Source of the DNA: Candidatus Tayloriibacteriota bacterium
GTDB taxonomy: Bacteria; Patescibacteriota; Minisyncoccia; Phycocordibacterales; PALSA-1337
Length of the DNA: 64,000 nucleotides
Assembly: GCA_903857825.1 (NCBI GenBank)
Contig: CAIOGI010000009.1
Coordinates: forward strand, 7,203-71,202
Reading direction: 5' to 3'
Shown: positions 1-64,000 of the stretch, piece by piece
Layout: each line of letters opens with the position of its first letter
Position numbering within the stretch: position 1 is the stretch's first letter
Notes under the pieces: generated by a model
Told to the model about the DNA's origin: nothing
The model's database searches: none
Seen by the model: the letters and a program-made list of their open reading frames with translations, nothing else
Translations under genes and position numbers: made by a program

Positions 1-523
1 TATTCTCAGTACCACCATCTTTAGGTCTTTCTCCTTCTTGAGTAATTATAACGTCAAAATCTGATTCAGGGAACCAGCCAATTTCATGAGATTCTATTCT
101 AAATATCTGGCGTGAACCAAGTGTATCTTTTTTAGAAAGTCGTTCTATAACAAGCTTAAGTAACTCAGGAGATTTAAGACTTTTTGATGCATGGATAAAG
201 ACCGCCTTTCTTGAATTTCGTTCAACATATTGAGCAATAAATACCCTGGTACAAACTTCGCCAGTAAGACCAGTACTCTTAAGGTCCGCCTTGTCCTCTA
301 TTGTCACGCATTCATTTCTCACGTCAACATTCGTCGGATTATTTAATGATATTTGGTAGTCCTCAATAATATCTGGAAATAATGATTCTAGACGAGCAGA
401 TTCTTTCGTATCTTTTTCTTCCTGTGAAATATACAAACTACTAACAAGAACAGATTCTCTTGCGTAGATAAACACTCCCACTATAACAATTATTACTAGC
501 GCTATAATTAGTATTTTTTTCAT
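1..523 (-). CDS. hypothetical protein with N-terminal signal-anchor/TM helix; C-terminus runs off the window
   Basis: Minus-strand ORF starting at ATG 521-523 (MKKILIIALVIIVIVGVFIYARES...) and continuing to the window edge. Its ATG overlaps the TGA of the GAPDH-tail fragment ORF (ATGA). Confidence 0.4.
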   Translation of the reverse strand, partial: MKKILIIALVIIVIVGVFIYARESVLVSSLYISQEEKDTKESARLESLFPDIIEDYQISLNNPTNVDVRNECVTIEDKADLKSTGLTGEVCTRVFIAQYVERNSRKAVFIHASKSLKSPELLKLVIERLSKKDTLGSRQIFRIESHEIGWFPESDFDVIITQEGERPKDGGTEN

Positions 524-645
524 ATAATTTTAATTATTAAATAATTCTCCCCCGCCTTCACCAAATGCTCCACCAAAATATTCGTATACCCCATTTCATA
601 TCGGTACCATGCTGGCAGATTTTTCATGTTTTTCGACTTTTTCAT
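520..645 (-). pseudogene. displaced GAPDH C-terminal fragment A (att remnant)
   Basis: Translates to MKKSKNMKNLPAWYRYEMGYTNILVEHLVKAGENYLIIKII. The intact gap at 48030-49022 ends ...LAWYDNEMGYTNTLVRHVIEAGKLI. The 21 nt tattcgtataccccatttcat (578-598) are identical to 48071-48091. Confidence 0.7.
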
Positions 646-975
646 AACTTTATTTTAACACGAGATTCAATTTGATTTAAATTCCTAGTACGCTCGTCTT
701 TCAAAATAGCAATAACATTGTGACCTTGAAAGGCGAGCGAGGATTGGAAATTTAGCTGTCAAAGTTCGTTAACATCATCATAAACAAACGCTTGTTTAAT
801 AGCAAGCGTCAAAATACGGCCTTTTTTATGGCCTTAATTCGCCTTTTCTTTCCACTCAACTTCCCCATCAAGCTGAAGTGTTTTTTGCCATATTTGCGGA
901 TCGTTGTTGATCCACCCTTACGACCTAGCTGTTGCGCTGCCTTGTTTTTCACATGTTTATTATAACAGACATAAA

Positions 976-1968
976 CTAGTAGTGAAGTGCTTTAGTTCTT
1001 GGCATTTTGTATTTTCGCATTCTTTGATTCCTTGGTACATTTCTGAATGCATCATATCGTCTCTGCAAATCGGGACCAGTCATCATGGTATAAATCATCG
1101 AGCTCTCCAAGCTGGAATGGCCAAGAATATTTGAAACATCTGAATTCGATCCGCCTTTGTTTACAATATCACGACCCATGAAATGTCTCATAGAGTGAGC
1201 ATTCAGAGTTGGTATGCCAGCACGGTTAGAATTTGTGCGTAACATTTCAGCAACTCCTACCACGGACATTCTTCGTCCTCTTACTGCATTTTGTCCACAT
1301 TTAGAGATCGATATAAATAAGGCATCAAGATCTTCAAAAGTAAAAAGTGAAAACAAATGTCTTCGTTTTTTGACCCATCTCTTTAGAAGAGCATTCGTGC
1401 TTGGTGTCCAGAATATTTCTCGGATCGGACGACGGCCACGAGATTTTTCAGTTCTGATCAGGGCTGTTCTCTTGCTCAAATTTAGGTCGCTTACATTGAG
1501 TGATAGTATTTCTCCATTTCTCGCGCCAGTATCCCATAGCAATGCCATCAGAGCACGATTTCTAATATGATGCGGTTTATTATCCTTCGGTATGGAGTTA
1601 ATAAGTTTTCTATATCCCTGTTCTGTTGCAATACGTGGTATGTTGTACTCCTTACGAGGAGTAGGTATAAGTGATTCGTTAATCACATTGAATTTCTGTA
1701 GGTTATAAAATTCAAAGAATTTCTTAAGCGCTAATGTGACAATAATTATGCCGTTCCGCTTCCAGCCGAGATCTTTCATCATATTCAAATAGTTCATCAC
1801 GTCATTGAGCGTGATGGATTCGATATGCGGATTACGCAAGTAGAGGCAAAATATTTTGAGAACCTTGTCATATCTAACTACGGTATGACTGGATACCTTG
1901 ATCTGTCTCCAATTGCTAAATTCATTTATTGCGTCTTTGAATAACATAATGGCAACCAAAAAGTCCAC
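976..1968 (-). CDS. int: tyrosine recombinase / phage-type integrase (XerC/D family)
   Basis: C-terminal catalytic motifs HSMRHFMGRDIV ... LGHSSLESSMIYT (R..H..R..Y). The ORF track uses GTG at 1968; an in-frame ATG at 1948 (MLFKDAINE...) is the more likely start. Confidence 0.85.
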   Translation of the reverse strand: MDFLVAIMLFKDAINEFSNWRQIKVSSHTVVRYDKVLKIFCLYLRNPHIESITLNDVMNYLNMMKDLGWKRNGIIIVTLALKKFFEFYNLQKFNVINESLIPTPRKEYNIPRIATEQGYRKLINSIPKDNKPHHIRNRALMALLWDTGARNGEILSLNVSDLNLSKRTALIRTEKSRGRRPIREIFWTPSTNALLKRWVKKRRHLFSLFTFEDLDALFISISKCGQNAVRGRRMSVVGVAEMLRTNSNRAGIPTLNAHSMRHFMGRDIVNKGGSNSDVSNILGHSSLESSMIYTMMTGPDLQRRYDAFRNVPRNQRMRKYKMPRTKALHY

Positions 1969-1996
1969 TCGATGCTACTCAAAGTGGACTTTTGGT
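1956..1996. promoter_or_regulatory. strong hairpin (14-15 bp stem, 12 nt loop) at the integrase 5' end
   Basis: accaaaaagtccact-cgatgctactcaa-agtggacttttggt. No T-run follows, so it is not a terminator. It overlaps the integrase start region. Confidence 0.4.
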
Positions 1997-2296
1997 GGCT
2001 GTCAGCTCAACGAGCATCTTGCCATTCCCTAGCTAGGGAGACGTAGTCTTACGACCACATCATTTACATTTTCCCCTATCCTTTCGGAAATAGCAAGGCA
2101 ATGTTAATCAAAAGTCCATTGGTAGCATCTGGCTAGAATAGCCTGATCCCTTTCGGGTACAATGGAATAATATTCGGTTGTCACTACATCCTAGTGTAGT
2201 GTCTAGCCATTGTCAAGAAGGATTATTCATTATGTAGTGTTGTTAAAGCAAAAATACTATATTGTCAATCAAAATAAGGGTATTTTGACCATTCCA

Positions 2297-2331
2297 TAAA
2301 AAAGTCGCAACGGTTTTTAGGCGTTGCGACA
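2297..2331 (-). terminator. rho-independent terminator downstream of ORF 2356-3372
   Basis: On the minus strand: GTCGCAACG-cctaaaaac-CGTTGCGAC followed by TTTTTTAT. Confidence 0.5.
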
Positions 2332-2355
2332 GATTTTTGACGGAATAGACACAGA

Positions 2356-3372
2356 TTAATCCAGTCTTTTCCGCATTTCCTTCAAGAACCAGATTACCTC
2401 GGTATTTAGGGTCGGCAGAGGCTCATTTGTGCCCACCTTTACTGGTATAGAGACCCTTGGATGGATTCCCAGAAGATCCCCTATCACGATGATCCGACCA
2501 CTTTCTTTGCTGATACGGTTGAATAGGTCGATTGCAACATTCAGGAAGGTGACTGATAGCTCCCGAGCATTCTCGGCAGGCATGCTTGTCCACTTTTCCA
2601 TCATACCAAATGGTAAAATGTAAGGATAGGCACAACTGTGGCTTTCCGCTGTTTGAACCGGCGCGAAGCTATGAGCTACATGCACACCGACAACACGTCC
2701 GCATCCAGGAACGAATGGGATAAGGTCGCGGTCGGCGATCCACTCGAACAGATTTTCGAAAGCATGAACGATCACGAGCTCGCCTTTGAAGGCTTTCTCG
2801 ATGACCGCCTTAGCCCCGATATCACAGAAGCCAACGATGACTGTAACAACATTTACGCCACGGGCTTCGAGCTCCTTGAGAATGTAAAGACAGGTATTGC
2901 CCCTGAATGCCCCTTCCTTGGCAAGAATCACGGGGCGGCCTGCAATTCTAAGGGTCAGATCGTCAAACTGCTTGTCGAGGTAATCAAAGCCTGGACGCGG
3001 ACCGTACCCGAGCATTTTGCCGTCCCTATCAAAGAGCCGGTTAATGCTTAGGTTCAGACCTTCCTGATTCGGATTCAAATCGTCCATCTCTGAGCAGGTG
3101 ACCAGAACGGCATGCCGATTATTCACAGCGATACATTCATGGACTTGATCCCAGATTTCTAACCTGAGATCATTCTTGTCGACGGGGTGAATCGCAGCAT
3201 TCGGAAATGCACGAGTTACCCTCTCGAGAAGACTTTGGTGCAGATGTCCGAATATTGGATCATCCAGATTCGGGACCGTCAGACCTTTCGATAGGAACGA
3301 TTGTAGACCGCTTGCTACGTCAAAGGAAACCACGCAGGTTCCCTGACGAGCTACTGGACTGGCAGATTGCAT
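2356..3372 (-). CDS. hypothetical protein (higher-GC gene next to the integrase); function not recognised
   Basis: 338-aa ORF with coding-like composition. No motif assignable with confidence. Confidence 0.45.
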   Translation of the reverse strand: MQSASPVARQGTCVVSFDVASGLQSFLSKGLTVPNLDDPIFGHLHQSLLERVTRAFPNAAIHPVDKNDLRLEIWDQVHECIAVNNRHAVLVTCSEMDDLNPNQEGLNLSINRLFDRDGKMLGYGPRPGFDYLDKQFDDLTLRIAGRPVILAKEGAFRGNTCLYILKELEARGVNVVTVIVGFCDIGAKAVIEKAFKGELVIVHAFENLFEWIADRDLIPFVPGCGRVVGVHVAHSFAPVQTAESHSCAYPYILPFGMMEKWTSMPAENARELSVTFLNVAIDLFNRISKESGRIIVIGDLLGIHPRVSIPVKVGTNEPLPTLNTEVIWFLKEMRKRLD

Positions 3373-3461
3373 AGGAACCTCCCTTTCTTGTGGTTGTTGA
3401 GTTGACTACGTTGAAAGAACACATCTGCTCTAGTCTATATTGGAATCAGCGAGAATGCTAC

Positions 3462-3779
3462 TTATTTATCCTCACCCTTGAGTCGCTCAATCATCATCTT
3501 GTATCCTCCACATCCTTCCTTCAGCCAGCGGTTGATCTTTGTAATGGTTACTGGAGATTCACCTGTTTCTTCTTGAATCTGTGTAAAAGGCACACCAGCG
3601 TAGAGTTTTTTAGCGACTTCCCAACGCATAGCGAATTCTCGGAGATCCCGTTCGCTCATAAGGTCTCGAAAAAAAGCTTTAAGTTCATCCTCGTTTTTGA
3701 TAGATAAAAAAGCCTTGAGCAAATCAGGAGATTTATTCTCTAATTCAGACCATATTCCATTTTTTTCTTCTTCAGTCAT
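3462..3779 (-). CDS. TrpR-like DNA-binding protein (YerC/YecD family)
   Basis: FRDLMSERDLREFAMRWEVAKKLYAGVPFTQIQEETGESPVTITKINRWLKEG matches the YerC/YecD TrpR-like fold. Confidence 0.6.
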   Translation of the reverse strand: MTEEEKNGIWSELENKSPDLLKAFLSIKNEDELKAFFRDLMSERDLREFAMRWEVAKKLYAGVPFTQIQEETGESPVTITKINRWLKEGCGGYKMMIERLKGEDK

Positions 3780-3884
3780 AGATACATTTTATCACTTGTT
3801 ATTAATCAAGCAAAGCCGACATGTTCAAATCGATATGAAATGAGGACATTACTCAATTTTTTATATATATGGTAATTATACCCT

Positions 3885-4187
3885 ATGCCCATATATAAAA
3901 TAGATCCGTTCAAGGAAGCAAGAAAGAACGCCCATATCTGGCGTGGCGAGAATGCCACCATCTGGTACAACGAAAAGCTTGATGGATCGTTCTCTGTTCT
4001 GGTGCTATACGAATTCGGGGATAAAAAACGCAGGCTTTTTTTGGAAATCAACGATCAGGATCGGCTTATAGAATTCAAAAATGATGATTTGCTATCGGAA
4101 CAATTTTCATCATTACTACAAGAAATTCTCACTATAGAAAAGTTAATTTCAAATTCAAAAGATTTGACTGGGTCTTTACCCTTCTGA
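3885..4187 (+). CDS. hypothetical protein
   Basis: 100-aa ORF, the only plus-strand gene in this block. No recognisable domain. Confidence 0.3.
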   Translation: MPIYKIDPFKEARKNAHIWRGENATIWYNEKLDGSFSVLVLYEFGDKKRRLFLEINDQDRLIEFKNDDLLSEQFSSLLQEILTIEKLISNSKDLTGSLPF

Positions 4188-4198
4188 TTCCATCACCC

Positions 4199-5233
4199 CT
4201 ACTGAGTCTGCTCAAATGAATAATTGACGCTCTGGCTAATCGAAGTATTTTTATTGCTAAAATAATTGTTAAATATAAATACTGCACCGATAATAGCCAC
4301 AACTGCAAGTCCGTTGGTGATAAGATCAGGATGTTTTAAATTAAAATTAATGGCAGTATGCAGAACCAACGCCAATAACACTATACCGAGAATAATATAC
4401 AATATAATATTGAATGAATGATGTGGTGAAGCGACGATCCGTTCAAAAAACGAAGGTTCATTTTGATTTTGAGAAGAGACTTGGGCATTATCTGAAGATT
4501 CAGAAATAACCTTATCAGGTATCGTCTGGGTCTTATCATTTGCTTCGGGAATAGCTGTTTCAGCACCTAGAACATTTTCTGTAGGCATATCAATAGCTAC
4601 CGATTGCGTAATAGCTTGAGTATGCACTTCGTCTTTATATGCCATAGCTACTGTTTTAGTTGGCTTTGGGTTTGCGTACACTTGGGCGATAAATACCGTC
4701 TCCCTGCCTTCAAACATCCCGGTTGCCACCCCTGTTCCGACCTCTCGGTATGATGCTTTTACGATGTTTGCCCGATGGGTCGGCGAATTCATCCAGGCTT
4801 TAGTGACATCTTCCGAATCAGTAAAATTAATAGCCAAATTTTCGCCGGCATAATCATATTGATACCCGACAGTATTTAGCCAGTGCCAGGGCGTTATTCC
4901 TTCTGGGCTCGTATGTGCAAAATATCCTTTTTTGGCCATGTCATCGGCTTTCAATTGAGCCGCTTCAGTCAAAAGCGGACTTACAACGAGATCAGGAAGT
5001 TTATTGTGTTCTCTTTCTTCATTTGTCAGGGTGGCAAGAACGGCTGGCAGAACACTAGCGAGATTGGAATTTTGAACAATAGCAACAAATGTTATAGTCG
5101 GTACAATGAAAGCAAGAAGTTCAAGAACCAAAACAATGCCGACTATAGATTGAGCGTTTTTCCCATGCAAAAAATGCGGCCGAAAGTCGTTTCCATGATG
5201 AGGTATAAAATGTTTTTTCAACCAGGAAATCAT
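4199..5233 (-). CDS. CAP/SCP/PR-1 domain protein with N- and C-terminal TM segments
   Basis: GYFAHTSPEG...WMNSPTHRANIVKASYREVGTG is the CAP (YkwD-like) signature. Hydrophobic N- and C-termini. Confidence 0.6.
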   Translation of the reverse strand: MISWLKKHFIPHHGNDFRPHFLHGKNAQSIVGIVLVLELLAFIVPTITFVAIVQNSNLASVLPAVLATLTNEEREHNKLPDLVVSPLLTEAAQLKADDMAKKGYFAHTSPEGITPWHWLNTVGYQYDYAGENLAINFTDSEDVTKAWMNSPTHRANIVKASYREVGTGVATGMFEGRETVFIAQVYANPKPTKTVAMAYKDEVHTQAITQSVAIDMPTENVLGAETAIPEANDKTQTIPDKVISESSDNAQVSSQNQNEPSFFERIVASPHHSFNIILYIILGIVLLALVLHTAINFNLKHPDLITNGLAVVAIIGAVFIFNNYFSNKNTSISQSVNYSFEQTQ

Positions 5234-5300
5234 ATCGTGTTCAATTATACAACAATCCCCCGCCCTTATAAAGATGCGGGGGATTGTATATAAAGCCTTA

Positions 5301-5732
5301 CTATCCGTTGATCTCTGCTCTGGTCAGAGGACCAAAGAATCCAGTGACATATCCGATGCCTGGATGTGCTGCTTGAAACGCTTTCAGCGCCGCAAAGGTG
5401 ACTGGACCGAAATAGCCAGTATCAGTGGGATGCTTGAAAAAGCCTTCAGCGCGGAGGAGTTTCTGGAGCTCCATCACCTCATTGTCTTGCATGCCCATAC
5501 GCAAGTCTTTTGTGAAGAGGAATGTCTCCGCTCCCAAGACTCGAGGGGTTGCAACTGTTACAACGGGCACAGGAACATACCAACCTCCACCACCGCCACC
5601 ACTACTGTAACTACCACTGCTGCTGCTACTGCCACTACTTCCGTAGCCGTACGCCGTACCAAAACCAACTGCTGAAATCAGCACAAGGCTAAGTGCTGTT
5701 AGAGTTGATTTTATGAATATTTTTTTGTTCAT
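5301..5732 (-). CDS. secreted peptidoglycan-binding domain protein with a Gly/Ser-rich linker
   Basis: Signal peptide, then a poly-G/S stretch, then a PG_binding_1-like region (MELQKLLRAEGFF...GYFGPVTFAALKAFQ). Confidence 0.6.
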   Translation of the reverse strand: MNKKIFIKSTLTALSLVLISAVGFGTAYGYGSSGSSSSSGSYSSGGGGGGWYVPVPVVTVATPRVLGAETFLFTKDLRMGMQDNEVMELQKLLRAEGFFKHPTDTGYFGPVTFAALKAFQAAHPGIGYVTGFFGPLTRAEING

Positions 5733-5854
5733 AATTTTTTATTTGGCGATATTATTAAAGCCAAACATTTATTAATAATAATTATACTATAGACCAAACG
5801 CGAAGTTAAGGCTTTTATTCACGTTCCAAACATGTTACCATAAAAGAAAGTTAT

Positions 5855-7363
5855 ATGCAAGAGTCAACTTATCCACAAACAAAAAGGACAAATCTAACAT
5901 ATGGCCTACTGGCTGTGTTCTCTGCCGTTCTGATCTTGGGCGGTTTTTTTCGACTCTATAATCTGGGATCTCAGTCATATTGGATGGATGAAGGATATAC
6001 AATCAACGCGGTCAAGGCGATCCAAGAAAAGGGTTCGACAATTCTTGATTCAGGTCTTCCTTATTTTTGTCCTATGTACTGTTATCCGACGGCACTTATA
6101 TCAAACGCCTTAGGTGCTTCGCCGACAAGTTATCGCTTACTTTCAGTTTTGACAGGTCTGGCATTCATTGTAGCAATGTTTTTTATTACGCGAAAATTGT
6201 TCAATCAGAATGTAGCCATGTTAACATCTGTAGCACTGACTTTTTCATATTGGCAGATCGCATGGTCGCGCCAAGCTCGCTGGTACACCCTGTTTGCTTT
6301 ATTCTTCTGGGTTGCGCTTTATTTTTTTCATCAATCACTTTATGGAGAAAAGAACAGAGCTTGGCATGGTATTTTTGCTGTCGTTTTCACTATCTTCGCA
6401 ATTATGACTCATGGCTTGGGATACCTCTTGCCCTTGATATTCATCGGCTGGATCCTGATTGATCGAATATTCTTAGGCAAAAAAATGAACTTTGGATACC
6501 TGATCAAGGTGATCAGTACCATAGTTGTCTTGGCTACAATCTCGCTAGTATTTCTATCGCAAAAGTTTGGAATTCATTATGAGCTTCCCTACTATGTCAG
6601 TTTTTACATAAGAGCTTATTGGCTTTTCTTGATATTTTTGATAATCGGATTCTTTGCGATTACGCATTCAATGAAACGAGAAATGTATTTCTTACTTTTT
6701 GTTCTATTATCGTATCTTATTCCTCTCTCATTTCTAACAAACATAGTCCATTACAGATACCTTTTTCATGTCACTCCAGTATTCATACTGCTTGGCACAG
6801 CTGGCATGTTAGCGATCAATGATAATTTGAAAAATAACTACACGAAATCATCATTTTGGATCGTACTCACTATCCTATTCTTTACTATCGGCGGCGGAGT
6901 CTTTATTCCACGTACTGAATATTTTTTGGAATCCGATAATCCAGAAACAATCGGTGAGAGACCATCGTACGCCTATACACCGCAACCAGATTGGAATGCT
7001 GCATATGAATTTCTCGAGATAAACAGAGAGGAGGGAGACATTGTCATATCAAGTCAGCCGCAATTTACCAAGATTTTTCTTAATGATCCAGGATATTGGA
7101 TCAAGTACGACTATCTTGGTTTTGCAGACCAGGTAAAGGAACCTACAGGCGACACTGAATACTATGTTGGAGCAAAAGTAATTGATGATCTACAGGAACT
7201 TCAGGTAATTGCTTCGTCTGCGCATGGTTTTGTTATATTCGATCATATGTCCGCGGATGGAAAGATTGCGGAAAATATTATCAGCTACATTCGAGACAAT
7301 TTCAAGTTGGTGTTTGAAAAAAAGACAAACCCTTGGTCAGAGGTGTGGATTTATAAATTCTAA
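5855..7363 (+). CDS. GT-C fold integral membrane glycosyltransferase-like protein (ArnT/PMT, GT39/83-like)
   Basis: Eleven or more predicted TM helices. The N-terminal loop YWMDEGYTINA resembles the polyprenyl-P-sugar dependent GT-C transferases. Confidence 0.5.
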   Translation: MQESTYPQTKRTNLTYGLLAVFSAVLILGGFFRLYNLGSQSYWMDEGYTINAVKAIQEKGSTILDSGLPYFCPMYCYPTALISNALGASPTSYRLLSVLTGLAFIVAMFFITRKLFNQNVAMLTSVALTFSYWQIAWSRQARWYTLFALFFWVALYFFHQSLYGEKNRAWHGIFAVVFTIFAIMTHGLGYLLPLIFIGWILIDRIFLGKKMNFGYLIKVISTIVVLATISLVFLSQKFGIHYELPYYVSFYIRAYWLFLIFLIIGFFAITHSMKREMYFLLFVLLSYLIPLSFLTNIVHYRYLFHVTPVFILLGTAGMLAINDNLKNNYTKSSFWIVLTILFFTIGGGVFIPRTEYFLESDNPETIGERPSYAYTPQPDWNAAYEFLEINREEGDIVISSQPQFTKIFLNDPGYWIKYDYLGFADQVKEPTGDTEYYVGAKVIDDLQELQVIASSAHGFVIFDHMSADGKIAENIISYIRDNFKLVFEKKTNPWSEVWIYKF

Positions 7364-7366
7364 AAA

Positions 7367-8497
7367 ATGAATTTGCTTAAATATCTGAACAGAGGTAAAT
7401 TAATCGTAATGAAACAATTTTGGAATAATGTCAAAGATGGTCAATGGCTCAAATCACATGCTTTTTGGTTAAGATTTTTTGCATACGGGATACCATTTGC
7501 TTTTCTTCTATATATGCTTTATTGGAACTTTTTGCCTTTCGGATACGATAAAGAGTTTGTTATAGATGTCGGATCACCTTCTGATATGTCTGGAGAATTT
7601 AGGCTTAAGCCGTCAGAGTACCTGTCGGATCGAATGTCTACCACTACCATGAATGGTTTTGTAGAGACTTGGAGAGAAATTAGTGGACCAATTTATGCAG
7701 TGTATAACCCTTCAGGAGTTCTTCGCGATAAACGCATGTATATTGATGTTGAAGGTGACAATGTTACAGTAATGCCGTTAGAAATTAGTGACGATTATAG
7801 TAGATATGACTGGGATTATATATGGGATTTCACACATGGTTCCAAACCAGCTGAATTTTATGGTAAAGCAGATTTTTTCTCAGATAACAGTACTCAAGCA
7901 TGTGCTTACTTTGACGGAAATTCGGGAGACCGGCTCGAGTTGTCAAATTCTGCCGATCTTTTTGAAGATCAGGCATTCTCTGTATATGTAAACTGGCAAC
8001 CAGATAACGACGCAACGAGTTCTCAACAAATTGTCGGACATTATAATTGGGAACTCTTTCAAAATCGTGATAGCGTTGTCTTCCAAGTAGGCAGAATGAG
8101 TAATCAGAATGGCCCTTTTTTCTCCATTCGGTATCCTGTCACTCCTGATTTTTTTGGGAGGAAACATGCAGCATTGGCTATATATAATCCCTCCAATGAA
8201 GACGGCCGTATTGATCTGTATATTGACGAACGATATGTTGGCAGGACATATTTTCAGCGGTTGAGAATATGGCCTGGCTATAATAGTAATCGAGATCTTT
8301 CTTTTGGTAAGAGCGAACATGGAAATGGTACATATTTTACAGGATGTATATTTAGATCCGCTATTATGAATGGAGTAGCAATCAGCGATAGAAAAAACTT
8401 ATCATATCGCATAAATGGTATGGGTGAAATCTCCATACCACTAATGACCACAGGAAGATCAGTAATCCGATCCGTAATTTTACGCGTCAATAATTAG
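7367..8497 (+). CDS. membrane-anchored LamG/concanavalin-A-like lectin domain protein
   Basis: One N-terminal TM segment. FSVYVNWQPDN...ALAIYNPSNEDGRIDLYIDERYVG matches the LamG jelly-roll pattern. Confidence 0.4.
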   Translation: MNLLKYLNRGKLIVMKQFWNNVKDGQWLKSHAFWLRFFAYGIPFAFLLYMLYWNFLPFGYDKEFVIDVGSPSDMSGEFRLKPSEYLSDRMSTTTMNGFVETWREISGPIYAVYNPSGVLRDKRMYIDVEGDNVTVMPLEISDDYSRYDWDYIWDFTHGSKPAEFYGKADFFSDNSTQACAYFDGNSGDRLELSNSADLFEDQAFSVYVNWQPDNDATSSQQIVGHYNWELFQNRDSVVFQVGRMSNQNGPFFSIRYPVTPDFFGRKHAALAIYNPSNEDGRIDLYIDERYVGRTYFQRLRIWPGYNSNRDLSFGKSEHGNGTYFTGCIFRSAIMNGVAISDRKNLSYRINGMGEISIPLMTTGRSVIRSVILRVNN

Positions 8498-8498
8498 A

Positions 8499-10442
8499 AT
8501 GACTAACATCTCCACAATTAACAGAAAATCATATAGAGCATGGATCGTATTTCGTACATACTTTGTTACGCCTTTTTGTCTCACTTCGTTTTCAATTGGT
8601 ATAGGACTTTATATCTATTCTTTTTTTTCAAATTCCTTTATTTGTCCAAGCTGGGTATTAATTATTTCATCGATACTCGGATATATAGCGATCCTTAACC
8701 GCATTCATGATAGATTTAGAATATCACTACTGATCTTCATTTCTTGCTTGTTCTATTTGCTGATAATAATTCTAACTGGGGCTGATGGAGTTTTTCTGAA
8801 AATCACAAACTCAGTTGCATTTTCGGTTATGATTTCCTCTTTGGCTTATCTTTGCATTAGTAAAATTTTTTATCACTCAGAGAATAGTTCAGGTCTTGAG
8901 GCCATCAGTAAAAGTAAGAAGGGTCTATACATATTTCCATGTCTGCTGGTCATCCTAATTTCATTTGGAATATTTATACGTATGAAAGGTGTTGCTTCAC
9001 TTGGTTTTTGGTTCGATGAATCGATTTCAGCGCTAGTGGCACAGCGCATCTCCGGTGGATGGTCGGACACATTCCTATCCGGAATTCATTATGGACGGGG
9101 ACTTTTCTATCACTATATACTTTCCCTATTTACTGGATCATTCGAAAATATATATTTTGCCAGTCGACTAGCTAATGTAGTCTTCTTCATTCCAACAAGT
9201 ATTGTTGTTTATCTCTGGACTAAGAGAATTCGTGGCGAATACGCGGCTACTATAGCCACGAGCATATTTTGCTTAGCACCATTTAATATAGCAATGTTTC
9301 GCGAAGCTAGATTCTATGAATTCTTATCACTACTAGTAATTTTGATTGGATTCTTTTCGTATATTCTCATTGAGAAGATCATTAAACAAAATAAAGGGAA
9401 AATACTGATATCTAAAATTAAAATTGACCTGGAAACTATTTTGCTATTCGCAATGATTGTGGTACTGGGTATCTTAGCATTACAAACTAATGAAATTGTC
9501 GCCTATCTGATTTATTTTCCAATTGTTTTTGGTCTATATATGCTGGTAATCTTTCGAGAAAAATTTGGAATTTATCTTATCCTTTCCTTTTTTTCACTAT
9601 TAATCGCAGCACTGCTTATTAAATATGGTCTAGATTTCAAATATATCTATATATTCAAACAACCACAAATACCATGGAAGGCTTTGACATCAGCAGAAAG
9701 TTTCTCGGCTTTCTTTCACTATTTTCTCAGTATTGCCGATCCATATTTTCGAATCATTATTCCAATCGGCTTTCTATGGATTACGACAAGATTAAAGGAT
9801 TGGAAGGCTCAGTATGTATTCCTGTTTGTGATCTGTATCTACTCAATTATAAGCATACAAGGATATGGATTGGCCGGTTTGAGATATTACTATTTTTTAA
9901 TGCCCTTCGTTGCCATTATTATCGGATTAAGTTTATGGAACCTCTTTTTGTTTTCAAATAATAAAATCGTTAGAATTTTTTCATCATTACTAATTATAAT
10001 GATACTTAGCGGCTATTTTATTGCAGGTATAAAAGAATCTAACGCTGTGGTAAATAGTGATTCAGTTGTTGATATTAAAAACGTTCAGCTAAATGATTCG
10101 TTTGCTTATTTACTTAGCCGGCCAGATATCCAAACATCAACAATCATTTCTGATCTGCATAGTTCAGTTCCATTCTACATTTATTCATCACGTATTCCGG
10201 ATTTCTTAATAGCTGAAGATCCTAAAATCGAACCAAACATTGTTCGTAACGGAAAAGATATATACCTTGGTATGAAAACAATAAACTTCACCGATATCGC
10301 TTCCATAAGTGATCAAAATACTTATGTTATTAACTGGTATTCTCCATCCCTGACTCCTAAAAACATGCAGGAGTTTTTACAAAATAATGGTGAATTAATT
10401 TACAAGCATGGACCAGAACGTATTTATCTTATTAGGAAATGA
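8499..10442 (+). CDS. GT-C fold integral membrane glycosyltransferase-like protein (ArnT/PMT-like)
   Basis: 647 aa and polytopic. GFWFDESISALVAQRISGGW loop. Large C-terminal periplasmic domain. Confidence 0.5.
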   Translation: MTNISTINRKSYRAWIVFRTYFVTPFCLTSFSIGIGLYIYSFFSNSFICPSWVLIISSILGYIAILNRIHDRFRISLLIFISCLFYLLIIILTGADGVFLKITNSVAFSVMISSLAYLCISKIFYHSENSSGLEAISKSKKGLYIFPCLLVILISFGIFIRMKGVASLGFWFDESISALVAQRISGGWSDTFLSGIHYGRGLFYHYILSLFTGSFENIYFASRLANVVFFIPTSIVVYLWTKRIRGEYAATIATSIFCLAPFNIAMFREARFYEFLSLLVILIGFFSYILIEKIIKQNKGKILISKIKIDLETILLFAMIVVLGILALQTNEIVAYLIYFPIVFGLYMLVIFREKFGIYLILSFFSLLIAALLIKYGLDFKYIYIFKQPQIPWKALTSAESFSAFFHYFLSIADPYFRIIIPIGFLWITTRLKDWKAQYVFLFVICIYSIISIQGYGLAGLRYYYFLMPFVAIIIGLSLWNLFLFSNNKIVRIFSSLLIIMILSGYFIAGIKESNAVVNSDSVVDIKNVQLNDSFAYLLSRPDIQTSTIISDLHSSVPFYIYSSRIPDFLIAEDPKIEPNIVRNGKDIYLGMKTINFTDIASISDQNTYVINWYSPSLTPKNMQEFLQNNGELIYKHGPERIYLIRK

Positions 10443-11697
10443 TAGGTGCCTTCACCTCTGATCGAACAAGGGCTTTAATTCTCATGAAATAAATAACTCG
10501 GACAGTTACAAGCATGCATATAGATGCTATCAAAGTTGCGTATATCGGTCCCATATATCCCATAAGACGTAATAATATAATACTGAGAACAACATTAAAA
10601 ATGGCAAGTACGGAATAAAATATCGTCATAATTTTTGCATGGCCAGTGGGAATGATGATACCTAAATCAACTGTTAGGGCAGAAGCATAGAAAACAAAAA
10701 TCATTACTGAAAACGGTAAAATTTGAAATAATAGATCATTGTAATATGCCGGATAAAATTGCTTAACGAAAATAGGAATGAGAAACATGCTTATAGTTCC
10801 GATTGTTACTGCCGCCAACATAGTCAGTAGCGTATATTTTTTTAGATGTGAGTGGATACTTTTATATTCCCCCCGCATATTCAAATGAGTGAAGTTTGGT
10901 GCAATTACCTGGGCCAAGATCGCAAAAGGACCCGATAAAATCATAAAGATGCGATTCAAAAAGTCATAGGTGGCAATTTGGTCAAGATACCCGTAGTGAC
11001 CAAGTAAAACTATATCTGTGCGAGAAAAGATCTGGTAACCAACTGCAGCAACCCCACAAATAAATGAATAGGTGGCAATATTCTTTAGGACAGACCGGTC
11101 TATTCTAAAACTCAATTCTTTATGTGCAATCGCTAGTGCGATAATCAGAATGGAATAAAATACAATTTGGCTTACCATCGCTCCGTATATGCCATATTTC
11201 TGGACTAGAAAATATATAGGAATAACGAAAACAATCCCTATACCCATAGTGATCAGTGATAAATATTTAAATCTTTTTAAACCGCGAAAAATCCCATCAT
11301 AAAGATAGGAGATCGGGATTAGAAATGTGAGAATGACTATGAATAAAACATAACTCACTTGCATATGTAGGATGTATGTATTTATAACAATAAAGCCTAG
11401 TGAGAGCGTGGCTGCTACTGTCGCAATCAGTATAAATGAACTTGCTACAATTGATTTTAGTTTTGTCTGGTCGGTTTTCGAGTACTCAGCGACATACTTA
11501 CTTGTGGCTGTCGATATCCCGAAGTCCCCCACTAACCCAAGTAGAACGGCAATTGATGATACATAGCTATAAAGACCCACCTTCCCAGGATCTACAAGAT
11601 GCGCCACGATGAAGAATATGAATATATTCATTCCTTGTTTTACGATTAATTGCGCACCTCTCCAAATGGAGGATTTGATTATATTATTCATGTTCAT
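10432..11697 (-). CDS. Wzx-like oligosaccharide flippase / polysaccharide biosynthesis protein (MOP superfamily)
   Basis: 12-14 TM helices with a polysacc_synt-like layout. Lies next to the GT genes. Confidence 0.55.
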   Translation of the reverse strand: MNMNNIIKSSIWRGAQLIVKQGMNIFIFFIVAHLVDPGKVGLYSYVSSIAVLLGLVGDFGISTATSKYVAEYSKTDQTKLKSIVASSFILIATVAATLSLGFIVINTYILHMQVSYVLFIVILTFLIPISYLYDGIFRGLKRFKYLSLITMGIGIVFVIPIYFLVQKYGIYGAMVSQIVFYSILIIALAIAHKELSFRIDRSVLKNIATYSFICGVAAVGYQIFSRTDIVLLGHYGYLDQIATYDFLNRIFMILSGPFAILAQVIAPNFTHLNMRGEYKSIHSHLKKYTLLTMLAAVTIGTISMFLIPIFVKQFYPAYYNDLLFQILPFSVMIFVFYASALTVDLGIIIPTGHAKIMTIFYSVLAIFNVVLSIILLRLMGYMGPIYATLIASICMLVTVRVIYFMRIKALVRSEVKAPIIS

Positions 11698-12649
11698 TTT
11701 GGAAATAACGATATGAAATCATCGCTGTGTTAATTGTTACAAGTGACAAAGTGTCCATCCAGGGTTTAACAAGGAAACTTTCAAAAAACATTCCTGTCTC
11801 TATAAATGATTTGGCTGACAGACCAAACACGGCCACAATATATGAGATCAATAGTACATTCGATATAAAGGGGGCAATAAATATAGATACCAATAAAAAT
11901 GCTAGTCCAATCAAGGGAATATTATATTTAAATAGAAGACTAAAAGGGTCCTTCTTGTTATTTTTTATCAGAAAATTTCTTGATCTAGCCCCTTTTATCC
12001 ATACCCTGAATAATTCACCAAACTCTGAACGATTTTTATGCAGCAACTTTGCTTGTGGGTTATATTGAATTAAGTAACCAACTTTTCTTACTCTCTGGCA
12101 TATTTCCTTGTCTTCGGATCGAGGTATCTCAATTGATCCATTCTCAAACTTCTCGAGAAAATATCCAGATTCCTCTAACACAGCTCTCCTTATTGTAAGG
12201 TTGCACCCAGGATATGTTTGGACTTTCCTGGTTTTCAGATATCGGGGATATCCCTCAAACAGAGAAACTCCTAAGTAATCAGATACCCATGTTTTTATCA
12301 TAGGCATAACCATTCCTCCCCCAGCCCCCACATTCGGGTTCCTAAATGTCTCCTCATGATATTTCAGATAGTCTTTGTCTAGTTTTAAGTCTACATCCAA
12401 AAAAACCAGTATTGCTCCTGATGAATTAATTATTCCACAATTTCTTGCCTCAGAAAGTCCTCGTCTTTTTTCAGTTAGCACTTTAATAGGATATTTTGAC
12501 GCAACTTTCAGGGAGTTATCAGTCGAATCATTGTCAACATACACTATTTCATACTGATCTTTTGGGTAATCCTGTACAAGACAGGATTCAATGCACGAAT
12601 CCAAATTTTCTTGTTCATTATATCCACAAATAATTAAGCTGAATTTCAT
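11684..12649 (-). CDS. family 2 glycosyltransferase
   Basis: LIICGYNEQENL...VDNDSTDNS...FLDVDLKL, the GT2 DXD pattern. C-terminal TM segments. Confidence 0.75.
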   Translation of the reverse strand: MKFSLIICGYNEQENLDSCIESCLVQDYPKDQYEIVYVDNDSTDNSLKVASKYPIKVLTEKRRGLSEARNCGIINSSGAILVFLDVDLKLDKDYLKYHEETFRNPNVGAGGGMVMPMIKTWVSDYLGVSLFEGYPRYLKTRKVQTYPGCNLTIRRAVLEESGYFLEKFENGSIEIPRSEDKEICQRVRKVGYLIQYNPQAKLLHKNRSEFGELFRVWIKGARSRNFLIKNNKKDPFSLLFKYNIPLIGLAFLLVSIFIAPFISNVLLISYIVAVFGLSAKSFIETGMFFESFLVKPWMDTLSLVTINTAMISYRYFQNEHE

Positions 12650-13767
12650 AAATATTTACTATATTGCCTCGATATAATTTCTCTGTCATAAAACTTAATC
12701 GCTCTTTGCCGTCCTTCGTCTCCGAGAGCGGATATCCTATTCCAGTCCAAAACTAGAAGATTAATCGTCTTACCGATGGTTTGATCGTTTTCAGGAGGAA
12801 CAACTAATCCTGAACCGTTTATTATTTCCACGCAGCCAGAAGAATTACTTGTAATCACAGCACACCCTGCTAACATTGCCTCAAGTAATACCATTCCAAA
12901 ACTCTCATATTTAGATAAAAGACAAAATATGGCCGCCTGCTCCAATAAATCCTTATATTCTTTTCCATTGTTATCAAGCCAGCCATGAAAAATAATTTTT
13001 GTTTTAGATCTTTCAGCGAGTTGCTTGAGTTCATTCATCATCGGACCGTCGCCCGCTATATGGACTTCCCATTTTATATCTTCGTCTGATACAGCCCTGA
13101 TCAAATGCTGAAAACCTTTACTTCGCAATAATCGTCCTGAAGAAAATATTATTTTCCTTTTCGATTGAGGGTGAAACTTTTCAATATCAATTCCATTGGG
13201 AATTATTATTATTTTTTTACGATCAAACCTAGGATATACCTTTACTATCTTATTTCTAAGAAAGTCTGATGGTGAAATAACAATCTTCGCATTGTCCAAT
13301 ATAATTTTCCATATTTTTACAAGAAATGGATATATCATTTTGAATCTAGAATTATACCCAATAACATCGCTTCCATGAGCCGTTACTATAAATGGCAGAC
13401 CAAACTGTTTTTTAAGTATATATGACAAAATTCCTGTAGGAATGATGAAATGGGAGTGGCAGATATCGTAATAATTTTGCTTAAGCAAACTTCTACACTT
13501 TAAATATCCAAACAGTAAATATGTGAGTTGTTCCCAAGGATGACAGATTTCCTTTCTACTTCGTAGAGACTTTACTCGATAGATTCTAAATGAATCGTTA
13601 ATTTTTTCATACGCCGGCAGGAGCTTATAACTCATAGTGACCACATCGATGTCAAATTCTCCAGTTTCGCTCAATCCTTCAGCAATATCATAAGACACTG
13701 GACTTGCTCCGCCACCTAGAGGCGGAAATTCGTAATTTAGCAGAAGTATCCTTTTCTTGGTTGCCAT
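12646..13767 (-). CDS. family 4 (group 1) glycosyltransferase
   Basis: GT4 C-terminal signature ESFGMVLLEAMLAGCAVITSNSSG... Confidence 0.8.
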   Translation of the reverse strand: MATKKRILLLNYEFPPLGGGASPVSYDIAEGLSETGEFDIDVVTMSYKLLPAYEKINDSFRIYRVKSLRSRKEICHPWEQLTYLLFGYLKCRSLLKQNYYDICHSHFIIPTGILSYILKKQFGLPFIVTAHGSDVIGYNSRFKMIYPFLVKIWKIILDNAKIVISPSDFLRNKIVKVYPRFDRKKIIIIPNGIDIEKFHPQSKRKIIFSSGRLLRSKGFQHLIRAVSDEDIKWEVHIAGDGPMMNELKQLAERSKTKIIFHGWLDNNGKEYKDLLEQAAIFCLLSKYESFGMVLLEAMLAGCAVITSNSSGCVEIINGSGLVVPPENDQTIGKTINLLVLDWNRISALGDEGRQRAIKFYDREIISRQYSKYL

Positions 13768-14705
13768 TATTTTCTTATAATTTCGCGCACATAATAACGC
13801 TTTTCATATGGTGAGTTATTCAGATGAATCCGGATCAGGAAATCCATGATGATACCAAAGCTGAAAAACATGATACCCGCGATAAAGAGAAAAGCTGTGA
13901 GAAAGAACCATCCATTTCTATTGAGGGAAAGTCCAAAAACAACTTTTCCATATATAGTCCAGAAACCGGAGAGGAAACCTACAAAAAAAGAGGCGAGACT
14001 AAGGTATCCGAAAAGATGAAGGGGGCGCTGTGAATATTTCTGGATGAACCAGATCTTTATTAGGTCAATAAAGCCACGAATGGCTTTCGTGCAGTTATAT
14101 TTACTTTTTCCGTTAACCCTGGGTCGATGATTTACTATGATCTCACCTATTCTGAAACCTTTCCATTTCAGGATCGGCAGGATATAGCGATGCATCTCAC
14201 CGCCGATATCAAGACTTTTTGCGGCTTCTCTTTTATAAACACGCAGAGTGCAACCAGTATCATGTACAACGTCTGAGATAATAAGCCGACGCATGAGTCT
14301 TCCCATGCGAGTAAGAATATTTATGCTTCCATTATCCTTTCTTTTCTTGCGCCAACCTGCCACAACATCAAGATCGTCCTGTGTCAGTTTCTCAACAAGT
14401 TTGGGAATATCAGCAGGATCATTTTGTCCGTCTCCATCAAGAGAAATTATGAAATTACCGTCCGCCGCCTTGAAGCCAGCATCCAACGCCACAGCTTGTC
14501 CGTAGTTTCGGTTCAAATTGATTATAGTGACACCGTGAAGGGATTTCAGCTCTCCTAGAGTAGAATCGGTACTTCCATCGTTGATATAGATAATCTCGGA
14601 ATAGCCACGAAGATGGCTCATTGCCGACTTTATTTCACTGTCTAGATTTGTTATGTTTCCTGCTTCGTTAAAGACTGGAACAATGACTGAGTATTCATTT
14701 TTCAT
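13767..14705 (-). CDS. polyprenyl-phosphate sugar synthase (GtrB/DPM1/ArnC-like GT2)
   Basis: SVIVPVFNEAGNI...INDGSTD...LDGDGQND, plus two C-terminal TM helices as in GtrB. Confidence 0.8.
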   Translation of the reverse strand: MKNEYSVIVPVFNEAGNITNLDSEIKSAMSHLRGYSEIIYINDGSTDSTLGELKSLHGVTIINLNRNYGQAVALDAGFKAADGNFIISLDGDGQNDPADIPKLVEKLTQDDLDVVAGWRKKRKDNGSINILTRMGRLMRRLIISDVVHDTGCTLRVYKREAAKSLDIGGEMHRYILPILKWKGFRIGEIIVNHRPRVNGKSKYNCTKAIRGFIDLIKIWFIQKYSQRPLHLFGYLSLASFFVGFLSGFWTIYGKVVFGLSLNRNGWFFLTAFLFIAGIMFFSFGIIMDFLIRIHLNNSPYEKRYYVREIIRK

Positions 14706-14779
14706 GTTTTAAAGTATAACACATAATATATTGGTTGTCTATTTATCGTGACTAAGGCTTTTGATTTTAAATCATCTAC

Positions 14780-15148
14780 TTATTCCAAGTGTAAATATAT
14801 TTTTTGCTCCCGAATTTTTGATGCCTCAGCTAGAGCTGATGAAATTTCATTTAAATGAAGTCGGATCATCTCGTTTGGTATGTGCATTGTATCGAATCCA
14901 CTTTTATGTGAGTAGTAACCACGACTTAAATCAGACACAATTTGCTCGGGGTTTGTAAGATGTTGTATACCATCGACCTCGATATTAATTTTTGCCTTAG
15001 GAATCGCTAGATCTATGTGCTTAAATCCATCATGAAGTTCTACCAAAACACGAACTCCCTTTTCCTCCAGAGCATTTTTTAAATCGGATGCTTCCTTTGT
15101 TGGAGTTCGATATTTTTTTATTATAATTTTCTGATTTGTTTCTTCCAT
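14780..15148 (-). CDS. DUF559 endonuclease-domain protein (Vsr/restriction-endonuclease-like fold)
   Basis: HIDLAIPKAKINIEVDGIQH matches the DUF559 D...E.DG..H core. Confidence 0.5.
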   Translation of the reverse strand: MEETNQKIIIKKYRTPTKEASDLKNALEEKGVRVLVELHDGFKHIDLAIPKAKINIEVDGIQHLTNPEQIVSDLSRGYYSHKSGFDTMHIPNEMIRLHLNEISSALAEASKIREQKIYLHLE

Positions 15149-15191
15149 AATAAATCTATAATTCTTCTGCTAATCTATTAACATTTTTTTA

Positions 15192-15947
15192 TTAATAATT
15201 TGGGTCAGCGGCATTTGCTGCTTTTCTATAATTACAATGATCACAATCCTGAGCTGCAATTGGCATTTTTCCATCAAGACATTTTTTGATATCGAACAAA
15301 GATTTTTCAACCCATGTACTGTCACCAGTATAGGGTAAAATATCTATATCAAAATCTATTTTTGCGTCAAAGGCTTCGCGGTCTGTCTTACCGTTGCAAT
15401 ACACGAAATATCCTGTATTTGAAACTTTGAATCCTGTTTGGCGTAATAGCCACTGATACATTTCCATTTGACGTTTATAACCCATCTGCCATTCTGCATC
15501 GAGAGTCACTTTAGCTGGCTTACTAGTCGCTTTATAGTCTACAACCACAATCTCACCAGTTTTATCTACCCATAGGTCATCTACAGCTCCTGTCATTATA
15601 AAATTCGTTGGCTTATGATGGTATTGAACCCCTTTGAAGTTCTCTCGCCATTCATTGATCTTTTCATGCTTAAAGGGGACCATATCGAGGCTATAAGCCT
15701 TCATTAGGGGGTGTGGAGTCCCCTTCGCTCGATGTATGTCAAACTCCTTCTTTAGAAGAGTATCTACAGCCGAATTTATGGCAAATGGAAATGGTGGAAT
15801 CTGGCCTACCCCAAGTCGACGATCGATATAAAAACATTTGGGGCATTTTGTGTATAGTTCGATTTTTGATCGAGACAATTTGAAAGGCTCCGTGCTTGCC
15901 GGATCATAGAGGTTTCGTATTCTGTTCGCCTTATAATATTCTGACAT
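15192..15947 (-). CDS. Cas4-like PD-(D/E)XK nuclease (DUF83, RecB family) with a four-Cys cluster
   Basis: CPKC at the N-terminus and CDHC at the C-terminus. GAVDDLWVD, VVVDYKAT (D-x-K) and the QxxxY motif KRQMEMYQWLL. Confidence 0.6.
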   Translation of the reverse strand: MSEYYKANRIRNLYDPASTEPFKLSRSKIELYTKCPKCFYIDRRLGVGQIPPFPFAINSAVDTLLKKEFDIHRAKGTPHPLMKAYSLDMVPFKHEKINEWRENFKGVQYHHKPTNFIMTGAVDDLWVDKTGEIVVVDYKATSKPAKVTLDAEWQMGYKRQMEMYQWLLRQTGFKVSNTGYFVYCNGKTDREAFDAKIDFDIDILPYTGDSTWVEKSLFDIKKCLDGKMPIAAQDCDHCNYRKAANAADPNY

Positions 15948-15950
15948 GTT

Positions 15951-16847
15951 TTATAGGCTATACTGGTAAGATTGGCTGATATAGTCAAGTGCTGCAACTA
16001 TTTCTTCAGGTTTCTCTATTCTAAACTTCGTTTCTCCGGTTCCCCAGTGTCCTTTTTGACTTACATCATGTAATTCGATTCCATTCCTCTTGATCCTGTC
16101 TACAGGCATCGTTATGTGAATCCATAATCCTTTTGCCTGAGGAATAATCTCGCAAAAAATATTTTCAATTTTATAACTGATATATAGTTTGGTAAACTTT
16201 TCCTCTATGTTGGTATCGAGTTCAAAAATCTTCTCTTTTAGTTGATCATAAAGTTCTCGACTTTCTTTCCAACTATCACGAAATAAATGATTTATCGTGT
16301 ATTCTTTTCCGTATTCCCGGACAGGTTTTTCATCGTCTTCACTTACTAGTTTCTTTGATCCACTTAGTTTGAATCCCTTCTGAAAGTTTTCTACATCAAC
16401 CGAAAGAAGGTCGTCATAGAGACGATATTTTAGAAGCTCGATTGTGAACGGCAAAAACTTCACAAGTCCAAGATCAAATTTGTTATAACTTTCAGCTACA
16501 CAAATGACTCGAGGAGATGACCAATCAACTATTATCTCCAGTTTTTTAGCTTGAACAAGTTTTTCAAACTTCTCCTTATGATCAAGAAGCCATTCAAGAT
16601 ACCATGTAGCTTGATTTATTACAGAATCATTCTGAGTACGCTTATATTCAATTATAACGGGAGATCCATTTTGATCAATTCCGATTGTATCGATTCTACC
16701 TTCATTGGTAGTGAACTCAGTATCAAGAAAATAAATACCTAGAATCTCCTTCAGGTTTTCCTCTATTAATCGTTGAATGTCTCGTTCAACAACGCTTCGC
16801 TTTTCGATCTTCACCGCTTTATTATTTTGTATTTTGAATAGAGGCAT
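15951..16847 (-). CDS. NucS/DUF91-like PD-(D/E)XK nuclease domain protein with C-terminal extension
   Basis: GRIDTIGIDQNGSPVIIEYKRTQNDSVINQATWYLEWL parallels the NucS motif G.IDILA.D..G.LVVIELKR...Q..RY..W. Confidence 0.45.
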   Translation of the reverse strand: MPLFKIQNNKAVKIEKRSVVERDIQRLIEENLKEILGIYFLDTEFTTNEGRIDTIGIDQNGSPVIIEYKRTQNDSVINQATWYLEWLLDHKEKFEKLVQAKKLEIIVDWSSPRVICVAESYNKFDLGLVKFLPFTIELLKYRLYDDLLSVDVENFQKGFKLSGSKKLVSEDDEKPVREYGKEYTINHLFRDSWKESRELYDQLKEKIFELDTNIEEKFTKLYISYKIENIFCEIIPQAKGLWIHITMPVDRIKRNGIELHDVSQKGHWGTGETKFRIEKPEEIVAALDYISQSYQYSL

Positions 16848-16940
16848 ACAATGTGGATGTTCTCAATATGATAACATGCGAAAAGAATTAATTGAAGGCC
16901 TGATATAGATTTCGAACCGTAACTCTGATATAATTATTTA

Positions 16941-18323
16941 ATGAAAAATATCTGGCTTCTCACCGAAGAACGACCTAAAAACGATGTCATTCTCACTATT
17001 TTGAATAAGGTCGGGACAGACAATAATTTTAAAGTTCAATCTGAGGGTGCGAAGGTTATACCTATTATGAAAGATGGTTGTTTTACTTTTTTATACAAAG
17101 TTGAAGATGTTAAATGCGAAGGATTTGAAAATATATTTATTAAAATAGCCAGTGGTAATTCTAGCTTCGTCGATTTTTTGATATTTCTCCAAGAAGCAGA
17201 GCCTGATCAAAGTTCAAAACCTCTCTATGCAATAGAAGAAACGAAAACCGATGATTCAGAATCTCGTAACACAGGAGTCTACCAACGCTGTAGTAAGTTT
17301 GTATATGTAGAATTCTATTATCCGGGCATTAGGAAAATAATGCTCTACAGTTTGCAGATCAAGCAAAAAATAAAACCAACAGTAACCAATATTTTCGGCA
17401 CACGAATGCTACGAACGATAGGCGTTGAAATTCTTGGCAAAACATTTGATGAGGAAGTCATGAGACCATTCACGAGCCTCGATGAGCTAGTTCAAGCAAA
17501 GAGTGCTATGAGAATGCCCCCGACCGGTAATGTCCCTATTCAAATCGAGGTGCACCCTGACAAAATCACAGTATCAGGAAGGCTTTTTAAAGCTGGTGGG
17601 ATAGGCCATGACCCTAATATCGGCGCACTCACCATCATAGCTCTCTGTATTAGACGTTGGGAAAAAGAAAAGCCAATCATCATAACCAAACATGGTTTAT
17701 CTCAAGAACATCTTGGAAGAGGAAACAAATTTATTCAGATCGCCAACAGGCTCAATATCGGGCTTGATGGTTTAAATGTCCAAATTGCAACTCAACATGA
17801 GCTTTATTGGCATTATGAAATGTCCCAAGAAAAGCTAGCCACTATATTTCTCCACGTCCTATTACTCAATTACACGAAAGCAGAAGTCATCTATGCCAAC
17901 CATGGAGGCACGGAGAGAGGATACTTTATGCACAAAGTTCAGGGACCGATCGTGATTGAGAAATATCAAGAAGGAAAACGAGCCGCATATAAGCTTGGCG
18001 ACAAATCTCTGATTATTCACTTACCAGACATGATCATTTTTGATACTGCTAGAAATCAGATCATCAATGTCGAGGGTAAAAAGTATAGTACACGAGCAGC
18101 TGGTATCGAGGAGTTGGCAAACTATTCCTACATTGAAGAAAAAGTGATTCTACCTTCACATAGTCCTTCGGCTTTTATCAGGACCGTTGTTGTTTTTGGT
18201 AGCAAAGAAACTGAACTTAAGGAAAAAGAGATCGGATTTATGCTAAATGAAAATGGAGATCTTGTGTTGGGTAAATATGCTCCTGAAATATTTAAAGAAG
18301 TAGTATCAAAAGCTACAGCCTAG
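16941..18323 (+). CDS. candidate type II restriction endonuclease (context only)
   Basis: 460-aa ORF convergent with the adjacent adenine MTase and overlapping it tail-to-tail by 4 nt. No conserved motif; this is the usual R-M layout. Confidence 0.3.
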   Translation: MKNIWLLTEERPKNDVILTILNKVGTDNNFKVQSEGAKVIPIMKDGCFTFLYKVEDVKCEGFENIFIKIASGNSSFVDFLIFLQEAEPDQSSKPLYAIEETKTDDSESRNTGVYQRCSKFVYVEFYYPGIRKIMLYSLQIKQKIKPTVTNIFGTRMLRTIGVEILGKTFDEEVMRPFTSLDELVQAKSAMRMPPTGNVPIQIEVHPDKITVSGRLFKAGGIGHDPNIGALTIIALCIRRWEKEKPIIITKHGLSQEHLGRGNKFIQIANRLNIGLDGLNVQIATQHELYWHYEMSQEKLATIFLHVLLLNYTKAEVIYANHGGTERGYFMHKVQGPIVIEKYQEGKRAAYKLGDKSLIIHLPDMIIFDTARNQIINVEGKKYSTRAAGIEELANYSYIEEKVILPSHSPSAFIRTVVVFGSKETELKEKEIGFMLNENGDLVLGKYAPEIFKEVVSKATA

Positions 18324-19441
18324 GCCTCTTGTAACGCCAAGTCTTTTTTCTTTAGCTTCCCCACCCTTTTATTTCCAACCTGAGAATTCTCTAGAATATA
18401 TAATTGCTCCTGAATAGTTTTCATATGCTTCGAGTCTCCGTTGCTATTGCTTTTAAACCTGAGGTAATCAATATTCTGCAATGTTACTCGTCCATACTTC
18501 TCTAGAGTTGCAATGATATCTTTCTCAGGCATTGCACCTTCAGAATTGTAGCTCAAAATCAGATAGCGGTATTTAGCTGTTTTTGCCACCTTATCTAAGG
18601 CAAGAAGTGCTGTATTTTTATTACAAAAATCAGATTTTTGATTCTTGTAATCTCTCATTCCTGTTACACCCTTAATCGCAGGACTGTCGTATCGTGCGAT
18701 TGTTTCCAAGAGATGATAGTTCGGTGCATATTGCCGATGGTTATAAGGAGGATCCATATAGAGTATGTCTACATCTAAATCTTCCACTAGATCCATACTG
18801 TTCCTGTTGAACACAGTATGCTCTTTGTCGCCTGAATAAAAACTCATTTCTTTAATTTGAAGCGGCTTTAACGCTCTAGGGTCATACTCCTTAAGAAAAG
18901 CTGCATAGACACCTGAAATATTTGCATAGAAAGGTACACTTTCAATAAGAGAAGCGAGAAGTACAAAATACTCATTTTCATTTATTAATTTTTCTTTCCA
19001 CCATTCTTCTATCAAAAGTCTTATAGCATCAATCTTCTTACCATTCTCGGGTAGAAAGAATTTTCTTTTATGTTCCTGATCCTTAGTTCCTTCATCAGTA
19101 TAATTTTTGTAAATAAAACCTTTAACACCTTTCAATTCGTTCAAATAACTTCTTACAGAATCAAAAGGAGAAGCAAAAAGAATGTTCGATGAGACATCAA
19201 GTGTTTTCAGCAGTTTTTTAAACTCAGGTTCACCATTATTTTCTATATAAGCTTTTTGGAGTACATAAGAAAAATAGAGTAAATCAGAAGACACAATCTC
19301 AAATCCTTTTTCCTTAAAGAATCTTCCAACATTTGAAGTACCAGAAAAGAAATCGCAAAAAACCCCATCTTTTACGCCAGTCGAGGTTACGGCTTGGTAG
19401 ATTCGATCCAGCAATTTTTCTTTGTTGCCAATAAATCTCAT
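18320..19441 (-). CDS. N6-adenine DNA methyltransferase, D12/alpha class
   Basis: Motif X RFIGNKEKLL, motif I FFSGTSNVG, motif IV YMDPPY. Confidence 0.75.
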   Translation of the reverse strand: MRFIGNKEKLLDRIYQAVTSTGVKDGVFCDFFSGTSNVGRFFKEKGFEIVSSDLLYFSYVLQKAYIENNGEPEFKKLLKTLDVSSNILFASPFDSVRSYLNELKGVKGFIYKNYTDEGTKDQEHKRKFFLPENGKKIDAIRLLIEEWWKEKLINENEYFVLLASLIESVPFYANISGVYAAFLKEYDPRALKPLQIKEMSFYSGDKEHTVFNRNSMDLVEDLDVDILYMDPPYNHRQYAPNYHLLETIARYDSPAIKGVTGMRDYKNQKSDFCNKNTALLALDKVAKTAKYRYLILSYNSEGAMPEKDIIATLEKYGRVTLQNIDYLRFKSNSNGDSKHMKTIQEQLYILENSQVGNKRVGKLKKKDLALQEA

Positions 19442-19442
19442 A

Positions 19443-21008
19443 TTAATAGTTTGTGATTAACAGCTCTGCCACCTTGCCGCGCTGATCTTTTTTACTATTC
19501 AAAGTTCGACCAGAGAAAACTTGCTGAATTTTATAACCCTTATAAAGATCCCGAATGAATTCACAATCTGAATTGGAGAGCATCACTTTACAGCCCTTCT
19601 TATCCAAATGATCAATTTTTTCCTTCAGTCTTATTTGATCCTCTTTATGGAATTTCTCTTTAGTATAACGAGTGAAATCAGAATAAACTGATATAGGATA
19701 GTAAGGAGGATCGAGATAAACAAAATCATTAGTGCCAGCATCATTTACCGCCATCTCAAAATCTACTTCTTTTATTGCCACATTTTTTAGAACCGCACTA
19801 GCACTTCTGATTGTATGTTCATCACATATAAGCCGATTGAGAGAGCTGCCTATTGGTACATTAAACTGCCCTTTTTGATTGACCCTATAGATACCATTAA
19901 AACAGGTCTGATTTAGATAAATCATTCTTGCAGCAATTTCAGCTGAATTCAATTTTTGGAAAATATCAATTTCCCGATCTAAATTTCTTACTAAAGGATA
20001 TAATTCTTTTGAGTGTTTTGATCGTAACTCCTTAAGCAGTCTGATCACTTCTTCTGGATTGTCTCGTATACCCTCATACGCCCTGATCAATTCAGTATTG
20101 TTGTCGGCCAGAATCGCCTTTTGAGGTTGGAGATGGAAAAACATTGCCCCTCCACCGAGAAAAGGTTCGTAGTAAGAATTGAATTTTTTAGGTAGAAACT
20201 GTTCGTATTGAGAAATCATCCCTCTCTTGCCTCCTACCCATTGAAGAAAAGGTGTTGCCTTCTCATCTGGTGAAGAATTTGTCTCTCTTTTTACATTTGC
20301 AGTCAGAGGCATGCGTTTCAATAATTTCGTCAATTCGCTTTCATGCGTGTGTACTGATTCAAGCTCTCTAATAATTTTTACAACTACGCCTCTGATCTCA
20401 ACTTCAGTTCTAAAAAAAGGAAGTAGGTTTTGATTTGCCGGTTGCAAACGGAATCTCCCCTTTTCCTTGTAAATCTTTTTTAAGGTTGCCTGATTATCAT
20501 CAATAATTGCGACTACAGTTTGACCATCTTCTGCACTTTGCTGTTCTCGTATAACGACAATATCACCATCAAATATTCCATCATCGATCATGCTGCTTCC
20601 AGCCACCTTTAAAGCGTAGTGCTTTCCTGCATTGGGTATTTCACCCTGAGACAGTACCAACATCTCACCGTGCCTTTCTACTGCTTCAATAGGCAATCCG
20701 GCAGCAATAGTACCTAGAATTGGGACATGAACACTGCCAAGAGCCTTTTTAGGGGCAACAGCTCGAGGTTGATTGATCTCTTTATAAATCAAGCCAGCTT
20801 CCTCAAGTTTTTTTACATGATGATGAGCTGTAGATACCGAAGAAAGTTTTAAATGTCCTTTTATTTCTTCAAGAGAAGGGGCGAACCCATGCTTTTTACT
20901 ATAGGTAGTAAGAAAATCTAATGTCTGTTTTTGTCTTTTAGTTATCATATTACACTTTCGATTTATTTTCGATATCATAATTATAGCGCCACCTAAATTA
21001 AGAAGCAA
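19443..21008 (-). CDS. LexA-like autocleavable repressor (wHTH + S24 peptidase) fused to a Dam-type GATC adenine methyltransferase
   Basis: N-terminal half: MITKRQKQTLDFL..., cleavage site IAAGLP, GSSM (Ser nucleophile), ATLKK (Lys). C-terminal half: FLQWVGGK, FLGGGAMFF, FVYLDPPY, collinear with E. coli Dam. The likely true start is the ATG at 20948 (MITKRQ). Confidence 0.75.
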   Translation of the reverse strand: MLLNLGGAIIMISKINRKCNMITKRQKQTLDFLTTYSKKHGFAPSLEEIKGHLKLSSVSTAHHHVKKLEEAGLIYKEINQPRAVAPKKALGSVHVPILGTIAAGLPIEAVERHGEMLVLSQGEIPNAGKHYALKVAGSSMIDDGIFDGDIVVIREQQSAEDGQTVVAIIDDNQATLKKIYKEKGRFRLQPANQNLLPFFRTEVEIRGVVVKIIRELESVHTHESELTKLLKRMPLTANVKRETNSSPDEKATPFLQWVGGKRGMISQYEQFLPKKFNSYYEPFLGGGAMFFHLQPQKAILADNNTELIRAYEGIRDNPEEVIRLLKELRSKHSKELYPLVRNLDREIDIFQKLNSAEIAARMIYLNQTCFNGIYRVNQKGQFNVPIGSSLNRLICDEHTIRSASAVLKNVAIKEVDFEMAVNDAGTNDFVYLDPPYYPISVYSDFTRYTKEKFHKEDQIRLKEKIDHLDKKGCKVMLSNSDCEFIRDLYKGYKIQQVFSGRTLNSKKDQRGKVAELLITNY

Positions 21009-21130
21009 GTGTGGTGATCAACACCTCAATATGTCAAAGGAAGAAAAAATTAATATTAGAATGATGCAAAAAAACAAAAACGAACAGAGGAAGCTGTAGA
21101 GATACGCAAACGAGGATTTGGTCAGCAATT

Positions 21131-21307
21131 ATTTCCCTGCGAACGGTTCAGATGTTTCTCCTTTATTGGCAAAGTAGAATGAGAAGGCCATAGAAGCCAG
21201 AATCATGAAATCCTTGGGATCTATCTTGCTATAAAACATGCCGATAATTGTTGCCACTGCCATCAGAATAAAGACTATTTTCGATGCTGATGAATATATA
21301 CTTTTCA
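21131..21307 (-). CDS. small membrane protein (59 aa), possible lysis accessory
   Basis: Hand-translated: MKSIYSSASKIVFILMAVATIIGMFYSKIDPKDFMILASMAFSFYFANKGETSEPFAGK. Lies just downstream of the endolysin. Confidence 0.25.
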
Positions 21308-21338
21308 TAAATTTATTTTAATTGATTAATAATTCGAC

Positions 21339-22394
21339 CTAGATCGCAAATTGCGCATTGAGTGCGGCTCTCGTCTTCGGACCGATATGATTTGGCGAGG
21401 GTGCAATCTTATGTGCCTGCTGATACCTGGCATTCGCTGACGCCGTCTTCGGACCGAAGATACCGAGCTCGTCGGCTGGGACGGGTGCGAGAAATCCAAG
21501 TATCATGTACGCTATCTGAGCAAGCTTTACATCTTCATTATTGTCACCGAGAGTAAGGTTCTTCTGCCAAGTGCAATGGAATGCTGATGGGGAGGGCAAA
21601 GCCTTCAGGAAGTCCTGCACATTTGGAGGAATTTCTGCAACCGCCCATTGCTCTATAATATAAGGAGACCATGCTTTCGGATCGTATTTTGCCCTTCCGT
21701 AATTAGCCCAGGACGCACTCCATTCGTTCTGAAGATCGTTATAGATATCGTCTTCCCAACCGAAAGGAGTCATTTGATGTCCTGAAACTATAGTTTTTGG
21801 TATTCGAAGTGGATCTATATCTTTATCTGCCCACGATGGAGTCCATAATTCGTTACCAATTTCAAAGAGTGCGGAAACTGCACCATAAAGATATATGGCT
21901 TCTCGTGTTCTTTGAAAATCGAGAGGAACAGAAACGTAGCCGGGAATTTTATACTTAGCTGCTTCATCAAAAACTTCCTTAGTAAGTTTGTTGTCGTTTC
22001 GATATTCAAGAACCGACAGCGAGGTATCGTTTGGAAGAGTTGCGGTTGTGGCACAGCCATAGAGAACTGCGAGTTTAAATACGAGACGGGGATAAGTTCC
22101 GCCCATTGCTCGATCCTGAAGATCGAACCGTTTTGCAAGTATATCGAGAAAGCGAGGAGAGAAATCGATCATCTTCCCTGTTTTCTTGAGCCAGTAGAGT
22201 TTAAGAGTATCTACGGCACTATGCGATACGCACGCGGGCACGAGTGCTTGCATCATGGGAGATGCGAGTGCTGTTTTGTGTGTAGGAGGAAGTTGTATTC
22301 GTGTTGGAAGTGCTTCGGCTACTGCGGAAGCAACATATCCGTCTCGATAGTCGGGAGGTGAAATAATAGCGCCTGTTGAAAATTGCTCATTCAT
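21339..22394 (-). CDS. endolysin: papain-like cysteine peptidase domain + C-terminal peptidoglycan-binding domain
   Basis: The N-terminus has Q...C (QALVPACVSHSAV), like C1 peptidases. The C-terminus has a PG_binding_1 pattern (LAQIAYMILGF...GIFGPKTASANARYQ). A holin sits immediately upstream. Confidence 0.55.
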   Translation of the reverse strand: MNEQFSTGAIISPPDYRDGYVASAVAEALPTRIQLPPTHKTALASPMMQALVPACVSHSAVDTLKLYWLKKTGKMIDFSPRFLDILAKRFDLQDRAMGGTYPRLVFKLAVLYGCATTATLPNDTSLSVLEYRNDNKLTKEVFDEAAKYKIPGYVSVPLDFQRTREAIYLYGAVSALFEIGNELWTPSWADKDIDPLRIPKTIVSGHQMTPFGWEDDIYNDLQNEWSASWANYGRAKYDPKAWSPYIIEQWAVAEIPPNVQDFLKALPSPSAFHCTWQKNLTLGDNNEDVKLAQIAYMILGFLAPVPADELGIFGPKTASANARYQQAHKIAPSPNHIGPKTRAALNAQFAI

Positions 22395-22398
22395 AAAT

Positions 22399-22599
22399 TT
22401 ATTTGATCATTAAGTTAATAATTCCGGTGATTAATCCGGCAACCGATGCTGTAGCCACAATCCAGAAAAACTTCATAAGCCATTGCTGGTTTGTCTTTAC
22501 GACTGCCATATCCTCTTCAATATGGCTCAAGTGGTTGTCCTTGATTTCTTTGATATCCAACTCAATTTTTTCTATTCTTTTTTCCATATTGTTAGACAT
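22399..22599 (-). CDS. holin-like small membrane protein
   Basis: 66 aa, charged N-terminus and a single C-terminal TM segment. Directly precedes the endolysin. Confidence 0.45.
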   Translation of the reverse strand: MSNNMEKRIEKIELDIKEIKDNHLSHIEEDMAVVKTNQQWLMKFFWIVATASVAGLITGIINLMIK

Positions 22600-23356
22600 A
22601 TGTTATGGCTTTGATTATGAATAGAACGACCGCATACGGTGGCATGTTGTTATGCGCCCCGTTGCTTCCCGCCGTGCCGCTATTCTGCGTGGCATCCTGT
22701 CCACCGCTCGATCTCATGGCGTTCGTAGTACTTCCGGATCCTGACGACGACATGGCTATCGGATGCGAATGCGAAGCCAATTCCGCGGCGGTAAGCTGGT
22801 GCGCCTTTTCTCCTACATAGGCGTTCGGAACGTTGATGTTGTCGAAGTTCGTATCCGATATTTTCTGTCCGTAGGGCGTATAACCACGGAGATCTGGAAG
22901 ATTGAATGTGCTTGAACCGTCCCCTTTGCCCCAGTTCGAGTAATAGACCGTGTGAATGCCGGACTGTGATCCGGAAGTATTTACCGCCGCCCCGCCTCGG
23001 GTCGTCGATACTCTGAAATCATTGGTGCCCAGTCCTGCAGCAATCACGAAGTAATCGGTATTCACTGCAAGTCCCGTCGGCAATGCTCCTGTCGTTTTGA
23101 AGTGAACTTTATCTCCCGTCATAAATCCGTGATTTGAAAATGAGATGACTGTAGGAGAGGCGATAGAGATAGTGCACTGCCCTGATGGACAAAGTGCAGC
23201 GAAGAGTCCGGGATATGCACTTCGCAATACCGCCGATCCGTCACAAGGCAGGAAATCAGCCGGCACCGTCTTGCCCGCAAACGGAATTATGCTTCCTTCG
23301 GGAAGTATCCGATTCATGTCGACTGCAAGTGCTTGTTGTCCTTGTTGAATGGCCAT
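22592..23356 (-). CDS. tail fibre protein with phage tail-collar domain
   Basis: LPCDGSAV..YPGLFAAL...GDGSSTFNLPDLRG...HQLTAAELASHSH...HNNMPPY (Phage_collar/MdpB-like). Confidence 0.8.
   Translation of the reverse strand: MAIQQGQQALAVDMNRILPEGSIIPFAGKTVPADFLPCDGSAVLRSAYPGLFAALCPSGQCTISIASPTVISFSNHGFMTGDKVHFKTTGALPTGLAVNTDYFVIAAGLGTNDFRVSTTRGGAAVNTSGSQSGIHTVYYSNWGKGDGSSTFNLPDLRGYTPYGQKISDTNFDNINVPNAYVGEKAHQLTAAELASHSHPIAMSSSGSGSTTNAMRSSGGQDATQNSGTAGSNGAHNNMPPYAVVLFIIKAITYV
23324..23356 (-). repeat. conserved 5' segment of the tail-fibre genes (MAIQQGQQALA), copy 1
   Basis: ggccattcaacaaggacaacaagc recurs at 24520-24552 and 25370-25402. Confidence 0.6.
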
Positions 23357-23361
23357 GTTTT

Positions 23362-23517
23362 ACTTTTCTTTAAGCTGATGCTCATCACAAAGAGTCAGAT
23401 GTTTAAGATATAGCTCGTTCAAGTCGACCGTTGATTCTGGAGAAAAAGTGATAGAGCCACAGATTTTTCTGCATACAACACATTTCAAATCGTATGTGAT
23501 TTCTTTGTCTTTCATGA
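23362..23517 (-). CDS. small Cys-rich protein (51 aa), possible fibre assembly factor
   Basis: MKDKEITYDLKCVVCRKICGSITFSPESTVDLNELYLKHLTLCDEHQLKEK. Sits between fibre genes. Confidence 0.2.
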
Positions 23518-23520
23518 TGA

Positions 23521-24552
23521 TTATATAAATTCTGTATTAGGAGCTATTAATGAAAAACCATTGCCTCCAGCGCCTCCGTTATAATATCCACCATTTGCAC
23601 CCGAGTTGAATACGCTTCCACCACCTGCGCCTCCAAAGGCTGCACCACCTGAGCTCATTGAAGCAGTACCACCTGTTCCGCCGGCACAGAGGAATGTTCC
23701 AGAATTGGCGACCAAGGTGTTGTAAAGAGCGAGGCCGAAGCCACCGCCACCCCCACCTCCTCCGGCTACAGTAGTATTACCACCCCCTCCTGAATTTCCG
23801 TTGCTTCCTGCAGATCCTGCAACAGAGATGCCACCTGCGGTAGTGAAATTCCAAGCACCACCGCATTCGATTAGAAGTGCACCTCCACCAGTACCACCTG
23901 CCGCAGTATTGCCGTTAAATGATCCTGCATTACCAGTACTGACTCCACCAGCACCACCGCCAGCTCCTGCAAATGTCAGGAAGTTAAATTTCGATAAAAT
24001 AAATGAAAAGATATTTGCTGATATTCCGAAAACTGTCGGTATAGCACCACCGACCGCCGGATTATGTACCCAACCACCTTCACCTGCATTGGTTTGCAAA
24101 GATGATATTTGTGCCGAGTGTCCGCTATTACCAGTTATATAGGACAACGTCCCAATACTTCCTGCGGCACTTGCACCTCCCCCGCCACCAGTATTTCTGC
24201 AATCAATCATCGGAGCCGATGATGAAGTAAGTGTTACATCACCCTGAGATTTCAAAATGACAAATGTCCCGTTTGCATTCGGATTTGTGAATGCTAGTTT
24301 ACCTGTCCCTGTAATCGAGATGGAAGTGTAATTTTTCACGACTACCGAGGCGCCTCCCAGATTGATCGATGTCGTTCCTGAGGAAATAGAGAGTGAACCA
24401 TCAGAACCATTTCCACCAAATTTAACAGTCATAAATGAATTATCAATTTTCCCGCTCGAGTTGAGTTTTGGTACTTTGCCAGCATCATTAGTACCGCCAG
24501 ATGTACTGACGAAATCCGAAGCCAGAGCTTGTTGTCCTTGTTGAATTGCCAT
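23521..24552 (-). CDS. glycine-rich tail fibre protein
   Basis: Shares the MAIQQGQQALASDFV...DNSF N-terminus with its neighbours. Long Gly/Ala/Ser/Asn-rich repeats. Confidence 0.65.
   Translation of the reverse strand: MAIQQGQQALASDFVSTSGGTNDAGKVPKLNSSGKIDNSFMTVKFGGNGSDGSLSISSGTTSINLGGASVVVKNYTSISITGTGKLAFTNPNANGTFVILKSQGDVTLTSSSAPMIDCRNTGGGGGASAAGSIGTLSYITGNSGHSAQISSLQTNAGEGGWVHNPAVGGAIPTVFGISANIFSFILSKFNFLTFAGAGGGAGGVSTGNAGSFNGNTAAGGTGGGALLIECGGAWNFTTAGGISVAGSAGSNGNSGGGGNTTVAGGGGGGGGFGLALYNTLVANSGTFLCAGGTGGTASMSSGGAAFGGAGGGSVFNSGANGGYYNGGAGGNGFSLIAPNTEFI
24520..24552 (-). repeat. conserved 5' segment of the tail-fibre genes, copy 2
   Basis: MAIQQGQQALASDFV. Confidence 0.6.
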
Positions 24553-24553
24553 G

Positions 24554-25402
24554 TTATGTTCTGATTAAGAAATTCACCACCTTGTATGGAGGCATGTTGT
24601 TATGTGCCGCGTTCGAGCCGACCGTCGCCATGCTCATCGGCGTATTTCGAGTGGCCGCGTTGTTTGTCAGAGTCGTGCTGTTTGCGACATACGGAATCGA
24701 CGCTCCGCCCGAACCGTCCTGCCAGGTGATCGGCGTATGGGAGTGCGCCGCCAATTCCGCCACGCTCAATTGATGATTCTTTTCTCCGACGTATGTATTC
24801 GGAGTATCGAGCGTGTCGAAATTGGCATCACTTACGTCATAGCCGAATACCGTCCTGCCCTTGAGATTCGGAAGATTGAACGTGGTCGATCCGTCTCCGG
24901 CACCGGAGTTGAAGACCTGCCACGCATGAATACCAGACTGTGAGCCGGAAGTATTCACAGCGGGACCGCCTCTCGTTGCGGAAACTCGGAATTCATTGGC
25001 GTTCAACCCTGCCGAAATTACATAGTAGTCCGTATTTATAAGGAGTCCTGTCGGCAAAGCGCCTGTGGTTGTGAATCGGATCTTGTCTCCTGCTACAAGG
25101 ACATGGCCGCTTGAAGCGAAGACTGCTGGTGAGGCGATGCTTACCGTAAATCCGGCCGAAGGACACAGGACAGCGAAAAGCGCCGCATATGCGATTCTCG
25201 AAACTGCTTGTCCGTTGCAGAGAAGCCAACCTGTCGGAAATGTTCGACTCATGCTCGGCACGATCATTCCCGTAAGTCCGAGGAAGCTGTTATCAAGGAG
25301 TCCATTTGCATCAGTCTTGACTCCTTTTCCGGCATCAACAGCACCCGCCGTTGATGCGACGAAATCTGAAGCCACTGCTTGTTGTCCTTGTTGTATCGAC
25401 AT
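24554..25402 (-). CDS. tail fibre protein with phage tail-collar domain (paralog of 22592-23356)
   Basis: Collar-domain motifs LLCNGQAV...GDGSTTFNLPNLKG...HQLSVAELAAHSH...HNNMPPY. Central region about 60% identical to ORF 22592-23356. Confidence 0.8.
   Translation of the reverse strand: MSIQQGQQAVASDFVASTAGAVDAGKGVKTDANGLLDNSFLGLTGMIVPSMSRTFPTGWLLCNGQAVSRIAYAALFAVLCPSAGFTVSIASPAVFASSGHVLVAGDKIRFTTTGALPTGLLINTDYYVISAGLNANEFRVSATRGGPAVNTSGSQSGIHAWQVFNSGAGDGSTTFNLPNLKGRTVFGYDVSDANFDTLDTPNTYVGEKNHQLSVAELAAHSHTPITWQDGSGGASIPYVANSTTLTNNAATRNTPMSMATVGSNAAHNNMPPYKVVNFLIRT
25370..25402 (-). repeat. conserved 5' segment of the tail-fibre genes, copy 3
   Basis: MSIQQGQQAVASDFV. Confidence 0.6.
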
Positions 25403-25403
25403 A

Positions 25404-25889
25404 TCAGTTTATTGTTACCTGCATTTCTATGGTCGTGTCTTCCCCACTACCCTTCGTATATGGAACGCCAAACAAGGCATGATTGAATATCTTCCCTGTA
25501 CCAACGCCGGAGCTTCCGTCCACAAATGATCCAAATTCAGTATATGTGCCGTTTGGAAGTACGTTGTCGGCAAAGAAGAACTGCATCGTTGCTATAGCAC
25601 CCGATACTGAGCCAGAGCCGACCGACGCTCTGGCTTGAGGAGTCTGGAGTACTGTATCCGAAGCGTCAGGAGGATTGGTTCCAGTACCCATATCGGCGTG
25701 GGTGAGATTGAGGGAATATGTGTTAATACCAGCCAGTCTCTCCAATATGAGAGTCTTTCCCGTATTAACACCGAGCATGATTAGATTCGAGTACCAATCG
25801 CTTCGTCGCACGATTTCATTCGTACCAGCTTTCTTGGTTAAAATTCGGAATCTTCCCTTCGGTTGTATTTTTTCTTTTTGATTATTCAT
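25404..25889 (-). CDS. phage tail/baseplate-associated hypothetical protein
   Basis: Position between the distal tail protein and the fibres. Confidence 0.3.
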   Translation of the reverse strand: MNNQKEKIQPKGRFRILTKKAGTNEIVRRSDWYSNLIMLGVNTGKTLILERLAGINTYSLNLTHADMGTGTNPPDASDTVLQTPQARASVGSGSVSGAIATMQFFFADNVLPNGTYTEFGSFVDGSSGVGTGKIFNHALFGVPYTKGSGEDTTIEMQVTIN

Positions 25890-25898
25890 ATATTTTTA

Positions 25899-27332
25899 TT
25901 ATCCCCACGTTCCCAATCCCCAATAGAGAGCATTGGGATCCGGTCCCCATTTGTACGGGCCGACTGCTCTTTGTGCTGTAACCGAATCGCCCATAACTGC
26001 GGACTCAGCGAAGATCTCAAGCCTTTGAAGAACTTCGTTGGAGGCGATTGTGATATTTTTCTTATTGCCAGTAAGAAGTTCGACCATAATATCGGTAAAC
26101 GAAACTTGACCTGAAGCAATGAGATAGACCGTGTATTCCATAGACACGCTATCTCTCACCTTTCCAGTGATCTTGTTTATTTTGAATGTCTTATCAACAT
26201 TCCTGATTACGCTGTGCACTCTAATCCTCTGCCCAACCTTGAGGCCGGTCTGGATTGTTTTGAACGAGGCTTCGTAGACACTCTCGGAGTATTTCTTAAG
26301 TTCGGTTTGCGCCCTGGTTTGAGCTTCGCTTATTGATGTAATACTCTTATCAATGACCGCTGCTTGATACTCTCCGTATGTCGATATCGATATCTGATCT
26401 CGAACTTGGGCTATAATAGGAATATACGCATCGCCAAAAACTTTGACCGTATGTCCGGTAATTGGAGCGGTGGTATATTTGATAAATTTCTCGTTGAAGT
26501 TATAGAGCACATCGACCTGGGCAGGATTGGATTGTTGATCTGTACCCACGGTATTTACAGTCGTATTGTCCTTGACAGTAATATTGTCGTACTTGTACGA
26601 GAGCGGAAATACTTTCTGTACGCCATCGCCGACGAATATGTCCTGGGCGTTTGCTTCGGCAATTGTTTTTTTATATTCTCCCCCTCGGACGAATACTGAA
26701 TTCTTTATCTGAGTAATCGTATTATTGACCTCGAGCGAATCCCATTCGTATTTATCTCCGGCATCCGAAAGCTCGAAGGGTGCCGAAAGATTTTCGCTGT
26801 CGAAGAAATGAATATCTTTATCAGCATCGACATACCAATCCCAGCCGATCTGATCTGCCAGCTGTGTGAGACATCTCGTGACTTGCTCGTAGTTAAACTT
26901 AATGGAACCAATCGACGGTGTAGACTGTGCCACGTTGTTTGTGGTGAACCCTGATGTGTATATAGAGACGAGCTCAAGGACAATAGACCGTGCCGTCACA
27001 TTTGTATAGCTTCGGACAACCACTTTGCGGTCGAGATATTGCGAATAATCTTTACAGCGTATATCGTAGGCGATCAATAGCCCTCCTTTAATGATCTGAT
27101 TCCTCTCAGTGATGACCCCGCCGAATATTTTAGTTCCATTTTCTTCAAGCTCTACATCATCGTTTACCGATGGAATCGTTTTTGCTGGCGTCTTCATTAT
27201 TTGAAATTCCAGACGATCAACTTCTTTGGAAAGAACTTCAGTCACTACCAAGGAATCCCATTTCACATGGTCTGTTCGATCTATGTTGTTTATTCTTAGT
27301 ATCAATGCCATGTGATTATGCTCGGATTCCAC
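25899..27332 (-). CDS. phage distal tail protein (Dit/Sipho_tail-like), candidate
   Basis: 477 aa, immediately downstream of the tape measure gene. Confidence 0.4.
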   Translation of the reverse strand: MESEHNHMALILRINNIDRTDHVKWDSLVVTEVLSKEVDRLEFQIMKTPAKTIPSVNDDVELEENGTKIFGGVITERNQIIKGGLLIAYDIRCKDYSQYLDRKVVVRSYTNVTARSIVLELVSIYTSGFTTNNVAQSTPSIGSIKFNYEQVTRCLTQLADQIGWDWYVDADKDIHFFDSENLSAPFELSDAGDKYEWDSLEVNNTITQIKNSVFVRGGEYKKTIAEANAQDIFVGDGVQKVFPLSYKYDNITVKDNTTVNTVGTDQQSNPAQVDVLYNFNEKFIKYTTAPITGHTVKVFGDAYIPIIAQVRDQISISTYGEYQAAVIDKSITSISEAQTRAQTELKKYSESVYEASFKTIQTGLKVGQRIRVHSVIRNVDKTFKINKITGKVRDSVSMEYTVYLIASGQVSFTDIMVELLTGNKKNITIASNEVLQRLEIFAESAVMGDSVTAQRAVGPYKWGPDPNALYWGLGTWG

Positions 27333-28671
27333 CGAGGTTTATCTGATTTTTAATAATGCGTGCCAATTCGTTTCCGAATTCTTCAGCCACTTCTGTAGAT
27401 GTGTAAAAGTCCCCGCTCAGATTTATCGTTATTCCTCCAGCTCCACCCATTCTACTCAATGGGATGATTGCCTCAGGACCAGCTTCGCCAACAAGACCGA
27501 GAGTAGGGCCGGTGACAATACCGCCGTCTGCAAACTTCGACACAACCGTCTTTACGGCGTTCACAGCCCCTTTTATTGGAGCACTTACGGCTGATACCAC
27601 GCTGTTATATGCACTCTGAATCGAGGCTATGGCACTCTTGATCTTCTCTATGCCCGCGTTGAATAGATCAACAATTCCATTCCATATCGAGGTAAAGAAA
27701 TCTTTGATACCATTCCATGCTTCGACAAATACACCCTTGATGTTTTCCCATTGTGTTTTCCAGAGCGTATAGAAAAAGATAATCACCGCACCTATGGCGG
27801 CGATCGCAGCAATGATGAGACCTAAGGGACCTAGAAGTGTGAGAGCAGCTGCGGCAGCAACAATAAGTCCCGCAACAAAGAGTGCGGTCAGAAGACTTCC
27901 AACAACAATCAGAAGAGTACGGTTGTCCTCAAGAAATTTATTTATTCCACCTTGTGCTCCAATCCAGTTTTGTATTCCTTTTGTAACCATTTCAATTGCC
28001 GGTGCAAAAAGACTTCCCAACGCTTCAGCACCTTCACCTCCAAGCTGTCGCGTAATATCGAGCTGACCTTTCAGAGTTTCTGAATATGCAGCAGCCTGAC
28101 CATGAACAGTTTTCATGATGGCAGCAAGGATAGTTTCCTTAGATGCGTGATCATCGACTTCGATTCCGAATTGTTTCAGAAGTCGTGCATTACCTTGAAA
28201 GGCAAGAATCAAAGCCTGGGTCGACTCCTCGAGTCCAATACCCTTATAACGTGCCAGATCCATGGCTGCAGTAAATGCTTCAAAGGCAAAAGGGCCGTCA
28301 TTAGTTGCTTGAAGAAGTTTGGCAATCGAGACAGCCGCTTCCTCATTGTCGAAACCGAACTTATTGAGCGCCTCATCTGCAACCGCAAGTATCTGGCCTC
28401 TCAAAGCTTGCAGGTTTGGAGGAAGGGTTTTGAGAATTGCATCAAAGCGAGTCATCTGTACTTCTGCCTCAGCAAAGGCACCGATCACACTTTTCAATAT
28501 TGCCCCTGCGCCAATCGTCTGAAGCACTCCCGCCAATGCACCGACCTTGTCGCCTGCAAAACCAAACTGCCCACCAAGATCTGATAGGCTATTACTCATA
28601 CTTCGGATTGCAGTACTTGCTTCATCCCGAAGTTGAACCAATATTTGTAGTTTGCTTATTGACTCTGCCAT
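27316..28671 (-). CDS. tail tape measure protein
   Basis: Coiled-coil N-terminus, central hydrophobic segment, C-terminal NGIKDFF/NGIVDLF repeats. Follows the frameshifted chaperone pair. Confidence 0.7.
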   Translation of the reverse strand: MAESISKLQILVQLRDEASTAIRSMSNSLSDLGGQFGFAGDKVGALAGVLQTIGAGAILKSVIGAFAEAEVQMTRFDAILKTLPPNLQALRGQILAVADEALNKFGFDNEEAAVSIAKLLQATNDGPFAFEAFTAAMDLARYKGIGLEESTQALILAFQGNARLLKQFGIEVDDHASKETILAAIMKTVHGQAAAYSETLKGQLDITRQLGGEGAEALGSLFAPAIEMVTKGIQNWIGAQGGINKFLEDNRTLLIVVGSLLTALFVAGLIVAAAAALTLLGPLGLIIAAIAAIGAVIIFFYTLWKTQWENIKGVFVEAWNGIKDFFTSIWNGIVDLFNAGIEKIKSAIASIQSAYNSVVSAVSAPIKGAVNAVKTVVSKFADGGIVTGPTLGLVGEAGPEAIIPLSRMGGAGGITINLSGDFYTSTEVAEEFGNELARIIKNQINLGGIRA

Positions 28672-28883
28672 GATGATTTATTCTTTTTCTTTATCTCTGC
28701 ACTCTCCGCTTTGAGCATTTCGATAATAGTGTCAATGAAAGTTGTGGGTTGATTTTCATACTCTTGTAACGTCCACTTCATTTCTCTGCATATCATCGCC
28801 GCTACCATTTCATCAGTGAGAGAGGCTTTCAAACCTGCGAAGTACCTCTCCCACGCATACCCTACTTCGCCGACTGAAAATTT
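28656..28883 (-). CDS. -1 frameshift extension of the tail assembly chaperone (gpGT-like)
   Basis: Slippery heptamer A_AAT_TTT in the zero frame at 28877-28883 (minus strand), 6 codons before the stop. The -1 frame continues for 74 aa (SVGEVGYAWERYFAGLKASL...KKKNKSSWQSQ) and ends 15 nt inside the tape measure start. Confidence 0.5.
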   Translation of the reverse strand, partial: KFSVGEVGYAWERYFAGLKASLTDEMVAAMICREMKWTLQEYENQPTTFIDTIIEMLKAESAEIKKKNKSSWQSQ

Positions 28884-29206
28884 CCCTTCGTGACTTTATT
28901 CAACTCCGCAACCACGAAGTCATATTCCGCAGGCGTTGCTTGCTCAAGCCTGTCGGCAATGTTCTCCGAGCTACCGGCATACGAGACAATGAGCTGTTCA
29001 AAGGTTCTATTCTCGGCTTTGAGCATGATTGAAGCATCGACATCCTTCATAATACTTTCGCCTTCACTTGCGATATCATTCGGGTCGATCTTGATGCCTT
29101 CAAGGAAGGCGCTTTTAATAGCATTTCTTTCCTTGGCGTTCATGAAAGACTTGATAACGAGTTCTTTTCCGAGAGGCGTTGTGAGTTTTATTGTTTCTCT
29201 TTCCAT
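28862..29206 (-). CDS. tail assembly chaperone (gpG-like)
   Basis: 114-aa acidic protein between the major tail and tape measure genes. Ends at a slippery site. Confidence 0.55.
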   Translation of the reverse strand: MERETIKLTTPLGKELVIKSFMNAKERNAIKSAFLEGIKIDPNDIASEGESIMKDVDASIMLKAENRTFEQLIVSYAGSSENIADRLEQATPAEYDFVVAELNKVTKGNFQSAK

Positions 29207-29224
29207 AATGGTTAATTATTTTGA

Positions 29225-30214
29225 TTAATATGATGCGACTGCATTTGTTGCTAATGCTGAAATCATCAAGGTGTCGCTAATACTGTAGTGAGCCTTGAAT
29301 GAAAGTGTCTGACGGACCAAGTCATTGACCTTCACTGGTCGTGTGATTTCTTTAAAGATCACTTTGGCAAGATCAATACGGATTTCAGGGTTGGCAGCAC
29401 TACCGATCGTGACATCAGAGTTTACGAGGTCGAGTCTCATAGCTTTAGCGGTTGTCGCAAGTGCAGCAGTCTTGTAATCAGATTCGTTTTGCCACAATGC
29501 CTCAAAGGTTCCTTCAATTGAAAACTGCTTGTTAAGGAAATCAGATGGCGTAGCGCTTCCGAGAACATCATCGTCTTCAATATTTTGGTCAATCTTCAAG
29601 GTTAGAGACTTGATACTCATGGCTGAAGCTGCACCGAGACCAGAATATGATGATGCGAGCTTGAAGGTGAGGTGTTGAGGGAGGAATCTGTTCTCAGTTG
29701 TAGCTGCAGGAGTCAGAGTAGCCGTTGCTCCCTTCTTTGCCTTGAGTCCGAGAGTGTAATCAAGGAACTTATTGAGCTCATACGAGATCTCAAGAGAGGT
29801 CACTGCTCCGTTACCATGCTTGTAGTCCTGCGCTCCGAGTGGATCGTCAATAAAGAGCGAGAGTGCCTGATGTTGAGAGCTTTGAGCAACTGTAATGGTG
29901 TGATCTTTGATGGTCGCATCGGAGTCTGCGTTATCTCCGGTTGAAAGCGAACCGAGAATCGAATAAAGAATGAGAGGAAAGTGCTTATCACCAATTGGTG
30001 CTTTGACTGATCCTTCTGCCCACTCCTTTACTTTGCTCTGGCCGACCGAATCCTCAATCACCCCACGTGACTGATCGTCGGTCACGAGCGAAAATTTCTC
30101 ATTGATATCGAGTTCTGAAAATGGAATCCAGTAGGTTGCAGCCGATTCCGGCGTACCTCGGGAGGTTTCCTTTGCGATTCCGAACTGTATTAATCTTCCT
30201 ATTCCTTTTGACAT
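29225..30214 (-). CDS. major tail (tube) protein, candidate
   Basis: 329 aa, upstream of the G/GT pair. Ser/Thr/Ala-rich beta-type composition. Confidence 0.5.
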   Translation of the reverse strand: MSKGIGRLIQFGIAKETSRGTPESAATYWIPFSELDINEKFSLVTDDQSRGVIEDSVGQSKVKEWAEGSVKAPIGDKHFPLILYSILGSLSTGDNADSDATIKDHTITVAQSSQHQALSLFIDDPLGAQDYKHGNGAVTSLEISYELNKFLDYTLGLKAKKGATATLTPAATTENRFLPQHLTFKLASSYSGLGAASAMSIKSLTLKIDQNIEDDDVLGSATPSDFLNKQFSIEGTFEALWQNESDYKTAALATTAKAMRLDLVNSDVTIGSAANPEIRIDLAKVIFKEITRPVKVNDLVRQTLSFKAHYSISDTLMISALATNAVASY

Positions 30215-30416
30215 ATATTTTTATAATTAATTATTTTCTTGTAATGGCTTTTCGACTTTCACTCTCGACTCACTCCACACTCTCTCCGCTTCTTCCTGAC
30301 TATCAGCTCGGATGGTCTGAGGAAGATATTCCTGCCCTCCGGAGAAGAAGTATTCCTGCTTGTTTTTCGCATCCTCCTTCCCTATCATTTTGTTTTTATT
30401 ATTTGTTTGCATAAAT

Positions 30417-30860
30417 TTAGAATGATAAATTTTTAATAGCTTTGGCTTTTACTGAGACCGTAAAGACAATGAATGTACCGTCACCTGAAGTGATACTCTC
30501 GGGAGTCGAGGAAGATGGCTCAACACCGCCGTTTGCTGTACCTCCTAATGTTGGATCCTCATCGAAGGCGTTAATGATAGTTTCCATGAGCTCCTCGATG
30601 TTGTTTGCAGAGGCAACATTCTCTCCCTTTTGAATGATTCCGATCGTAAAGTTGTGAGTACGGAGATTATCACGGTTGGTTTCAGCAGCTCCCTCAAGAG
30701 AGGGTGAGGCAAGGATAGCTGCAGGAAAAGTTCCAATATCCTTGTATGCAAATCCATCCTGCTTGAAGTCATCAACAATGACTTGACCGAGCGTAGTCGG
30801 GACCAAGGAGTCGAGCTTTGCCTTCACTGCATTTTTAATTGTGGTTACAATTGCTGTCAT
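30417..30860 (-). CDS. tail completion/terminator-like protein, candidate
   Basis: Position only. Confidence 0.25.
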   Translation of the reverse strand: MTAIVTTIKNAVKAKLDSLVPTTLGQVIVDDFKQDGFAYKDIGTFPAAILASPSLEGAAETNRDNLRTHNFTIGIIQKGENVASANNIEELMETIINAFDEDPTLGGTANGGVEPSSSTPESITSGDGTFIVFTVSVKAKAIKNLSF

Positions 30861-31243
30861 AGTCGTGTTTGATTAGCTATCTGCCTATTCACTATGTCCT
30901 GGGCTTCACGAAATATTTTGTTTACCTCAGGCTCAGCTTTTTTGATAATCTTGAGCATGAAAGGGTTGGCTTTTATATATTTCGTACCGTCATGCACAAA
31001 GATTGCGTAATGAGCTGTCGGATACCAAGCAGCTTGAAGCCTTGCTGTTTTGTATCGAAACGATTGCAGAAGATTTCCTGTCCTCCACGGGACCGGATTA
31101 TCTTTCAAAGTATTTTTTGCGAAGATTGCCCCGGTTGCCATGACTGCTTTCTGAAATATCGGTTCAGAAATCTTCGGGTAATTTCTAAAAGCGAAGTTAA
31201 GCTCCTTAAGTCCTCGTATTTCAATTTTGAAATCTCCAGCCAT
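30857..31243 (-). CDS. HK97 gp10-like head-tail joining protein, candidate
   Basis: Size (128 aa) and position between the connector and tail genes. Confidence 0.35.
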   Translation of the reverse strand: MAGDFKIEIRGLKELNFAFRNYPKISEPIFQKAVMATGAIFAKNTLKDNPVPWRTGNLLQSFRYKTARLQAAWYPTAHYAIFVHDGTKYIKANPFMLKIIKKAEPEVNKIFREAQDIVNRQIANQTRL

Positions 31244-31247
31244 ATGA

Positions 31248-31871
31248 TTAAAAGAAATTTACCCTCCTGTATTTATTAATCGTCTCTTGGTCTTCCGTAT
31301 TAAGAAGATCTTTCCAGGTGATCGACCCACCGTTAAAGTCCTCTCGTGCTTTCCCTTCCGCTTCCCGTCTTTTAAAGAGCTTTATAACAAGCCTCTCAGC
31401 AAGATCTGTAAGATCTGCCGGTAGGGTATGCGTACTACTGTCTCCGTAATTAGCGAAGTTAATTTTGTAGCCTGCTGTATATGTCGCACGGACATTATTT
31501 GTCCCGTGAATAACGGCACCACGAAACTCGATGATTCCTGATGTGCCATCATCCAACAATTCCCAATCATCTGCTATAAAATCTGTCCAATTCGGATTAC
31601 TTTTCAAGCCAGCTCTAAATTGAAGATATGAAATGGCAGAGACCGGAGATTGTTTTAATACGAGAAGGTTATTACCATTGCTTTGCATCGAATACAATTC
31701 ATTCATATAAACTGCTACTTTGAATCGTCTATTGCATTCACCTTCAATGAAATCCGTCACACTGTTTATCAAATACAAAAGTATCGTGTCGTGAGTGGAC
31801 ACAGTGATTGTGAGTCGAGTCTTTACTCGAGCTACGGTTGTAAGAGCGTATGTTAGTAATGCTTCTGCCAT
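31248..31871 (-). CDS. head-tail connector (gp6-like), candidate
   Basis: N-terminal ALTTVARVKTRLTIT...LINSVTDFIEGECNRRF resembles Phage_connect_1. Confidence 0.45.
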   Translation of the reverse strand: MAEALLTYALTTVARVKTRLTITVSTHDTILLYLINSVTDFIEGECNRRFKVAVYMNELYSMQSNGNNLLVLKQSPVSAISYLQFRAGLKSNPNWTDFIADDWELLDDGTSGIIEFRGAVIHGTNNVRATYTAGYKINFANYGDSSTHTLPADLTDLAERLVIKLFKRREAEGKAREDFNGGSITWKDLLNTEDQETINKYRRVNFF

Positions 31872-31937
31872 AAATATTTTATTCGGGTTAAATCCCCGCT
31901 TCTTCCTCCCATGTAAATGAGAGGAAGTGGCTGGAAC

Positions 31938-32360
31938 TTAAGCAGCAGTCGAGCTGTTGCCCACTGGTTCCTTGAACGCATGTCCAAGGAGAGCAGTTGC
32001 TCCGATAAGTGCCGCCGGTGATGTACCGCCGACAAATGCAGGAGTCAGACTGATCTTCAAGTATCGCAAGCGAGATGTACCTAGTCCTTCGACTCGGATC
32101 TGCGCATGTTTACCGTCAGCTGCAAGCGTAGCTGTCGCTCCGCTCACATCGGTGTATGAACCACCTGAAGTGGCGCATTCCGTAACCTTGCACGCCACTG
32201 AATATGAATCAGGTGTACCTGTTGCCGCACCCGTATTCACTTCAATGAGCGCGCTGTTGTAACCGAGCGTATCGATTGCAGCAGAAAGTTTTTCTGAGGC
32301 TCCCTGTGCAATCGGAGCAATGCCGAGCACTGCTTTTATTCCGTCATATACTGAACGCAT
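31938..32360 (-). CDS. phage head-associated hypothetical protein (Gly/Ala/Thr-rich)
   Basis: Position between the capsid and connector genes. Confidence 0.3.
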   Translation of the reverse strand: MRSVYDGIKAVLGIAPIAQGASEKLSAAIDTLGYNSALIEVNTGAATGTPDSYSVACKVTECATSGGSYTDVSGATATLAADGKHAQIRVEGLGTSRLRYLKISLTPAFVGGTSPAALIGATALLGHAFKEPVGNSSTAA

Positions 32361-32469
32361 ATGTATGATGTTTCCCTATTGGCTTGTCAGCCCTTTCAAG
32401 TTCGACTTGAGTTGGAATCGGACGATCCCGTCTCAACAAGAAAGCTATGGTGTAGAAAAGGGTTAGCCT

Positions 32470-32748
32470 TTAATCCTCGTGACTCTCATTGGCAGGGTCG
32501 GTCGCCTGACCTGGCTCCTTTTCAAAGGAACCCTCACCGTTTCCATCCGTAGATGGAACAGATGCACCCTCGCTTGCCCCTTCCTCTTTTGGAGGTTCAA
32601 TTTGCTCGGTTTGAGCGTGGGCGAGCTCCACATCGAGACCAATGTTTGCTGCTTCTTCGTCAGTCAGATTCACAGTTGCACCTTTTTCAAGGCGGTCACC
32701 ATTGAATCCAATCGGACGAACAACAGTATATTTTTTTGTATCGCTCAT
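32470..32748 (-). CDS. hypothetical phage protein
   Basis: 92-aa ORF immediately downstream of the capsid gene. Confidence 0.3.
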   Translation of the reverse strand: MSDTKKYTVVRPIGFNGDRLEKGATVNLTDEEAANIGLDVELAHAQTEQIEPPKEEGASEGASVPSTDGNGEGSFEKEPGQATDPANESHED

Positions 32749-32829
32749 ACGTTATATTGCTTAATTGATAAAATCTGATATTTGTTTTTACTTTTCGGAA
32801 TGAAGGTAAAAACATACTCAGAGAAAGAA

Positions 32830-34029
32830 CTATGACGCTGCGGTCTTCACGACCACGAATGCAGCAGGCAGTGCCACGACCAAAGCCACACGTTTCTTGT
32901 AAACGAGTGCTCTCTGATCGGCAAGCGCAATTTCCTTTCCTCCGAAGGTACCTGACTCGTGTTGTGACACGGTCATCTCGCCTTTTTCACCGAAGGCCAA
33001 AGCCTTCAAGTTTCCAAAGACGATGTACTTCGTCGAAACGGCAGTCGCGCTGTTTGCAGGCAAGTGCTTTGAGGTAAAGACTGGGAAGCCACCGAGCTCT
33101 CCCATAGGCTTGATGCCTCCGCCAGTTGGGTTGTTCGCAAGAACTCCCGCAGAAACAGCTCCTGCCTGAGGCAAGATAAATGCTCCTGCTGAATCCTTTT
33201 GTGTGCGAACTTTTGCCCAGACAGTGCGGTTCATGTACCACGCAGCACCGTCAAGCACTGATTCCTCAACCTGTGCGATTGTGTCAGCCGTATCAATGAC
33301 AGCATCGAATTCAGCAAAGGTGTCTTTGCCGGATGCAAGCGTAAATACAGTAACGTCAGGATGATTCAAGACTCCGACGAACGGAGCTCCTGTACCAACC
33401 AATCCCTGCTTGTCAGTCATGTTAGCGAGTGCTTCGCCTCCAAGAGCAAGCAGCCAATCCGCAAGCTGAACGTCAGCGTCAACCAAGAGGTCGTTTCCGA
33501 CCACGAAGGCGAGCTGCCATTTCTTGGCGATGAGGTTGGCCGCACCGAATGTGATTCCGGTAACAGAGCCAGCGGCATCAACGCCGAGGAATTCTCCTTC
33601 AAGGAATGCGCCAGTGTAACTTGGGATTGCCTTCTCATCAGTGCCCATAGGCCACTTCTGAGCTTGGCTCATCACAAGACCGACGGAAGCTGCGATTCGA
33701 AGAATTGCAGATTCGACTTCCTTGGAAACGAGGTAACCTCCACGGTTATCCTGTTCAGAGATCAATGCTTCATTTGCCTTGACCTTGAGACCTGCGGCGG
33801 CACGGACAACGTCGACAAACTGAGACTTCTGCTCTCCGGAGAGACCAGTCATATCCTTGCCGAAAATTGCACGCTCCATCTGCATCTTCTCCACGATTGC
33901 ACGAGTTTCCTTGGCAACGAGAGGCGACACAGCTTCGCCGAGACGCTTCTCCATGACCTCCTCAACGGCGGTCTGAAGCTGGCTCTTGATCAATTCCAAT
34001 TGTTTTTGATCCATACTATTTTGTGTCAC
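32830..34029 (-). CDS. major capsid protein, HK97 fold
   Basis: 399 aa, directly after the protease/scaffold gene. Length and composition are typical of HK97-family capsid proteins. Confidence 0.65.
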   Translation of the reverse strand: MTQNSMDQKQLELIKSQLQTAVEEVMEKRLGEAVSPLVAKETRAIVEKMQMERAIFGKDMTGLSGEQKSQFVDVVRAAAGLKVKANEALISEQDNRGGYLVSKEVESAILRIAASVGLVMSQAQKWPMGTDEKAIPSYTGAFLEGEFLGVDAAGSVTGITFGAANLIAKKWQLAFVVGNDLLVDADVQLADWLLALGGEALANMTDKQGLVGTGAPFVGVLNHPDVTVFTLASGKDTFAEFDAVIDTADTIAQVEESVLDGAAWYMNRTVWAKVRTQKDSAGAFILPQAGAVSAGVLANNPTGGGIKPMGELGGFPVFTSKHLPANSATAVSTKYIVFGNLKALAFGEKGEMTVSQHESGTFGGKEIALADQRALVYKKRVALVVALPAAFVVVKTAAS

Positions 34030-35137
34030 GAGCGGTGTTATCGTTGATTTTTCTCAACGCTTCGCTCGTGATGTTGTTGATCATCCGCAAGACCTGACGG
34101 TTTACATTGAAGCTCTTTAAAGCCTCGATGACTTCCGACCCTGCGGCATTCGACCTTTTCTTCAGGGCATCTCCATCGAGATGTTCCTTCCCTTCGGCAC
34201 CCTCGAGCAGTTCCTCTAAGGCGGCGATTGTGGCTTTCATGCCATTGATGGCTATTTTGATTTTTGTGCGACTCATCAGTTGTCGCACTCGTGCTGTCTT
34301 TTCTGCCTTTGCTTCATCGCTCTCATCTCCGGATTCCACCGTGATCAAACTTATGATCTCTTTGGAATGAGCGATGATGCTTGCATCCGTCTCTGACTGA
34401 ATTGCGGAAAGTTCAGCACCGATTTTCTGAACAAGTTCCGGTTCTTCCGCCTTCGCTTCAACTGGAGCTTCGGCTTTCGCTTCCTCCTTTATCGTACACA
34501 CGAGCGCACCGGAACCATCAGGAAGCATCGTGCCTTCCTTGTCGTCACCAGTTGTACACGGATCCCCTTCCTGGGGTTCAGCTTTTACAAAGAGTCCTTT
34601 TGTCATGAGTTCAGAAGCATTGAGGTTAAGTTCCTTTGCCAAGGAGAGAGCCATTGGGTTTGCAGGGACCGGAACGAATGAGAACTCAAGCAATTCTGCT
34701 TTTGTAATCACATTCCCTTCCATCTCCCGAGCAATGAATCCTACGGAGGTAGTCTTCACAATCTTTGCATCATAGAGTCGGCGCACTTGCTGAGCAAAAG
34801 GATTGGCTTCTTCAGGTGCGAATCGTCCTTTTGCAATCGTCTGACCTTTGTCATTGGTGAAAATCTCATCAGTTACTCCGATTGGAAGTTCGTAGTAGTT
34901 GTGGCCCCAGAGGACAACGGGGTTATTCTTATAGTTGATGAAATCCCAACCATCTTGATCAATGACTTCTCCCTGTCTATCTTCGTCAGCTGTGGAAATG
35001 ATGACCTCGAAGGTTCCTGAGTCGGTTGCGGCTTTGGTCTTCTCGATCGCATCCTTGAATTCCTTTGTGGCGAACGCCAACGAGACCTTCTCGAGGATTT
35101 CATTATTTATTTTTTGAAATGTTGCTTCTTTTTTCAT
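34016..35137 (-). CDS. prohead protease (HK97/U35 family) fused to a coiled-coil scaffold domain
   Basis: N-terminus FEVIISTADEDRQGEVIDQDGWDF...PVVLWGHN is the prohead protease pattern. The C-terminal 150 aa are Ala/Glu/Lys-rich coiled coil. Confidence 0.6.
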   Translation of the reverse strand: MKKEATFQKINNEILEKVSLAFATKEFKDAIEKTKAATDSGTFEVIISTADEDRQGEVIDQDGWDFINYKNNPVVLWGHNYYELPIGVTDEIFTNDKGQTIAKGRFAPEEANPFAQQVRRLYDAKIVKTTSVGFIAREMEGNVITKAELLEFSFVPVPANPMALSLAKELNLNASELMTKGLFVKAEPQEGDPCTTGDDKEGTMLPDGSGALVCTIKEEAKAEAPVEAKAEEPELVQKIGAELSAIQSETDASIIAHSKEIISLITVESGDESDEAKAEKTARVRQLMSRTKIKIAINGMKATIAALEELLEGAEGKEHLDGDALKKRSNAAGSEVIEALKSFNVNRQVLRMINNITSEALRKINDNTARDTK

Positions 35138-35159
35138 GGTTTTATTTATTTTTTATTAA

Positions 35160-37382
35160 TTACCCCTCGATACTTATCTCCTCCGGCCTCGTGTAGCACC
35201 TACAACTCACATGGAGTGGCGGAGATCCAACATCGCTGTATGAAATATCAAGCTGTGATCCGTCAGCACCCGTGTGGGTATCGCCTTTATCATAGAAATT
35301 GTCATCGATGCCAATCACTTTGCCATTCATGTTCTCGCACCAAGGGCAGACCATTTCATCAGCTGCTGTGTACCACTTAATGGTCTTCACTACTCCTGTC
35401 TGCTTCCATGCTTCCTTGGTTGAATCATTGGCAATTCGGAATGTTTCCGTTCGAGCAACCTGAGCAGCGCGGACCTCATCACTAAATGCGTAAATATTTG
35501 AGATTTTACTTGTAAGTTCAGGAAGTGACGCACCTTCAGCCAAGCCTTCCTCAATTCCATCTTTCAAAAGTCCGAGAGTTGTGTCGTTGTAGCTTTCTGC
35601 AAGAAGTTTCATAGCTCGCTCAAGAGCAAGGCGTACTTCGGAGGTGAGTCTGAATCCGCTTGAGCCAAGAAGTTGCATTGCTTCAGCTCCTTCGTTTGTA
35701 TATAGATCTGTTAGTATTGGATTGGAAAGGTCAATCATTGCACCTACCCACGTCTCACGATTAAATATATCCTCTACTACTATTTTCCAGCCCTTCTTAT
35801 CAAAGAATCTGTTTAGATTTGCGATAACCACTGCTTTCTGATTATTGTTAAACTTCTTGATCCCCTCGATCATTAAATTCTCATAGCGAGTAACTCGAAG
35901 TACAAAACCTTTATAAAGAACTTCATATTCAGCGTGAGATAGATTTGATAAATCCTTGCGAGCTTTCTGCTTTACTTCTTCAAATTGCTTTTTACTTGCA
36001 TCAATGGAATCAGCCACTCGTTTTGCAATTTCTTCAGACATAACTTTTCGTGCTTTTGTATTCTTTGCACCCCGAGTCGAAGGTTTCTTGTCTCCCGTAC
36101 TTGTTTTTCTACCTGAACGATTGACTGACTTAGGTTTTGGCTTACCGAGAGCAATCTTTGAGAAATCAGTCATAACATTTTCCCCGTTATCAATTCCATC
36201 GAGTCCGAAGTATTCTTCACGGGCTTCGTTAACACTCATGACTGGCTGACCTGCAAGAGCTGCTTTCATTTCTTCAGTCTTCTGTAGCCTGTCCTCTGGG
36301 ACCGGATCTACAAAATCGAGATATAGGTTGTCACCATATCGAGGCACAAGAAATTCATTGAGTTGTTGAACGATCATTTCCATCTTCGGTTTTATGGTTC
36401 GAGCTGCAAAAACATAATTTGAGGTTTCTGCGGTCGCTCGATTGGTTTCTGATTCTGATCCTCCGAGAATTGTTTTGGGAACACGGAAACCCGCAAGGAT
36501 TTTGTCTCGCATAACTTGCTGGAGATTGGCGAAGTCCATATCTTTCGGATTACTTGAGGCTTCGTCATACTTCACACCTTTCGGAAGTACTGCTACTCGA
36601 TATGCATTGCCTGCACCTTTGTAAAGATTCTCAAATGAGGCACGGAGTACCTTCATCTGTGCATCAGTAATTGCGTTCTCGGAACTCAAGAGTCCACCGA
36701 GACGCGCACCATTTTTGAAATAGTTGAGATTAACCTCAGATGCAAAATTATCAGAATCTATCCAATCGAGAATTGCCTGGACTGTACCGATACCTTGATA
36801 CGGATCATTGGGATCTGGATATTTCAAATGCAGAATTTGCGCCTGCTTGTATGTAACAGTTTTTCCATCTATCGAATAACTGTATCCCTTAATGAATTCT
36901 GGAAGCGGTGCAGGAATCGGATTTGTATATCGAGGATTCAAAAGAAATATTGCTTTTGGTTTATCAGTATCTTTTTCAACCCCATCCAATAGCCAATATG
37001 AATTACCTGAAAGCTCAAGATGTGATCCTGTAAGATACCGAAGTTCGTATCCAGTTTGGAAGGGATTCACCCCATCGAGTAAATCAAGAAGCTCATGATC
37101 AAATATTTCTTCATGCACTCCATCCTTATTCACCTGGAACAGCCGGAAGGAAATCTTTGCAAGTTCTTCTGCAATCGCACGGATAGCGGCATACGTCCAT
37201 GCGTTATATGTACCCATCGCTTTATCAATCGACACTTTTCTTGAGCGACTCCAAAGAGTGAACGGATCATCGTTTGAAAGACCAGAAGCAAGCGGGGGAT
37301 TTAATCCTTTGCGAGTGAGACCTATGAGTTTTAATGTCTTATCGAAAATATTCATACAAATAAAAAAGGGCTTGCGGTGCAA
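35160..37382 (-). CDS. portal protein fused to a C-terminal MuF/SPP1 gp7-like head morphogenesis domain
   Basis: The N-terminal 450 aa are portal-like. The C-terminus ...ARTETFRIANDS...WYTAADEMVCPWCENMNGKVIGID is the Phage_Mu_F motif. Confidence 0.7.
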   Translation of the reverse strand: MHRKPFFICMNIFDKTLKLIGLTRKGLNPPLASGLSNDDPFTLWSRSRKVSIDKAMGTYNAWTYAAIRAIAEELAKISFRLFQVNKDGVHEEIFDHELLDLLDGVNPFQTGYELRYLTGSHLELSGNSYWLLDGVEKDTDKPKAIFLLNPRYTNPIPAPLPEFIKGYSYSIDGKTVTYKQAQILHLKYPDPNDPYQGIGTVQAILDWIDSDNFASEVNLNYFKNGARLGGLLSSENAITDAQMKVLRASFENLYKGAGNAYRVAVLPKGVKYDEASSNPKDMDFANLQQVMRDKILAGFRVPKTILGGSESETNRATAETSNYVFAARTIKPKMEMIVQQLNEFLVPRYGDNLYLDFVDPVPEDRLQKTEEMKAALAGQPVMSVNEAREEYFGLDGIDNGENVMTDFSKIALGKPKPKSVNRSGRKTSTGDKKPSTRGAKNTKARKVMSEEIAKRVADSIDASKKQFEEVKQKARKDLSNLSHAEYEVLYKGFVLRVTRYENLMIEGIKKFNNNQKAVVIANLNRFFDKKGWKIVVEDIFNRETWVGAMIDLSNPILTDLYTNEGAEAMQLLGSSGFRLTSEVRLALERAMKLLAESYNDTTLGLLKDGIEEGLAEGASLPELTSKISNIYAFSDEVRAAQVARTETFRIANDSTKEAWKQTGVVKTIKWYTAADEMVCPWCENMNGKVIGIDDNFYDKGDTHTGADGSQLDISYSDVGSPPLHVSCRCYTRPEEISIEG

Positions 37383-37976
37383 ACCTTCTTCGTGAGAAGA
37401 AGACTTACATCACAAGCCCTCTGGGGTATCCAGTCGGACTATACGAACACAATTTTGAAAGGTACTGTTACATCATATCGGACCAACAACATTCACACCA
37501 GAGAGTGTGTGGATAAATAATTTCATTGAAAAATGTTGCTGTTCCTATATCGTGACATGTTCCTGATCATCAATATCCATGCTTTTACGAAGTAGTTCAT
37601 TTCTCCTATCTCCCAACTTCTTCTCAAGACGAATTATTTCTTCATCGGTTCCATGAGCAAGTGTTTGACTGATATATTCCATGTCAGGATTTTCACCATA
37701 TGCATTACTAAGTTCGGCCACATGATTCATCACTTCTTTTTTTGTATCTTCTATATTCATAACAATATTGTACCAATAATTTATTTTTTTTGCATTCCTA
37801 TAGTTCCTTTACCTCAAAATCATTCGGATCAGTTGGCTTCTTCTGGACTGTATATTCTACTAGAGTGACTTTCTTTTCATTAACTCTAAGAACAATCTGA
37901 CCATGTGGAATTTTATCGGCAAGCTCCATGATGTCCTGCCATTCTTTCGTTATTTCTTTCATAATTCTGGTTGGTA

Positions 37977-39440
37977 TCATATAAGTCCGATTACTTCTGG
38001 ATTCTGCATTCCCTGCTGCACCAAGCCGAGAATAAGATACACGAGCGCATCGACGAGGTCGTCGTGTTCTTCGATTCCGAATCCGAGAAGCTGGATAATG
38101 AGATCTTCACAACCTGTGTGTGGAAAGACTACTGTCCCGTTTTGAATGTAGACGGCAACTGCTCGAAGCCTAGCCCTCTTGTCGCCCCCTGCCGTCATCG
38201 CAATTACTGGTAGGAGTGCACGCTCCATTTCTTCTATGGCCGCTTTCTGATATGCCACATTTTCCACAAAGAAAAGTGAGAAAGGATTCGCTGTAGACAT
38301 CGCTTTAGTTGTTTCTATCGTTTCATGGAATGAGAGACGTGCATTGAGCGGATTCGGCCTAATATATATTTTTGGTATACCGTCTTTTACGAATGAAGTG
38401 CCCGATACCATCGCAGTACAATCCGCGGTTTCTTTCTTGCTGATTGCCAAGTCGACTCCTGTCCCAGAGAGTCCAGTTTGCAGTTCCGGAGGCTCAATAT
38501 CATAATACTGAATCCATTCCTCTTTAATATCTGAACCTTCTTCAGGAACAATCTTGAGAAGATACTCCCTTTGCCATGCGGTTGCTCCCACCTTATCGCG
38601 CTGATCATCGAGTGCTTGCTTGGTAGGATATTTTGCTGACCATCTCGTTTTTTCATTCTTAATAAGTGCATACTCAAGATGTTTGAATGATTTGTATCTA
38701 TTCAGCCGTGCCATGAGTGCATCAGTATGGAGTTGGTTTCCGATAACGATAAGCCTTCCCTGTGCTTCGTCTATTGCAGGGATAATTTCCCCTCTCAGCC
38801 ATCTTTCCGTTTTATCTCTATTTTCTTTTGTACGAACCCATTCCAAATCTTCAGGGTCATCAATGATCACAAGACTCGGTCTGTTTTGTCTGTGACGAAG
38901 ACCTCTGACTTTCTGTCCTCTCGATCGGGCTAGAATGCGGACACCATTGGAGAGCAGCATGTTTTTTGCCTGCCATTCTTCTTCGCTTTCAAGAGTGAAG
39001 TCCTCACCGAACTTTCCCTTGATCTCTCCGTAGTCCTGCATAATGAGTGTATTATTTTCAAGCTCCTCCTTGATGTTTGCAATATTGATAGCCGACTGAA
39101 GTCCCGTATCAGCAATAGGTAGGATGAACGGATACAGGTCAGGATGTTCAAGAGCCGCCCACAACGGCAGAGCCAGGGACCCGAACGTTGATTTTGCACT
39201 TCCACGAAATCCCAAGACCTCGATCATTTTTTCTCTATGATCTCCTAGTGCTGTTAGAAGCTCATCATGGAAATCGGCGGGGGCTATGGTTAAATAATGC
39301 GGAAGATAAATTAAACAAAAGCCTTTGAGCGTACGCGCCATCTTACGGCGCATCTCATGATCATCAAGAAAACTTTTATTTTGCCACCACGATTGCAGTG
39401 GTTGGATTGGATCCATTGTTAGTGTTTTTTGTTTCTGCAT
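37977..39440 (-). CDS. terL: terminase large subunit
   Basis: Walker A GFRGSAKST, Walker B LVIIDDPE, C-terminal nuclease region. Confidence 0.85.
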   Translation of the reverse strand: MQKQKTLTMDPIQPLQSWWQNKSFLDDHEMRRKMARTLKGFCLIYLPHYLTIAPADFHDELLTALGDHREKMIEVLGFRGSAKSTFGSLALPLWAALEHPDLYPFILPIADTGLQSAINIANIKEELENNTLIMQDYGEIKGKFGEDFTLESEEEWQAKNMLLSNGVRILARSRGQKVRGLRHRQNRPSLVIIDDPEDLEWVRTKENRDKTERWLRGEIIPAIDEAQGRLIVIGNQLHTDALMARLNRYKSFKHLEYALIKNEKTRWSAKYPTKQALDDQRDKVGATAWQREYLLKIVPEEGSDIKEEWIQYYDIEPPELQTGLSGTGVDLAISKKETADCTAMVSGTSFVKDGIPKIYIRPNPLNARLSFHETIETTKAMSTANPFSLFFVENVAYQKAAIEEMERALLPVIAMTAGGDKRARLRAVAVYIQNGTVVFPHTGCEDLIIQLLGFGIEEHDDLVDALVYLILGLVQQGMQNPEVIGLI

Positions 39441-39951
39441 CTTCTTTTGAAATAATTCCCCAATTTACAAGGGCATCAAACATTCTCTGTTTTTGTTCAG
39501 GTTCGAGAGGTCTTGAGCGAGCCTCAAGTGCTATCTTTCCTATGTGTCGCTCGAAGATTCCCGCATCCATTTCCGCTCCAAGTATCGCAAGATCGAGTTT
39601 GATGATTGAATTGAGTGCTGCGATCTGGTCCTTGTAGCTTGGTGGAGGCATCCCTTCCTTTTTCAAATCGTCGGTATAGAAAGCGATGCGGACCAACCTA
39701 TCAACAACAATCCTTTGTCGCTCTTTGAGCTGTGCTATGCGACCCGACATTTGTTGCCTATCTACCTGTCGCGCCAAGTCTCCATTAATCTTCCAAATTA
39801 TTCTTGAAAGGTAGTGGAGATTGGCGATTCGTATGCCTTTTTTCTCAAGCGCATCTTGAAGCGAACGCAGGGAAATAAGAGGGTCGATGACGATAGCGTC
39901 TCGCACCGCCCGCATTATTTTTTCTTCTGCCGGTTTGAGAATCTTTGGCAT
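39376..39951 (-). CDS. terminase small subunit, candidate
   Basis: 191-aa HTH-like protein immediately upstream of terL and overlapping it. Confidence 0.4.
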   Translation of the reverse strand: MPKILKPAEEKIMRAVRDAIVIDPLISLRSLQDALEKKGIRIANLHYLSRIIWKINGDLARQVDRQQMSGRIAQLKERQRIVVDRLVRIAFYTDDLKKEGMPPPSYKDQIAALNSIIKLDLAILGAEMDAGIFERHIGKIALEARSRPLEPEQKQRMFDALVNWGIISKEDAETKNTNNGSNPTTAIVVAK

Positions 39952-39967
39952 GTGTATCTTTGTGTAT

Positions 39968-41095
39968 CTATTTTCGTTTGACCCTTGTAAATACTAGCTT
40001 TTCCACGATCGCCTGAACGACGTTTACCGTTACCGCATTACCCAAGCACTTGTACCTTTGAGTGTCGCTTGCACCGAGAGTCCACTCGTCAGGAAAGCCT
40101 TGTAACCGTTCACACTCCATAGGCGTAAGGCGACGAATTTTCTGTAGCCCTTTGACGGCATACAGTCCCGTCTTCGCCCCAAGGCCTCCTGCTTGGCTTG
40201 CAAGAGTCGTGGCTATACCTCTTGCATCATATATTCGACTTCCTTGTGGAAAGTTACGACTAAGTTGTTTCCCATCATCAAGCCATTTCTTATTCTTCTC
40301 GCTCATGACAGCTCCGATATATTTCAAATCTTTATGTGCCGGTCTTTTACCAACATAAGTTCCGTTCGAGTCTGCGGTAACACGTGTCGTGATGGTTGGT
40401 AGGATAATATCCTCGCTTGCGTTTTGGGAGAGAGGAAATACTTCCGGTCTGGGCGTGCCTCTAAGATGTCCGACAATGAAGACTCGCTCTCTGTTCTGGG
40501 GTACTCCGAAATTCTTGCTGTTAAGCACCTGCCATTGGAGGTCATACCCAAGACCATCCAGTGTGCGGAGGATAATGCCGAAGGTACGCCCTTTCTCGTG
40601 AGAGAGAAGCCCTTTAACATTCTCAAGGAGTAGAAGCCGTGGTCTTTTGGTAGCGATAATGCGAGCAATCTCAAAGAACAATGTCCCTCGAGTGTCTTCA
40701 AAGCCCTTTCTCTTGCCGGCAATAGAGAAAGATTGGCAAGGAAAACCTCCAATGAGTAGGTCGAAATCGGGTAGATCTCTTGATTTGATTTTTCTGATGT
40801 CTCCATAATTTGTGTGCTTGAAATATTTTTCATAAATTTTGATTGCGTGTTTGTCGATCTCGGAGTAACCCACGCAAGTAAGCGATTCTTGTCGTAAGCC
40901 GTCGCAGTGATGGTGTTTGCAAGATAGTCCTCCCTCGGTACCAACTTCTTTAGACTTCTTGTATCCTTTACCACCCCGAGCCTTCGAAGTCGCTTTGCCT
41001 CCTCTGTCCTTCTTTCTGTTAACTGTTTCCACATATGCGTTGTGTATGCCGAGTTCGAAGCCTCCAATTCCCGAAAAGAGACTGAAGTACCTCAT
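39968..41095 (-). CDS. DNA cytosine-5 methyltransferase
   Basis: FSGIGG (I), GGFPCQSFS (IV), LLLENV (VI), QNRERVFIVG (VIII). A ~50-aa Lys/Gly-rich insertion with CKHHHCDG follows motif I. Confidence 0.9.
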   Translation of the reverse strand: MRYFSLFSGIGGFELGIHNAYVETVNRKKDRGGKATSKARGGKGYKKSKEVGTEGGLSCKHHHCDGLRQESLTCVGYSEIDKHAIKIYEKYFKHTNYGDIRKIKSRDLPDFDLLIGGFPCQSFSIAGKRKGFEDTRGTLFFEIARIIATKRPRLLLLENVKGLLSHEKGRTFGIILRTLDGLGYDLQWQVLNSKNFGVPQNRERVFIVGHLRGTPRPEVFPLSQNASEDIILPTITTRVTADSNGTYVGKRPAHKDLKYIGAVMSEKNKKWLDDGKQLSRNFPQGSRIYDARGIATTLASQAGGLGAKTGLYAVKGLQKIRRLTPMECERLQGFPDEWTLGASDTQRYKCLGNAVTVNVVQAIVEKLVFTRVKRK

Positions 41096-42402
41096 TGCTT
41101 TATTTTATTAATTCTCTCCCATCTATTGCGTATAACATCGCAGAACTTAGGATCAAGCTCGATCATGTATGCCCGTCGGCCGACCTTTTCCGCTGCAGCC
41201 ATTGTGCTGCCGGACCCTCCGAATGGATCGAGAACGATGTCATTTCTTTTTGTGGAATTGCGAAGCGCTCTCATTGCAAGCCAGTCTGGTTTCTCTGTCG
41301 GATGGAGATAATGAGCTACTGCCTTTCTTGGCATTTCCCAGACGTCGTATTCATTGTCGCCGTAAAATTTATGAGTGCCTTCTTTCCAGCCGTAAATGAT
41401 GCTTTGTGCCGTTTTTGGATCAGGCTTTTTTGCACGAGCTATCCATTCATGCTTGTAGCGATAATCATTCCATCCCATACTCGGCACGTTCTTCACCCAG
41501 ATGATCACTCCGGAATGCTGGAAACCATTTTGAAACATGCTTTGGAGAAATTGTGGATACGAGCTCCAACCTGAGCAGATGTAGAAGGAAGATCCCTCTT
41601 TAGTGTTGAAGAACATCTCATGGAAGGCTCCGTCTATAAATGTCTTGAAATCGGCGTCGTTCATATTGTCGTTTTTGATTGATTCATTGCCTTCGTCTTT
41701 TAATTTCTCGCCACGACTTTTATAGTTGACGTTGTACGGTGGATCAGTGAAGACCATATCAGCTTTTTCCTTTCCGAGAAGTTTTCTATACGTCTCTGGG
41801 TCGGTCGAATCTCCGCAAATCAACCTATGTGACCCGAGCTCATAAATTTCGCCAAGCTTTGAGCGTGGTTCCTTTTCAGATTCATCGCCTTCACCCTCAT
41901 CTTCCTCCTCGTCCTCAAGAGTCTGATCGAGTATCCGACTAATCTCGTCGTCTCGAAATCCTGAGGCGGGAATTGATGGAGATTCTTTGAGATCAACAAT
42001 TATTTCAAAGAGCTTTTTTTCATCCCACTTTCCCTTTATTTTATTTAGTGCAAGATTGAGGAGCTTTTCTTCTGCAAGGTGCAAATCCACGAGATTTGCG
42101 GGAATATAGGCCACTCCATCCTTGGTTTCTATGCCCTTTATAGCCTCACTTTGGGCCACAAGCCCCTCTACGGCGGTAGTTCTTTGGTGACCTCCTACCA
42201 GGACCCATTTTCGGTCGCCACATTCGTCACAGGTGTGAGTGTTTACCACAACAGACTCCACAAAGCCGAAGGTCTTGATACTTGTCTTCAAGGCCGCCAT
42301 TTCGATCTCTGGCATGATGCGGGGATTGTATTCAGCGCGCCTCAGGTCGGTTATTTTAATTTTGGTCGCTTCCATAGGTTTCTGCGAATTTGATTCGCGC
42401 AT
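41092..42402 (-). CDS. ParB-like nuclease domain fused to a beta-class N6A/N4C DNA methyltransferase
   Basis: N-terminus VLVGGHQR (ParBc). MVFTDPPYN (motif IV) precedes LDPFGGSGST (motif I), which is the beta-class order. Confidence 0.8.
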   Translation of the reverse strand: MRESNSQKPMEATKIKITDLRRAEYNPRIMPEIEMAALKTSIKTFGFVESVVVNTHTCDECGDRKWVLVGGHQRTTAVEGLVAQSEAIKGIETKDGVAYIPANLVDLHLAEEKLLNLALNKIKGKWDEKKLFEIIVDLKESPSIPASGFRDDEISRILDQTLEDEEEDEGEGDESEKEPRSKLGEIYELGSHRLICGDSTDPETYRKLLGKEKADMVFTDPPYNVNYKSRGEKLKDEGNESIKNDNMNDADFKTFIDGAFHEMFFNTKEGSSFYICSGWSSYPQFLQSMFQNGFQHSGVIIWVKNVPSMGWNDYRYKHEWIARAKKPDPKTAQSIIYGWKEGTHKFYGDNEYDVWEMPRKAVAHYLHPTEKPDWLAMRALRNSTKRNDIVLDPFGGSGSTMAAAEKVGRRAYMIELDPKFCDVIRNRWERINKIKQ

Positions 42403-42733
42403 TGATCTGGTCGACCTTTTCTTTTTCCTTACTTGTATTCACCTTGATTGCAGTAATTGTCTCATCACACGAAAGCGTAAATTCTTCGGCAGCCGCAATC
42501 TTTTTCTCGAGGTCTTTTCTTTTGACCCGAGTGACCTTCGTGGTATCGGCAAGATCGATCTTTTTGAATTCTCCATTGAGCTCATCGAGTTGCTGGAACC
42601 TGTCATCTCGGAGCTTTTCAATATCAGGAATCTTGGAGAGATCAAAGGCGATATTCATCTCCTTGCGCCAGACTTGTTCTTCAAGTTCTGCTAGGAATTC
42701 TTTTTTGTAAACTTTTATATTTTCTTTTGTCAT
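42356..42733 (-). CDS. hypothetical phage protein (coiled-coil)
   Basis: 125-aa ORF. Confidence 0.3.
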   Translation of the reverse strand: MTKENIKVYKKEFLAELEEQVWRKEMNIAFDLSKIPDIEKLRDDRFQQLDELNGEFKKIDLADTTKVTRVKRKDLEKKIAAAEEFTLSCDETITAIKVNTSKEKEKVDQINARIKFAETYGSDQN

Positions 42734-42738
42734 ATTTT

Positions 42739-43152
42739 TTAATTAATTGTGATAATTATTTCGACCCGACCTTTCCCATCCTTGGCGATTTCGCTTTTGA
42801 ATGAGCCGTCGAGATTCTTGTCGTTGTAAAAGAGAGCGTCAGCGATTGAGCCAAAGATATTCTCGGGATCGCCATGAGTGTTGTCTTTCCAGAAAATACG
42901 GATATCCATGACTGCTTTCTGACCCTCATCGAGCTTGATTGGTTTTTTGGCGACCCGCAGGGACCGCACGTAGACTTTGAAATCGATGCTTACGAGGGAT
43001 CGGAGGAATTCATCTTGGACATATACTTTCCATGCAGTGTATCTCTGAGCTTCTGGCGTCCACTGCTGCCGATATGTTTTTCTGATCTTCGGTATGGCAT
43101 TTCCCAGCCTGTCTTCCTGATTGCCGTTTAGTGTAAATGAGAATTGCTTCAT
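42739..43152 (-). CDS. RusA-like Holliday junction resolvase, candidate
   Basis: 137 aa. GDPENIFGSIADALFYNDKNL resembles the RusA catalytic D-x-DN region. Confidence 0.35.
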   Translation of the reverse strand: MKQFSFTLNGNQEDRLGNAIPKIRKTYRQQWTPEAQRYTAWKVYVQDEFLRSLVSIDFKVYVRSLRVAKKPIKLDEGQKAVMDIRIFWKDNTHGDPENIFGSIADALFYNDKNLDGSFKSEIAKDGKGRVEIIITIN

Positions 43153-43715
43153 GGTTTTTGATTAGTGGTTTTTAAAGAGAACCGATCCGTGAGATCCGCC
43201 CTGAGCCTTAAAAACTCAGGGCGGTTATCCACAGGTGGATCGGTCGAACCCCTAATACTAGGTTTCTCTTTGTTTCCTTGGTTTTGTGTGTCTACTAGGT
43301 AGACCGATTTTGGTCTATTCTTTAGACCACTTTTGGTCAATTTTCTAGACTGGTCTACTAGATTGACTACTTTATCCACAGCCATTTCGAGATTAATTTT
43401 ATAGAAATTCCCTTTGCTGTTTTTGATCGAAATGACTACCCCTGCACGGACCAGATTTTTGAGCCCTTGTGAGACTGACTGGCGGGACAATCCAGTGCCA
43501 TAATCAAGAACCACACCTCTCCGGTCCTTGATCCCTTCCATAAATTGCGAAAAACTAATGCGATCCGATTCCTTTTGAAAACCAAAGGTGCGACGGCATA
43601 TGTAAATTAAGCATCGTGCTTCAGCTTCAGGAATAAGAGGAATAATTTTGTCGAGAAGAATATTTGGTAACTGAGTGCTATTCGGTATTAAATTGTATTT
43701 TTTGTGTTCTTCCAT
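43149..43715 (-). CDS. replication initiator (phage replisome-organiser N-terminal-like wHTH); coding region contains ori-like iterons
   Basis: N-terminal YNLIPNSTQLPNILLDKIIPL..EARCLIYICRRTFG pattern. GGTCTA/TAGACC repeats and a 10-bp hairpin lie in its 3' third (43197-43370). Confidence 0.5.
   Translation of the reverse strand: MEEHKKYNLIPNSTQLPNILLDKIIPLIPEAEARCLIYICRRTFGFQKESDRISFSQFMEGIKDRRGVVLDYGTGLSRQSVSQGLKNLVRAGVVISIKNSKGNFYKINLEMAVDKVVNLVDQSRKLTKSGLKNRPKSVYLVDTQNQGNKEKPSIRGSTDPPVDNRPEFLRLRADLTDRFSLKTTNQKP
43285..43370. repeat. iteron-like cluster of GGTCTA/TAGACC direct and inverted repeats (candidate phage origin)
   Basis: tctactaggtagacc, ttttggtcta-ttcttt-agacca, ttttggtcaa, ctagactggtctactag. 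Confidence 0.45.
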
Positions 43716-43828
43716 TTTGATGAAGAAAGAAAGCGCCGGTAGGCGTTATCTTCCCTTGGCCTTCTGATCTCAATCCTCGTGCCGCTGCGGCGAGGACTGA
43801 GTCAGCGGCCAAAGTCAGCGCTTTCTCT

Positions 43829-44974
43829 CTATTTTGTTTTTGCCTTGGCCTCTGTTTTCTTGGCTGGCTTTTCGACCTTTGGTTCCGCTTGTTTCACCTC
43901 CGCAGCTTGTATCTGAATATGCTTCTGCACGAAGTCCTGGACTCTCTTGAATCCAGCTTCCAATGCTTCAGGTCGCAATGATTCGACTACCGTCCAGCTC
44001 ATGGTATCGAATGCGTATTTGATAGCGTCGATTTTGAGCTTCTTCTGGTCAGCAGATTGTCCTGGCCAAACAGAGACAAGATAGTTCTCGATCTCCTCAA
44101 GCCAACGCTTTTTCATCTGCTTCCACTCGTACTTCTCTTCCTCTGTTCGGAAGAGCGTTCCTGCATCACGTTCAGCGGTAGTCTCAAGTTTTTCGGGAGC
44201 TTCGAGCATCACATCGATCGCTGGTGCAAAGTCTTTGAAGTCAGGATTTTCGAATACCTTGCCATCGATTACTGTTGAACGGTCTTTGATGACAATGCCC
44301 TGTCTTGTTACCTTTTTAATCGAACCTCCTTCCATCTCCTGCATGCGTTCCATGAGGACAAGGAGATCTGGCTCGTAGGCTGTCTCTCCCTCGACCTTCA
44401 TCTTTATTCCCGACTTATAAATTTCTCTTTTTCCAGTTTCCTTATTGATCTCATTCTCATATTCATATCCGGCACGTCCGGTCATGATGATGTGATAAGG
44501 ATCGCGAACGAAGACATCGGAGAACTCTGTTTTCCATGTGGGTTTAATCACACCCCAGTCTTGGAATTCCAATCTGGTGCGTCGGACTTTCTCTGCGTAT
44601 GATTTGAGGAAGTCCTCCCAGACATGACTGATAGAGTCGATGATGAGAACATCGCTTGCGCCTTCTCTCATGCGGGTCATCGTTTCTTTGAGGTCGGCGA
44701 GGGATTTTGATTCGCGGACCATTACCTCGATTCCTTCCGCTGCAAACATGGATTTGAGGAACTTAGCCGCTTTCTCGGTGTCAAAGATAATGACTGGTTT
44801 CTTTGATCCGACTCTCTTATGTAGACCTATGGCAACTTTCGCTGCCGTGTAGGTTTTCCCCGTTCCGGCGAAGCCTTCGAAGGCTGCCTTGAAGTAGGGC
44901 TTGGTGTTGCCAATCAATGCGAAGAAGTTATCTTGCACTCTTGGCTTACCTGTTGTTAAATTTTGTGTGTTCAT
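43829..44974 (-). CDS. RecA-fold AAA ATPase (Sak4-like phage replication/recombination protein)
   Basis: Walker A GFAGTGKT, Walker B LIIDSISH. Lys-rich tail. Confidence 0.55.
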   Translation of the reverse strand: MNTQNLTTGKPRVQDNFFALIGNTKPYFKAAFEGFAGTGKTYTAAKVAIGLHKRVGSKKPVIIFDTEKAAKFLKSMFAAEGIEVMVRESKSLADLKETMTRMREGASDVLIIDSISHVWEDFLKSYAEKVRRTRLEFQDWGVIKPTWKTEFSDVFVRDPYHIIMTGRAGYEYENEINKETGKREIYKSGIKMKVEGETAYEPDLLVLMERMQEMEGGSIKKVTRQGIVIKDRSTVIDGKVFENPDFKDFAPAIDVMLEAPEKLETTAERDAGTLFRTEEEKYEWKQMKKRWLEEIENYLVSVWPGQSADQKKLKIDAIKYAFDTMSWTVVESLRPEALEAGFKRVQDFVQKHIQIQAAEVKQAEPKVEKPAKKTEAKAKTK

Positions 44975-45052
44975 TTTGGTTATTGACTTCCCGAGAGGTA
45001 TTTGAGAGAATGGATTTATCTTACGAATCCTATCTCTCCTCGCGGGGAGATT

Positions 45053-45346
45053 TTATTTTTTGAATAATTTAGTAATTCTTTTGTCTGCTGCGGTAAGCTG
45101 AACTTTTGTGGTCTGACCGATGATCTCACTTAACAATCCGTCATAGATGATTCCATGAGCCATAGTTATAGCTTTGTCATCTTCAGCATCGAGGTTAGTT
45201 AGCTTACCCATAAGTTCGCCCGTGTAATGGGCTACCTCGTCTAGTGCTTCAGGAAGGATCCGCTCATCAACTATCGACGGCGCTCTATCCTTCACTAGTT
45301 TCAATGCTTCTCTGGCCAATGCTTTCATTTGTGCTTGTGTTTTCAT
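45053..45346 (-). CDS. hypothetical phage early protein
   Basis: 97-aa ORF. Confidence 0.3.
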   Translation of the reverse strand: MKTQAQMKALAREALKLVKDRAPSIVDERILPEALDEVAHYTGELMGKLTNLDAEDDKAITMAHGIIYDGLLSEIIGQTTKVQLTAADKRITKLFKK

Positions 45347-45632
45347 GTGCGTATCCTATGATTCTCCGTCTGCGGATTTCTGCTTTCTCTCTGAGCATGG
45401 CTTGTCGCTCCTTACTGAGAGATGGGTTCTTCCGTAGTCGAATTTCTTTAGGTTGATAATCTATATCGATAACATCACCTATGTTCAATCGATATTTTCC
45501 TGTGAGCCATTTTCCTTCGAGGATGAGGGCGGGGATGCCATATCTTCTATAGGTAACTGCTCGAGTACTTTTATTTTTGTTTTTCATTGGTAGCATCTGC
45601 CGTTGTACATCGGCTGATCCCGTTAGGGACAA
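45285..45632 (-). CDS. SpoVT/AbrB-like swapped-hairpin DNA-binding protein, candidate
   Basis: GIPALILEGKWLTGKYRLNIGDVIDIDYQPKEIRL resembles AbrB/MazE-type barrels. Confidence 0.3.
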   Translation of the reverse strand: MSLTGSADVQRQMLPMKNKNKSTRAVTYRRYGIPALILEGKWLTGKYRLNIGDVIDIDYQPKEIRLRKNPSLSKERQAMLREKAEIRRRRIIGYAHENTSTNESIGQRSIETSEG

Positions 45633-45638
45633 TGATGA

Positions 45639-45998
45639 TTAGATTCCCTTTCCCTCTACCGCTTCATTAGCAAAATGGTTTTTAAGGAACTGATCTACAA
45701 GTTCACGCTTTCCTTTGCTACCTATGTGCCAAGTTGTAATCTCACAAATTGGCTGATCACTTTTGTATTCGTAGATTGTGACAATGGTTGGTTTTTTCAC
45801 ACCTCCAGTTTTGAAAGCCCATTCAACACGAACTTTACCGTCACCAGATTTCCACTCACCTTCTTGCGTGCAGTCATGTGGCTCTCCAAACTTTTCGACA
45901 AGCTGTTCATATGTAGCTTTTATGTAGCAGTAGAAACCAGATCCCCATACTTCCTTAAATTTAGCTTTTGCGAATTTAGAGTTAATTTTCATAATCAT
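45639..45998 (-). CDS. hypothetical protein (first gene inside the prophage boundary)
   Basis: 119-aa ORF. Confidence 0.35.
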   Translation of the reverse strand: MIMKINSKFAKAKFKEVWGSGFYCYIKATYEQLVEKFGEPHDCTQEGEWKSGDGKVRVEWAFKTGGVKKPTIVTIYEYKSDQPICEITTWHIGSKGKRELVDQFLKNHFANEAVEGKGI

Positions 45999-46039
45999 TT
46001 ATTGGTTAATAATTTCGACCTTTGTAGACGATTCCCGGA

Positions 46040-46066
46040 TATAGAAAAGACCCGGTGTTACCAGGT
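46040..46066 (-). terminator. rho-independent terminator ending the gap-cassette transcript before the prophage
   Basis: Minus strand: AAAGACCTGG-taacac-CGGGTCTTT then TTCTATAT. Located ~40 nt after the stop of fragment B. Confidence 0.45.
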
Positions 46067-46102
46067 CTTTAAATCAAATTATTAAGTTGTGAATCTTTGT
46101 CG

Positions 46103-46177
46103 CTAGACTAATCTACCCGCAGCAATGACATGATTTACGAGGGTGTATGTGTACCCCATTTCATCAATATGCCACGT
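46103..46177 (-). pseudogene. displaced GAPDH C-terminal fragment B
   Basis: Translates to TWHIDEMGYTYTLVNHVIAAGRLV*. Shares taccccatttcat with the gap 3' end. Abuts the stop of ORF 46177-46515. Confidence 0.65.
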
Positions 46178-46515
46178 CAATCTCCATCATATTTTTTATC
46201 GTACTTTCGCGAACCGAAGATCGTAATTAGAATTGGAATTAAAATTAATATCCACGTCCATGAGTCTATGGCTCTAATTGTAAGTTTTTCAACATTGCAA
46301 ACTACTCCACCATAATAACCACAAGGTGATCCTTTGATCATGAACAATATATTTGTGTGAAAGAAATTATCAGTAACATAGAAGATTCCCACCAAAACGA
46401 TTCCAACTGTCATAACAACTGATATGCAGTAAGTAATAAAACCAAGAAAGCTCAAAGAAAAAATCCACTTTATTAGCTTTTTTGTTGGATCACTATTATT
46501 TGTTTTCATATTCAT
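46177..46515 (-). CDS. small integral membrane protein (112 aa), cargo of module 2
   Basis: Three predicted TM helices. Its start lies 6 nt after the stop of fragment C. Confidence 0.45.
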   Translation of the reverse strand: MNMKTNNSDPTKKLIKWIFSLSFLGFITYCISVVMTVGIVLVGIFYVTDNFFHTNILFMIKGSPCGYYGGVVCNVEKLTIRAIDSWTWILILIPILITIFGSRKYDKKYDGD

Positions 46516-46521
46516 TGATTA

Positions 46522-46572
46522 TTAAACTACCCTCCCCGCCTTCACCACATGCTCCACCAACATATTCGTATA
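46522..46572 (-). pseudogene. displaced GAPDH C-terminal fragment C (17 codons)
   Basis: YTNMLVEHVVKAGRVV**. Nucleotides 46531-46572 are ~95% identical to 546-587 of fragment A. Confidence 0.6.
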
Positions 46573-46705
46573 CTTTACATAATTATTATAACACTTAATT
46601 CTAATGTTTCTAATATCATCATGAAAATATATGCTTAATACATGTGGGAATTTATGATTATTTTGTTTCAAAGAATTAGCAAATTATATACAAACACTTT
46701 AAAAA

Positions 46706-47149
46706 CTATTTTAGACTAGTGGTTAAATAACACCTAAAAACATGTTGCTCAATAACACTAAGGTGAAGATAAATATTACCAACACCCCAAGATTGAGATT
46801 TTTCATTTAATTCATTCTCGGTTTCTATTTCCGAAGGTTTGCCAAAAATTTTAATGAGATGCTCTGACACTTTATCAAATCCAGACAATGAGAGCTTGTC
46901 CTCCCACAAACCCTCTGGGTTCAATCCAATGTACGCAGTGATTGATTTAAAAGATTCGTCCTTTGCTATTCCATTATCCGAATAAAGAGGATACTCCAAT
47001 CCCTGTAAGTAAGTTACAGAATTCCAGGAGTACCTGTCTCCAAACCAAATTCCACCAGTATCTTTCGCTAATTCATTTAATGGCTTCCCCCATTCTAAAA
47101 TAATATCGGGTTTTTCTAAAGGAAAACCTTTTAAAAAAGGATTATTCAT
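46706..47149 (-). CDS. hypothetical protein (147 aa), cargo of module 3
   Basis: Clean ORF with no recognisable domain. Its start lies 5 nt after the stop of fragment D. Confidence 0.4.
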   Translation of the reverse strand: MNNPFLKGFPLEKPDIILEWGKPLNELAKDTGGIWFGDRYSWNSVTYLQGLEYPLYSDNGIAKDESFKSITAYIGLNPEGLWEDKLSLSGFDKVSEHLIKIFGKPSEIETENELNEKSQSWGVGNIYLHLSVIEQHVFRCYLTTSLK

Positions 47150-47154
47150 TGTAT

Positions 47155-47241
47155 TTATTTAACAAGTTCATTAGTTCCTATTACACACCTCACCAATGTA
47201 CGGGTGTACCCCATCTCATTGTCGTACCAAGCCAGCTTCAT
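47155..47241 (-). pseudogene. displaced GAPDH C-terminal fragment D
   Basis: MKLAWYDNEMGYTRTLVRCVIGTNELVK*. Differs from the intact gene at synonymous positions (GAC/GAT, GAG/GAA), so it is a diverged mimic, not a recent duplicate. Confidence 0.65.
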
Positions 47242-47351
47242 GGACTTATTATATCACAATCTTAGAAAAAACATCCCGCGCTCACCTCTTCCAAACTCGA
47301 TAGTTCAAGTGCAAACCAATCATAAATCCACCCCTGACGAATAGCAAGGAG

Positions 47352-48026
47352 TTAGGCTTTGGGTGTATAAGTTATCTGCTGCCATATTTCCGTCATTTTG
47401 GGCATATTAAATGTTATACTCTTCTGCTGCTTATTCCAATTTTTGTTCCACTCATCGATTGACACGCTGAAAACTTTTTGAATAATTGCATCCTCATCAC
47501 CTTCCATTTTTACTCTCAAACTAACACCATTAAAAGTCACGGTCCCATCGTAATAAATGCTTCCAATTTTTTCTCCCCATTTTCCTTCTGATACCCATGT
47601 AGTAATATTTGCAGACCAATCCACTATAAACCCTTCCGAACTATACTTCTTAAAGGAAATATCATTGCCAGTGAGACATCCATCAAGATCATTACCTAAG
47701 ACACCTTCCCAATAAAAGCGATAATCATCTTTAAAAGGATCCTTCCAAGTTTCTACACAATGAACACCCACAAGATTATGAATTGAAGAAAACTTTTCAA
47801 AATTTTCTAAAACAGGAAACATGAGGTTTGGTGCAGCAAAACCATCTTCACCAGAGTTTTTTGAAATATCAACACCTATTGTTCCCTGTGCATAATTGTT
47901 ATAATTTGACCCATATTCCTCCCAAGTTCCCGTGTGTATGAATATAGATAATTGAGCTTTTGAGGATTCAAAAGTTCCGTTGATTTCTTTGCTGTATGGG
48001 TAATCTTGAATTTTGAAAGTATTCAT
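47352..48026 (-). CDS. hypothetical protein (224 aa), cargo of module 4, immediately downstream of gap
   Basis: Clean ORF starting 4 nt after the gap stop. No recognisable domain. Confidence 0.4.
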   Translation of the reverse strand: MNTFKIQDYPYSKEINGTFESSKAQLSIFIHTGTWEEYGSNYNNYAQGTIGVDISKNSGEDGFAAPNLMFPVLENFEKFSSIHNLVGVHCVETWKDPFKDDYRFYWEGVLGNDLDGCLTGNDISFKKYSSEGFIVDWSANITTWVSEGKWGEKIGSIYYDGTVTFNGVSLRVKMEGDEDAIIQKVFSVSIDEWNKNWNKQQKSITFNMPKMTEIWQQITYTPKA

Positions 48027-48029
48027 ATA

Positions 48030-49022
48030 CTAAATTAGTTTTCCTGCTTCAATTACGTGTCTAACCAACGTATTCGTATACCCCATTTCATTATCGTACC
48101 AAGCCAATACCTTTACCAAATTCCCCCCAACTACTCGTGTAAACGCAAGATCTGCAATAGATGCATGCAGATTACCCTTTATATCTGAAGAAACCAAATC
48201 TTCTTCTGTAACTGTAAATATACCTTTCCAACGTGCTTCACTGGCAGCTTTCTTTAGGATTGCATTTACTTCTTCTGTTGTTGTATTTTTCTTTGAAATG
48301 AAAGTAATATCCACAATAGAACCTGTAACAACTGGAACTCGTATAGAAATACCATCAAAAAGTCCATTCAAGCTAGTCATAATCTTCGTGACAGCGATAG
48401 CTGCACCAGTCGATGAAGGAACTATGTTCTGAGCAGCTGCACGGCCTTCTCGCATGTCCTTCTTGCTTGGACCATCAACTATAGCTTGGCTGGCTGTATA
48501 GGCATGTACAGTGTTTAATAAAGCTTTTTCTACGCCAATAGCTTCATCAAGAATAGCAAGCAGAGGACTTCCAGCGTTTGTGGTACATGAGGCATTTGAT
48601 GAAATCTGACATGTGCTAAGTTTCTCCTCATTCATTGCCATTAAAACAGTTTCACCCTTTATAACTGAAGCTGGATCATCTTTTAATGGAGCTGTAACGA
48701 CAACTCTCTTTGCGCCAGCAGTGATATGAGCTTGTGCTTTATCACTAGATGTAAACAAACCAGTTGATTCAACAACAACATCAACACCAAGATCACCCCA
48801 AGGAAGTTTTGTTGGATCTTTTTCACTTAAATATTTCACTCCTTCTAATGTGCAGTCGCTCTTTCCATAAACTGAATCGTATTTTAATAGATAATTTACA
48901 TTTTCTAGAGATGTTAAATCATTTACAGCAATAACTTCTATATTTTCATTTTGCTTTGCTAATTTATAAAAAGCACGTCCTATGCGGCCGAAGCCATTAA
49001 TTGCTACTTTAATTTTTTTCAT
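48030..49022 (-). CDS. gap: glyceraldehyde-3-phosphate dehydrogenase
   Basis: NGFGRIGR NAD-binding motif, active site SNASCTTN, C-terminal WYDNEMGYTN. Confidence 0.95.
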   Translation of the reverse strand: MKKIKVAINGFGRIGRAFYKLAKQNENIEVIAVNDLTSLENVNYLLKYDSVYGKSDCTLEGVKYLSEKDPTKLPWGDLGVDVVVESTGLFTSSDKAQAHITAGAKRVVVTAPLKDDPASVIKGETVLMAMNEEKLSTCQISSNASCTTNAGSPLLAILDEAIGVEKALLNTVHAYTASQAIVDGPSKKDMREGRAAAQNIVPSSTGAAIAVTKIMTSLNGLFDGISIRVPVVTGSIVDITFISKKNTTTEEVNAILKKAASEARWKGIFTVTEEDLVSSDIKGNLHASIADLAFTRVVGGNLVKVLAWYDNEMGYTNTLVRHVIEAGKLI

Positions 49023-49315
49023 AAGAAAGGAATTATATTAAAATCAGATGTAGATGCAAAATATCCTAACAAGAATACCGTCATTATAGTTAGCAGTAAA
49101 TTGGTTATGCCCCAAACATAATTTCTTTGTTTAAATGATTTTATACTAAAAATAATTGAAAAAATTATTAAAATTGGTAAAAATACAATAGAAAATAATA
49201 TAAGTAAAATAATTACGATTACATATATACTATTATGAACTAATATAAAACGAACAAATAAAGTAATACAAGACCAAATCACAAAAGAAACTAATGGTAT
49301 TTTAAAATTTGTCAT
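49019..49315 (-). CDS. small polytopic membrane protein
   Basis: 98 aa with three hydrophobic helices. Overlaps the gap start by 4 nt. Confidence 0.3.
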   Translation of the reverse strand: MTNFKIPLVSFVIWSCITLFVRFILVHNSIYVIVIILLILFSIVFLPILIIFSIIFSIKSFKQRNYVWGITNLLLTIMTVFLLGYFASTSDFNIIPFL

Positions 49316-49381
49316 AATAATTAATTATAAGTATACCACCATAATCACTTTTTACAAATATATAAGTCTATATACAATCAA

Positions 49382-50419
49382 TTATTGAGTCTCAACACCC
49401 TTACACATTTTTTTCACCAGTCCTGGTCCCACAAAGATTAATCCGCTGATAATCTGTATGAGGTCGGCACCTGCATCAAGTTTTTCTTGTGCGGTTTCAA
49501 CTGACATTACTCCACCACATCCAATAATAGTAAATCTTTTCCCATATAGTTCTTTTGTCTTTTTTATCAGTTCTGTTGATAATTTTTGACATGGTTTGCC
49601 ACTTAATCCTCCTCGGTATTCAATTGGCGCCTCATCACGATATTCCAAATCATCATAATTTTTATTTAAATTCCCTATTATTACTCCTTGTAAACCATGT
49701 TTATCTATTACATTTAATAATTTACTAAATTCATCCCAAGGCTTATTTATTGGCATCTTTATATATATCGGCTTTGAACAACTATTTTTTTTAATTTCTA
49801 TCAGAAGTCTTTCTAGTAGAACAGGGTCTGAGAATGACTCGCCTCCAAATGCATTTGGGCAAGAAATATTGATAGTATAGTAATCACCGACACTCTCTTC
49901 ATTTAATCTTTTAAATGAATAAACGTAATCGGCAATACCAGCTTCAACAGAAACTGACTTATCGTCATTTGTCCTTGCGATACTGACTCCAATGACAAAA
50001 TCAATATTTCTTTTGTATCTCTTAATTCTTTCAATTATTCTATCGACTCCTTCATTTTTCAGACCTTTATTTACAAGAATACTTTTAGATTTCTTTAGAC
50101 GAGTTAGTCTTGGTTTTTCATTTCCACCACATGGCCTAGCCGTAACTGAACCTATCTCCTCTCCACCAAGCCCTATGGAAGGTAGAATATTGGCCAGTCT
50201 TCCATTGTAGTCAAAACCAGCAGATAGAAGAAATGGCGTCCTGTACTTTATTCCATCAACAGTTTTTGATATATCTTTGCCTCTATAGTTATACATCAAA
50301 CCAATTTTCCATCTACCAATACATGTTTTTCCAGCAAATTCTCCAAATGACACAAAGAGATTGTGTACATTCTCAGGATTAAACATGAATAATATAGGTT
50401 TTAATACTTTTTCATACAT
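49382..50419 (-). CDS. pyrD: dihydroorotate dehydrogenase (quinone), class 2
   Basis: GLGGEEIGSVTARP, NISCPN, GGLSGKP, IIGCGGV; collinear with E. coli PyrD. Confidence 0.9.
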   Translation of the reverse strand: MYEKVLKPILFMFNPENVHNLFVSFGEFAGKTCIGRWKIGLMYNYRGKDISKTVDGIKYRTPFLLSAGFDYNGRLANILPSIGLGGEEIGSVTARPCGGNEKPRLTRLKKSKSILVNKGLKNEGVDRIIERIKRYKRNIDFVIGVSIARTNDDKSVSVEAGIADYVYSFKRLNEESVGDYYTINISCPNAFGGESFSDPVLLERLLIEIKKNSCSKPIYIKMPINKPWDEFSKLLNVIDKHGLQGVIIGNLNKNYDDLEYRDEAPIEYRGGLSGKPCQKLSTELIKKTKELYGKRFTIIGCGGVMSVETAQEKLDAGADLIQIISGLIFVGPGLVKKMCKGVETQ

Positions 50420-50440
50420 AATATTTATAGTATATAACTC

Positions 50441-50836
50441 TCATTCCGTTGTCTTTCCATCGAAATGTTCTTCAACAGCATCAGCTTTTGTCTTGTGTAC
50501 TGTTCCATCAATATGATTTGCCGGAGAGTAAACTGTATAAAGCTGAAGATTTATTGTTGTAGAAGTGTTAATTACATTATGTTCAGAACCTGCTGGCACA
50601 ATGACTACGTCGCCATTAGAAACTGAGTATTCAAATCCATTGATAATCACCTTCCCTGTCCCCAATTCAAAACGAAAAAACTGATCAACTGTGTCGTGAA
50701 CTTCCACCCCTATCTCTTCACCAGGTTTCAATGACATTAAAACGAGCTGACTGTGCTCACCAGTGTAAAGCACGCGACGAAAGTCTGTATTCTGCATTGT
50801 TAAGTCTTCAATATTTACGTGAAATCCTTTTTTCAT
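50441..50836 (-). CDS. cupin domain protein
   Basis: GEEIGVEVHDTVDQFF...GDVVIVPAGSEHNV, the cupin_2 motifs. Confidence 0.7.
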   Translation of the reverse strand: MKKGFHVNIEDLTMQNTDFRRVLYTGEHSQLVLMSLKPGEEIGVEVHDTVDQFFRFELGTGKVIINGFEYSVSNGDVVIVPAGSEHNVINTSTTINLQLYTVYSPANHIDGTVHKTKADAVEEHFDGKTTE

Positions 50837-50849
50837 ATTATTTTATTTA

Positions 50850-51551
50850 TTATTTTTTATAAAAATCCTTCTCTTTATTTGAGAAATGCTCTATAGCATA
50901 TGATAACATAATCCTTGGCATTTTTTTAGCATGTTTATCTAGGAATTTCATTTCTATAGGTCTAGAAATGCGTTTACCCACCTCACGCAACATCCAACCC
51001 GTGGCTTTGTATATTAAATCATGCTTATCACCTAGCAATATCTCGCAAATTTTGAAAGTATCCTCATATTGCCCTTCCTTTATAAATGCATGTGTTGAAA
51101 TAATAGAAATCCTCCTTTCCCACAAGTTCTTTGACTTTACCAATTTATACAAAATACCCCTATCTCTTTTCAGCAAATAATCACCAACGATATAACTTGC
51201 GGAGAGATCAACCAAATCCCAGTTATTTATAGATTTAGTATTTTTTAAGTAGAATTTATAGATTTTCTCTTTCAACTTTTCATCTTTAGTCTTTTCATAT
51301 TTCGCTACAAGTATTTCAAGGGCTGTAAGGCGATACTCATGTATTTTACTATCAAGCAATTCTTGAATAGTCTCAAAATCTGCATCTATAAACTGATGTG
51401 CAACTTTTCTTATTTTCGGCACTACAATTCCAATGAATATATCACCTTCTCCATATTCACCCTTACCAGTTTTAAAGTACCCTGAAAGAATCTTGGCTTT
51501 TTCTGGGTCTGCCACTGCCTGTAGCTCTTTTGATATTTGAGTGAAATTCAT
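50850..51551 (-). CDS. DNA alkylation repair protein (AlkD/AlkC HEAT-like repeat family)
   Basis: DPEKAKILSGYFKTGKGEYGEGDIFIGI, NNWDLVDLSA, WERRISIIST pattern. Confidence 0.7.
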   Translation of the reverse strand: MNFTQISKELQAVADPEKAKILSGYFKTGKGEYGEGDIFIGIVVPKIRKVAHQFIDADFETIQELLDSKIHEYRLTALEILVAKYEKTKDEKLKEKIYKFYLKNTKSINNWDLVDLSASYIVGDYLLKRDRGILYKLVKSKNLWERRISIISTHAFIKEGQYEDTFKICEILLGDKHDLIYKATGWMLREVGKRISRPIEMKFLDKHAKKMPRIMLSYAIEHFSNKEKDFYKK

Positions 51552-51865
51552 AGTTATGTATTATAGCAATATTTGACTGTGGATATCTAATTTGACACAC
51601 TGTGCTTAGTATTATACTATTATAAACATGAAAAATTGGAGAAATAACACGAATATGCATTGCAAGCCGCAGTCCCTTACTGTCGGATCAATTTTCGCGT
51701 ATGCCAGAACAGGCACACTTACGCTCAGTCGTGATATTTCTCATATACTTATGAACTAATCTATTCATTAAAATGTACTCTAGAAAAATCCCGACTGGAC
51801 GCAAGTTGGGATTTTTTCTAATTCCACGTCCAGGGTAGTTAATACGGTTCATCGAAAACAAAACA

Positions 51866-53059
51866 ATGAAGACGAAAATCATTAGACAGTACTATGTCCT
51901 GTCCTGTTTATTCAGTGCAGGTGGTCTATCATTCATCAGTGCGGTATATGTTACCTATCTGATGAAGCACGGTCTCGACTTGTTCGAGGTAAACATCGTA
52001 AATGCAATGTACTTCCTCACCTTGTTCCTCTGTGAAATACCAACTGGAGCATTTGCCGATATTTTCGGCAGGAAGACATCGTTCGTAATGGCTTGTGCAT
52101 TGATGGGTATCAGCATGTTCGTCTACGGGCTTTCAGATAGCATGGCTGGCTTTATCATCGCAGAGATGATCGGCGCAGTAGGTATGACATTTAAAAGTGG
52201 TGCTTTCAAAGCATGGCTTGTTGATAGCCTTAAACATCACGGTGATCATGGTCCATATACGAAAGTGTTCGCACGTGAAAATCTTATTTGTCAAATCGTT
52301 GGAGGGTTCGGTGCGGTACTTGGTTCATACCTTGCAGTAAAAAATCCTTCATTGCCGTGGATTGCCGGTGGCATTTCCCTGCTCATCACCACGGCCATTG
52401 CCATACTCACAATGAAAGAAGAATACTTCAAGAGAAGCACTCTGTCATTCGCCAAAGGTCTCAAGTCTATGCGAGACATTGCAGCTTCGAGTATTCGCTA
52501 TGGTAAGGAGCACTCGGCAGTACGCTTCATCCTGATGATCACAGCTATTCAGATCTTTGCTATTCAAGCACTTAACATGTATTGGCAGCCGTTCTTCAAC
52601 AAAAGAGGAGTCGCTGAAAAGAATTATGGTTACTTGTTTGTTGGTATCTTGATTTGCACAGCCTTCGGAGCATATGTCATCTCAAAAATGAATACAAAAA
52701 ACAATGAAAGAAAGATTATCATTAAATCCTATATCATTGTCGGCATCTTGATCATTGCGATGGCACTTTCACCAGGATTGTCTCTTCCCGTCATGTTCTT
52801 CCTTTTGCACGAGATTGTTCGTGGTACGTGGAATCCGATGATTGATAGTTACTTGCAAGTTCGTATCCCATCTGATGAGCGCGCAACGATTTCTTCGTTC
52901 TGTGCCATCGCCCCGCATATCGGTGGGGCTATCGGTCTCGTTGTGAGTGGAATCATTGCCAAATTCTTTGGCCCAGAGACAGCGTGGGTTGTCTCCGGAG
53001 TTTCGTTTGTTCTTGCGTCTGTGCTTGTTGCTAGAAATGGCAAAGGTAAATCAGATTGA
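51866..53059 (+). CDS. MFS transporter
   Basis: 12 TM helices. The loop between TM2 and TM3 is GAFADIFGRK. Confidence 0.8.
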   Translation: MKTKIIRQYYVLSCLFSAGGLSFISAVYVTYLMKHGLDLFEVNIVNAMYFLTLFLCEIPTGAFADIFGRKTSFVMACALMGISMFVYGLSDSMAGFIIAEMIGAVGMTFKSGAFKAWLVDSLKHHGDHGPYTKVFARENLICQIVGGFGAVLGSYLAVKNPSLPWIAGGISLLITTAIAILTMKEEYFKRSTLSFAKGLKSMRDIAASSIRYGKEHSAVRFILMITAIQIFAIQALNMYWQPFFNKRGVAEKNYGYLFVGILICTAFGAYVISKMNTKNNERKIIIKSYIIVGILIIAMALSPGLSLPVMFFLLHEIVRGTWNPMIDSYLQVRIPSDERATISSFCAIAPHIGGAIGLVVSGIIAKFFGPETAWVVSGVSFVLASVLVARNGKGKSD

Positions 53060-53080
53060 CGGTTTGAATTGAATAACTAC

Positions 53081-53119
53081 AGCGGCTGGGCCCTTCAAGG
53101 TCCCAGCCGCTTTTTTTAT
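53081..53119 (+). terminator. rho-independent terminator of the MFS gene
   Basis: AGCGGCTGGG-cccttcaaggt-CCCAGCCGCT followed by TTTTTTTA. Confidence 0.7.
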
Positions 53120-53190
53120 TCTGATGTATTTACTTGCTTGACCGCCCAATAGTACATATTATTGTATAAATTTTCTGCTATAATATATAT

Positions 53191-53859
53191 ATGAAAGGTT
53201 TCTTTCACAAACTACCAAAAAATATTATTCGTATTTTTTCTCTACACAAACTTATTTATCATTTAGTTGCAATTGCCTCTACCTACATACTAGTTGTCTC
53301 TGGCTTTGATTGGTTTTGGTTTACTACTATGAATGACAAAACTATTCATGATATTCTTTTCCCATCAATTATAATAGGTGCAGTAGTTCCAATTTTAATT
53401 CCTCTCGGCTTACTACTAATTGGTAAAATTAGAAAGAGTAAAAGTATATGGGAAGGTAAAAAAATTATGAATACTGCATGGGCGATTGGACAAGCGGCTT
53501 TGCTTGGCTCGATTATCTCTTCTTTATATAAAGCATTCACAGGAAGGATTCAACCTGATCTATCGAATTTTGTTACAGACATAAGTAACAATTTCCAATT
53601 CGGTTTTTGGAATCATGGTATATTTTGGGGATGGCCATCTTCACACACTACAATAGCATTTGCAATGGCTGTCACACTTATAATCCTCTACCCACGAAAT
53701 AAAATAATTAAATATCTAGCATTATTATATGCCCTGTATATCGGTGTAGGTGTATCTATAGACATACATTGGTTTTCTGAATTCATCGCCGGAGCAATAA
53801 TTGGATCAGTCATAGGAGTAGTTGTTGGAAAGTCTTTTAAGGAAAAATTGAATAATTAA
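53191..53859 (+). CDS. polytopic membrane protein, PAP2-like
   Basis: PSSHT and IDIHWFSE partially match the PAP2 SxH and H motifs. Confidence 0.35.
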   Translation: MKGFFHKLPKNIIRIFSLHKLIYHLVAIASTYILVVSGFDWFWFTTMNDKTIHDILFPSIIIGAVVPILIPLGLLLIGKIRKSKSIWEGKKIMNTAWAIGQAALLGSIISSLYKAFTGRIQPDLSNFVTDISNNFQFGFWNHGIFWGWPSSHTTIAFAMAVTLIILYPRNKIIKYLALLYALYIGVGVSIDIHWFSEFIAGAIIGSVIGVVVGKSFKEKLNN

Positions 53860-53862
53860 TTA

Positions 53863-54648
53863 TCAATCGATTCCCTTAGCTCTAGAATATAGAGTCGCGG
53901 TTGTTGCTTCATCTTGCTTACTTTCCATAAAAATCTTGGCATTGGGACAAAACCTAGTTGCCAAACTTAAAGCAGTTTCTTGTTTTTTTATAAAACTTGG
54001 ACTTTCTCCTGAGGGAACATACATATGAATAACTTTTATATAATCTCTAAATTTCATAAACCATGGTTCTAGCACCATTCCGTATTTATCACCTTCATAA
54101 CCATGTAAAGCATGATTAATATCCAAGGTAATACCAATAGACTTTTTCACTGTCGACTGCTCAAGACCAAGAGCTAACATTAGTTTTTCCATCTCAGTGA
54201 TTAATAACATAAGTTCTTCCGGATTCTGTCCCCAAGCACCTTCCTCACCCTTGGTTGGCATATTTTCAATCGCGACAGTAAGAGTTTTACCACCAATAAT
54301 CGCCTTTTGAATTGATCCGACATATAAGGCAAGATAATTAATTATAATTGCCTTTCCGACCGACTCTTCAAGTCCAGAAAACATTTTAGTATTGATATGT
54401 GGTGGATGTACAGTACAAAGACTTCCATCAATTTCTTGCAGAATACTTAATTCTCGAAGTAATCGCTCAGCATTCTTCATCGCCAAACTTGATTCATCAA
54501 TTTCGGATGTACTTCCATGTATCAAAATTATCATGTCAGGATTTCTTTTGTGAAATTCGACTAGCTCGCCAAGGGCCGCATCAATCTCCTCAACTCCTCT
54601 ATTCCTAAAATCAAATTGTACGCTTTTTAGACCCATTCTCTCTGCCAA
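53863..54648 (-). CDS. xylose-isomerase-like TIM-barrel (sugar-phosphate isomerase/endonuclease IV fold) protein
   Basis: LTVAIENMP and ITLDINHALHGYEGD, the metal-site pattern of this fold. Confidence 0.45.
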   Translation of the reverse strand: MAERMGLKSVQFDFRNRGVEEIDAALGELVEFHKRNPDMIILIHGSTSEIDESSLAMKNAERLLRELSILQEIDGSLCTVHPPHINTKMFSGLEESVGKAIIINYLALYVGSIQKAIIGGKTLTVAIENMPTKGEEGAWGQNPEELMLLITEMEKLMLALGLEQSTVKKSIGITLDINHALHGYEGDKYGMVLEPWFMKFRDYIKVIHMYVPSGESPSFIKKQETALSLATRFCPNAKIFMESKQDEATTATLYSRAKGID

Positions 54649-54654
54649 TATTAT

Positions 54655-55098
54655 CTACTCACTTAATGGGCGAGTAGCACCTTCTTTATTTTTTGTGCAT
54701 AAAGTCACACCAAGACCTTCTACCAAGCTCTTTCTTTTTCTCATTTGAATTTCTAGAGCATCTTGCATATATTCCCATTCTCCACTCTCATCATTGAATT
54801 CAGCAATATTATGACCACTCACAGGAAAATCGTCTTCATAAAAAGTTACTAATACTATACTAGTCTTAGCCTTATCCCCACCTGGGTCATCTCCTTTCCT
54901 TTGAAAACGATATTCGCAATATTCTCCAGACTTTTCTCCATTAACCCTAACTTCATATATGCGTAATCCTCTCTCGTCAACAACTTCACGAGTAAATTCA
55001 GGAACAACTTCAGCGTCATTTGTCCAGTCAGAAATTATATTGACGACTTTTTCTTTTGTGGGTACTCTCTCATTTGATTGTTCAATTGGGTTCTCCAT
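54655..55098 (-). CDS. hypothetical protein
   Basis: 147-aa ORF. Confidence 0.3.
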   Translation of the reverse strand: MENPIEQSNERVPTKEKVVNIISDWTNDAEVVPEFTREVVDERGLRIYEVRVNGEKSGEYCEYRFQRKGDDPGGDKAKTSIVLVTFYEDDFPVSGHNIAEFNDESGEWEYMQDALEIQMRKRKSLVEGLGVTLCTKNKEGATRPLSE

Positions 55099-55103
55099 TT
55101 TTA

Positions 55104-55691
55104 TTATTTTAAGTTCAATATTAACTCCTTTGCCCTTTGATAGTCTTCTCTTATTTCATCTCTAATTTCATCAAAGAATATCTTATTATTTAAGTCTCTT
55201 TCTATCTTTGCCAATGCCCAAGATCGAACCTGCTCTACAGGTTCATCTTTCGTCTTCATTTCAAGTGAAAAATCGTAAAAACTACTCTGAAGGTGCGCCC
55301 TTGCATCTGCGCTTGCCATAATCTTCCCTTCGACAGTCTTTGGTAAATTACCGTTTTTGCATCCATGATATTCAATGGCATCATCAATTACTATTTTCGA
55401 TTCTTCATCACTGTATCCACACATCAACAGAAACTCTCTAGCAATTTCCTTACTTTTATTTTCATGTTCTGGATTTTCTCTGGCCATAACGGAATCGGCA
55501 ATATCGTGTAGCATTGCAGCTGCAATAGCTAAATCATTTTTTACTCCAAGTCTAATTGACAGTTCATCAGCGAACTTTGCTACAAGAAATACGTGGTTAG
55601 CAGACAGCCAATCAGCCCACTCCTCTCTTGTACTCTCCTTCCTATCGTAAATTTCATGAACCATTTTTTCTAATTTTTGAGTTCTGTTCAT
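55104..55691 (-). CDS. HD-domain phosphohydrolase
   Basis: AAMLHDIADS (H..HD motif). Confidence 0.65.
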   Translation of the reverse strand: MNRTQKLEKMVHEIYDRKESTREEWADWLSANHVFLVAKFADELSIRLGVKNDLAIAAAMLHDIADSVMARENPEHENKSKEIAREFLLMCGYSDEESKIVIDDAIEYHGCKNGNLPKTVEGKIMASADARAHLQSSFYDFSLEMKTKDEPVEQVRSWALAKIERDLNNKIFFDEIRDEIREDYQRAKELILNLK

Positions 55692-55716
55692 AAAGATAGT
55701 ATATCACTCTGAATAA

Positions 55717-56325
55717 TCAAATCCACCCGATTTTCTCTAATTCTCCCTTAATTTTCTCAAAGTATTTCCTATGACCCTCAGCATTTGGATGTATACCATC
55801 ATCTAAATCTGCAATATCTAGTAAACCGAAGACATCTATAAATGTAATCATGTTTTTATCACAAACAGCTTTCATGATTGTATTATATTTTACAATATTC
55901 TCATTGGTAAAAAACACATTTGCCCACGCAATAGGCATAGTTCTTGACTCATCACAGTTTTCTGCACCGATAAATATTATTTTATCCATTATCTTTCTAG
56001 CCTTGTCAATAATTTCTTGTATATTTTTCTCAAATTTTTCTACAGAAATCCATTGATTATGTGAGGCATCCTTATATGAACAATCATTAGCACCTGATTG
56101 AAAGATCAGTGCATCTGCCTTTCTAATTTTTGCTTCAGATTCAAAGCGAGCTAGTATTGTATCAGTGGTAGCTCCAGAGATACTTAGATTGTGAAGTTCT
56201 ACATAATCCTCATCTCTATTTCCAATGTATAACCAAAGACGATTTGGCCATCCACCTTTTTCATGATCCCATGCACCCCACGAAGTACTATCTCCAAATA
56301 TGCAAATTGATTCTGGTTTTTTCAT
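55717..56325 (-). CDS. SGNH/GDSL hydrolase
   Basis: ICIFGDSTSWG (block I) and DGIHPN (block V). Confidence 0.75.
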   Translation of the reverse strand: MKKPESICIFGDSTSWGAWDHEKGGWPNRLWLYIGNRDEDYVELHNLSISGATTDTILARFESEAKIRKADALIFQSGANDCSYKDASHNQWISVEKFEKNIQEIIDKARKIMDKIIFIGAENCDESRTMPIAWANVFFTNENIVKYNTIMKAVCDKNMITFIDVFGLLDIADLDDGIHPNAEGHRKYFEKIKGELEKIGWI

Positions 56326-56334
56326 ATACGTATA

Positions 56335-56868
56335 TTATACCAAATACCCCCTCAATTTCTTCAATGCTTTGTTTCTCATTGATATTGGCACATGTTCTTC
56401 ATTTGTCATTTCTGCATATGTTTTACTATATCCGTCTGGAATAAACACCGAAGACCAACCGAAACTATTATCACCTTTCGGAGACATGGCCACCGTCCCC
56501 TCCATTGATCCGCTAAATAGCTTTATTTCTTTTCCATCATGTAATCCATAGCAAACAGTAGCTACACATTTACGATCTTTACGATGCAATAGATTACAGA
56601 GGCCTTCATTTCCAAGCTCTTTCAAAAACCATTTTATAAGTGGTCCTGGCAACTTATTGTACGCATGAAAAACAAAAGATACATCTTCAACGATTACAGG
56701 TTTTTTTATGATTTCGTAAGCCCTCGTTACTTTATCCTTAACAATTTCCTCTAAATCAAGAGATTGAATTTCATCCAAATCAAGCTTTTCATGATCAATC
56801 GGTATGCCTAGATATCTAGACATTTCCTCTGCCTTTCCTGCATTACCCGTTATAAAAGTGAGCTTCAT
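56335..56868 (-). CDS. non-canonical purine NTP pyrophosphatase (Ham1/RdgB)
   Basis: FITGNAGKAEE, FGWSSVFIPDGYSKTYAEM, ISMRNKA. Confidence 0.85.
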   Translation of the reverse strand: MKLTFITGNAGKAEEMSRYLGIPIDHEKLDLDEIQSLDLEEIVKDKVTRAYEIIKKPVIVEDVSFVFHAYNKLPGPLIKWFLKELGNEGLCNLLHRKDRKCVATVCYGLHDGKEIKLFSGSMEGTVAMSPKGDNSFGWSSVFIPDGYSKTYAEMTNEEHVPISMRNKALKKLRGYLV

Positions 56869-56872
56869 AAAA

Positions 56873-57421
56873 TTAAACCGTTTTAAACACCCTCTTCAAC
56901 TCAAACTTCGGATTCTCCATAACCTTCGTATAGAACCAAGGTGCAAGTATCGAGGCAAAAGCAATATTTCCAACTAAATGTCTTAGGGTAAATGGTATCT
57001 GGCCAACAATAGCTTGCATCCAAGGCTGTCCGTACAATAATGGCCCCATAAGTACACCAGTTATCAAATCAAAAAATAATGTTCCCACAATACTCATCAC
57101 CACAAAGTTCCTTGCTGTTGCACTTTTATTCTTCAAGAAGTACCCAGCAGCTATTCCAACAATTCCATATGTTATAGAAGTAATTAGTGTCCACAAACCA
57201 ACCTTCCCCATAATAATATCGAGCAAGGCAATACTTAGTGCGCCATATAAACCACCGACTAGAGGACCATAAGCCTTGGATCCTGCCAGTTCCGTAGCCA
57301 TCAAAGGTGATACATTCCACAAGCCAAAAAAGGGCGATAACAGTCTAAAAATCAAGGTTCCTATAAAGCCAAGTGTATATTTTGGAATTCCAAGCAAAGG
57401 TTTTGATATTTGATTATTCAT
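56873..57421 (-). CDS. ECF-transporter S-component-like membrane protein
   Basis: Five or six TM helices with Gly-rich helix packing. Confidence 0.35.
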   Translation of the reverse strand: MNNQISKPLLGIPKYTLGFIGTLIFRLLSPFFGLWNVSPLMATELAGSKAYGPLVGGLYGALSIALLDIIMGKVGLWTLITSITYGIVGIAAGYFLKNKSATARNFVVMSIVGTLFFDLITGVLMGPLLYGQPWMQAIVGQIPFTLRHLVGNIAFASILAPWFYTKVMENPKFELKRVFKTV

Positions 57422-57529
57422 GTCCCGTATTATACCTCAACTCGTAATTCAAGAATAGGAAGACGTAAAAAAACAAAACCATCAATATTTTTTGATGGTT
57501 TTATTTTGACCCTCACTATGACTCCCGCC

Positions 57530-58039
57530 TTAGTGTATCATCTCCATACCCATGTTCTGCTGCAATATCTCTGGCTGTTTCCAACCGAGTATTGAAGGGT
57601 TCAACATGCCGAATATCATGGCAATATGAGCAACGATTAGAAACACAGCAACAAATATTGCATGTGTCTTTAGTTTTTCCTCAGGACTCTTACCTTTCTT
57701 GATAAGACCAAACTCCAATAGTGCCAAACCAGCCAAAGGAATGACCCCTGCAAGATAGAATCCGACTGCGATTATGTCTCCTATCCCCCTCCACTCTCCT
57801 CCTAACGTTAATGGAATAACGGCATTGATAAATAGATATATGAATACACCGACGAAATATACACCAACCATCATACCTGCGATTGAATTCACTTTTTTCC
57901 ACCAATTAGAGAATTTTCTAGTAAACAAAAGATAAAGCTCTGTAACGGCTATTGTCTCGGCAAGAATAACTGGTATCGCCATGAATAATATTAGATTCCA
58001 AGGCTGATTATCAGCCAAGAGCTGCATATAATGTGTCAT
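57530..58039 (-). CDS. polytopic membrane protein
   Basis: 169 aa with four or five TM helices. Confidence 0.4.
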   Translation of the reverse strand: MTHYMQLLADNQPWNLILFMAIPVILAETIAVTELYLLFTRKFSNWWKKVNSIAGMMVGVYFVGVFIYLFINAVIPLTLGGEWRGIGDIIAVGFYLAGVIPLAGLALLEFGLIKKGKSPEEKLKTHAIFVAVFLIVAHIAMIFGMLNPSILGWKQPEILQQNMGMEMIH

Positions 58040-58076
58040 TTTTTAATTAATTAGAATTAGTAATAGAAGCAAAAAA

Positions 58077-58448
58077 CTAATTCGTAGGAGGTGATCGTAA
58101 ATTTATTGCTTGCCATTTCAATTCCCCACGTTTGAGTACAAAGTAACTAAAAAAGGTTTCTGCATTAAGTAGACCACTTCTAAGAACTTTTAAATTAGAA
58201 AAGTATAAAACCAATAAAAGCAATATTGAAGTCGCGAAAAGTACAATAGATATAATGGTGGCGAGAGAAAGTGAACCAGCATGATCAATGTGTGAATTTG
58301 CTGAGATAGGAACATTATGAGTATGACCAGCGTGACCAGTGTGAGCTGTTGGCAAACTGATATGTGAACATAGGATAAAAGACAGGCTAAGTGAGAGAAT
58401 TATTATTGCGGAAAAAGTATTATTAAATCTAAAATTCCTAATGTTCAT
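58077..58448 (-). CDS. membrane protein with His-rich periplasmic segment
   Basis: HTGHAGHTHNVPISANSHIDHAGS lies between two TM helices. Confidence 0.35.
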   Translation of the reverse strand: MNIRNFRFNNTFSAIIILSLSLSFILCSHISLPTAHTGHAGHTHNVPISANSHIDHAGSLSLATIISIVLFATSILLLLVLYFSNLKVLRSGLLNAETFFSYFVLKRGELKWQAINLRSPPTN

Positions 58449-58487
58449 ATTCAGATTTTATCACAAACAATCATTCCTACCAATCAC

Positions 58488-58871
58488 CTATATAATATAA
58501 TGCCCAAAAACTAGAATACCAATAACAACAGCTACTGTGGCTGAAATAAGAACAGCACCCGCAGCAACGTCCTTTGTATCACGAGCATATGGATGATATG
58601 AGGGTGAAGTAAGGTCTATATCTATTTCAATAGCAGTATTAAATGCCTCAGAAACGAAAACAAAGCCAACTGCAAATACCAACATCATCCATTCAAATTT
58701 TGTAATATTAAAATATATACCAAGAACAATTACCAATACTAAAGCCATTAAGTGTATCCATGCATTATGAGTAGTTTTTATAAAAATCCAAACTCCTCTT
58801 CCTGCATGCACGAAGCTCTTTGCCCTTTTTATAATTGAAAACTTTTTACTAATATCTGTAGTGTTTGTCAT
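58488..58871 (-). CDS. dgkA: diacylglycerol kinase (prokaryotic DgkA family)
   Basis: AFNTAIE...ARDTKDVAAGAVL and three TM helices. Confidence 0.7.
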   Translation of the reverse strand: MTNTTDISKKFSIIKRAKSFVHAGRGVWIFIKTTHNAWIHLMALVLVIVLGIYFNITKFEWMMLVFAVGFVFVSEAFNTAIEIDIDLTSPSYHPYARDTKDVAAGAVLISATVAVVIGILVFGHYII

Positions 58872-59392
58872 TGCTTAATCGTAACACAAATGGGTCAAAA
58901 TCACATTTAGATTATTCTGAGTACTAAAGGCTGGACATTATTAGTGCATTGTGTAATATATGAATGGAATTGCTTGCCTTGACAGAAGAAGGAGCAATCA
59001 GGAACAACAGAAGACCACTATTCGATGATAGTAGATAGTACTAGTGGCAACCCTCTGCCTGAAGCCTTCTTTCACTTAGGTCATATCCGCTGGAAATACG
59101 ACACTCTCGTGAATTCGGCGACAAGGCCTCTGTCCCTTAGGCTCAAACTGGGGCAGTGGTTAAAGTGAGGTGAATCGAGCACCTGAAAAAGGACAGAAGA
59201 GGCTGGCAAGGTTATCTGTAGCTTGGTAGTAATTGGATATACCACACAGACACGGCGTCGGTTTTCTCAGAGTCTGAAGCGTGGCATGTGAAAAGTGCTA
59301 AATTTACGCTATTGTCCTGAGGTGAGCAATTCCACCATCTTCTCCATAGGTACCGGACCTATGGAGATCTTCTTTTACTAAATTATCTATTT
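58872..59392 (+). ncRNA. candidate structured ncRNA locus (class unassigned), ORF-free and GC-rich with a 3' intrinsic terminator
   Basis: No ORF of 60 aa or more on either strand across 520 bp. GC ~47% against ~33% in the flanks. Ends at a terminator hairpin at 59356-59392. Confidence 0.35.
59356..59392 (+). terminator. intrinsic terminator hairpin
   Basis: CTCCATAGG-taccgga-CCTATGGAG followed by ATCTTCTTTT. Confidence 0.5.
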
Positions 59393-60070
59393 TCACTTAC
59401 TAGAGAAGGCATCATTTATTACCCGAAGTAATTCACCTGGTTTATAAATTATCTTAAATGGATTACCAATCTCTAGTCTTTCTTTCTCATGGAAACCCCA
59501 ACTGACCCCTATGCTTTTTACATTTAGAACGTTTGCTTCTCTGATATCTCCAAGTGTGTCGGTAACAAATACACAGTGCTCAGCATCAGTATTGTACTTT
59601 GAAAAAACCATTCTAATCTTTTCAACCTTGCTAGCATGTACATCATTACCCATTATTTCAATAAAGTATTGATCGATTTTATATCCTTTCAGTAAGTCTA
59701 CAATCATATCACTCATGGATGATGAAATAATGATCATTGAATATTCTTTCGACAATTCTTTAATTATCTCATCTATACCAGGTATCATTACTGCTGAATT
59801 TCGCATTCTAGGATTATATTCTTCAAAAAACTTTATATCGTGTCGGCATTTTTCATCATGCTTAATAGGATCAACTTTCACATCGTTAATATTGCCTTCA
59901 AAAATCTTTCTTTGTTCTTCTACGGTAACATTTGGGCACATCATTTTCTTTACTTCAAAGGCAATCTGAAATGAATCAACGATAACACCGTCAAAGTCGA
60001 AAAGTATAAATTTTGTTTTCATAATTAATTTATAATCCATCTGAACTTTCAACATCAAAACTCTAGCCAT
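59393..60070 (-). CDS. HAD-superfamily hydrolase
   Basis: ILFDFDGVIVDS, motif I. Confidence 0.75.
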   Translation of the reverse strand: MARVLMLKVQMDYKLIMKTKFILFDFDGVIVDSFQIAFEVKKMMCPNVTVEEQRKIFEGNINDVKVDPIKHDEKCRHDIKFFEEYNPRMRNSAVMIPGIDEIIKELSKEYSMIIISSSMSDMIVDLLKGYKIDQYFIEIMGNDVHASKVEKIRMVFSKYNTDAEHCVFVTDTLGDIREANVLNVKSIGVSWGFHEKERLEIGNPFKIIYKPGELLRVINDAFSSK

Positions 60071-60288
60071 AATATGATCACCTATTTCTCCACAGTCAAA
60101 GTATTTTCATTTTATGTATCAACGCTACTCGAATGCAATAACTTATTTTGCGAAATTGCTGCGGGACTTGGAATCGGACCAAGATTTTCTCCTTCAAAGG
60201 GAGACGTACTACCATTATACGATCCCGCAATTTTCTAAAATACCCTTAATCCAACCTGCAATCTTGCGATTCAAATCAGTACTTGCAA

Positions 60289-60906
60289 CTATATTAACCC
60301 GTAAAAGGCCAATATACAAGACTCCTGTATTTTTCGTCTAGTATTTATCTTATTCTTCTTAAAATAAATATTATTAAAGAAACTTAGTGGTAGATTGAGA
60401 TAATTACTCCACAATTTTTTAACCTCCATTATTCTATCACTGTGAGATTCATGTATATACAAACTTAATATTAAGTCATCATTTTTTAGTCCTATACATT
60501 CCTTAATCCATTTTATAAATAATGCAATCATTTTTGGATCAGAATTAGAGAAACTGACTCTACTTGATGGCCTATAGTCTTTCTCTTTAGCACCTTCTGC
60601 CCAGTATAGAGCAGTACCAATTAACCATAACTCCCTTTTGGATATAGATTTTATATCTTTTAATGCATTTTCGATCAAATCTGTTTGCTTTTTTATTCTC
60701 TTACTCCTCTGTGCATCTGCACCTCGCTTTTGTGCTTGTTGCCTTTTCACAGTTATGTTCTGTCTTTGAGCAACACTAAGACCGACCTCTCTTAGCCAGA
60801 GAGATATTGTAGATTTCGCAACAGGAACTTCTTTCATAATTTCAGAGTATGTTTTTCCTTGCTTGCGAAGAGTTATTGCTTTTTGCTTTAAGTCTTGCTT
60901 TACCAT
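60289..60906 (-). CDS. HTH + LAGLIDADG-like endonuclease-domain protein
   Basis: N-terminal HTH (GKTYSEIMKEVPVAKSTISLWL). LIGTALYWAEGAK resembles the LAGLIDADG helix. Confidence 0.4.
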   Translation of the reverse strand: MVKQDLKQKAITLRKQGKTYSEIMKEVPVAKSTISLWLREVGLSVAQRQNITVKRQQAQKRGADAQRSKRIKKQTDLIENALKDIKSISKRELWLIGTALYWAEGAKEKDYRPSSRVSFSNSDPKMIALFIKWIKECIGLKNDDLILSLYIHESHSDRIMEVKKLWSNYLNLPLSFFNNIYFKKNKINTRRKIQESCILAFYGLI

Positions 60907-61010
60907 TATCGAACAAAGATTGTTAGTATCATTATATTATATCTGGGTTCGAAGGCAAAAAGAAAACGCCAGATCTCTCCAGCGTGTTGTGATTTAGACA
61001 AAGACAACTC

Positions 61011-61745
61011 CTACTTTTCATCCTCCATACGATAGCAAACAATGAAATCCTTACCTCGGCAAAGGGTCCCTGGATCTTCCTCGGCACCATAGTATAATTG
61101 CAAATCTTGGCAATATTCGAACGCATACCGAGTGCCGCACTGAGATCTCAAGTATGGATATATTGTGCATTTAGCTTCACCACATCTCGGTATCGTAACC
61201 AACCTTACCTTTGGGAAGATAATCCGACCACCTTTATTGATGATTTCCCACCAAGACTTAGGAATAAATTCCTGATGATGCATTAACCATTCACCATGCC
61301 AGAAACTGCAGACTACTATCTTGGTGCTTGAAATGTCTTTCAACCCATCTAATACACTCTTAAGTGTTAGTGATTTTACTGGTGTATTTTTTGGGAATGG
61401 CGACATCAAGAATAGCGTTTCGAGATTAATCTGCTCATCAAACAGATGGAGATCTTCAGGCTCCACTTTGTAATGGTAGCGATTGCCTTCTCGGAATTTC
61501 CATGATTCCCCTTCGCCACATTTACTTGAATCATACATTTTAACAAGTCCAGACTGTAGCTGTAAATTGACCAGTCCTAAATGTGCCAAGTATGCCACAC
61601 GAGCCAAACCTTTACTAGCATCTCCGAATTTTGTATCAGGTAGTTGCCTGACAAATTCTTCAAACGAGCCGTCAGTAAAACCAGCAGCCTGCATTTTCTT
61701 TGAGAAATCTTCAAGAAGCCGAGCCGCATAGACGAATGTGTTCAT
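61011..61745 (-). CDS. hypothetical protein
   Basis: 244-aa ORF, Cys-rich C-terminus. Confidence 0.35.
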   Translation of the reverse strand: MNTFVYAARLLEDFSKKMQAAGFTDGSFEEFVRQLPDTKFGDASKGLARVAYLAHLGLVNLQLQSGLVKMYDSSKCGEGESWKFREGNRYHYKVEPEDLHLFDEQINLETLFLMSPFPKNTPVKSLTLKSVLDGLKDISSTKIVVCSFWHGEWLMHHQEFIPKSWWEIINKGGRIIFPKVRLVTIPRCGEAKCTIYPYLRSQCGTRYAFEYCQDLQLYYGAEEDPGTLCRGKDFIVCYRMEDEK

Positions 61746-61842
61746 TATTTTCTTCCTTATTCAATTGTAATTTGTTCAACCACTAAAACAAATAATATAC
61801 TTAATGAGTTAATCAAATATAGCGAAGGCGCCTTCGGTAAAA

Positions 61843-62469
61843 CTAAATCCCTAGAGCATCAGTAGATGCGTCGAGAAATGAATCATACTTAGTCATCTTC
61901 TTTTTCCAATCACTTACAAACTTTAACAATTCCCTTTTAGCAATCTTGTCTTTTATTTTTTGAATCTTCTCTTTGAGTTTTGGTGCAATCAACTCAATAT
62001 CATTCTTCTTCAATTGTCCATTAAACAATTTGTAATGTGTAACTTCTAGATAATCAGCAACTTTTGCTATATGTGCCTCATCTGATTCTGAATCTAGGAT
62101 TTCCCTTGTAAGGTCTTGAACGTCTTTTTGATTATTAAAATACTTAGAAAGAAATTTTTGATTTTCTTCTTCAAATTTCTTTGCGCATGTGCGAGCAGCT
62201 GGATTTGCCTTTGCATAGTACATGCCGATATCACCGCCAAATAGTTCTCCGATATCGTGTAGCAAGCAAAACTTTGTAACTTTATGTATATCAATATTTG
62301 CCCCTTTTGAATTTACGAATTCAGAAAGTTGCCAACCTAGCATGGTCACTAAATAGTGATGTTCAGCAAGATTTCCGATCCTGGTATTACCTCCAGCTAC
62401 AGCATAGCCATATTGAGGCTGTATTCGACTGATTTGTAATATGTTGGTTAATTCAATAATATTATTCAC
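61843..62469 (-). CDS. HD-domain phosphohydrolase (YfbR-like)
   Basis: HHYLVTML...LLHDIGELFGGD. Confidence 0.6.
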   Translation of the reverse strand: MNNIIELTNILQISRIQPQYGYAVAGGNTRIGNLAEHHYLVTMLGWQLSEFVNSKGANIDIHKVTKFCLLHDIGELFGGDIGMYYAKANPAARTCAKKFEEENQKFLSKYFNNQKDVQDLTREILDSESDEAHIAKVADYLEVTHYKLFNGQLKKNDIELIAPKLKEKIQKIKDKIAKRELLKFVSDWKKKMTKYDSFLDASTDALGI

Positions 62470-62600
62470 GAGTTAATAATACATTTTGAAAAATATAAAA
62501 AAAGTGAGGATATACTCGGCAAATGAAGGGCCAATTTGAACCAAAAAAAACCGCCACTCGAGGTGACGGCAGTTTCGCAAAACCAAAAGTGGAGATTCGC

Positions 62601-63173
62601 TCACTTTGGCCTCTTTGGCCTATAGCGAACAAAGATCTGGCAAATCGAGGAAAAGCTTTGCATCCTATACATGTCTCCGAAAAGTAGGCAAGTCTTCCCT
62701 TTTGCATCATTCTCAAAAGAGAATATTCCATCATCAAGTTCGCGAGACTTTAGTGGACGAATTCCGACCCAATGATCGGTCACTATGGGTACCTTCCCAA
62801 AGAGGTTTAGTAAAATGATGGCGTCATAAACTTTGCAAAACGAAACTTGTCCGTGATGTAGGTGCTGATTAATCGAATCAAAAGTATCATCGGACAATAA
62901 TTCTCCTCGACCAATGATTCTATCTCCTCCAAACATAGACCATGAGATGGACGCAAAATGTATGATGCTACTGCTATCTTCGTCGTCGAGCAGAAAGTGT
63001 CTATCATCAATTTCATCAGGCCGACTTACGAATTCAGCGCGCCCGACCAAGTATTCTACTTGATAAATCAGTGACCGCACTTTCAATTTATCCAATTCTG
63101 CTTGAGACATTCTCAGTGAATGTTCAGCAAAAATGCACTTATCTAGTTCAGGAACCGACGGTGTAACTTTCAT
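62601..63173 (-). CDS. hypothetical protein
   Basis: 190-aa ORF. Confidence 0.3.
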   Translation of the reverse strand: MKVTPSVPELDKCIFAEHSLRMSQAELDKLKVRSLIYQVEYLVGRAEFVSRPDEIDDRHFLLDDEDSSSIIHFASISWSMFGGDRIIGRGELLSDDTFDSINQHLHHGQVSFCKVYDAIILLNLFGKVPIVTDHWVGIRPLKSRELDDGIFSFENDAKGKTCLLFGDMYRMQSFSSICQIFVRYRPKRPK

Positions 63174-63271
63174 ATTGATAGATTTCTGTGATGTATTTGT
63201 TTTTGTGATACCAGCCTCAATAAATATATCCGTATTCGATGTTAAAACTAGTGAGCTATTACTCGGTAAAA

Positions 63272-63988
63272 CTATATCTTGTCACTCTTTATTACTTCTT
63301 CGAAAATAAATGGCATTTTATAAATTGAGCCATCTTTTATCGCTTTCAAAACTGTTACTATTGTGTTTATAGAATCATATTCGTCAATCTGTTCATTTTT
63401 AATAGCTTCATCTATCGGTACCCACATATTATGCCCAAAGTCGCTGTCCTCAATGAGGTCTCCAAAGTATTCATCAGCATGGGCAATTGGGAACATTACA
63501 TCAGAAAATATTTCACCCGCTTTATACATTATTCTTCTTTCACAACCGACAAGTCGAAAGTCTGCATCGAGTCCTGTTTCTTGCTTTAATTTCCTAGTAG
63601 CAGCAGGCTCTATAAGTTCCCCCTTCAAAACAACCCCGCCCATTACACCCACCTTGCCATATGAGGGATTGGACTTTCTAACTTGATTTAGAATCTCTAT
63701 TTTCTTATCAACAATGCGCGAGACTATTGTTATTACATTTATTTTGAACAAACTAGTTATGGCGTCATTGGTAGTATATGGATCCGCAACATGTTTTATG
63801 CCAGTTTCAGAAAGTGAGTATCCATCACCTGTTTTTATAACAAAATCTTTCTTGACCAAGAATTGAAGATGATAATTGTAAAGATCATTTGGAATCTTTT
63901 CAGGCTGCATTTCACTATAGCGAAGAGACTTAGCGTTCTTCAGCTTTGATAGTATGTGATTTTGAATTGGGGAGAAGTTGTGGAGCAT
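63272..63988 (-). CDS. NUDIX hydrolase with N-terminal winged-helix domain
   Basis: Nudix box GGVVLKGELIEPAATRKLKQETG, preceded by an HTH-like 90 aa. Confidence 0.65.
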   Translation of the reverse strand: MLHNFSPIQNHILSKLKNAKSLRYSEMQPEKIPNDLYNYHLQFLVKKDFVIKTGDGYSLSETGIKHVADPYTTNDAITSLFKINVITIVSRIVDKKIEILNQVRKSNPSYGKVGVMGGVVLKGELIEPAATRKLKQETGLDADFRLVGCERRIMYKAGEIFSDVMFPIAHADEYFGDLIEDSDFGHNMWVPIDEAIKNEQIDEYDSINTIVTVLKAIKDGSIYKMPFIFEEVIKSDKI

Positions 63989-64000
63989 TATGATTTATTA

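Follow-up and report, generated by a model that had tools for sequence, protein, structure and literature searches.

This locus raises the question of why an intact gap gene should be accompanied by several partial copies of its own 3' end, strung out along the DNA downstream of it. The window (the whole stretch of 64,000 nucleotides analysed here) belongs to an uncultured Paceibacteria (CPR) bacterium, and its inserts, a 45-kb prophage and several tiny islets, lie in the last 20 codons of gap (Table 1). Comparison loci are designated by L numbers. The reading that we consider highly probable is that a family of integrative elements of Paceibacteria uses the 3' end of gap as its chromosomal attachment site, attB, and that repeated insertion there built a tandem array.

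The gap gene and its displaced tails

The initial annotation claimed an intact gap and four displaced GAPDH C-terminal fragments, and tblastn with the window's own GAPDH, a protein present on 25 contigs, finds exactly four extra copies of about 16-25 codons, all on the minus strand, with no further match in the window below E of about 1. A profile of Paceibacteria GAPDH tails gives these fragments 46.5, 39.0, 35.8, and 23.5 bits, where the top wrong-strand match over all fetched loci reaches 15.2 bits, and every fragment runs to a stop codon, which lies 0-8 codons away from where the gap stop would fall. The copies do differ at synonymous sites, as had been noted: gap and tail B have 11 of 16 residues identical, with different codons at 10 of those 11. 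An exact 21-nt repeat also exists, with one copy at 48071-48091 as reported and the distal copy at 579-599 rather than 578-598; two matches occur in no shuffle of the window. The claim that all junctions fall within about 10 nt fails, however: fragments D, B, and A are homologous from about 25-30 nt further upstream, beginning with the Trp codon of AWYDNEMGY, and fragment C only from YTN. The array is also larger than was described, with four more fragments beyond the start of the window: loci L003 and L135 show tails F, E, G, and H followed by rpiB, giving eight displaced tails over ~53 kb between gap and rpiB in this genome.

Table 1. Features of the gap array in the window, ordered from gap toward the window start
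Feature	Position	Strand	Basis
Intact gap (GAPDH, 330 aa)	48030..49022	-	Pfam Gp_dh_N 1e-28, Gp_dh_C 4e-53
Core ATGAAATGGGGTA (codons N-E-M-G-Y) within intact gap	48079..48091	-	No other block is the same in fragments A and B
Islet 1, one ORF (47352-48026, 224 aa), no integrase	47242..48029	-	ORF list
Extended -10-like motif TGTGATATAAT, directly upstream of tail D	47248..47258	-	Read in sequence
Displaced tail D (MKLAWYDNEMGYTRTLVRCVIGTNELVK)	47155..47241; core 47207-47219	-	tblastn 47161-47235, E 1.5e-6; 46.5 bits
Islet 2, one ORF (46706-47149, 147 aa)	46573..47154	-	64% identical homologue in L134
Promoter-like site upstream of tail C	46585-46612		Promoter scan
Displaced tail C (YTNMLVEHVVKAGRVV), left arm degenerate	46522..46572	-	tblastn 46525-46599, E 4e-3; 23.5 bits
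Islet 3, one ORF (46177-46515, 112 aa)	46181..46521	-	ORF list; ORF spacing
Displaced tail B (LTWHIDEMGYTYTLVNHVIAAGRLV)	46103..46180; core 46152-46164	-	tblastn 46106-46180, E 1.3e-5; identical tail and downstream DNA in L009, L086, L090
Hairpin and U-run, 33 nt past tail B stop	46041..46069	-	-15.1 kcal/mol, z -4.9
Siphovirus-like prophage body, GC 0.42-0.53	21129..46102	-	PHROGs and Pfam matches; GC profile; IMG/VR relatives
AAA_24 protein, RepO, RusA, two DNA methyltransferases, portal, protease	within 21129..46102	-	PHROGs/Pfam
TerL	37977-39440	-	PHROGs/Pfam
Major capsid protein	32830-34029	-	PHROGs/Pfam
Tail proteins, tape measure, tail fibres, peptidoglycan-binding protein	within 21129..46102	-	PHROGs/Pfam
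Cargo, between phage body and integrase module	4199..21008		Pfam matches; GC profile
LexA-S24-Dam fusion, second Dam methylase, PD-(D/E)XK nucleases	within 4199..21008		Pfam
Glycosyltransferase/flippase cluster, peptidoglycan-binding and CAP proteins	within 4199..21008		Pfam
Integrase-module genes: 338 aa, 105 aa (Trp-repressor-like), 100 aa	2356..4187		Adjoin integrase in L090, L121, L124, L126, L128
Xer-like tyrosine integrase	976..1968	-	Pfam Phage_integrase 1.4e-24
Outward-facing promoter-like site (TG-TAAAAT) in integrase-side arm, ~45 nt upstream of tail A	652..681	-	Promoter scan
Displaced tail A	520..645; homology 547-630; core 587-599	-	tblastn E 2e-5; 35.8 bits; arm alignment
Start of next islet: 200-aa ORF, cut by window edge	1..522	-	L003, L135

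Phage-borne tails and the integrase

When the junctions are mapped, the phage-linked sequence starts at the same base, GGGTACACATACACCC, in five loci (window fragment B, L009, L086, L088, and L090) and is identical onward. To the left lies host gap in L009, L086, and L088, the arm of another element (an islet) in the window, and an integrase-side arm in L090. From GGGTAC onward, tail B is the copy of the gap tail that the phage itself carries (P'). Its sequence forms part of the intact gap gene in L009 and L086; in L009, whose GAPDH is 75% identical, gap ends in YTYTLVNHVIAAGRLV, the tail of fragment B, and the early genes of the same prophage follow directly. Five IMG/VR provirus contigs likewise begin with the 3' end of gap and continue into the early genes of this phage, whose AAA protein is 86-99% identical to that of its IMG/VR relatives. 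The core is probably the crossover region, where phage-side and integrase-side sequences meet. Tail A would then be the integrase-side arm (NLPAWYRYEMGY) joined to the tail that gap bore before the prophage entered (TNILVEHLVKAGENYL). The hairpin after tail B keeps its position in L009, where a compensatory change is seen, and in L088, where the hairpin is a different one; it is probably a terminator that the phage provides for gap.

At the far end of the prophage, the annotated tyrosine integrase proves sound: its catalytic residues (R, K, HxxR, H, and Y) are intact and align with the XerA structure 4a8e, and its top NCBIfam match is XerA (136 bits, under the cutoff of 220). In eight of nine metagenomic relatives of this integrase (78-94% identical), a gap-tail fragment lies 340-400 nt past the integrase stop, the ninth contig being too short to reveal one. 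The TGnTAnAAT-like element of the integrase-side arm, a candidate outward promoter, is kept at the same position across these relatives. In L128 the integrase-linked tail fragment is followed by native rpiB-rpe-tkt. Family searches gave no function for the 338-, 105-, and 100-aa proteins of the integrase module.

Empty and occupied sites in other genomes

In at least 19 Paceibacteria genomes gap and rpiB are separated by only 0-21 nt, and in about 30 others by 0.2-4 kb, so that both empty and variably filled sites exist. Extra tail fragments are present in L006, L010, L013, L028, L040, L073, and L134. IMG/VR contig 3300025323_000513 carries, in order, gap, prophage 1 (~36 kb), an integrase 53% identical to that of the window, a tail fragment, and prophage 2, which is 94% related; this is an independent replicate of tandem integration, with two prophages at gap. 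Together with the phage-borne tails and the linkage of integrase to tail fragment, these loci support the initial annotation's reading of repeated site-specific integration, as does the finding that the tails keep their amino acids while codons differ.

Several observations weigh against gap as attB. About 25 occupied gap-rpiB intervals have no tail fragment detectable with the tail profile, and the islet arrays of other genomes have no integrase at a distance of 10 kb or less. Neither an excised or circular attP form (in IMG/VR) nor, in 14-15 contigs of this species, an allele lacking the phage or the islets was found; the array may be fixed and inactive. In addition, we infer that the last ~16 codons of the intact gap derive from an inserted element, but its tail in the window (TNTLVRHVIEAGKLI) matches that of relative L006 exactly and resembles the tails of L007 and L008, and therefore looks native rather than imported; import would require a donor among close relatives.

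Proposed mechanism of accretion

The autonomous member of the family would be a temperate phage of siphovirus-like type that encodes a Xer-like tyrosine integrase. The attP of this phage would comprise an integrase-side arm mimicking the codons for AWYxxEMGY, a short core of approximately ATGAAATGGGGTA, and a phage-borne copy of the last ~16 codons of gap with a terminator after it. A crossover in this core would give the host gene the phage's tail in place of its own, so that a full-length GAPDH is kept, and would displace the old gap tail to the far end of the prophage, beside the integrase. Repeated entry at gap or at the displaced sites would build up elements in tandem between gap and rpiB, the gene that ancestrally adjoined it. 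The proximal element need not be the newest, since displaced sites can also be open to new entries. The islets presumably arrived by the same recombination, whichever enzyme may have moved them, either as decayed elements or carried with a phage excising from outer att sites.

Islets and alternative explanations

The islets are 0.3-1.6 kb long, hold one or two ORFs and no integrase, and have att-like tail fragments on both sides. In this they are like streptococcal CIMEs, cis-mobilizable elements that possess att sites but lack an integrase. Most of their ORFs begin 2-16 nt past a tail stop, which matches the native gap-rpiB spacing; in islets 1, 2, and 3 the distances are 3 nt (past the gap stop), 5 nt (tail D), and 6 nt (tail C). 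The 224-aa ORF of islet 1 is an orphan found in this species only and matches no family searched, and hydrophobic segments suggest that the 112-aa product of islet 3 is a membrane protein. The islet 2 homologue in L134, another organism, lies downstream of gap, where the tail fragment and the genes ahead of it differ from those in the window; a block resembling the -10-like motif of tail D is kept ahead of the L134 tail fragment. Islet gene families recurring at gap elsewhere are a 74-aa ORF (L010), the 147-aa ORF (L134), an AbiE pair (L013), and Fic (L021).

The alternative that survives best, although we still regard it as unlikely, is that the islets are remnants of full-size prophages or islands whose internal deletions spared both att ends, and that they never moved as units. 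CIMEs are by definition deletion derivatives (PMC7563491), and the missing integrases and the lack of observed islet polymorphism within the species would fit such an origin. Deletion does not readily account for at least seven islets here and more in L006, L013, L028, and L073 that are all uniformly small, none matching a phage gene family, with an intact ORF so close to the tail stop and with homologous ORFs beside different neighbours in other genomes.

Less probable again is that the 45.5-kb segment is two elements that have lost an intervening att, namely an integrase-less prophage (~21-46 kb) and an integrase-bearing island (~0.65-21 kb). The cargo, with its non-phage genes, has a host-like GC of 0.34-0.39 over ~6-21 kb, as against 0.42-0.53 in the phage, which also counts against the 45-kb element as a single insert at attB, and upstream of the integrase modules in L121, L124, L126, and L128 the visible 4 kb hold non-phage cargo. 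However, tblastn finds no gap-tail fragment between cargo and phage body or anywhere from 650 to 46100, PHROGs and Pfam reveal no second recombinase in the phage part, and the GC of the integrase module is phage-like (0.43-0.46). Prophage 1 of contig 3300025323_000513, moreover, ends with the same module, and the 7 kb upstream is free of tail fragments.

We give little credence to homologous recombination without an integrase, in which incoming Paceibacteria DNA would pair at the WYDNEMGY stretch and at a second homology downstream. The core encodes an almost invariant GAPDH motif and so puts a short homology on offer, and the islets of other genomes have no integrase nearby, but the common identity is only ~13-30 nt, independent phage insertions share a same-base junction and cluster at one core, and the distance from integrase to fragment is fixed in the relatives described above. 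Finally, that the fragments are local duplications of this genome's own gap 3' end, or genes for small peptides that are retained for a function of their own, is scarcely credible: every fragment has an open frame to its stop codon, and D and A have potential start codons with promoter-like sites upstream, yet DNA identity among the tails is only ~42-58% with common residues mostly specified by different codons, a phage-borne tail with the same sequence as tail B occurs in other genomes, and the distal fragments F and E are degenerate (18.9 and 23.4 bits).

Comparison with known systems

Integration at gap as attB has close parallels. In Escherichia coli, the tyrosine-integrase prophages e14 and phage 21 enter the 3' end of icd, supply a replacement end, and displace a pseudo-tail to the far end (PMC6379469), and tandem use of icd sites has been described (PMC7192596). 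Here too a prophage sits within the 3' end of a central-metabolism gene, brings a new 3' end, and leaves the old tail at its far end; the differences are the target (gap rather than icd), the length replaced (~50 nt, compared with 163-165 nt), the CPR host, and the eight displaced tails in the array. Streptococcal ICESt1/ICESt3, IMEs, and CIMEs undergo accretion-mobilization at the 3' ends of fda, rpsI, rpmG, and rplL (PMC7563491). The gap array resembles these in that elements have accumulated in tandem at a specific site in the 3' end of a housekeeping gene (fda is also glycolytic) and in having att-flanked integrase-less elements, with or without cargo, beside an autonomous element (PMC7563491). 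In contrast to them, its autonomous element is a phage rather than conjugative, it holds eight segments where the composites of PMC7563491 have two to three elements, and most of its islet ORFs keep the native gap-rpiB spacing.

With elements at tRNA and tmRNA 3' ends, as in the Islander/TIGER surveys, the gap elements share an attP fragment that keeps the target intact and a core restored at both ends, which leads to arrays (PMC7192596); their target, unlike those, is a protein-coding gene. The PMC7192596 text and the parts of its supplement covered make no mention of glyceraldehyde, gapA, or GAPDH. The likeness to integrons lies in a Xer-related tyrosine recombinase and in ordered short single-ORF units with imperfect ~50-90 nt repeats downstream of a strong promoter. 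Unlike in integrons, the integrase lies within a prophage at a distance of 45 kb, the repeats mimic coding sequence rather than attC sites, and no attI or Pc platform is present at the gap array. As a candidate IntI the integrase was rejected (43.7 bits, cutoff 265).

The initial annotation knew of no report of gap as an integration hotspot, and in the literature searched we likewise found no earlier report of gap as an integration target or of such accretion in a CPR host. The mechanism itself is already known from icd/e14 and fda/ICESt; the novelty lies in gap as the target, in a CPR bacterium as the host, in the lineage of the phage, and in how long the array is.

The gap gene and its displaced tails

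The source organism is a Paceibacteria (Patescibacteria/CPR) bacterium, and the GAPDH loci closest to that of the window all come from MAGs of Paceibacteria. A tblastn search of the window with its GAPDH recovered the gene itself and exactly four further matches (tails A to D; see table), all on the same strand as gap and all covering the last 25-28 residues, with the next-best match at an E value of about 1; the intact gene and four displaced fragments reported in the initial annotation were thereby recovered in full. Each tail reads through to a stop codon 0-8 codons from the homologous gap stop. We scored tails with a profile built from 70-odd Paceibacteria GAPDH tails, whose best wrong-strand match in ~1.5 Mb of fetched loci reached 15.2 bits.

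The 21-nt exact repeat noted earlier between tail A and gap is real, since two matches appeared in none of the window shuffles, and its second copy lies at 48071-48091 as described, but the first is at 579-599, not 578-598. The proposal that all junctions fall within about 10 nt had to be corrected: homology starts at a Trp codon ~25-30 nt before the core in tails D, B, and A, and only at YTN in tail C. The core itself, ATGAAATGGGGTA, is the sole block identical between tails A and B and is shared with the intact gene, where the direct repeat overlaps the gap 3' end.

Intact gap and tail B have 11 of 16 residues in common, 10 of which are specified by different codons, in agreement with the earlier view that the copies differ at synonymous sites and are not recent duplications. 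The use of different codons for shared residues is consistent with each tail having once been the working end of a gene in some lineage and does not fit recent local duplication; duplication of the gap end in place was rejected on this codon divergence among tails. The intact tail is identical to that of one relative (L006; L-numbers denote comparison loci from other genomes, metagenomes, or IMG/VR) and similar to those of L007 and L008, so that its donor, if the tail was imported, would have been closely related. A GAPDH cluster examined for members with alternative tails held only two members.

Coordinates of features in the window and in comparison loci
Sequence	Feature	Position	Strand	Details
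Window	Intact gap	48030-49022	minus	330 aa; both Pfam GAPDH domains
Window	Islet 1			one ORF, 224 aa
Window	Tail D	47161-47235	minus	tblastn E 1.5e-6; profile 46.5 bits
Window	Islet 2			one ORF, 147 aa
Window	Tail C	46525-46599	minus	tblastn E 4e-3; profile 23.5 bits
Window	Islet 3			one ORF, 112 aa
Window	Tail B	46106-46180	minus	tblastn E 1.3e-5; profile 39.0 bits
Window	Hairpin and U-run	46041-46069		-15.1 kcal/mol, z -4.9
Window	Prophage body, siphovirus-like	~21.1-46.1 kb		GC 0.42-0.53 (host about 0.35)
Window	Tail-fibre/collar-like paralogs	22592-23356; 24554-25402	minus	same PHROG families; no-match ORF between
Window	Cargo	~4-21 kb		LexA-S24-Dam fusion, restriction-type nucleases, glycosyltransferase/flippase cluster
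Window	LexA-S24-D12 fusion	19443-21008	minus	521 aa
Window	Second D12 methylase	18320-19441		follows the fusion
Window	Nuclease cluster	14780-18323		adjoins the methylases
Window	Glycosyltransferase cluster	5855-14705		~9 kb; GC 0.34-0.39
Window	Integrase-linked genes	2356-4187		338, 105, and 100 aa
Window	Tyrosine integrase, Xer-like	976-1968		in one module with the integrase-linked genes
Window	Lysine-rich ORF	809-952	minus	47 aa; KGG motif
Window	Tail A	547-630	minus	tblastn E 2e-5; profile 35.8 bits
L121	Homolog of lysine-rich ORF	6987-7160
L121	Homolog of window host gene	3063-3755		window gene at 56873-57421
L107	Weak tail-profile match	11509-11562	minus	15.2 bits
L135	AbiE- and Fic-type occupants	15737-16629; 17203-17646
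L013	AbiE-type occupants	11903-12774; 13677-14580
L021	Fic-type occupant	1155-1703
L013	Small membrane proteins	11613-11825; 12863-13291
L028	Small membrane protein	11036-11314

Extent of the array

Downstream from gap, the window carries in order islet 1, tail D, islet 2, tail C, islet 3, tail B, a 45.5-kb segment, tail A, and the first part of a further ORF. The DNA past the window start is covered by L135, a 178-kb contig from the same organism, in which the integrase is followed by tail A, a 200-aa ORF, tail F, a 74-aa ORF, tail E, ORFs of 426 and 105 aa, tail G, a DUF6922-AbiEii pair, tail H, a 134-aa ORF, a Fic gene (147 aa), a 160-aa ORF, and then rpiB, rpe, and tkt. On this layout, eight displaced tails extend over about 53 kb of the genome. 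A phage-free allele, sought through the contexts of the 200-aa ORF and of gap, was found in none of the 14-15 contigs of the species examined for each; the arrangement was the same in all of these contigs at either end, and the array may be fixed and inactive.

The 45.5-kb segment

The segment between tails B and A combines a prophage body, cargo, and an integrase module. The prophage body encodes an AAA_24 protein, RepO, RusA, two methyltransferases, TerL, portal, protease, major capsid protein, connectors, tape measure, tail fibres, and a peptidoglycan-binding protein, with PHROGs matches for TerL (7e-65), portal (2e-107), major capsid protein (1.5e-27), and tape measure (3.5e-24). It thus has the terminase, portal, capsid, tail, replication (RepO), and integration (integrase) modules of a temperate tailed phage. 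Two of its tail-fibre/collar-like genes are paralogous.

Several cargo genes deserve separate mention. One ORF joins a LexA DNA-binding domain, an S24 self-cleaving peptidase, and a Dam-type (D12) adenine methyltransferase, an unusual repressor-methylase fusion that might act as the prophage repressor. The neighboring cluster of a DUF559/Vsr-like protein, two PD-(D/E)XK nucleases (one with NucS_C and DUF5655), and a 460-aa protein lacking a family match looks like restriction or defence. A further cluster, of host-like GC, comprises PMT_2, a Polysacc_synt flippase, two GT2 and one GT4 glycosyltransferases, and two large proteins without a family match; it lies inside the att-bounded element and may serve surface modification as cargo or have been acquired as a nested insertion. 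The host-like GC of the 6-21 kb cargo would suit a reading of the segment as two elements rather than one, which we consider unlikely; the segment contains no second recombinase and no internal tail fragment.

The integrase lies ~350 nt from tail A, bearing out the earlier report of a tyrosine integrase beside the distal fragment. It matches Pfam PF00589 with 87 bits (cutoff 27), its motifs ARNGE, K, HSMRH, GHSS, and IYT align with the XerA structure 4a8e, and the R, K, HxxR, H/W, and Y residues of a tyrosine recombinase of the Xer-like branch are all present. Scores fall below the NCBIfam equivalog cutoffs for XerA (136 bits vs. 220) and for XerC and XerD (115 and 114 bits vs. 335 and 330), which places the protein among mobile-element integrases rather than housekeeping Xer proteins. 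Nine metagenomic relatives are 78%-94% identical to it, and in eight of them a gap-tail fragment lies 340-400 nt past the integrase stop; the ninth contig is too short to show one. In L128, a 104-aa gene separates the integrase-linked fragment from the conserved host neighbors rpiB-rpe-tkt. The relatives share a conserved integrase-side arm as far as GAAATGGGGTA, past which their sequences diverge.

In every relative (L090, L121, L124, L126, L128), the integrase is accompanied by genes for a 338-aa protein without a family, a 105-aa Trp-repressor-like protein, and a 100-aa protein, which are candidates for excision or directionality control. The short KGG-motif ORF between the integrase stop and the att arm is likewise conserved in integrase relatives such as L121. 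L121 also carries a cargo gene 74% identical to a host gene of the window (DUF6580/ECF-type), which suggests that gap-integrating elements may pick up host genes.

Related phages and occupied sites elsewhere

The same prophage early genes directly follow gap in L009, whose GAPDH is 75% identical to that of the window and whose intact gap ends in YTYTLVNHVIAAGRLV, exactly the tail of fragment B. When fragment B, L009, L086, L088, and L090 are aligned, all five are identical from GGGTACACATACACCC through the tail and the hairpin terminator into phage genes, and to the left of GGGTACACATACACCC they differ, being host gap, the islet 3 arm, or an integrase-side arm. In L009, L086, and L088, it is the intact gap that ends in the phage-linked tail. 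Five of 34 IMG/VR contigs of this phage family start with a gap 3' end followed by phage early genes. Contig 3300025323_000513 runs from gap through prophage 1 (~36 kb), an integrase sharing 53% identity with that of the window, and the tail fragment LTWYSNELGY-TYTLVNHVIAAGRLV to prophage 2, which has an AAA protein with 94% identity to its window counterpart; here, independently of the window, two full-size phages have integrated in tandem. A weak opposite-strand tail match in a distantly related IMG/VR phage contig (L107) may be chance or an att-related remnant.

Other probes returned little. A search of IMG/VR with the window integrase found no relatives, and of two attP-type junction patterns sought there, one had no matches and the other matched only the four integrated contigs already known. 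The lysin gene, used as a probe for the late end, gave one match, on a contig that stops 680 nt past the lysin.

A check for empty sites and variable occupancy, as the initial annotation had proposed, found both: rpiB lies 1-21 nt after gap, or overlaps it by 4 nt, in at least 19 Paceibacteria genomes, and in about 30 others, 0.2-4 kb of inserted ORFs separate the two genes. Additional tail fragments were detected in L006, L010, L013 (three to four), L028, L040, L073, and L134; many occupied gap-rpiB intervals in other genomes contain no detectable tail fragment. The loci without rpiB within 10 kb (L015, L029, L031, L058) reflect ordinary synteny variation rather than hidden prophages. When the surroundings of gap (10 kb) at 80 genomic loci were searched for ORFs related to the window integrase with phmmer, none matched, and islet arrays elsewhere therefore have no integrase of this family nearby.

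A model for tail replacement at gap

The data fit the classical attP-fragment strategy: as in an element that restores the 3' end of its target, the integrase lies at one end, and the layout is repeated in eight of nine relatives. The phage attP would consist of an integrase-side arm mimicking AWYxxEMGY, the core ATGAAATGGGGTA, and a phage copy of the gap tail. Recombination at the core would fuse host gap to the phage tail, keeping the target intact, and would shift the previous tail to the integrase end of the prophage, so that each displaced fragment would be a hybrid of the gap-proximal element's arm and the distal element's tail. Right after the phage-borne tail stands a hairpin with a U-run, conserved in position and with a compensatory change in L009; judged from sequence only, gap transcription would end there. 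On the same grounds, transcription of the downstream rpiB-rpe-tkt could restart at an extended -10-like element that is conserved ~45 nt upstream of the integrase-side arm. Promoter-like sites lie at 652-681 and 47248-47258.

Nature of the islets

The islets (0.3-1.6 kb) lie between att-like fragments and lack an integrase. In nearly every one, the ORF starts 2-16 nt past the tail stop, as in native gap-rpiB spacing, and no minus-strand terminator was predicted between gap and fragment B. A homolog search with the islet 1 ORF found none, leaving it an orphan; other islet genes have homologs at gap in other genomes, namely the 74-aa ORF (L010, 53% identity), the 147-aa ORF (L134, 64%), the AbiE pair (L013, 47%-56%), and Fic (L021, 77%). 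In L134, both the tail fragment that precedes the 147-aa homolog and the genes upstream of it are different ones. Such homologous ORFs suggest that islets may be mobile.

In streptococci, the 3' ends of fda, rpsI, rpmG, and rplL collect CIMEs, which are integrase-less elements flanked by att sites, next to ICEs and IMEs (PMC7563491). The gap islets are likewise integrase-less with att-type sites on both sides, and islets 1-3, each with one ORF, tail fragments on both sides, and no recombinase match, have properties that match CIMEs. We favor the interpretation that they are small modules carried along by phages excising from outer att sites, because they are uniformly small, their ORFs are intact, and a search for phage or ICE gene remnants and phage gene families found no match. 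Deletion of larger elements could also leave integrase-less remnants between att sites, and is the less favored explanation on the same evidence.

Gap-rpiB occupants recur across Paceibacteria, including toxin-antitoxin/abortive-infection DUF6922-AbiEii pairs and Fic (L135, L013, L021). Small membrane proteins also recur in gap-tail islets (L013, L028) and share an N-terminal 'YWLRG' or a C-terminal 'GW(I/V/T)YGK' motif. A broader and rather doubtful idea is that Paceibacteria use the gap-rpiB junction, just past a strongly expressed glycolytic gene, as a capture platform resembling an integron. Small, mostly promoterless modules of one or two genes (membrane proteins, the AbiE toxin-antitoxin pair, Fic) would be captured site-specifically, each bringing its own gap-tail mimic, with a start codon spaced as in an operon, and would be transcribed by read-through from the gap promoter; they would cross species with gap-integrating phages excising from outer att sites, and phage packaging capacity would hold them small. 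An integron proper was rejected: the integrase is not IntI (43.7 bits with the integron-integrase model vs. a cutoff of 265), it lies 45 kb from the proximal islets, and the repeats are gap-tail mimics.

Discussion

The gap array, although clean and unusually long, exemplifies an established mechanism. That mechanism is known for e14 and phage 21 at icd (PMC6379469), for the attP-fragment strategy and tandem arrays in general (the TIGER/Islander survey, PMC7192596), and for accretion with CIMEs in streptococci. In full-text literature searches, gap or GAPDH was nowhere described as an attachment site, and the corresponding terms are absent from the text of that survey and from the part of its supplement covered; within these sources, the earlier statement that gap had not been reported as an integration hotspot holds. 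Gap would join the conserved genes known as integration sites, and accretion of the streptococcal style is seen in bacteria with very small genomes.

Few phage-host pairs have been established for CPR bacteria, and few patescibacterial prophages are described in the literature. A phage-borne gap tail offers a sequence-based link of uncultured phages to Paceibacteria hosts, here covering more than 30 IMG/VR contigs of a lineage that has no close GenBank relative (its portal is at most 27% identical to that of any GenBank phage). Contigs around the gap locus may break or be mis-binned. The eight displaced tails are a natural record of successive insertions, and the array could serve the study of how elements spare an essential gene and its downstream operon, here through a supplied tail together with a predicted terminator and a predicted outward promoter.

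Follow-up and report, generated by a model that had tools for sequence, protein, structure and literature searches.

In the 64-kb stretch of DNA analysed here (the window), two near-identical direct repeats, A and C, derive from the 3' end of the gap (GAPDH) gene as displaced tails, as the first-pass annotation had recognised. Together with a third copy, I, they probably belong to a recurring family of tails in an array of cassettes and a prophage, rather than being the two ends of a single element. A tail comprises the last 16-17 codons of gap, and the N-type family to which A, C and I belong reads YTN-x-LVEH-x-VKAG. The features of the array are listed in the table.

Features of the gap array in window coordinates, from the active gene outwards
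Feature	Position	Strand	Evidence or remark
gap (GAPDH), intact, 330 aa	48030..49022	(-)	Pfam Gp_dh_N + Gp_dh_C
Tail E, YTNTLVRHVIEAGKLI and stop, gap's last 16 codons + stop	48030-48080	(-)	translation
Core at active gap, ATGAAATGGGGTA, codons N-E-M-G-Y	48079..48091	(-)	exact match
224-aa cargo ORF, first cassette	47352..48026	(-)	no family match
Fragment D, displaced gap, MKLAWYDNEMGYTRTLVRCVIGTNELVK and stop	47155..47241	(-)	core 47207-47219, one mismatch
147-aa cargo ORF, first gene of D-147-C-112 unit	46706..47149	(-)	no family match
Degenerate core remnant upstream of C	46573..46593	(-)	TGT TAT AAT AAT TAT GTA AAG = CYNNYVK
Tail C, YTNMLVEHVVKAGRVV and stop, coreless, just upstream of 112-aa gene	46522..46573	(-)	repeat search, alignment
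112-aa membrane-protein ORF, second gene of D-147-C-112 unit	46177..46515	(-)	homologues elsewhere
Fragment B, TWHIDEMGYTYTLVNHVIAAGRLV and stop	46103..46177	(-)	exact core 46152-46164
Prophage, ~45.5 kb, between B core and A core	600..46151	(-)	phage gene content
Tyrosine integrase of prophage	976..1968	(-)	Pfam Phage_integrase (PF00589) 1.4e-24, Phage_int_SAM_1
Fragment A, LPAWYRYEMGYTNILVEHLVKAGENYLIIKII and stop, arm of A/C repeat	520..618	(-)	exact core 587-599
200-aa cargo ORF, 5' part, runs off window	1..523	(-)	L094, L097 100% identical to window

The A/C repeats are real. A occupies 547-589 (43 nt) and C 46532-46573 (42 nt), each shifted by one from the coordinates first given, and A starts ctcccccgcc, with five C where four had been quoted. 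The global alignment gave the 2 substitutions and the 1-nt indel reported before, and the ungapped 40-mer at 550-589 agreed with 46534-46573 in 38 of 40 positions. A search of the window at up to 3 mismatches returned the A and C sites only, with 0.00 expected from 100 dinucleotide-preserving shuffles. The likeness also reaches into the adjoining ATTATTAAA, which had been noted earlier and is present beside both copies; read on the coding (minus) strand, it corresponds to the tail's stop-codon region GTT TAA TAA T. Tail identity was then scored over 39 nt starting at the Tyr codon. A miscounted alignment would have brought A/C down to the level of A/B or A/D, but in the matrix A and C were identical at 37/39, far above A/B (20) and A/D (17). 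Every other in-window pair lay at 17-26/39 (A with E 24; C with B 21, D 18 and E 26). Exactly at the core/tail junction, which is the crossover point, A/C identity falls from 37/39 to 9/27, and such a sharp stop of homology is what recombination there predicts. Relative to C, I and the tail of an unrelated contig described below (L092), A has a +1 G frameshift. At tail position 11, A and C have in common a derived T that is absent from I and L092, which may slightly favour a specific relationship between A and C.

The gap gene at the head of the array is intact, and its product is 88-91% identical in amino acids to those of Paceibacteria gap genes; its tail E appears to have been supplied by the latest insertion. 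On both strands of the 64 kb, the 13-nt core occurs exactly at three sites only, 587-599, 46152-46164 and 48079-48091, and apart from the one-mismatch copy at tail D no further copy with at most one mismatch was found. It is repeated in direct orientation at the unit boundaries, with 13/13 matches at A, B and E and 12/13 at D. At tail C only 7/13 positions match; a usable core has been lost there or was never present. The CYNNYVK remnant upstream of C matches the WYDNEMG codons at 12/21 and the other in-window cores at 9-14/27. It contains TGTTATAAT, an extended -10-like motif, and a promoter scan gave a match at 46612-46585 (10/12 with TG) that overlaps the region upstream of C. At the homologous place of another array (L087), TGGTATAAT is found.

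Between these cores lie small units and one large one. The first cassette measures 872 nt, counted from core E to core D, and its 224-aa ORF is in the same position in all same-population contigs. The next unit has two genes (D tail, 147-aa gene, C, 112-aa gene) and is 1055 nt long between the D and B cores. Since C is without a core, it is a relic inside this unit, in which the 147-aa and 112-aa genes have been fused; the 112-aa part has its own intact core on the downstream side. Contig L091, recovered from 2 samples, consists of exactly this 1055-nt stretch, and L090 ends 9 nt from the B-core point, which may hint, indirectly, at excision or circularisation of the unit. A homologue of the 147-aa protein (64%, L109) is likewise encoded downstream of gap, behind a decayed tail. 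Homologues of the 112-aa protein (71% and 65% identity) are encoded directly behind gap or inside tail arrays (L081/L083, L084-L087), and in other Paceibacteria, too, members of this family are found as cassettes behind gap. In L081 and L087 these homologues are preceded by an E-like and not an N-type tail. The link between tail and cargo is therefore not a strict one, and an N-type tail at the 112-aa gene needs an extra event. H-type tails keep TA-type cargo (three such tails in two genomes, L097 and L092), and DUF6922-AbiEii cassettes recur in L097, L092 and L008. The cargo of the island includes membrane proteins, toxin-antitoxin pairs and Fic.

The large unit is the prophage, which is bounded by a complete pair of cores, B and A. 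It encodes a portal, a protease, a major head protein, a large terminase, a tape measure protein, a minor tail protein and a CI/LexA-like repressor; the precomputed annotation lists Rep_O, ParB/methyltransferases and portal/Mu_F. Its integrase is the only recombinase among the window ORFs searched and is encoded about 370 nt from the A core. In fragment B, the gap-proximal prophage junction, the core separates sequence of the 112-aa unit (upstream) from the tail of the prophage (downstream), whereas in fragment A it separates the phage arm (upstream) from the displaced tail (downstream). Tail B is identical at 38/39 to the active gap tail of genome L004, where a prophage 84.6% identical to that of the window abuts gap, and the two gap genes themselves are only about 71% identical. 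A third case of a gap-adjacent related prophage is L093. In two other genomes, too, tail B thus accompanies related prophages.

The array continues past A. In L094 and L097, which are 100% identical to the window, four more tails (F, G, H and I) come after the 200-aa ORF and precede rpiB; A, which had been assumed to be the oldest tail, is therefore not the oldest. Tail I is located 3.9 kb past the left edge of the window, has an intact core and matches C at 36/39 and A at 35/39. Tail G has the 3' part of this tail type in common with A, C and I. With no fewer than nine gap tails, the array occupies the interval from gap to rpiB in this Paceibacteria genome, a variable island of 52 kb. In about 25 relatives the two genes are 5-45 nt apart, and their adjacency is the ancestral state; I, assumed to be the native tail type, is still 1.7 kb from rpiB. 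The C-type tail was also found, at 27/27, in L092, an unrelated metagenome contig, where it is part of a different array before a different gene and has the same 1-nt difference from A as C has. Three copies at 35-37/39 in one genome are unusual among the arrays examined; in the others (L087/L084 and L008) no tail pair within an array exceeds 31/39.

In the model that we favour, a temperate phage and small integrase-less cassettes would have been inserted successively at the 3' end of gap by site-specific recombination. The crossover would take place in ATGGGGTA, within the 13-nt core for N-E-M-G-Y, rather than within GTATACGAATAT. The incoming circle would carry partial upstream gap codons that end in the core, then its own replacement tail and then the cargo. 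Because the circle brings gap codons and a replacement tail, gap would stay intact and the previous tail would be pushed downstream. The cassettes would be mobile, with a phage-type integrase presumably acting on them in trans, and the order of the insertions is likewise part of the model. How the 112-aa cassette obtained its N-type tail would require an extra event. The likeness of A and C would come from descent from one tail family on cassettes resident in this host lineage, not from a duplication in a single integration event. The first-pass annotation had expected all displaced tails to differ. This premise falls away in the model, since tails that travel with cassettes allow cassettes of the same host lineage to carry near-identical ones. 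Its view that the history is more complex than strictly linear accretion is borne out by a tail type that occurs at least three times (A, C and I), and the data also allow its suggestion that the unit beside C was inserted while gap had an A-type tail.

The other proposal made for A and C was that they are attL and attR of one composite element. The 112-aa gene and the prophage would then have (re-)entered as one unit inside a pre-existing N-type tail after the 147-aa gene, which we judge to be quite improbable. In its favour, the DNA enclosed by A and C is exactly the 112-aa gene, tail B and the prophage, the first homologous base is the same in both repeats (G TATAC), the derived T is found in both, and composite excision of tandem elements is documented elsewhere (PMC5704250; PMC13651849). 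However, both repeats of an attachment pair should contain the core, the only supported recombination site, which is exact at A and absent at C (7/13), and the 27 nt upstream agree at only 9/27. The prophage already has a perfect pair of cores in B and A, and the 112-aa unit has its downstream core. Nor are A and C a unique pair, as I is nearly as similar to both (35-36/39) and G shares the 3' part. A circular or empty-site A-C junction was not found in a shared-block scan of metagenomes, which gave only L092; this negative is weak because the scanned collection did not include the window's own population. Viral scans for an A/C hybrid junction were likewise negative, and every long same-population contig shows the full arrangement in the same order. 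Composite entry by core-by-core recombination is possible, and the A/C similarity would then be no evidence for it.

Alternatively, A, C and I were once different and have been made alike within the chromosome by short-patch gene conversion or unequal recombination. We consider this unlikely, even though the three close copies have no counterpart in the L087/L084 and L008 arrays. The E-like tails of 112-aa cassettes elsewhere make the tail before the 112-aa gene of the window look replaced, and the apparent switch falls between the stop codon and the ATG. The longest unbroken A/C match, however, is 14 nt, which is short for efficient RecA-dependent recombination. In addition, the tail in L092, with the same indel state, shows that the type exists outside this genome, and B, D, E, F, G and H have not been homogenised. 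Mis-joining at the repeated tails during assembly is a concern in principle, given that the sequence is from a metagenome and short contigs break at cores. It is extremely improbable here: the same arrangement is present, 100% identical, in JGI, ENA and Logan assemblies of different samples, and 93-kb and 178-kb contigs run through A, B, C and D. The repeats (at most 42 nt, with exact runs of at most 14 nt) are also probably shorter than the assembly k-mers, for which contig names suggest k=141 in some cases.

Phages such as e14 or phage 21 integrate into the protein-coding 3' end of icd in E. coli and duplicate the gene end. As in these cases, the phage in the gap array brings a substitute 3' end, the target stays functional and the original end is found at the far junction. 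Islands also occupy icd and similar loci, and tandem arrays are hard to resolve (PMC9580842). Unlike these, the array described here has gap as its target and mixes one prophage with many miniature cassettes. Tandem accretion is an already known kind of process. Examples are ICESt1/ICESt3 in Streptococcus thermophilus, which occupy the 3' end of fda and are known with cis-mobilizable elements (CIMEs), and phage-ICE tandems. There, a glycolytic housekeeping gene receives elements at its 3' end that supply a new gene end, internal att sites remain after successive insertions, integrase-less units with both att sites (CIMEs) persist beside an integrase-encoding element, and composite excision can occur (PMC5704250; PMC13651849). 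The gap array agrees in that the replacement end comes with the incoming element (gap is intact, and tail B goes with the prophage of L004), and in that an element encoding a recombinase, the prophage with its integrase, is next to the target gene end. It differs in having, within a CPR bacterium, a tailed prophage as the integrase-bearing partner, and in its integrase-less units, which are tiny (0.9-1.1 kb, 1-2 ORFs) and numerous (nine tails or more in the one array). Conjugation genes are absent, and neither an excision product nor a circle or empty site has been seen.

Tycheposons of Prochlorococcus insert repeatedly at one site and push older elements inward, leaving partial target-gene copies between elements and degraded remnants in a streamlined genome, as seen here (bioRxiv 10.1101/2020.12.28.424599). 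They target tRNA genes and each active element has its own tyrosine recombinase, whereas the gap array has a protein-coding target and most of its units are recombinase-less. The array is not a tycheposon: its repeats are gap codons, and the sole tRNA gene of the window, tRNA-Gln at 60158-60229, is away from it. Like integrons, it stacks co-oriented, recombinase-less single-gene units, toxin-antitoxin cassettes included, at one site of a conserved platform. Unlike integrons, it has no intI/attI platform, its sites are gene-end mimics and not attC hairpins, and a housekeeping enzyme has its C-terminus rewritten at every insertion. No attC-like hairpins were detected when the five core-plus-tail regions were folded as ssDNA (z = 0.51, 0.77, -0.06, -0.50 and 0.09). 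The Pfam scan found no recombinase, and hence no IntI, among the 98-aa ORF, gap and the 224-aa ORF at the array head, and the nearby pyrD is a DHO_dh protein according to the contig annotation. The only integrase found is 45 kb from the array head inside the prophage, so that an integron was rejected. The literature searched contained no example of single-gene cassettes arrayed at gap in any CPR bacterium.

A wider interpretation, which we put forward only tentatively and regard as doubtful as a whole, is that the gap-rpiB junction of Paceibacteria is an integron-like cassette platform on a housekeeping gene. Integrase-less mini-units of one or two genes, each with a mimic of the gap 3' end, may be captured, stacked and reshuffled in trans by phage-type tyrosine integrases. 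As capture occurs at the end of gap, every capture would rewrite the C-terminus of GAPDH. The displaced WYDN codons (TGG TAT GAT AAT) may become TGnTATAAT promoters by one G-to-A change, and such promoters may drive the stranded cassette genes. The recurrent N-type tails A, C and I may record cassettes cycling in and out.

For the analysis of such arrays, near-identical displaced tails do not necessarily delimit a single element, and element boundaries are to be read from the crossover core and not from the longest repeat. CPR bacteria (Patescibacteria) have tiny genomes, and little is known of how they exchange genes. The gap locus offers a concrete route, in which the final codons of an essential gene of glycolysis are the target of a temperate phage and of numerous miniature cassettes. 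If the cassettes are indeed mobilised in trans, the locus would be a system of cassette capture that does not depend on integrons.

The host of this stretch is a CPR bacterium of the Paceibacteria/Parcubacteria group, and its GAPDH protein is 84-91% identical to proteins from Paceibacteria MAGs. The gap gene is intact. Downstream of it on the minus strand lie four further fragments encoding the GAPDH C-terminus, here named tails D, C, B and A, with tail E being the end of the active gene. The 42-nt direct repeat reported in the first-pass annotation corresponds to tails A and C. Its near-identity was confirmed, since ungapped 40-mers matched at 38/40 positions, a match for which shuffled sequence gives an expectation of 0.00, and the alignment showed the two substitutions and the 1-nt indel that had been described. 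The coordinates were one base off and are corrected to 547-589 and 46532-46573, and A has five C where four had been quoted. When all tails were compared in an identity matrix, A and C agreed at 37/39 positions from the Tyr codon and every other pair among A-E at 17-26/39. A and C indeed have the adjoining ATTATTAAA in common; read on the coding strand (GTT TAA TAA T), it is the region where the tail's stop codon lies.

Features of the gap locus and the prophage (window coordinates unless a contig is named)
Feature	Position	Strand	Remark
gap	48030-49022	minus	intact
Tail E (active)	48030-48080	minus	peptide YTNTLVRHVIEAGKLI*
Tail D	47155-47241	minus	peptide MKLAWYDNEMGYTRTLVRCVIGTNELVK*
Tail C	46522-46573	minus	peptide YTNMLVEHVVKAGRVV*
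Tail B	46103-46177	minus	peptide TWHIDEMGYTYTLVNHVIAAGRLV*
Tail A	520-618	minus	peptide LPAWYRYEMGYTNILVEHLVKAGENYLIIKII*
Core at E	48079-48091		exact
Core at D	47207-47219		one mismatch
Core at B	46152-46164		exact
Core at A	587-599		exact
Prophage tyrosine integrase	976-1968		
Cell-envelope gene block	2356-19441		integrase-proximal third of prophage
521-aa ORF	19443-21008	minus	repressor-methyltransferase fusion
Three adjoining ORFs	22592-25402	minus	254, 343 and 282 aa
Extended -10 motif	46585-46593	minus	
Extended -10 motif	L087:2010-2030		
Extended -10 motif	L097:12790-12810		
Extended -10 motif	L092		

Exact copies of a 13-nt core, ATGAAATGGGGTA, which comprises the codons N-E-M-G-Y, were found in the window only at E, B and A. 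The D core has one mismatch, and no other site with one mismatch or fewer was present on either strand of the 64-kb window. The B and A cores enclose a prophage of 45.5 kb with genes for a portal, a protease, a major head protein, a large terminase, a tape measure, a minor tail protein and a CI/LexA-like repressor. Related prophages directly adjoin gap in two other genomes: L004, where the prophage is 84.6% identical in nucleotide sequence over many kb, and L093, an IMG/VR contig with an integrated relative that was the sole match of a degenerate tail pattern. Compared with tail B, the active gap tail of L004 has 2 differences between GGGG and the stop codon, scored as 38/39 in the identity matrix; the gap genes of L004 and the window are ~71% identical. 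Since tail B is found beside the related prophages in both genomes, it belongs to the phage. Judged from the stretch common to the window and L004 junctions, the phage crossover would lie upstream of the tail, within ATGGGGTA. A crossover at the tail end, giving cassettes of cargo plus downstream tail, is possible for some cassettes but was rejected for the phage, which keeps tail B in L004 and L093. Neither the integrase search nor a search with a phage-arm-plus-core pattern found a free phage or attP in IMG/VR. In the array rule that we propose, the sequence from one core downstream to the next core would be one inserted unit, and the short piece resembling gap that immediately precedes each core would be part of the unit upstream of that core.

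The prophage itself showed several further features. Its integrase-proximal third carries cell-envelope genes (a GT2 glycosyltransferase, a polysaccharide synthase, PMT_2, a PG_binding_1 protein and a CAP-domain protein) together with a Trp-repressor-like gene, and the envelope-gene block resembles a module for lysogenic conversion, here in a CPR phage. The 521-aa ORF joins a CI/LexA-like repressor part (HTH and UmuD/S24-like) to a DNA methyltransferase domain, an unusual fusion for a prophage repressor. The three adjoining ORFs begin alike, their conserved 5' end being seen as direct repeats D1, D4 and D5 with 72-91% identity over 35-94 nt, and are probably paralogous tail-fibre or receptor-binding genes.

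Tail C has no core: in the equivalent 13 nt, 7/13 positions match, and the sequence upstream of C (TGT TAT AAT AAT TAT GTA AAG) resembles WYDNEMG only faintly. In the 27 nt upstream of the tails, A and C agree at only 9/27 positions, compared with 37/39 inside the tail. The A/C homology thus begins exactly at the canonical crossover point, which is what a displaced tail should show. As C is without a core, there is no usable junction between the 147-aa and the 112-aa genes, and the unit between the intact cores D and B consists of the D tail, the 147-aa gene, C and the 112-aa gene, in total 1055 nt. A contig of 1055 nt from two samples (L091) runs from window position 47212 to 46158 and so covers precisely one period from the D core to the B core; a further contig (L090) ends at 46167, 9 nt from the L091 end, at the B core. 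These ends suggest, short of proof, that the population varies at these cores, and they may stem from excision or circularisation of the unit with the 147-aa and 112-aa genes, or from its presence in only part of the population. In another contig pair the break falls within the 147-aa gene and has an ordinary cause. Two other origins of the 112-aa gene were considered and rejected. C and the 112-aa gene are not the native downstream region of gap, because the 110-aa homologue in the related locus L081, although immediately behind gap, has a core and a decayed tail after it and is therefore a cassette there too. Nor did the gene acquire its first codons from A, since members of the 112-aa family align collinearly from the ATG onwards; the ATATGAAAA shared with A is start-codon context only.

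Contigs with 100% identity to the window continue past its left edge, three of them well past (L094, L097 and L098) and L099 by only a few hundred bases. The continuation in the minus-strand direction beyond window position 1 was read at L097:9800-15560 and L094:10990-12697. In L097, tail A is followed by the 200-aa ORF, whose 5' part is window 1-523, by tail F and a 74-aa ORF, tail G with 426-aa and 105-aa ORFs, tail H with a DUF6922-AbiEii toxin-antitoxin pair, and tail I (YTNTLVEHVVKAGRLI*, with one mismatch in its core). A 134-aa ORF, a Fic protein and a 160-aa ORF then lead to rpiB. The whole gap-rpiB island is ~52 kb. Tail A, previously regarded as the oldest, is not the oldest, since tails F, G, H and I separate it from rpiB. 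Tail I is identical to C at 36/39 and to A at 35/39 positions, and tail G has its 3' part in common with the A/C/I type. A shared-block scan of public metagenome contigs found a sole extra copy, in L092, which matches C at 27/27 with the same indel state and belongs to a separate tail array, where a different small ORF follows it. The tail I and L092 copies show that this is a recurring tail family, the N-type (YTN-x-LVEH-x-VKAG), and A is a member with a private +1 G frameshift. Exact look-ups of the 112-, 147-, 224- and 200-aa proteins and the integrase gave one arrangement, with no phage-free or cassette-free variants in the same population; apparent differences among its contigs were gene-calling differences on 100% identical DNA. 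Samples in which this population occurs include ERZ27313478, ERZ18650584, ERZ18659709, ERR4220617 and JGI 3300045708 and 3300045710.

It had been proposed that A and C are the attL and attR of one composite element containing the prophage and the 112-aa module. This would need a crossover site in both repeats and a special pair. C has no core, tail I and the L092 copy show that the pair is not special, and the prophage is explained by the B and A cores, so the proposal is unsupported. The phage could have arrived jointly with the 112-aa unit through core-by-core recombination; the likeness of A and C, however, lends that scenario no support. The alternative offered in the first-pass annotation, that C was the tail on gap when the next unit arrived, fits the array rule, and the complex array history it anticipated is seen in the recurrence of the N-type tail at A, C and I. 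For the near-identity of A and C, we favour the explanation that cassettes resident in this lineage bring its own tail type with them; L092 supports this. Counting against it, 112-aa cassette homologues have an E-like tail and other arrays have no comparably close tail pairs. For these reasons short-patch gene conversion stays as a rival to the favoured lineage-tail explanation.

Where WYDN codons upstream of displaced tails have decayed, they match the extended -10 motif perfectly, with the sequence TGTTATAAT or TGGTATAAT. Behind H-type tails, TGTTATAAT stands 6 nt (L097 and the third tail of L092) or 7 nt (first tail of L092) before the ATG of toxin-antitoxin cargo. On these consensus matches only, the displaced gene ends may be reused as promoters, possibly for leaderless transcripts.

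The gap-rpiB locus was then compared in 80 related loci. In ~25 related Paceibacteria genomes the two genes are 5-45 nt apart, and in many other relatives the interval contains 0.1-4 kb of variable DNA. In most of these inserts no tail was detectable; DNA therefore also enters the site by other routes, or tails decay completely. A profile search found extra tails in 6/80 representative genomes, with up to four in L008. In L001, the GTDB-representative genome closest to the window, an active E-type tail and a displaced tail lie ~200 nt apart (L001:5110-5316), which would be an insertion carrying little more than a replacement gene end. The 112-aa family is third in the arrays of L084-L087, and the DUF6922-AbiEii pair recurs in those of L097, L092 and L008. 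Homologue searches found almost no relatives of the 200-aa and 147-aa proteins, and the 112-, 147-, 224- and 200-aa proteins had no match in Pfam. Toxin-antitoxin or toxin-like cargo (PemK, Fic, DUF6922-AbiEii) is common in the gap arrays of different genomes (L084:900-3900, L097:12888-14797, L008:11903-12774).

An integron was rejected: the tails showed no stable fold, attC-like hairpin or Rfam family, and there is no intI/attI platform. The array resembles the tandem site-specific accretion of ICEs, IMEs and CIMEs described at gene 3' ends (PMC5704250; PMC13651849), and also phage insertion at icd. It is likewise similar to tycheposon stacking at tRNA genes (bioRxiv 10.1101/2020.12.28.424599), but its target is not a tRNA gene. 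Full-text literature searches brought up no account of a gap-targeted array in CPR. Within the 10 kb fetched around the relatives' arrays, no integrase related to that of the phage was found. The recurrence of small units without a recombinase makes the locus a hotspot where such units accumulate. Its CPR host, its gap target and how many and how small its integrase-less units are make it unusual.

Follow-up and report, generated by a model that had tools for sequence, protein, structure and literature searches.

A predicted siphovirus-like prophage with restriction and glycan cargo at a gap 3′-end repeat in a probable Paceibacteria host

The window analyzed here, a stretch of 64,000 nucleotides, contains a 45.6-kb tailed-phage prophage (600-46151) that adjoins the glycolysis gene gap. 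We assigned its genes using Pfam, PHROG, PADLOC, and NCBIfam scans. The replication and early module (39968-45998, minus strand) encodes a C5 methylase, a ParB-N6/N4 methylase, a RusA-like resolvase, a Rep_O-like initiator, an AAA_24 (Sak4-type) ATPase, and three small early ORFs. The head and packaging module (30417-39951, minus strand) extends from the connectors to a putative TerS (39376-39951), which was assigned by its position. Within this module, and likewise on the minus strand, we identified TerL (37977-39440; phrog_38, 7.3e-65), a portal fused to a MuF domain (35160-37382; Phage_portal, 2.8e-62), an S78-like prohead protease (34016-35137; Peptidase_S78/phrog_80), an HK97-fold capsid protein (32830-34029; Phage_capsid, 2.7e-26), and gp6-like and gp10-like connectors (30417-32360); two small ORFs occupy the gap between TerL and the portal. 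With capsid, portal, TerL, and protease genes in one block, the element classifies as a tailed phage (Caudoviricetes) with an HK97-fold capsid.

The tail module (22592-30214, minus strand) comprises a tail tube gene (29225-30214; Phage_tube_2, 7e-20), a G/GT chaperone gene (28656-29206), a tape measure gene (27316-28671) with matches to tape-measure PHROGs, genes for a 477-aa hub-like protein following the tape measure and for a 161-aa fiber-associated protein, and three fiber paralogues (22592-25402) that have their N termini in common. The G/GT gene carries a slippery site at 28883-28886 (slippery sequence GGGAAAT/AAATTTT) with an open −1 frame. We found no sheath-sized gene between the connectors and the tape measure and no ORF longer than 150 aa between the connectors and the tube. 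A tube, a G/GT gene with an open −1 frame, a tape measure, and the lack of a sheath-sized gene together predict a siphovirus-like morphotype with a noncontractile tail. The lysis cassette (21129-22599, minus strand) consists of an endolysin gene (21339-22394) encoding a papain-like peptidase with a PG_binding_1 domain, flanked by two ORFs considered holin-like by position, one of 59 aa with two transmembrane segments (21129-21308) and one of 66 aa with a single segment (22399-22599). In the endolysin family, Q49, C55, H206, N223, and W225 are invariant, and some members match Peptidase_C1.

In total, roughly 45 phage genes were found, all of them open and with small ORFs filling every gap, and no core gene with a disrupted frame was seen. 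The gene order given in the original prediction was confirmed on the minus strand, except that its Dit-like protein corresponds to the 477-aa hub-like protein, which gave only weak baseplate-hub (7e-5) and VgrG-related (3e-3) matches and had no sequence match in the PDB. The claim of a complete siphovirus-like prophage held up, as morphogenetic, packaging, lysis, replication, and integration functions are all present, a sheath-sized gene is lacking, and the junctions recur.

The integration gene encodes an Xer-like tyrosine integrase (976-1968, minus strand; Pfam Phage_integrase, 1.4e-24), for which a downstream ATG yielding 323 aa is the start in most assemblies; its NCBIfam XerA/XerC/XerD-like matches fall below the cut-off. 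Homologues with 53 to 60% identity adjoin gap-type att sites in two related contigs, L107 and L115. Next to the integrase lies a conserved two-gene module (2356-3779, minus strand), in which 2356-3372 encodes a 338-aa protein of unassigned function and 3462-3779 a small DNA-binding protein of the YerC/YecD TrpR-like type. Both are retained directly upstream of the integrase in the relative L107/L096 (50% and 74% amino acid identity, respectively). Family scans that included the early region recognized no CI-type repressor, Cro, or excisionase, and the TrpR-like protein is the sole candidate for a lysogeny regulator. Genes for a CAP-domain protein (4199-5233) and a PG_binding_1 protein (5301-5732) follow on the same strand in a block with a phage-like GC content of 40 to 50%.

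Between the lysis genes and the TrpR-like/integrase module, about 16 kb of defense and surface-sugar genes occupy a cargo slot. The glycan-synthesis cargo (5855-14705) is a cluster of about 9 kb, joined to the phage without a break in many assemblies, that encodes a PMT_2 (GT-C) transferase, a Wzx-like flippase, GT2, GT4, and GT2 transferases, and two large proteins of 376 and 647 aa without a family match. Defense-type cargo (14780-16847, minus strand) comprises a DUF559 (Vsr-like) protein, a Cas4-like PD-(D/E)XK nuclease (PADLOC Cas4, 2.7e-07), and PDC-S18 (NucS_C plus DUF5655; PADLOC, 1.7e-83). A three-gene cassette (16941-20948) encodes a restriction endonuclease (16941-18323, plus strand; PADLOC REase_II, 4.8e-59), a Dam-family methylase (18320-19441, minus strand), and a 501-aa fusion of LexA_DNA_bind, Peptidase_S24, and Dam domains (19443-20948, minus strand, ATG at 20948); PADLOC MTase_II matched twice in the cassette (2.6e-94). 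Since methyltransferase and endonuclease are encoded together, the cassette is predicted to be a type II restriction-modification (R-M) system. The N terminus of the fusion methylase is LexA-like, comprising the DNA-binding domain, an Ala-Gly site for cleavage, and the S24 peptidase residues Ser and Lys. This domain belongs to the R-M cassette. The three-gene module is kept in L117 to L120, and the LexA-Dam/Dam/REase cassette occurs elsewhere in nonphage chromosomal contexts. A relative holds entirely different restriction and defense genes in the same slot, which supports the proposal that the cargo was captured separately.

We then examined base composition using a sliding-window profile and per-region values. 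The phage core (21009-46105) has a GC content of 45.1% (GC3, 43.7%), with single 1-kb windows reaching 47 to 53%, against 36.0% (GC3, 30.4%) in the host flank (46181-64000). The step between core and flank is thus real and the composition is not uniform, although the earlier figures of about 48% against 30 to 35% slightly exaggerated a contrast of roughly 9 points. The integrase-proximal block (2356-5732) is phage-like at 43.8%, and the restriction/defense cargo (14780-21008) and the glycan cargo (5855-14705) lie at 36.8% and 36.7%, values for which amelioration need not be invoked. The 9-point excess of the core probably stems from a phage lineage that moves among Paceibacteria with different GC contents, rather than from one adapted to this host.

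The prophage is bounded by a 13-nt core, ATGAAATGGGGTA, at 587-599 and 46152-46164, within about 50 bp of the originally proposed limits of 646 and 46102. This core occurs four times in the window, compared with 0.22 occurrences expected, and each bounding copy sits within a degenerate copy, about 75 nt long, of the last 25 codons of gap. At attR (547-630, minus strand), the degenerate copy of the last ~25 gap codons reads AWYRYEMGYTNILVEHLVKAGE, and attL (46106-46180, minus strand) is a phage-borne mimic of the gap 3′ end that terminates in EMGYTYTLVNHVIAAGRLV and a stop. The two sites have just 13 exact bases in common, and the match of the phage-borne mimic to the site in this host is limited to the core. 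Exact matches to attL extend over 41 nt in the gap end that the phage supplied in lysogen L009 and over 38 nt in the attP-like site of L107.

The host gap gene (GAPDH; 48030-49022, minus strand) is intact (330 aa), and all the att repeats are modeled on its last ~25 codons (48033-48107). There are eight gap-3′ repeats, the att site among them; five copies lie in the window (tblastn E values from 4e-3 to 1e-6). These repeats delimit tightly packed small gene cassettes, mostly of one to three genes and all oriented like gap, and comparable arrays are present in other Paceibacteria. Three single-ORF cassettes lie outside the phage (46177-48107, minus strand), each preceded by a gap-3′ copy: ORF112 (46177-46515; copy at 46525-46599), ORF147 (46706-47149; copy at 47161-47235), and ORF224 (47352-48026), which is preceded by the functional gap end and has no homologues beyond its own cluster. 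We rejected an integron as an explanation for the array, as the repeats copy a coding 3′ end and are not attC sites, and the integrase scored 43.7 bits against an integron-integrase cut-off of 265.

The host is an ultra-small bacterium of the Patescibacteria/CPR, most likely of the class Paceibacteria: its GAPDH is 88% identical to that of Paceibacteria MAGs, and all of its 70+ best matches are from Patescibacteria. Other Paceibacteria, with gap proteins just 67 to 75% identical to that of this host, carry close phage relatives (core proteins 85 to 99% identical) immediately after gap. In IMG/VR contigs and L009, the portal and the capsid protein are 84 to 97% and 90 to 98% identical, respectively. 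Compared with the prophage of another species, DNA identity is 84.6% in the phage core and about 70% in host gap and DHODH. In L107, the TrpR-like, 338-aa, and integrase genes, an attP-like site, and early genes are contiguous; this arrangement, on a 59.9-kb contig read except for its far upstream 24 kb, could represent two tandem elements rather than a circular genome. The contiguity in L107, together with the relatives located after divergent gap genes, supports movement between hosts. In L110/L115, an independent prophage of 38 kb is bordered by gap on one side and, on the other, by a 60%-identical integrase followed by a 46-nt exact gap-end repeat. In L010, gap is followed by a 74-aa gene, and in L013 a DUF6922 gene lies about 0.9 kb after gap. 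In this host, both genes are found beyond attR, and the insertion is therefore absent from these related genomes. The suggestion that the phage core was recently acquired or has a broader host range is supported by the excess of phage over host DNA identity, the 13-nt match at the integration site, and the same-site relatives beside divergent GAPDH genes. The original prediction had not noted the CPR identity of the host, the gap 3′ end as att site, the restriction-modification and defense island within the cargo, or the array of gap-3′ repeats around the element.

We consider it probable that 600-46151 is an integrated temperate, siphovirus-like phage with an HK97-fold capsid in a Patescibacteria host, and that it integrated as follows. 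The Xer-like tyrosine integrase would have recombined attP, a mimic of about 75 nt of the last 25 gap codons plus the stop codon, with a chromosomal copy of the gap 3′ end, the crossover falling in or near the 13-nt core. A terminator hairpin follows the attP mimic in relatives. In other hosts, the same lineage would enter the real gap and swap its last ~19 codons for the phage version; here, a downstream pseudo-copy would have been used, leaving gap itself untouched. The phage would accordingly run from attP through early, replication, and methylase genes, headful-type packaging, head, tail, lysis, the cargo slot, and the TrpR-like, 338-aa, and integrase genes back to attP. Donors resembling Patescibacteria would have supplied the low-GC DNA in the slot, namely, the R-M cassette, PDC-S18, the Cas4-like nuclease, and the Wzx-type glycan cluster. 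This cargo plausibly shields the lysogen from other phages and remodels its surface (lysogenic conversion).

An unlikely alternative, although the best supported of those considered, is a domesticated or defective prophage whose frames are intact but which has lost excision and is kept for its R-M, defense, and glycan genes. We detected no attB or attP of this exact phage when searching JGI metagenome contigs and IMG/VR for exact patterns of the reconstructed sequences. The prophage was present in every contig read of this host population, and it may therefore be fixed there. Its location at a pseudo-site with only the 13-nt core shared, and the failure to recognize a repressor or excisionase, point in the same direction. 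However, these attP/attB searches could detect exact matches only, in a portion of the public data, and the phage genes are all open, down to the small ORFs in the gaps. Moreover, the core proteins have remained 85 to 99% identical to those of relatives from other samples and hosts, and exchange seems to be ongoing, given that samples of this one host differ in the early region. We prefer the reading of a temperate phage that may still be able to excise.

It is much less probable that two elements lie in tandem, a phage at about 21 to 46 kb and an unrelated integrative island at 0.6 to 21 kb that owns the integrase and the low-GC cargo. The sharp GC step at about 21 kb and the occurrence of the R-M cassette by itself in other chromosomes would fit such an arrangement. 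Against it, tblastn and a core search of the window detected neither a gap-3′ copy nor the core between 631 and 46105, and the integrase-proximal block resembles the phage in GC content. In a relative with structural genes 85 to 98% identical, the attP-like site and early genes are immediately preceded by the TrpR-like, 338-aa, and integrase genes, and the slot contains different cargo. It is barely credible that the assembly is chimeric and fused a free phage contig with the host through gap-like sequence. In favor of a chimera, att repeats are short sequences shared by phage and host that can mislead assemblers, and a metagenome contig compared over 18.5 kb proved 100% identical to the window. 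Against it, each of the two junctions was seen again in independent assemblies that differ in sample and pipeline (ENA, JGI, and Logan), the repeats share 13 to 40 nt of identity, below typical k-mer lengths, and related prophages with the same junction type are found in GenBank MAGs.

The integrated phage resembles lambdoid phage 21 and element e14, which integrate into the 3′ end of icd in Escherichia coli: the gene that the tyrosine integrase targets at its 3′ end belongs to central metabolism and stays functional through a substitute 3′ end carried by the element. It differs in its target (gap), its Xer-like integrase, its host phylum, and the use here of a downstream pseudo-copy, one of eight. 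In Streptococcus thermophilus, the 3′ end of fda is where ICESt1 and ICESt3 accrete with cis-mobilizable elements (CIMEs). As in that system, a glycolytic gene has at its 3′ end, beside a recombinase-encoding element, a tandem row of integrase-less units bounded by att-type repeats; unlike the CIMEs, the units of the gap array are mostly one to three packed genes in gap orientation. The array can also be likened to Xer-dependent dif/pdif modules and integron cassettes, but its repeats copy the 3′ end of a coding sequence and are neither attC nor dif sites.

Serotype-converting temperate phages such as P22 and SfV carry gtrABC for O-antigen modification, and, as here, the glycan-modifying genes lie beside the integrase/att end and presumably alter the lysogen surface. 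Pfam and NCBIfam scans of the cargo detected no GtrA, GtrB, or type-specific Gtr family. We therefore rejected a gtr-type serotype-conversion cassette in favor of a 9-kb cluster, in a CPR host, with a Wzx-like flippase, GT2/GT4/GT2 transferases, a PMT_2 GT-C transferase, and the two large unmatched proteins. DpnII-type type II R-M systems have two Dam-family methylases, and the cassette described here similarly pairs two adjacent D12-class methylases with a type II endonuclease. It differs in the full LexA-like N terminus of the first methylase, and its endonuclease did not match the Pfam DpnII family.

Prophages of this kind were already reported for Paceibacteria in 2025, in MAGs nzgw467, nzgw468, and nzgw482 of family UBA5272 (mSystems; PMC12455944). 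That study presents predictions only and makes no mention of an attachment site, gap, integrase specificity, host range, or R-M cargo. Its prophages (mean, 43.7 kb) carry a C5 cytosine methylase and group-1 glycosyltransferases as “auxiliary” genes and thus resemble the 45.6-kb prophage described here in host class, size, and both of these gene types. A contig of MAG nzgw482 (L030) has early genes 59 to 75% identical to those described here, directly after gap, and its element is a distant relative, a different phage from this one.

The element carries a complete phage gene set, is bordered by repeats derived from gap, the host GAPDH gene, and encodes an integrase of a family linked to the gap target. 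Pfam, PHROG, PADLOC and NCBIfam scans bore out the gene order of the original prediction, apart from its "Dit-like" label. On the minus strand, read from 46 kb towards 1 kb, three small early ORFs are followed by a replication set (AAA_24 [Sak4-type] ATPase, Rep_O-like initiator and RusA-like resolvase), a ParB-N6/N4 methylase, a C5 methylase, a putative TerS, TerL, a portal with a fused MuF domain, an S78-like protease, an HK97-fold capsid, gp6-like and gp10-like connectors and the tail tube. Then come a G/GT chaperone, with a slippery GGGAAAT/AAATTTT at 28883–28886 and a −1 frame open for about 80 codons, a tape measure of 451 aa, a 477-aa hub-like protein, three fibre paralogues with common N-termini and an endolysin between two holin-like small membrane ORFs. 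About 16 kb of cargo lies downstream of the lysis genes, and genes for a CAP-domain protein, a PG-binding protein, a TrpR/YerC-like protein, a 338-aa protein and a Xer-like tyrosine integrase complete the series. We found no sheath gene in the prophage and no visibly disrupted core gene, and the sole long "empty" stretch (37383–37976) contains two small ORFs.

The endolysin belongs to a family of about 200 members with an invariant Gln/Cys/His/Asn/Trp set in papain-like spacing, and some members match Peptidase_C1, which accounts for its catalytic function. PDB sequence searches with the endolysin, the 477-aa hub-like protein and the 338-aa protein gave no significant match. The portal gene (35160–37382) encodes a 740-aa fusion with a Mu F-like head-morphogenesis domain, and the N6/N4 methylase (41092–42402) carries a fused ParB_N domain. 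The consecutive fibre genes (22592–25402) have their first ~35 to 94 nt in common, at 72 to 91% identity, and two of the three encode tail-collar domains; their distal parts diverge strongly among relatives (38 to 69% identity), as expected of a host-range module.

The last 25 codons of gap (48030–49022, minus strand) were found five times in the window: as the functional end (48033–48107) and as degenerate copies at 47161–47235, 46525–46599, 46106–46180 and 547–630. A 13-nt core, ATGAAATGGGGTA, is present at 587–599, 46152–46164 and 48079–48091 and, with one mismatch, at 47207–47219, giving four matches where 0.22 was expected. The copy at 46106–46180 shares an exact stretch of 41 nt with the gap end ("...EMGYTYTLVNHVIAAGRLV*") of L009, a lysogen of another species, and 38 nt exactly with the attP-like site of L107, a relative phage. 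Judged by these matches, this copy is the phage's own arm, and the prophage extends from 600 to 46151 (45.6 kb), with attL at 46106–46180 and attR at 547–630; the ends originally predicted lie approximately 50 bp from these limits. Only the 13-nt core is common to attL and attR, and thus the gap mimic of the phage was not shaped on the present host. Crossover would take place within this core, with the attP junction reconstructed as ...GTACCGATATGAAATGGGGTACACATACACC... and the attB junction as ...GGCATATTGATGAAATGGGGTATACGAATATT...; exact searches for both in JGI metagenome contigs and IMG/VR returned no match, and no phage-free allele of the present host was seen. Pairing of the integrase with the gap-end target is supported by an unrelated 38-kb IMG/VR prophage (L110/L115), in which gap occupies one end and the other carries an integrase of 60% identity and then 46 nt that repeat the gap end exactly. 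A tRNA attachment site was rejected, the sole tRNA gene (Gln, 60158–60229) lying 12 kb from the element, as was a tandem-island model, since there is no internal att copy. The phage arm also brings substitute gap codons and a stop codon, together with a downstream hairpin, AAAGACC...GGTCTTT (L009 11030–11110; L107 ~13100–13180; window ~46040–46065). A T-run comes next in L009, making the hairpin a probable terminator of gap transcription in true gap lysogens.

Comparison with related hosts points to an insertion. A homologue of the 74-aa gene that the present host has beyond attR stands directly after gap in one relative (L010), and a DUF6922 homologue, also beyond attR here, lies 0.9 kb after gap in another (L013), which indicates that the block between the gap end and these genes was inserted. 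Both prophage junctions were found again in independent ENA, JGI and Logan assemblies, ruling out an assembly chimera, and the 18.5 kb of the window compared with metagenome contig ERZ27313478 k141_454393 match it at 100% identity. The host GAPDH is 88% identical to that of Paceibacteria MAGs, and its best 70+ genomic matches are all from Patescibacteria.

The same phage lineage is present in other hosts, with variable cargo. Phages on IMG/VR contigs and in L009 have portals 84 to 97%, capsids 90 to 98% and AAA_24 proteins up to 99.7% identical to those of the present phage, and several of them directly follow gap in hosts with a GAPDH of only 67 to 75% identity to that of the present host. 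Relative to L009, the phage core DNA is 84.6% identical over 7.9 kb, versus ~70% for gap and DHODH. The GC excess of the phage had been ascribed to a broader host range or recent arrival, a reading supported by these relatives in diverged hosts and their DNA identities, by the att match of only 13 nt and by the GC range (38 to 54%) of contigs carrying the same endolysin family. Megablast of 21.2–46.1 kb against 50,697 GenBank phage records gave no match, and the highest tblastn identity of TerL was 28.5%, with Mu-like and other terminases of the headful type; no isolated phage is therefore close. IMG/VR queries with the integrase and with LexA-Dam, a methylase of the cargo, found no close relatives. 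The Mu-like TerL and the portal-MuF fusion suggest headful packaging. The early genes (45000–46000) vary within one host population, encoding proteins of 119/115/97 aa versus 117/100/97 or 119/103/80 aa (L097, L101 and L102), in samples whose flanking array is identical, which suggests exchange among co-circulating phage variants.

The CPR, or Patescibacteria, make up a large, mostly uncultured share of bacterial diversity and have genomes of about 1 Mb, of which the prophage and adjoining cassettes represent several percent. To our knowledge, the group is without genetic tools. The locus is a concrete, testable system, with a defined integrase, a defined attP and a conserved chromosomal target, the last ~25 gap codons, common to several Paceibacteria lineages; this set offers raw material for host-range studies and, eventually, integration vectors. 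Prophages of this kind have been known since 2025, when elements of ~44 kb with C5 methylase and GT1 genes were described in Paceibacteria MAGs, with no mention of attachment sites or gap (PMC12455944). A distant relative of the present phage lies after gap in nzgw482 (locus L030), a MAG of that set. A targeted search of the literature turned up no account of this att site for CPR phages. Features that merit follow-up are the gap 3' target, the spread of the phage across hosts, the methylase fused to LexA and the cassette arrays delimited by repeats.

The predicted compositional step between phage core, host flank and cargo proved to be a real contrast in the 1-kb GC profile, though the figures offered for it were a little generous. 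The phage core (21009–46105) has a GC content of 45.1% and a GC3 of 43.7%, with single windows up to 47 to 53%, whereas the host flank (46181–64000) has 36.0% and 30.4%, respectively. GC content is 36.8% in the restriction/defence cargo (14780–21008) and 36.7% in the glycan cargo (5855–14705), and is phage-like again (43.8%) in the integrase-adjoining block (2356–5732). In the relative L107/L096, the TrpR-like (74% identical), 338-aa (50%) and integrase (53%) genes stand immediately upstream of the attP-like gap mimic and early genes; going by this layout, the integrase module is the phage's own. There, the slot upstream of the TrpR-like gene is occupied by quite another set (a ResIII/AlwI-like enzyme, two methylases, NOV_C, DUF3644 and an S49 peptidase), and the slot is therefore a variable cargo site. 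The 338-aa protein (2356–3372; L107 10001–10996), kept between the TrpR-like gene and the integrase in both phages, has no family match, and its GC content of 50% is among the highest in the element; by eye, its stretch "GRPVILAKEGAFRGNT" resembles a phosphoribosyltransferase-type nucleotide-binding loop.

In the present phage, PADLOC identified a type II R-M cassette (REase_II, 4.8e-59, and two Dam-family methylases), and the cargo further includes PDC-S18 (1.7e-83), a Cas4-like nuclease, a DUF559 protein, CAP-domain and PG-binding proteins and a glycan cluster with a Wzx-like flippase, GT2/GT4/GT2 transferases, a PMT_2 enzyme and two large unknown proteins. The glycan cluster may cause lysogenic conversion, and the R-M and defence genes may confer protection; low-GC defence and surface-glycan genes would be moved between hosts by a phage compositionally unlike the host. 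The DUF559 (Vsr-like) protein, the Cas4-like PD-(D/E)XK nuclease and PDC-S18, a candidate single-gene defence, lie together at 14780–16847. The Cas4-like nuclease is 84% identical to one at 17673–18422 of another IMG/VR phage contig (L122, GC 49%), ~6.6 kb downstream of the endolysin.

The R-M cassette (16941–20948) consists of LexA-Dam, a second Dam methylase and a convergent type II endonuclease. LexA-Dam (19443–20948; 501 aa) is a methylase fused to a complete LexA-like repressor/S24 autopeptidase domain. We read an HTH in this domain, with its cleavage site as "IAAG" and the catalytic Ser and Lys in "GSSM" and "LKK", respectively; an exact-protein look-up of the fusion gave a match from the ATG at 20948 and none from a TTG start. 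This architecture suggests that R-M control may be tied to RecA-type self-cleavage of the fusion. It recurs in at least 57 protein clusters, the named ones all from Patescibacteria and annotated "LexA" by NCBI; LexA-methylase fusions were also sought in the literature, with no relevant result. The three-gene module also occurs in ordinary Patescibacteria chromosomal contexts (L117 to L120), and thus represents a mobile R-M cassette captured by the phage. A CI-type phage repressor role for the LexA-like domain was rejected on the same grounds and because L107 has no such module within the 10 kb read on the upstream side of its TrpR-like gene. Neither a repressor nor an excisionase was recognised in the prophage. 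A near-consensus promoter (TTGCTT, 17-nt spacer, TATAAT; 20975–21005, minus strand) lies just upstream of LexA-Dam, so the cassette probably brings its own promoter.

The prophage is not alone downstream of gap. The host has eight ~75-nt gap 3' copies, five in the window (46106–48107 and 547–630) and three just to its left, read from L116, a contig extending past the window (371–445, 2198–2275 and 2488–2535). They delimit units of one to three tightly packed genes, all in gap orientation, with the first ORF ~10 to 20 nt past the stop codon of a copy and the unit ending at the next copy. The order, fixed across all samples of the present host, is gap, ORF224, ORF147, ORF112, prophage, 200-aa, 74-aa, 426-aa plus 105-aa, and DUF6922-AbiEii. 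ORF224 is an orphan, with no homologue but itself among 5.8 billion clusters. At least six further Paceibacteria genomes (L006, L010, L013 [10949–14593], L028, L040 and L073) have arrays of two to five copies after gap, and homologues of the 74-aa and DUF6922-AbiEii units differ in array position from genome to genome. The units could be decayed relics of old prophages or earlier integrations, although their tight packing is somewhat against random decay. We tentatively consider another possibility, itself rather doubtful: that the prophage is the largest unit of a gap-anchored array in which Xer-like integrases of the phage family insert and shuffle small integrase-less cassettes downstream of gap, presumably a strongly expressed gene. 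If this shuffling occurs, the array would serve genome-reduced CPR bacteria as an integron-like or CIME-like platform for gene capture. The repeat arrays hint at gene capture by a wider mechanism. As far as it was seen, the array ends with the DUF6922/AbiEii toxin-antitoxin-type pair (L116 1–270), left of the window.
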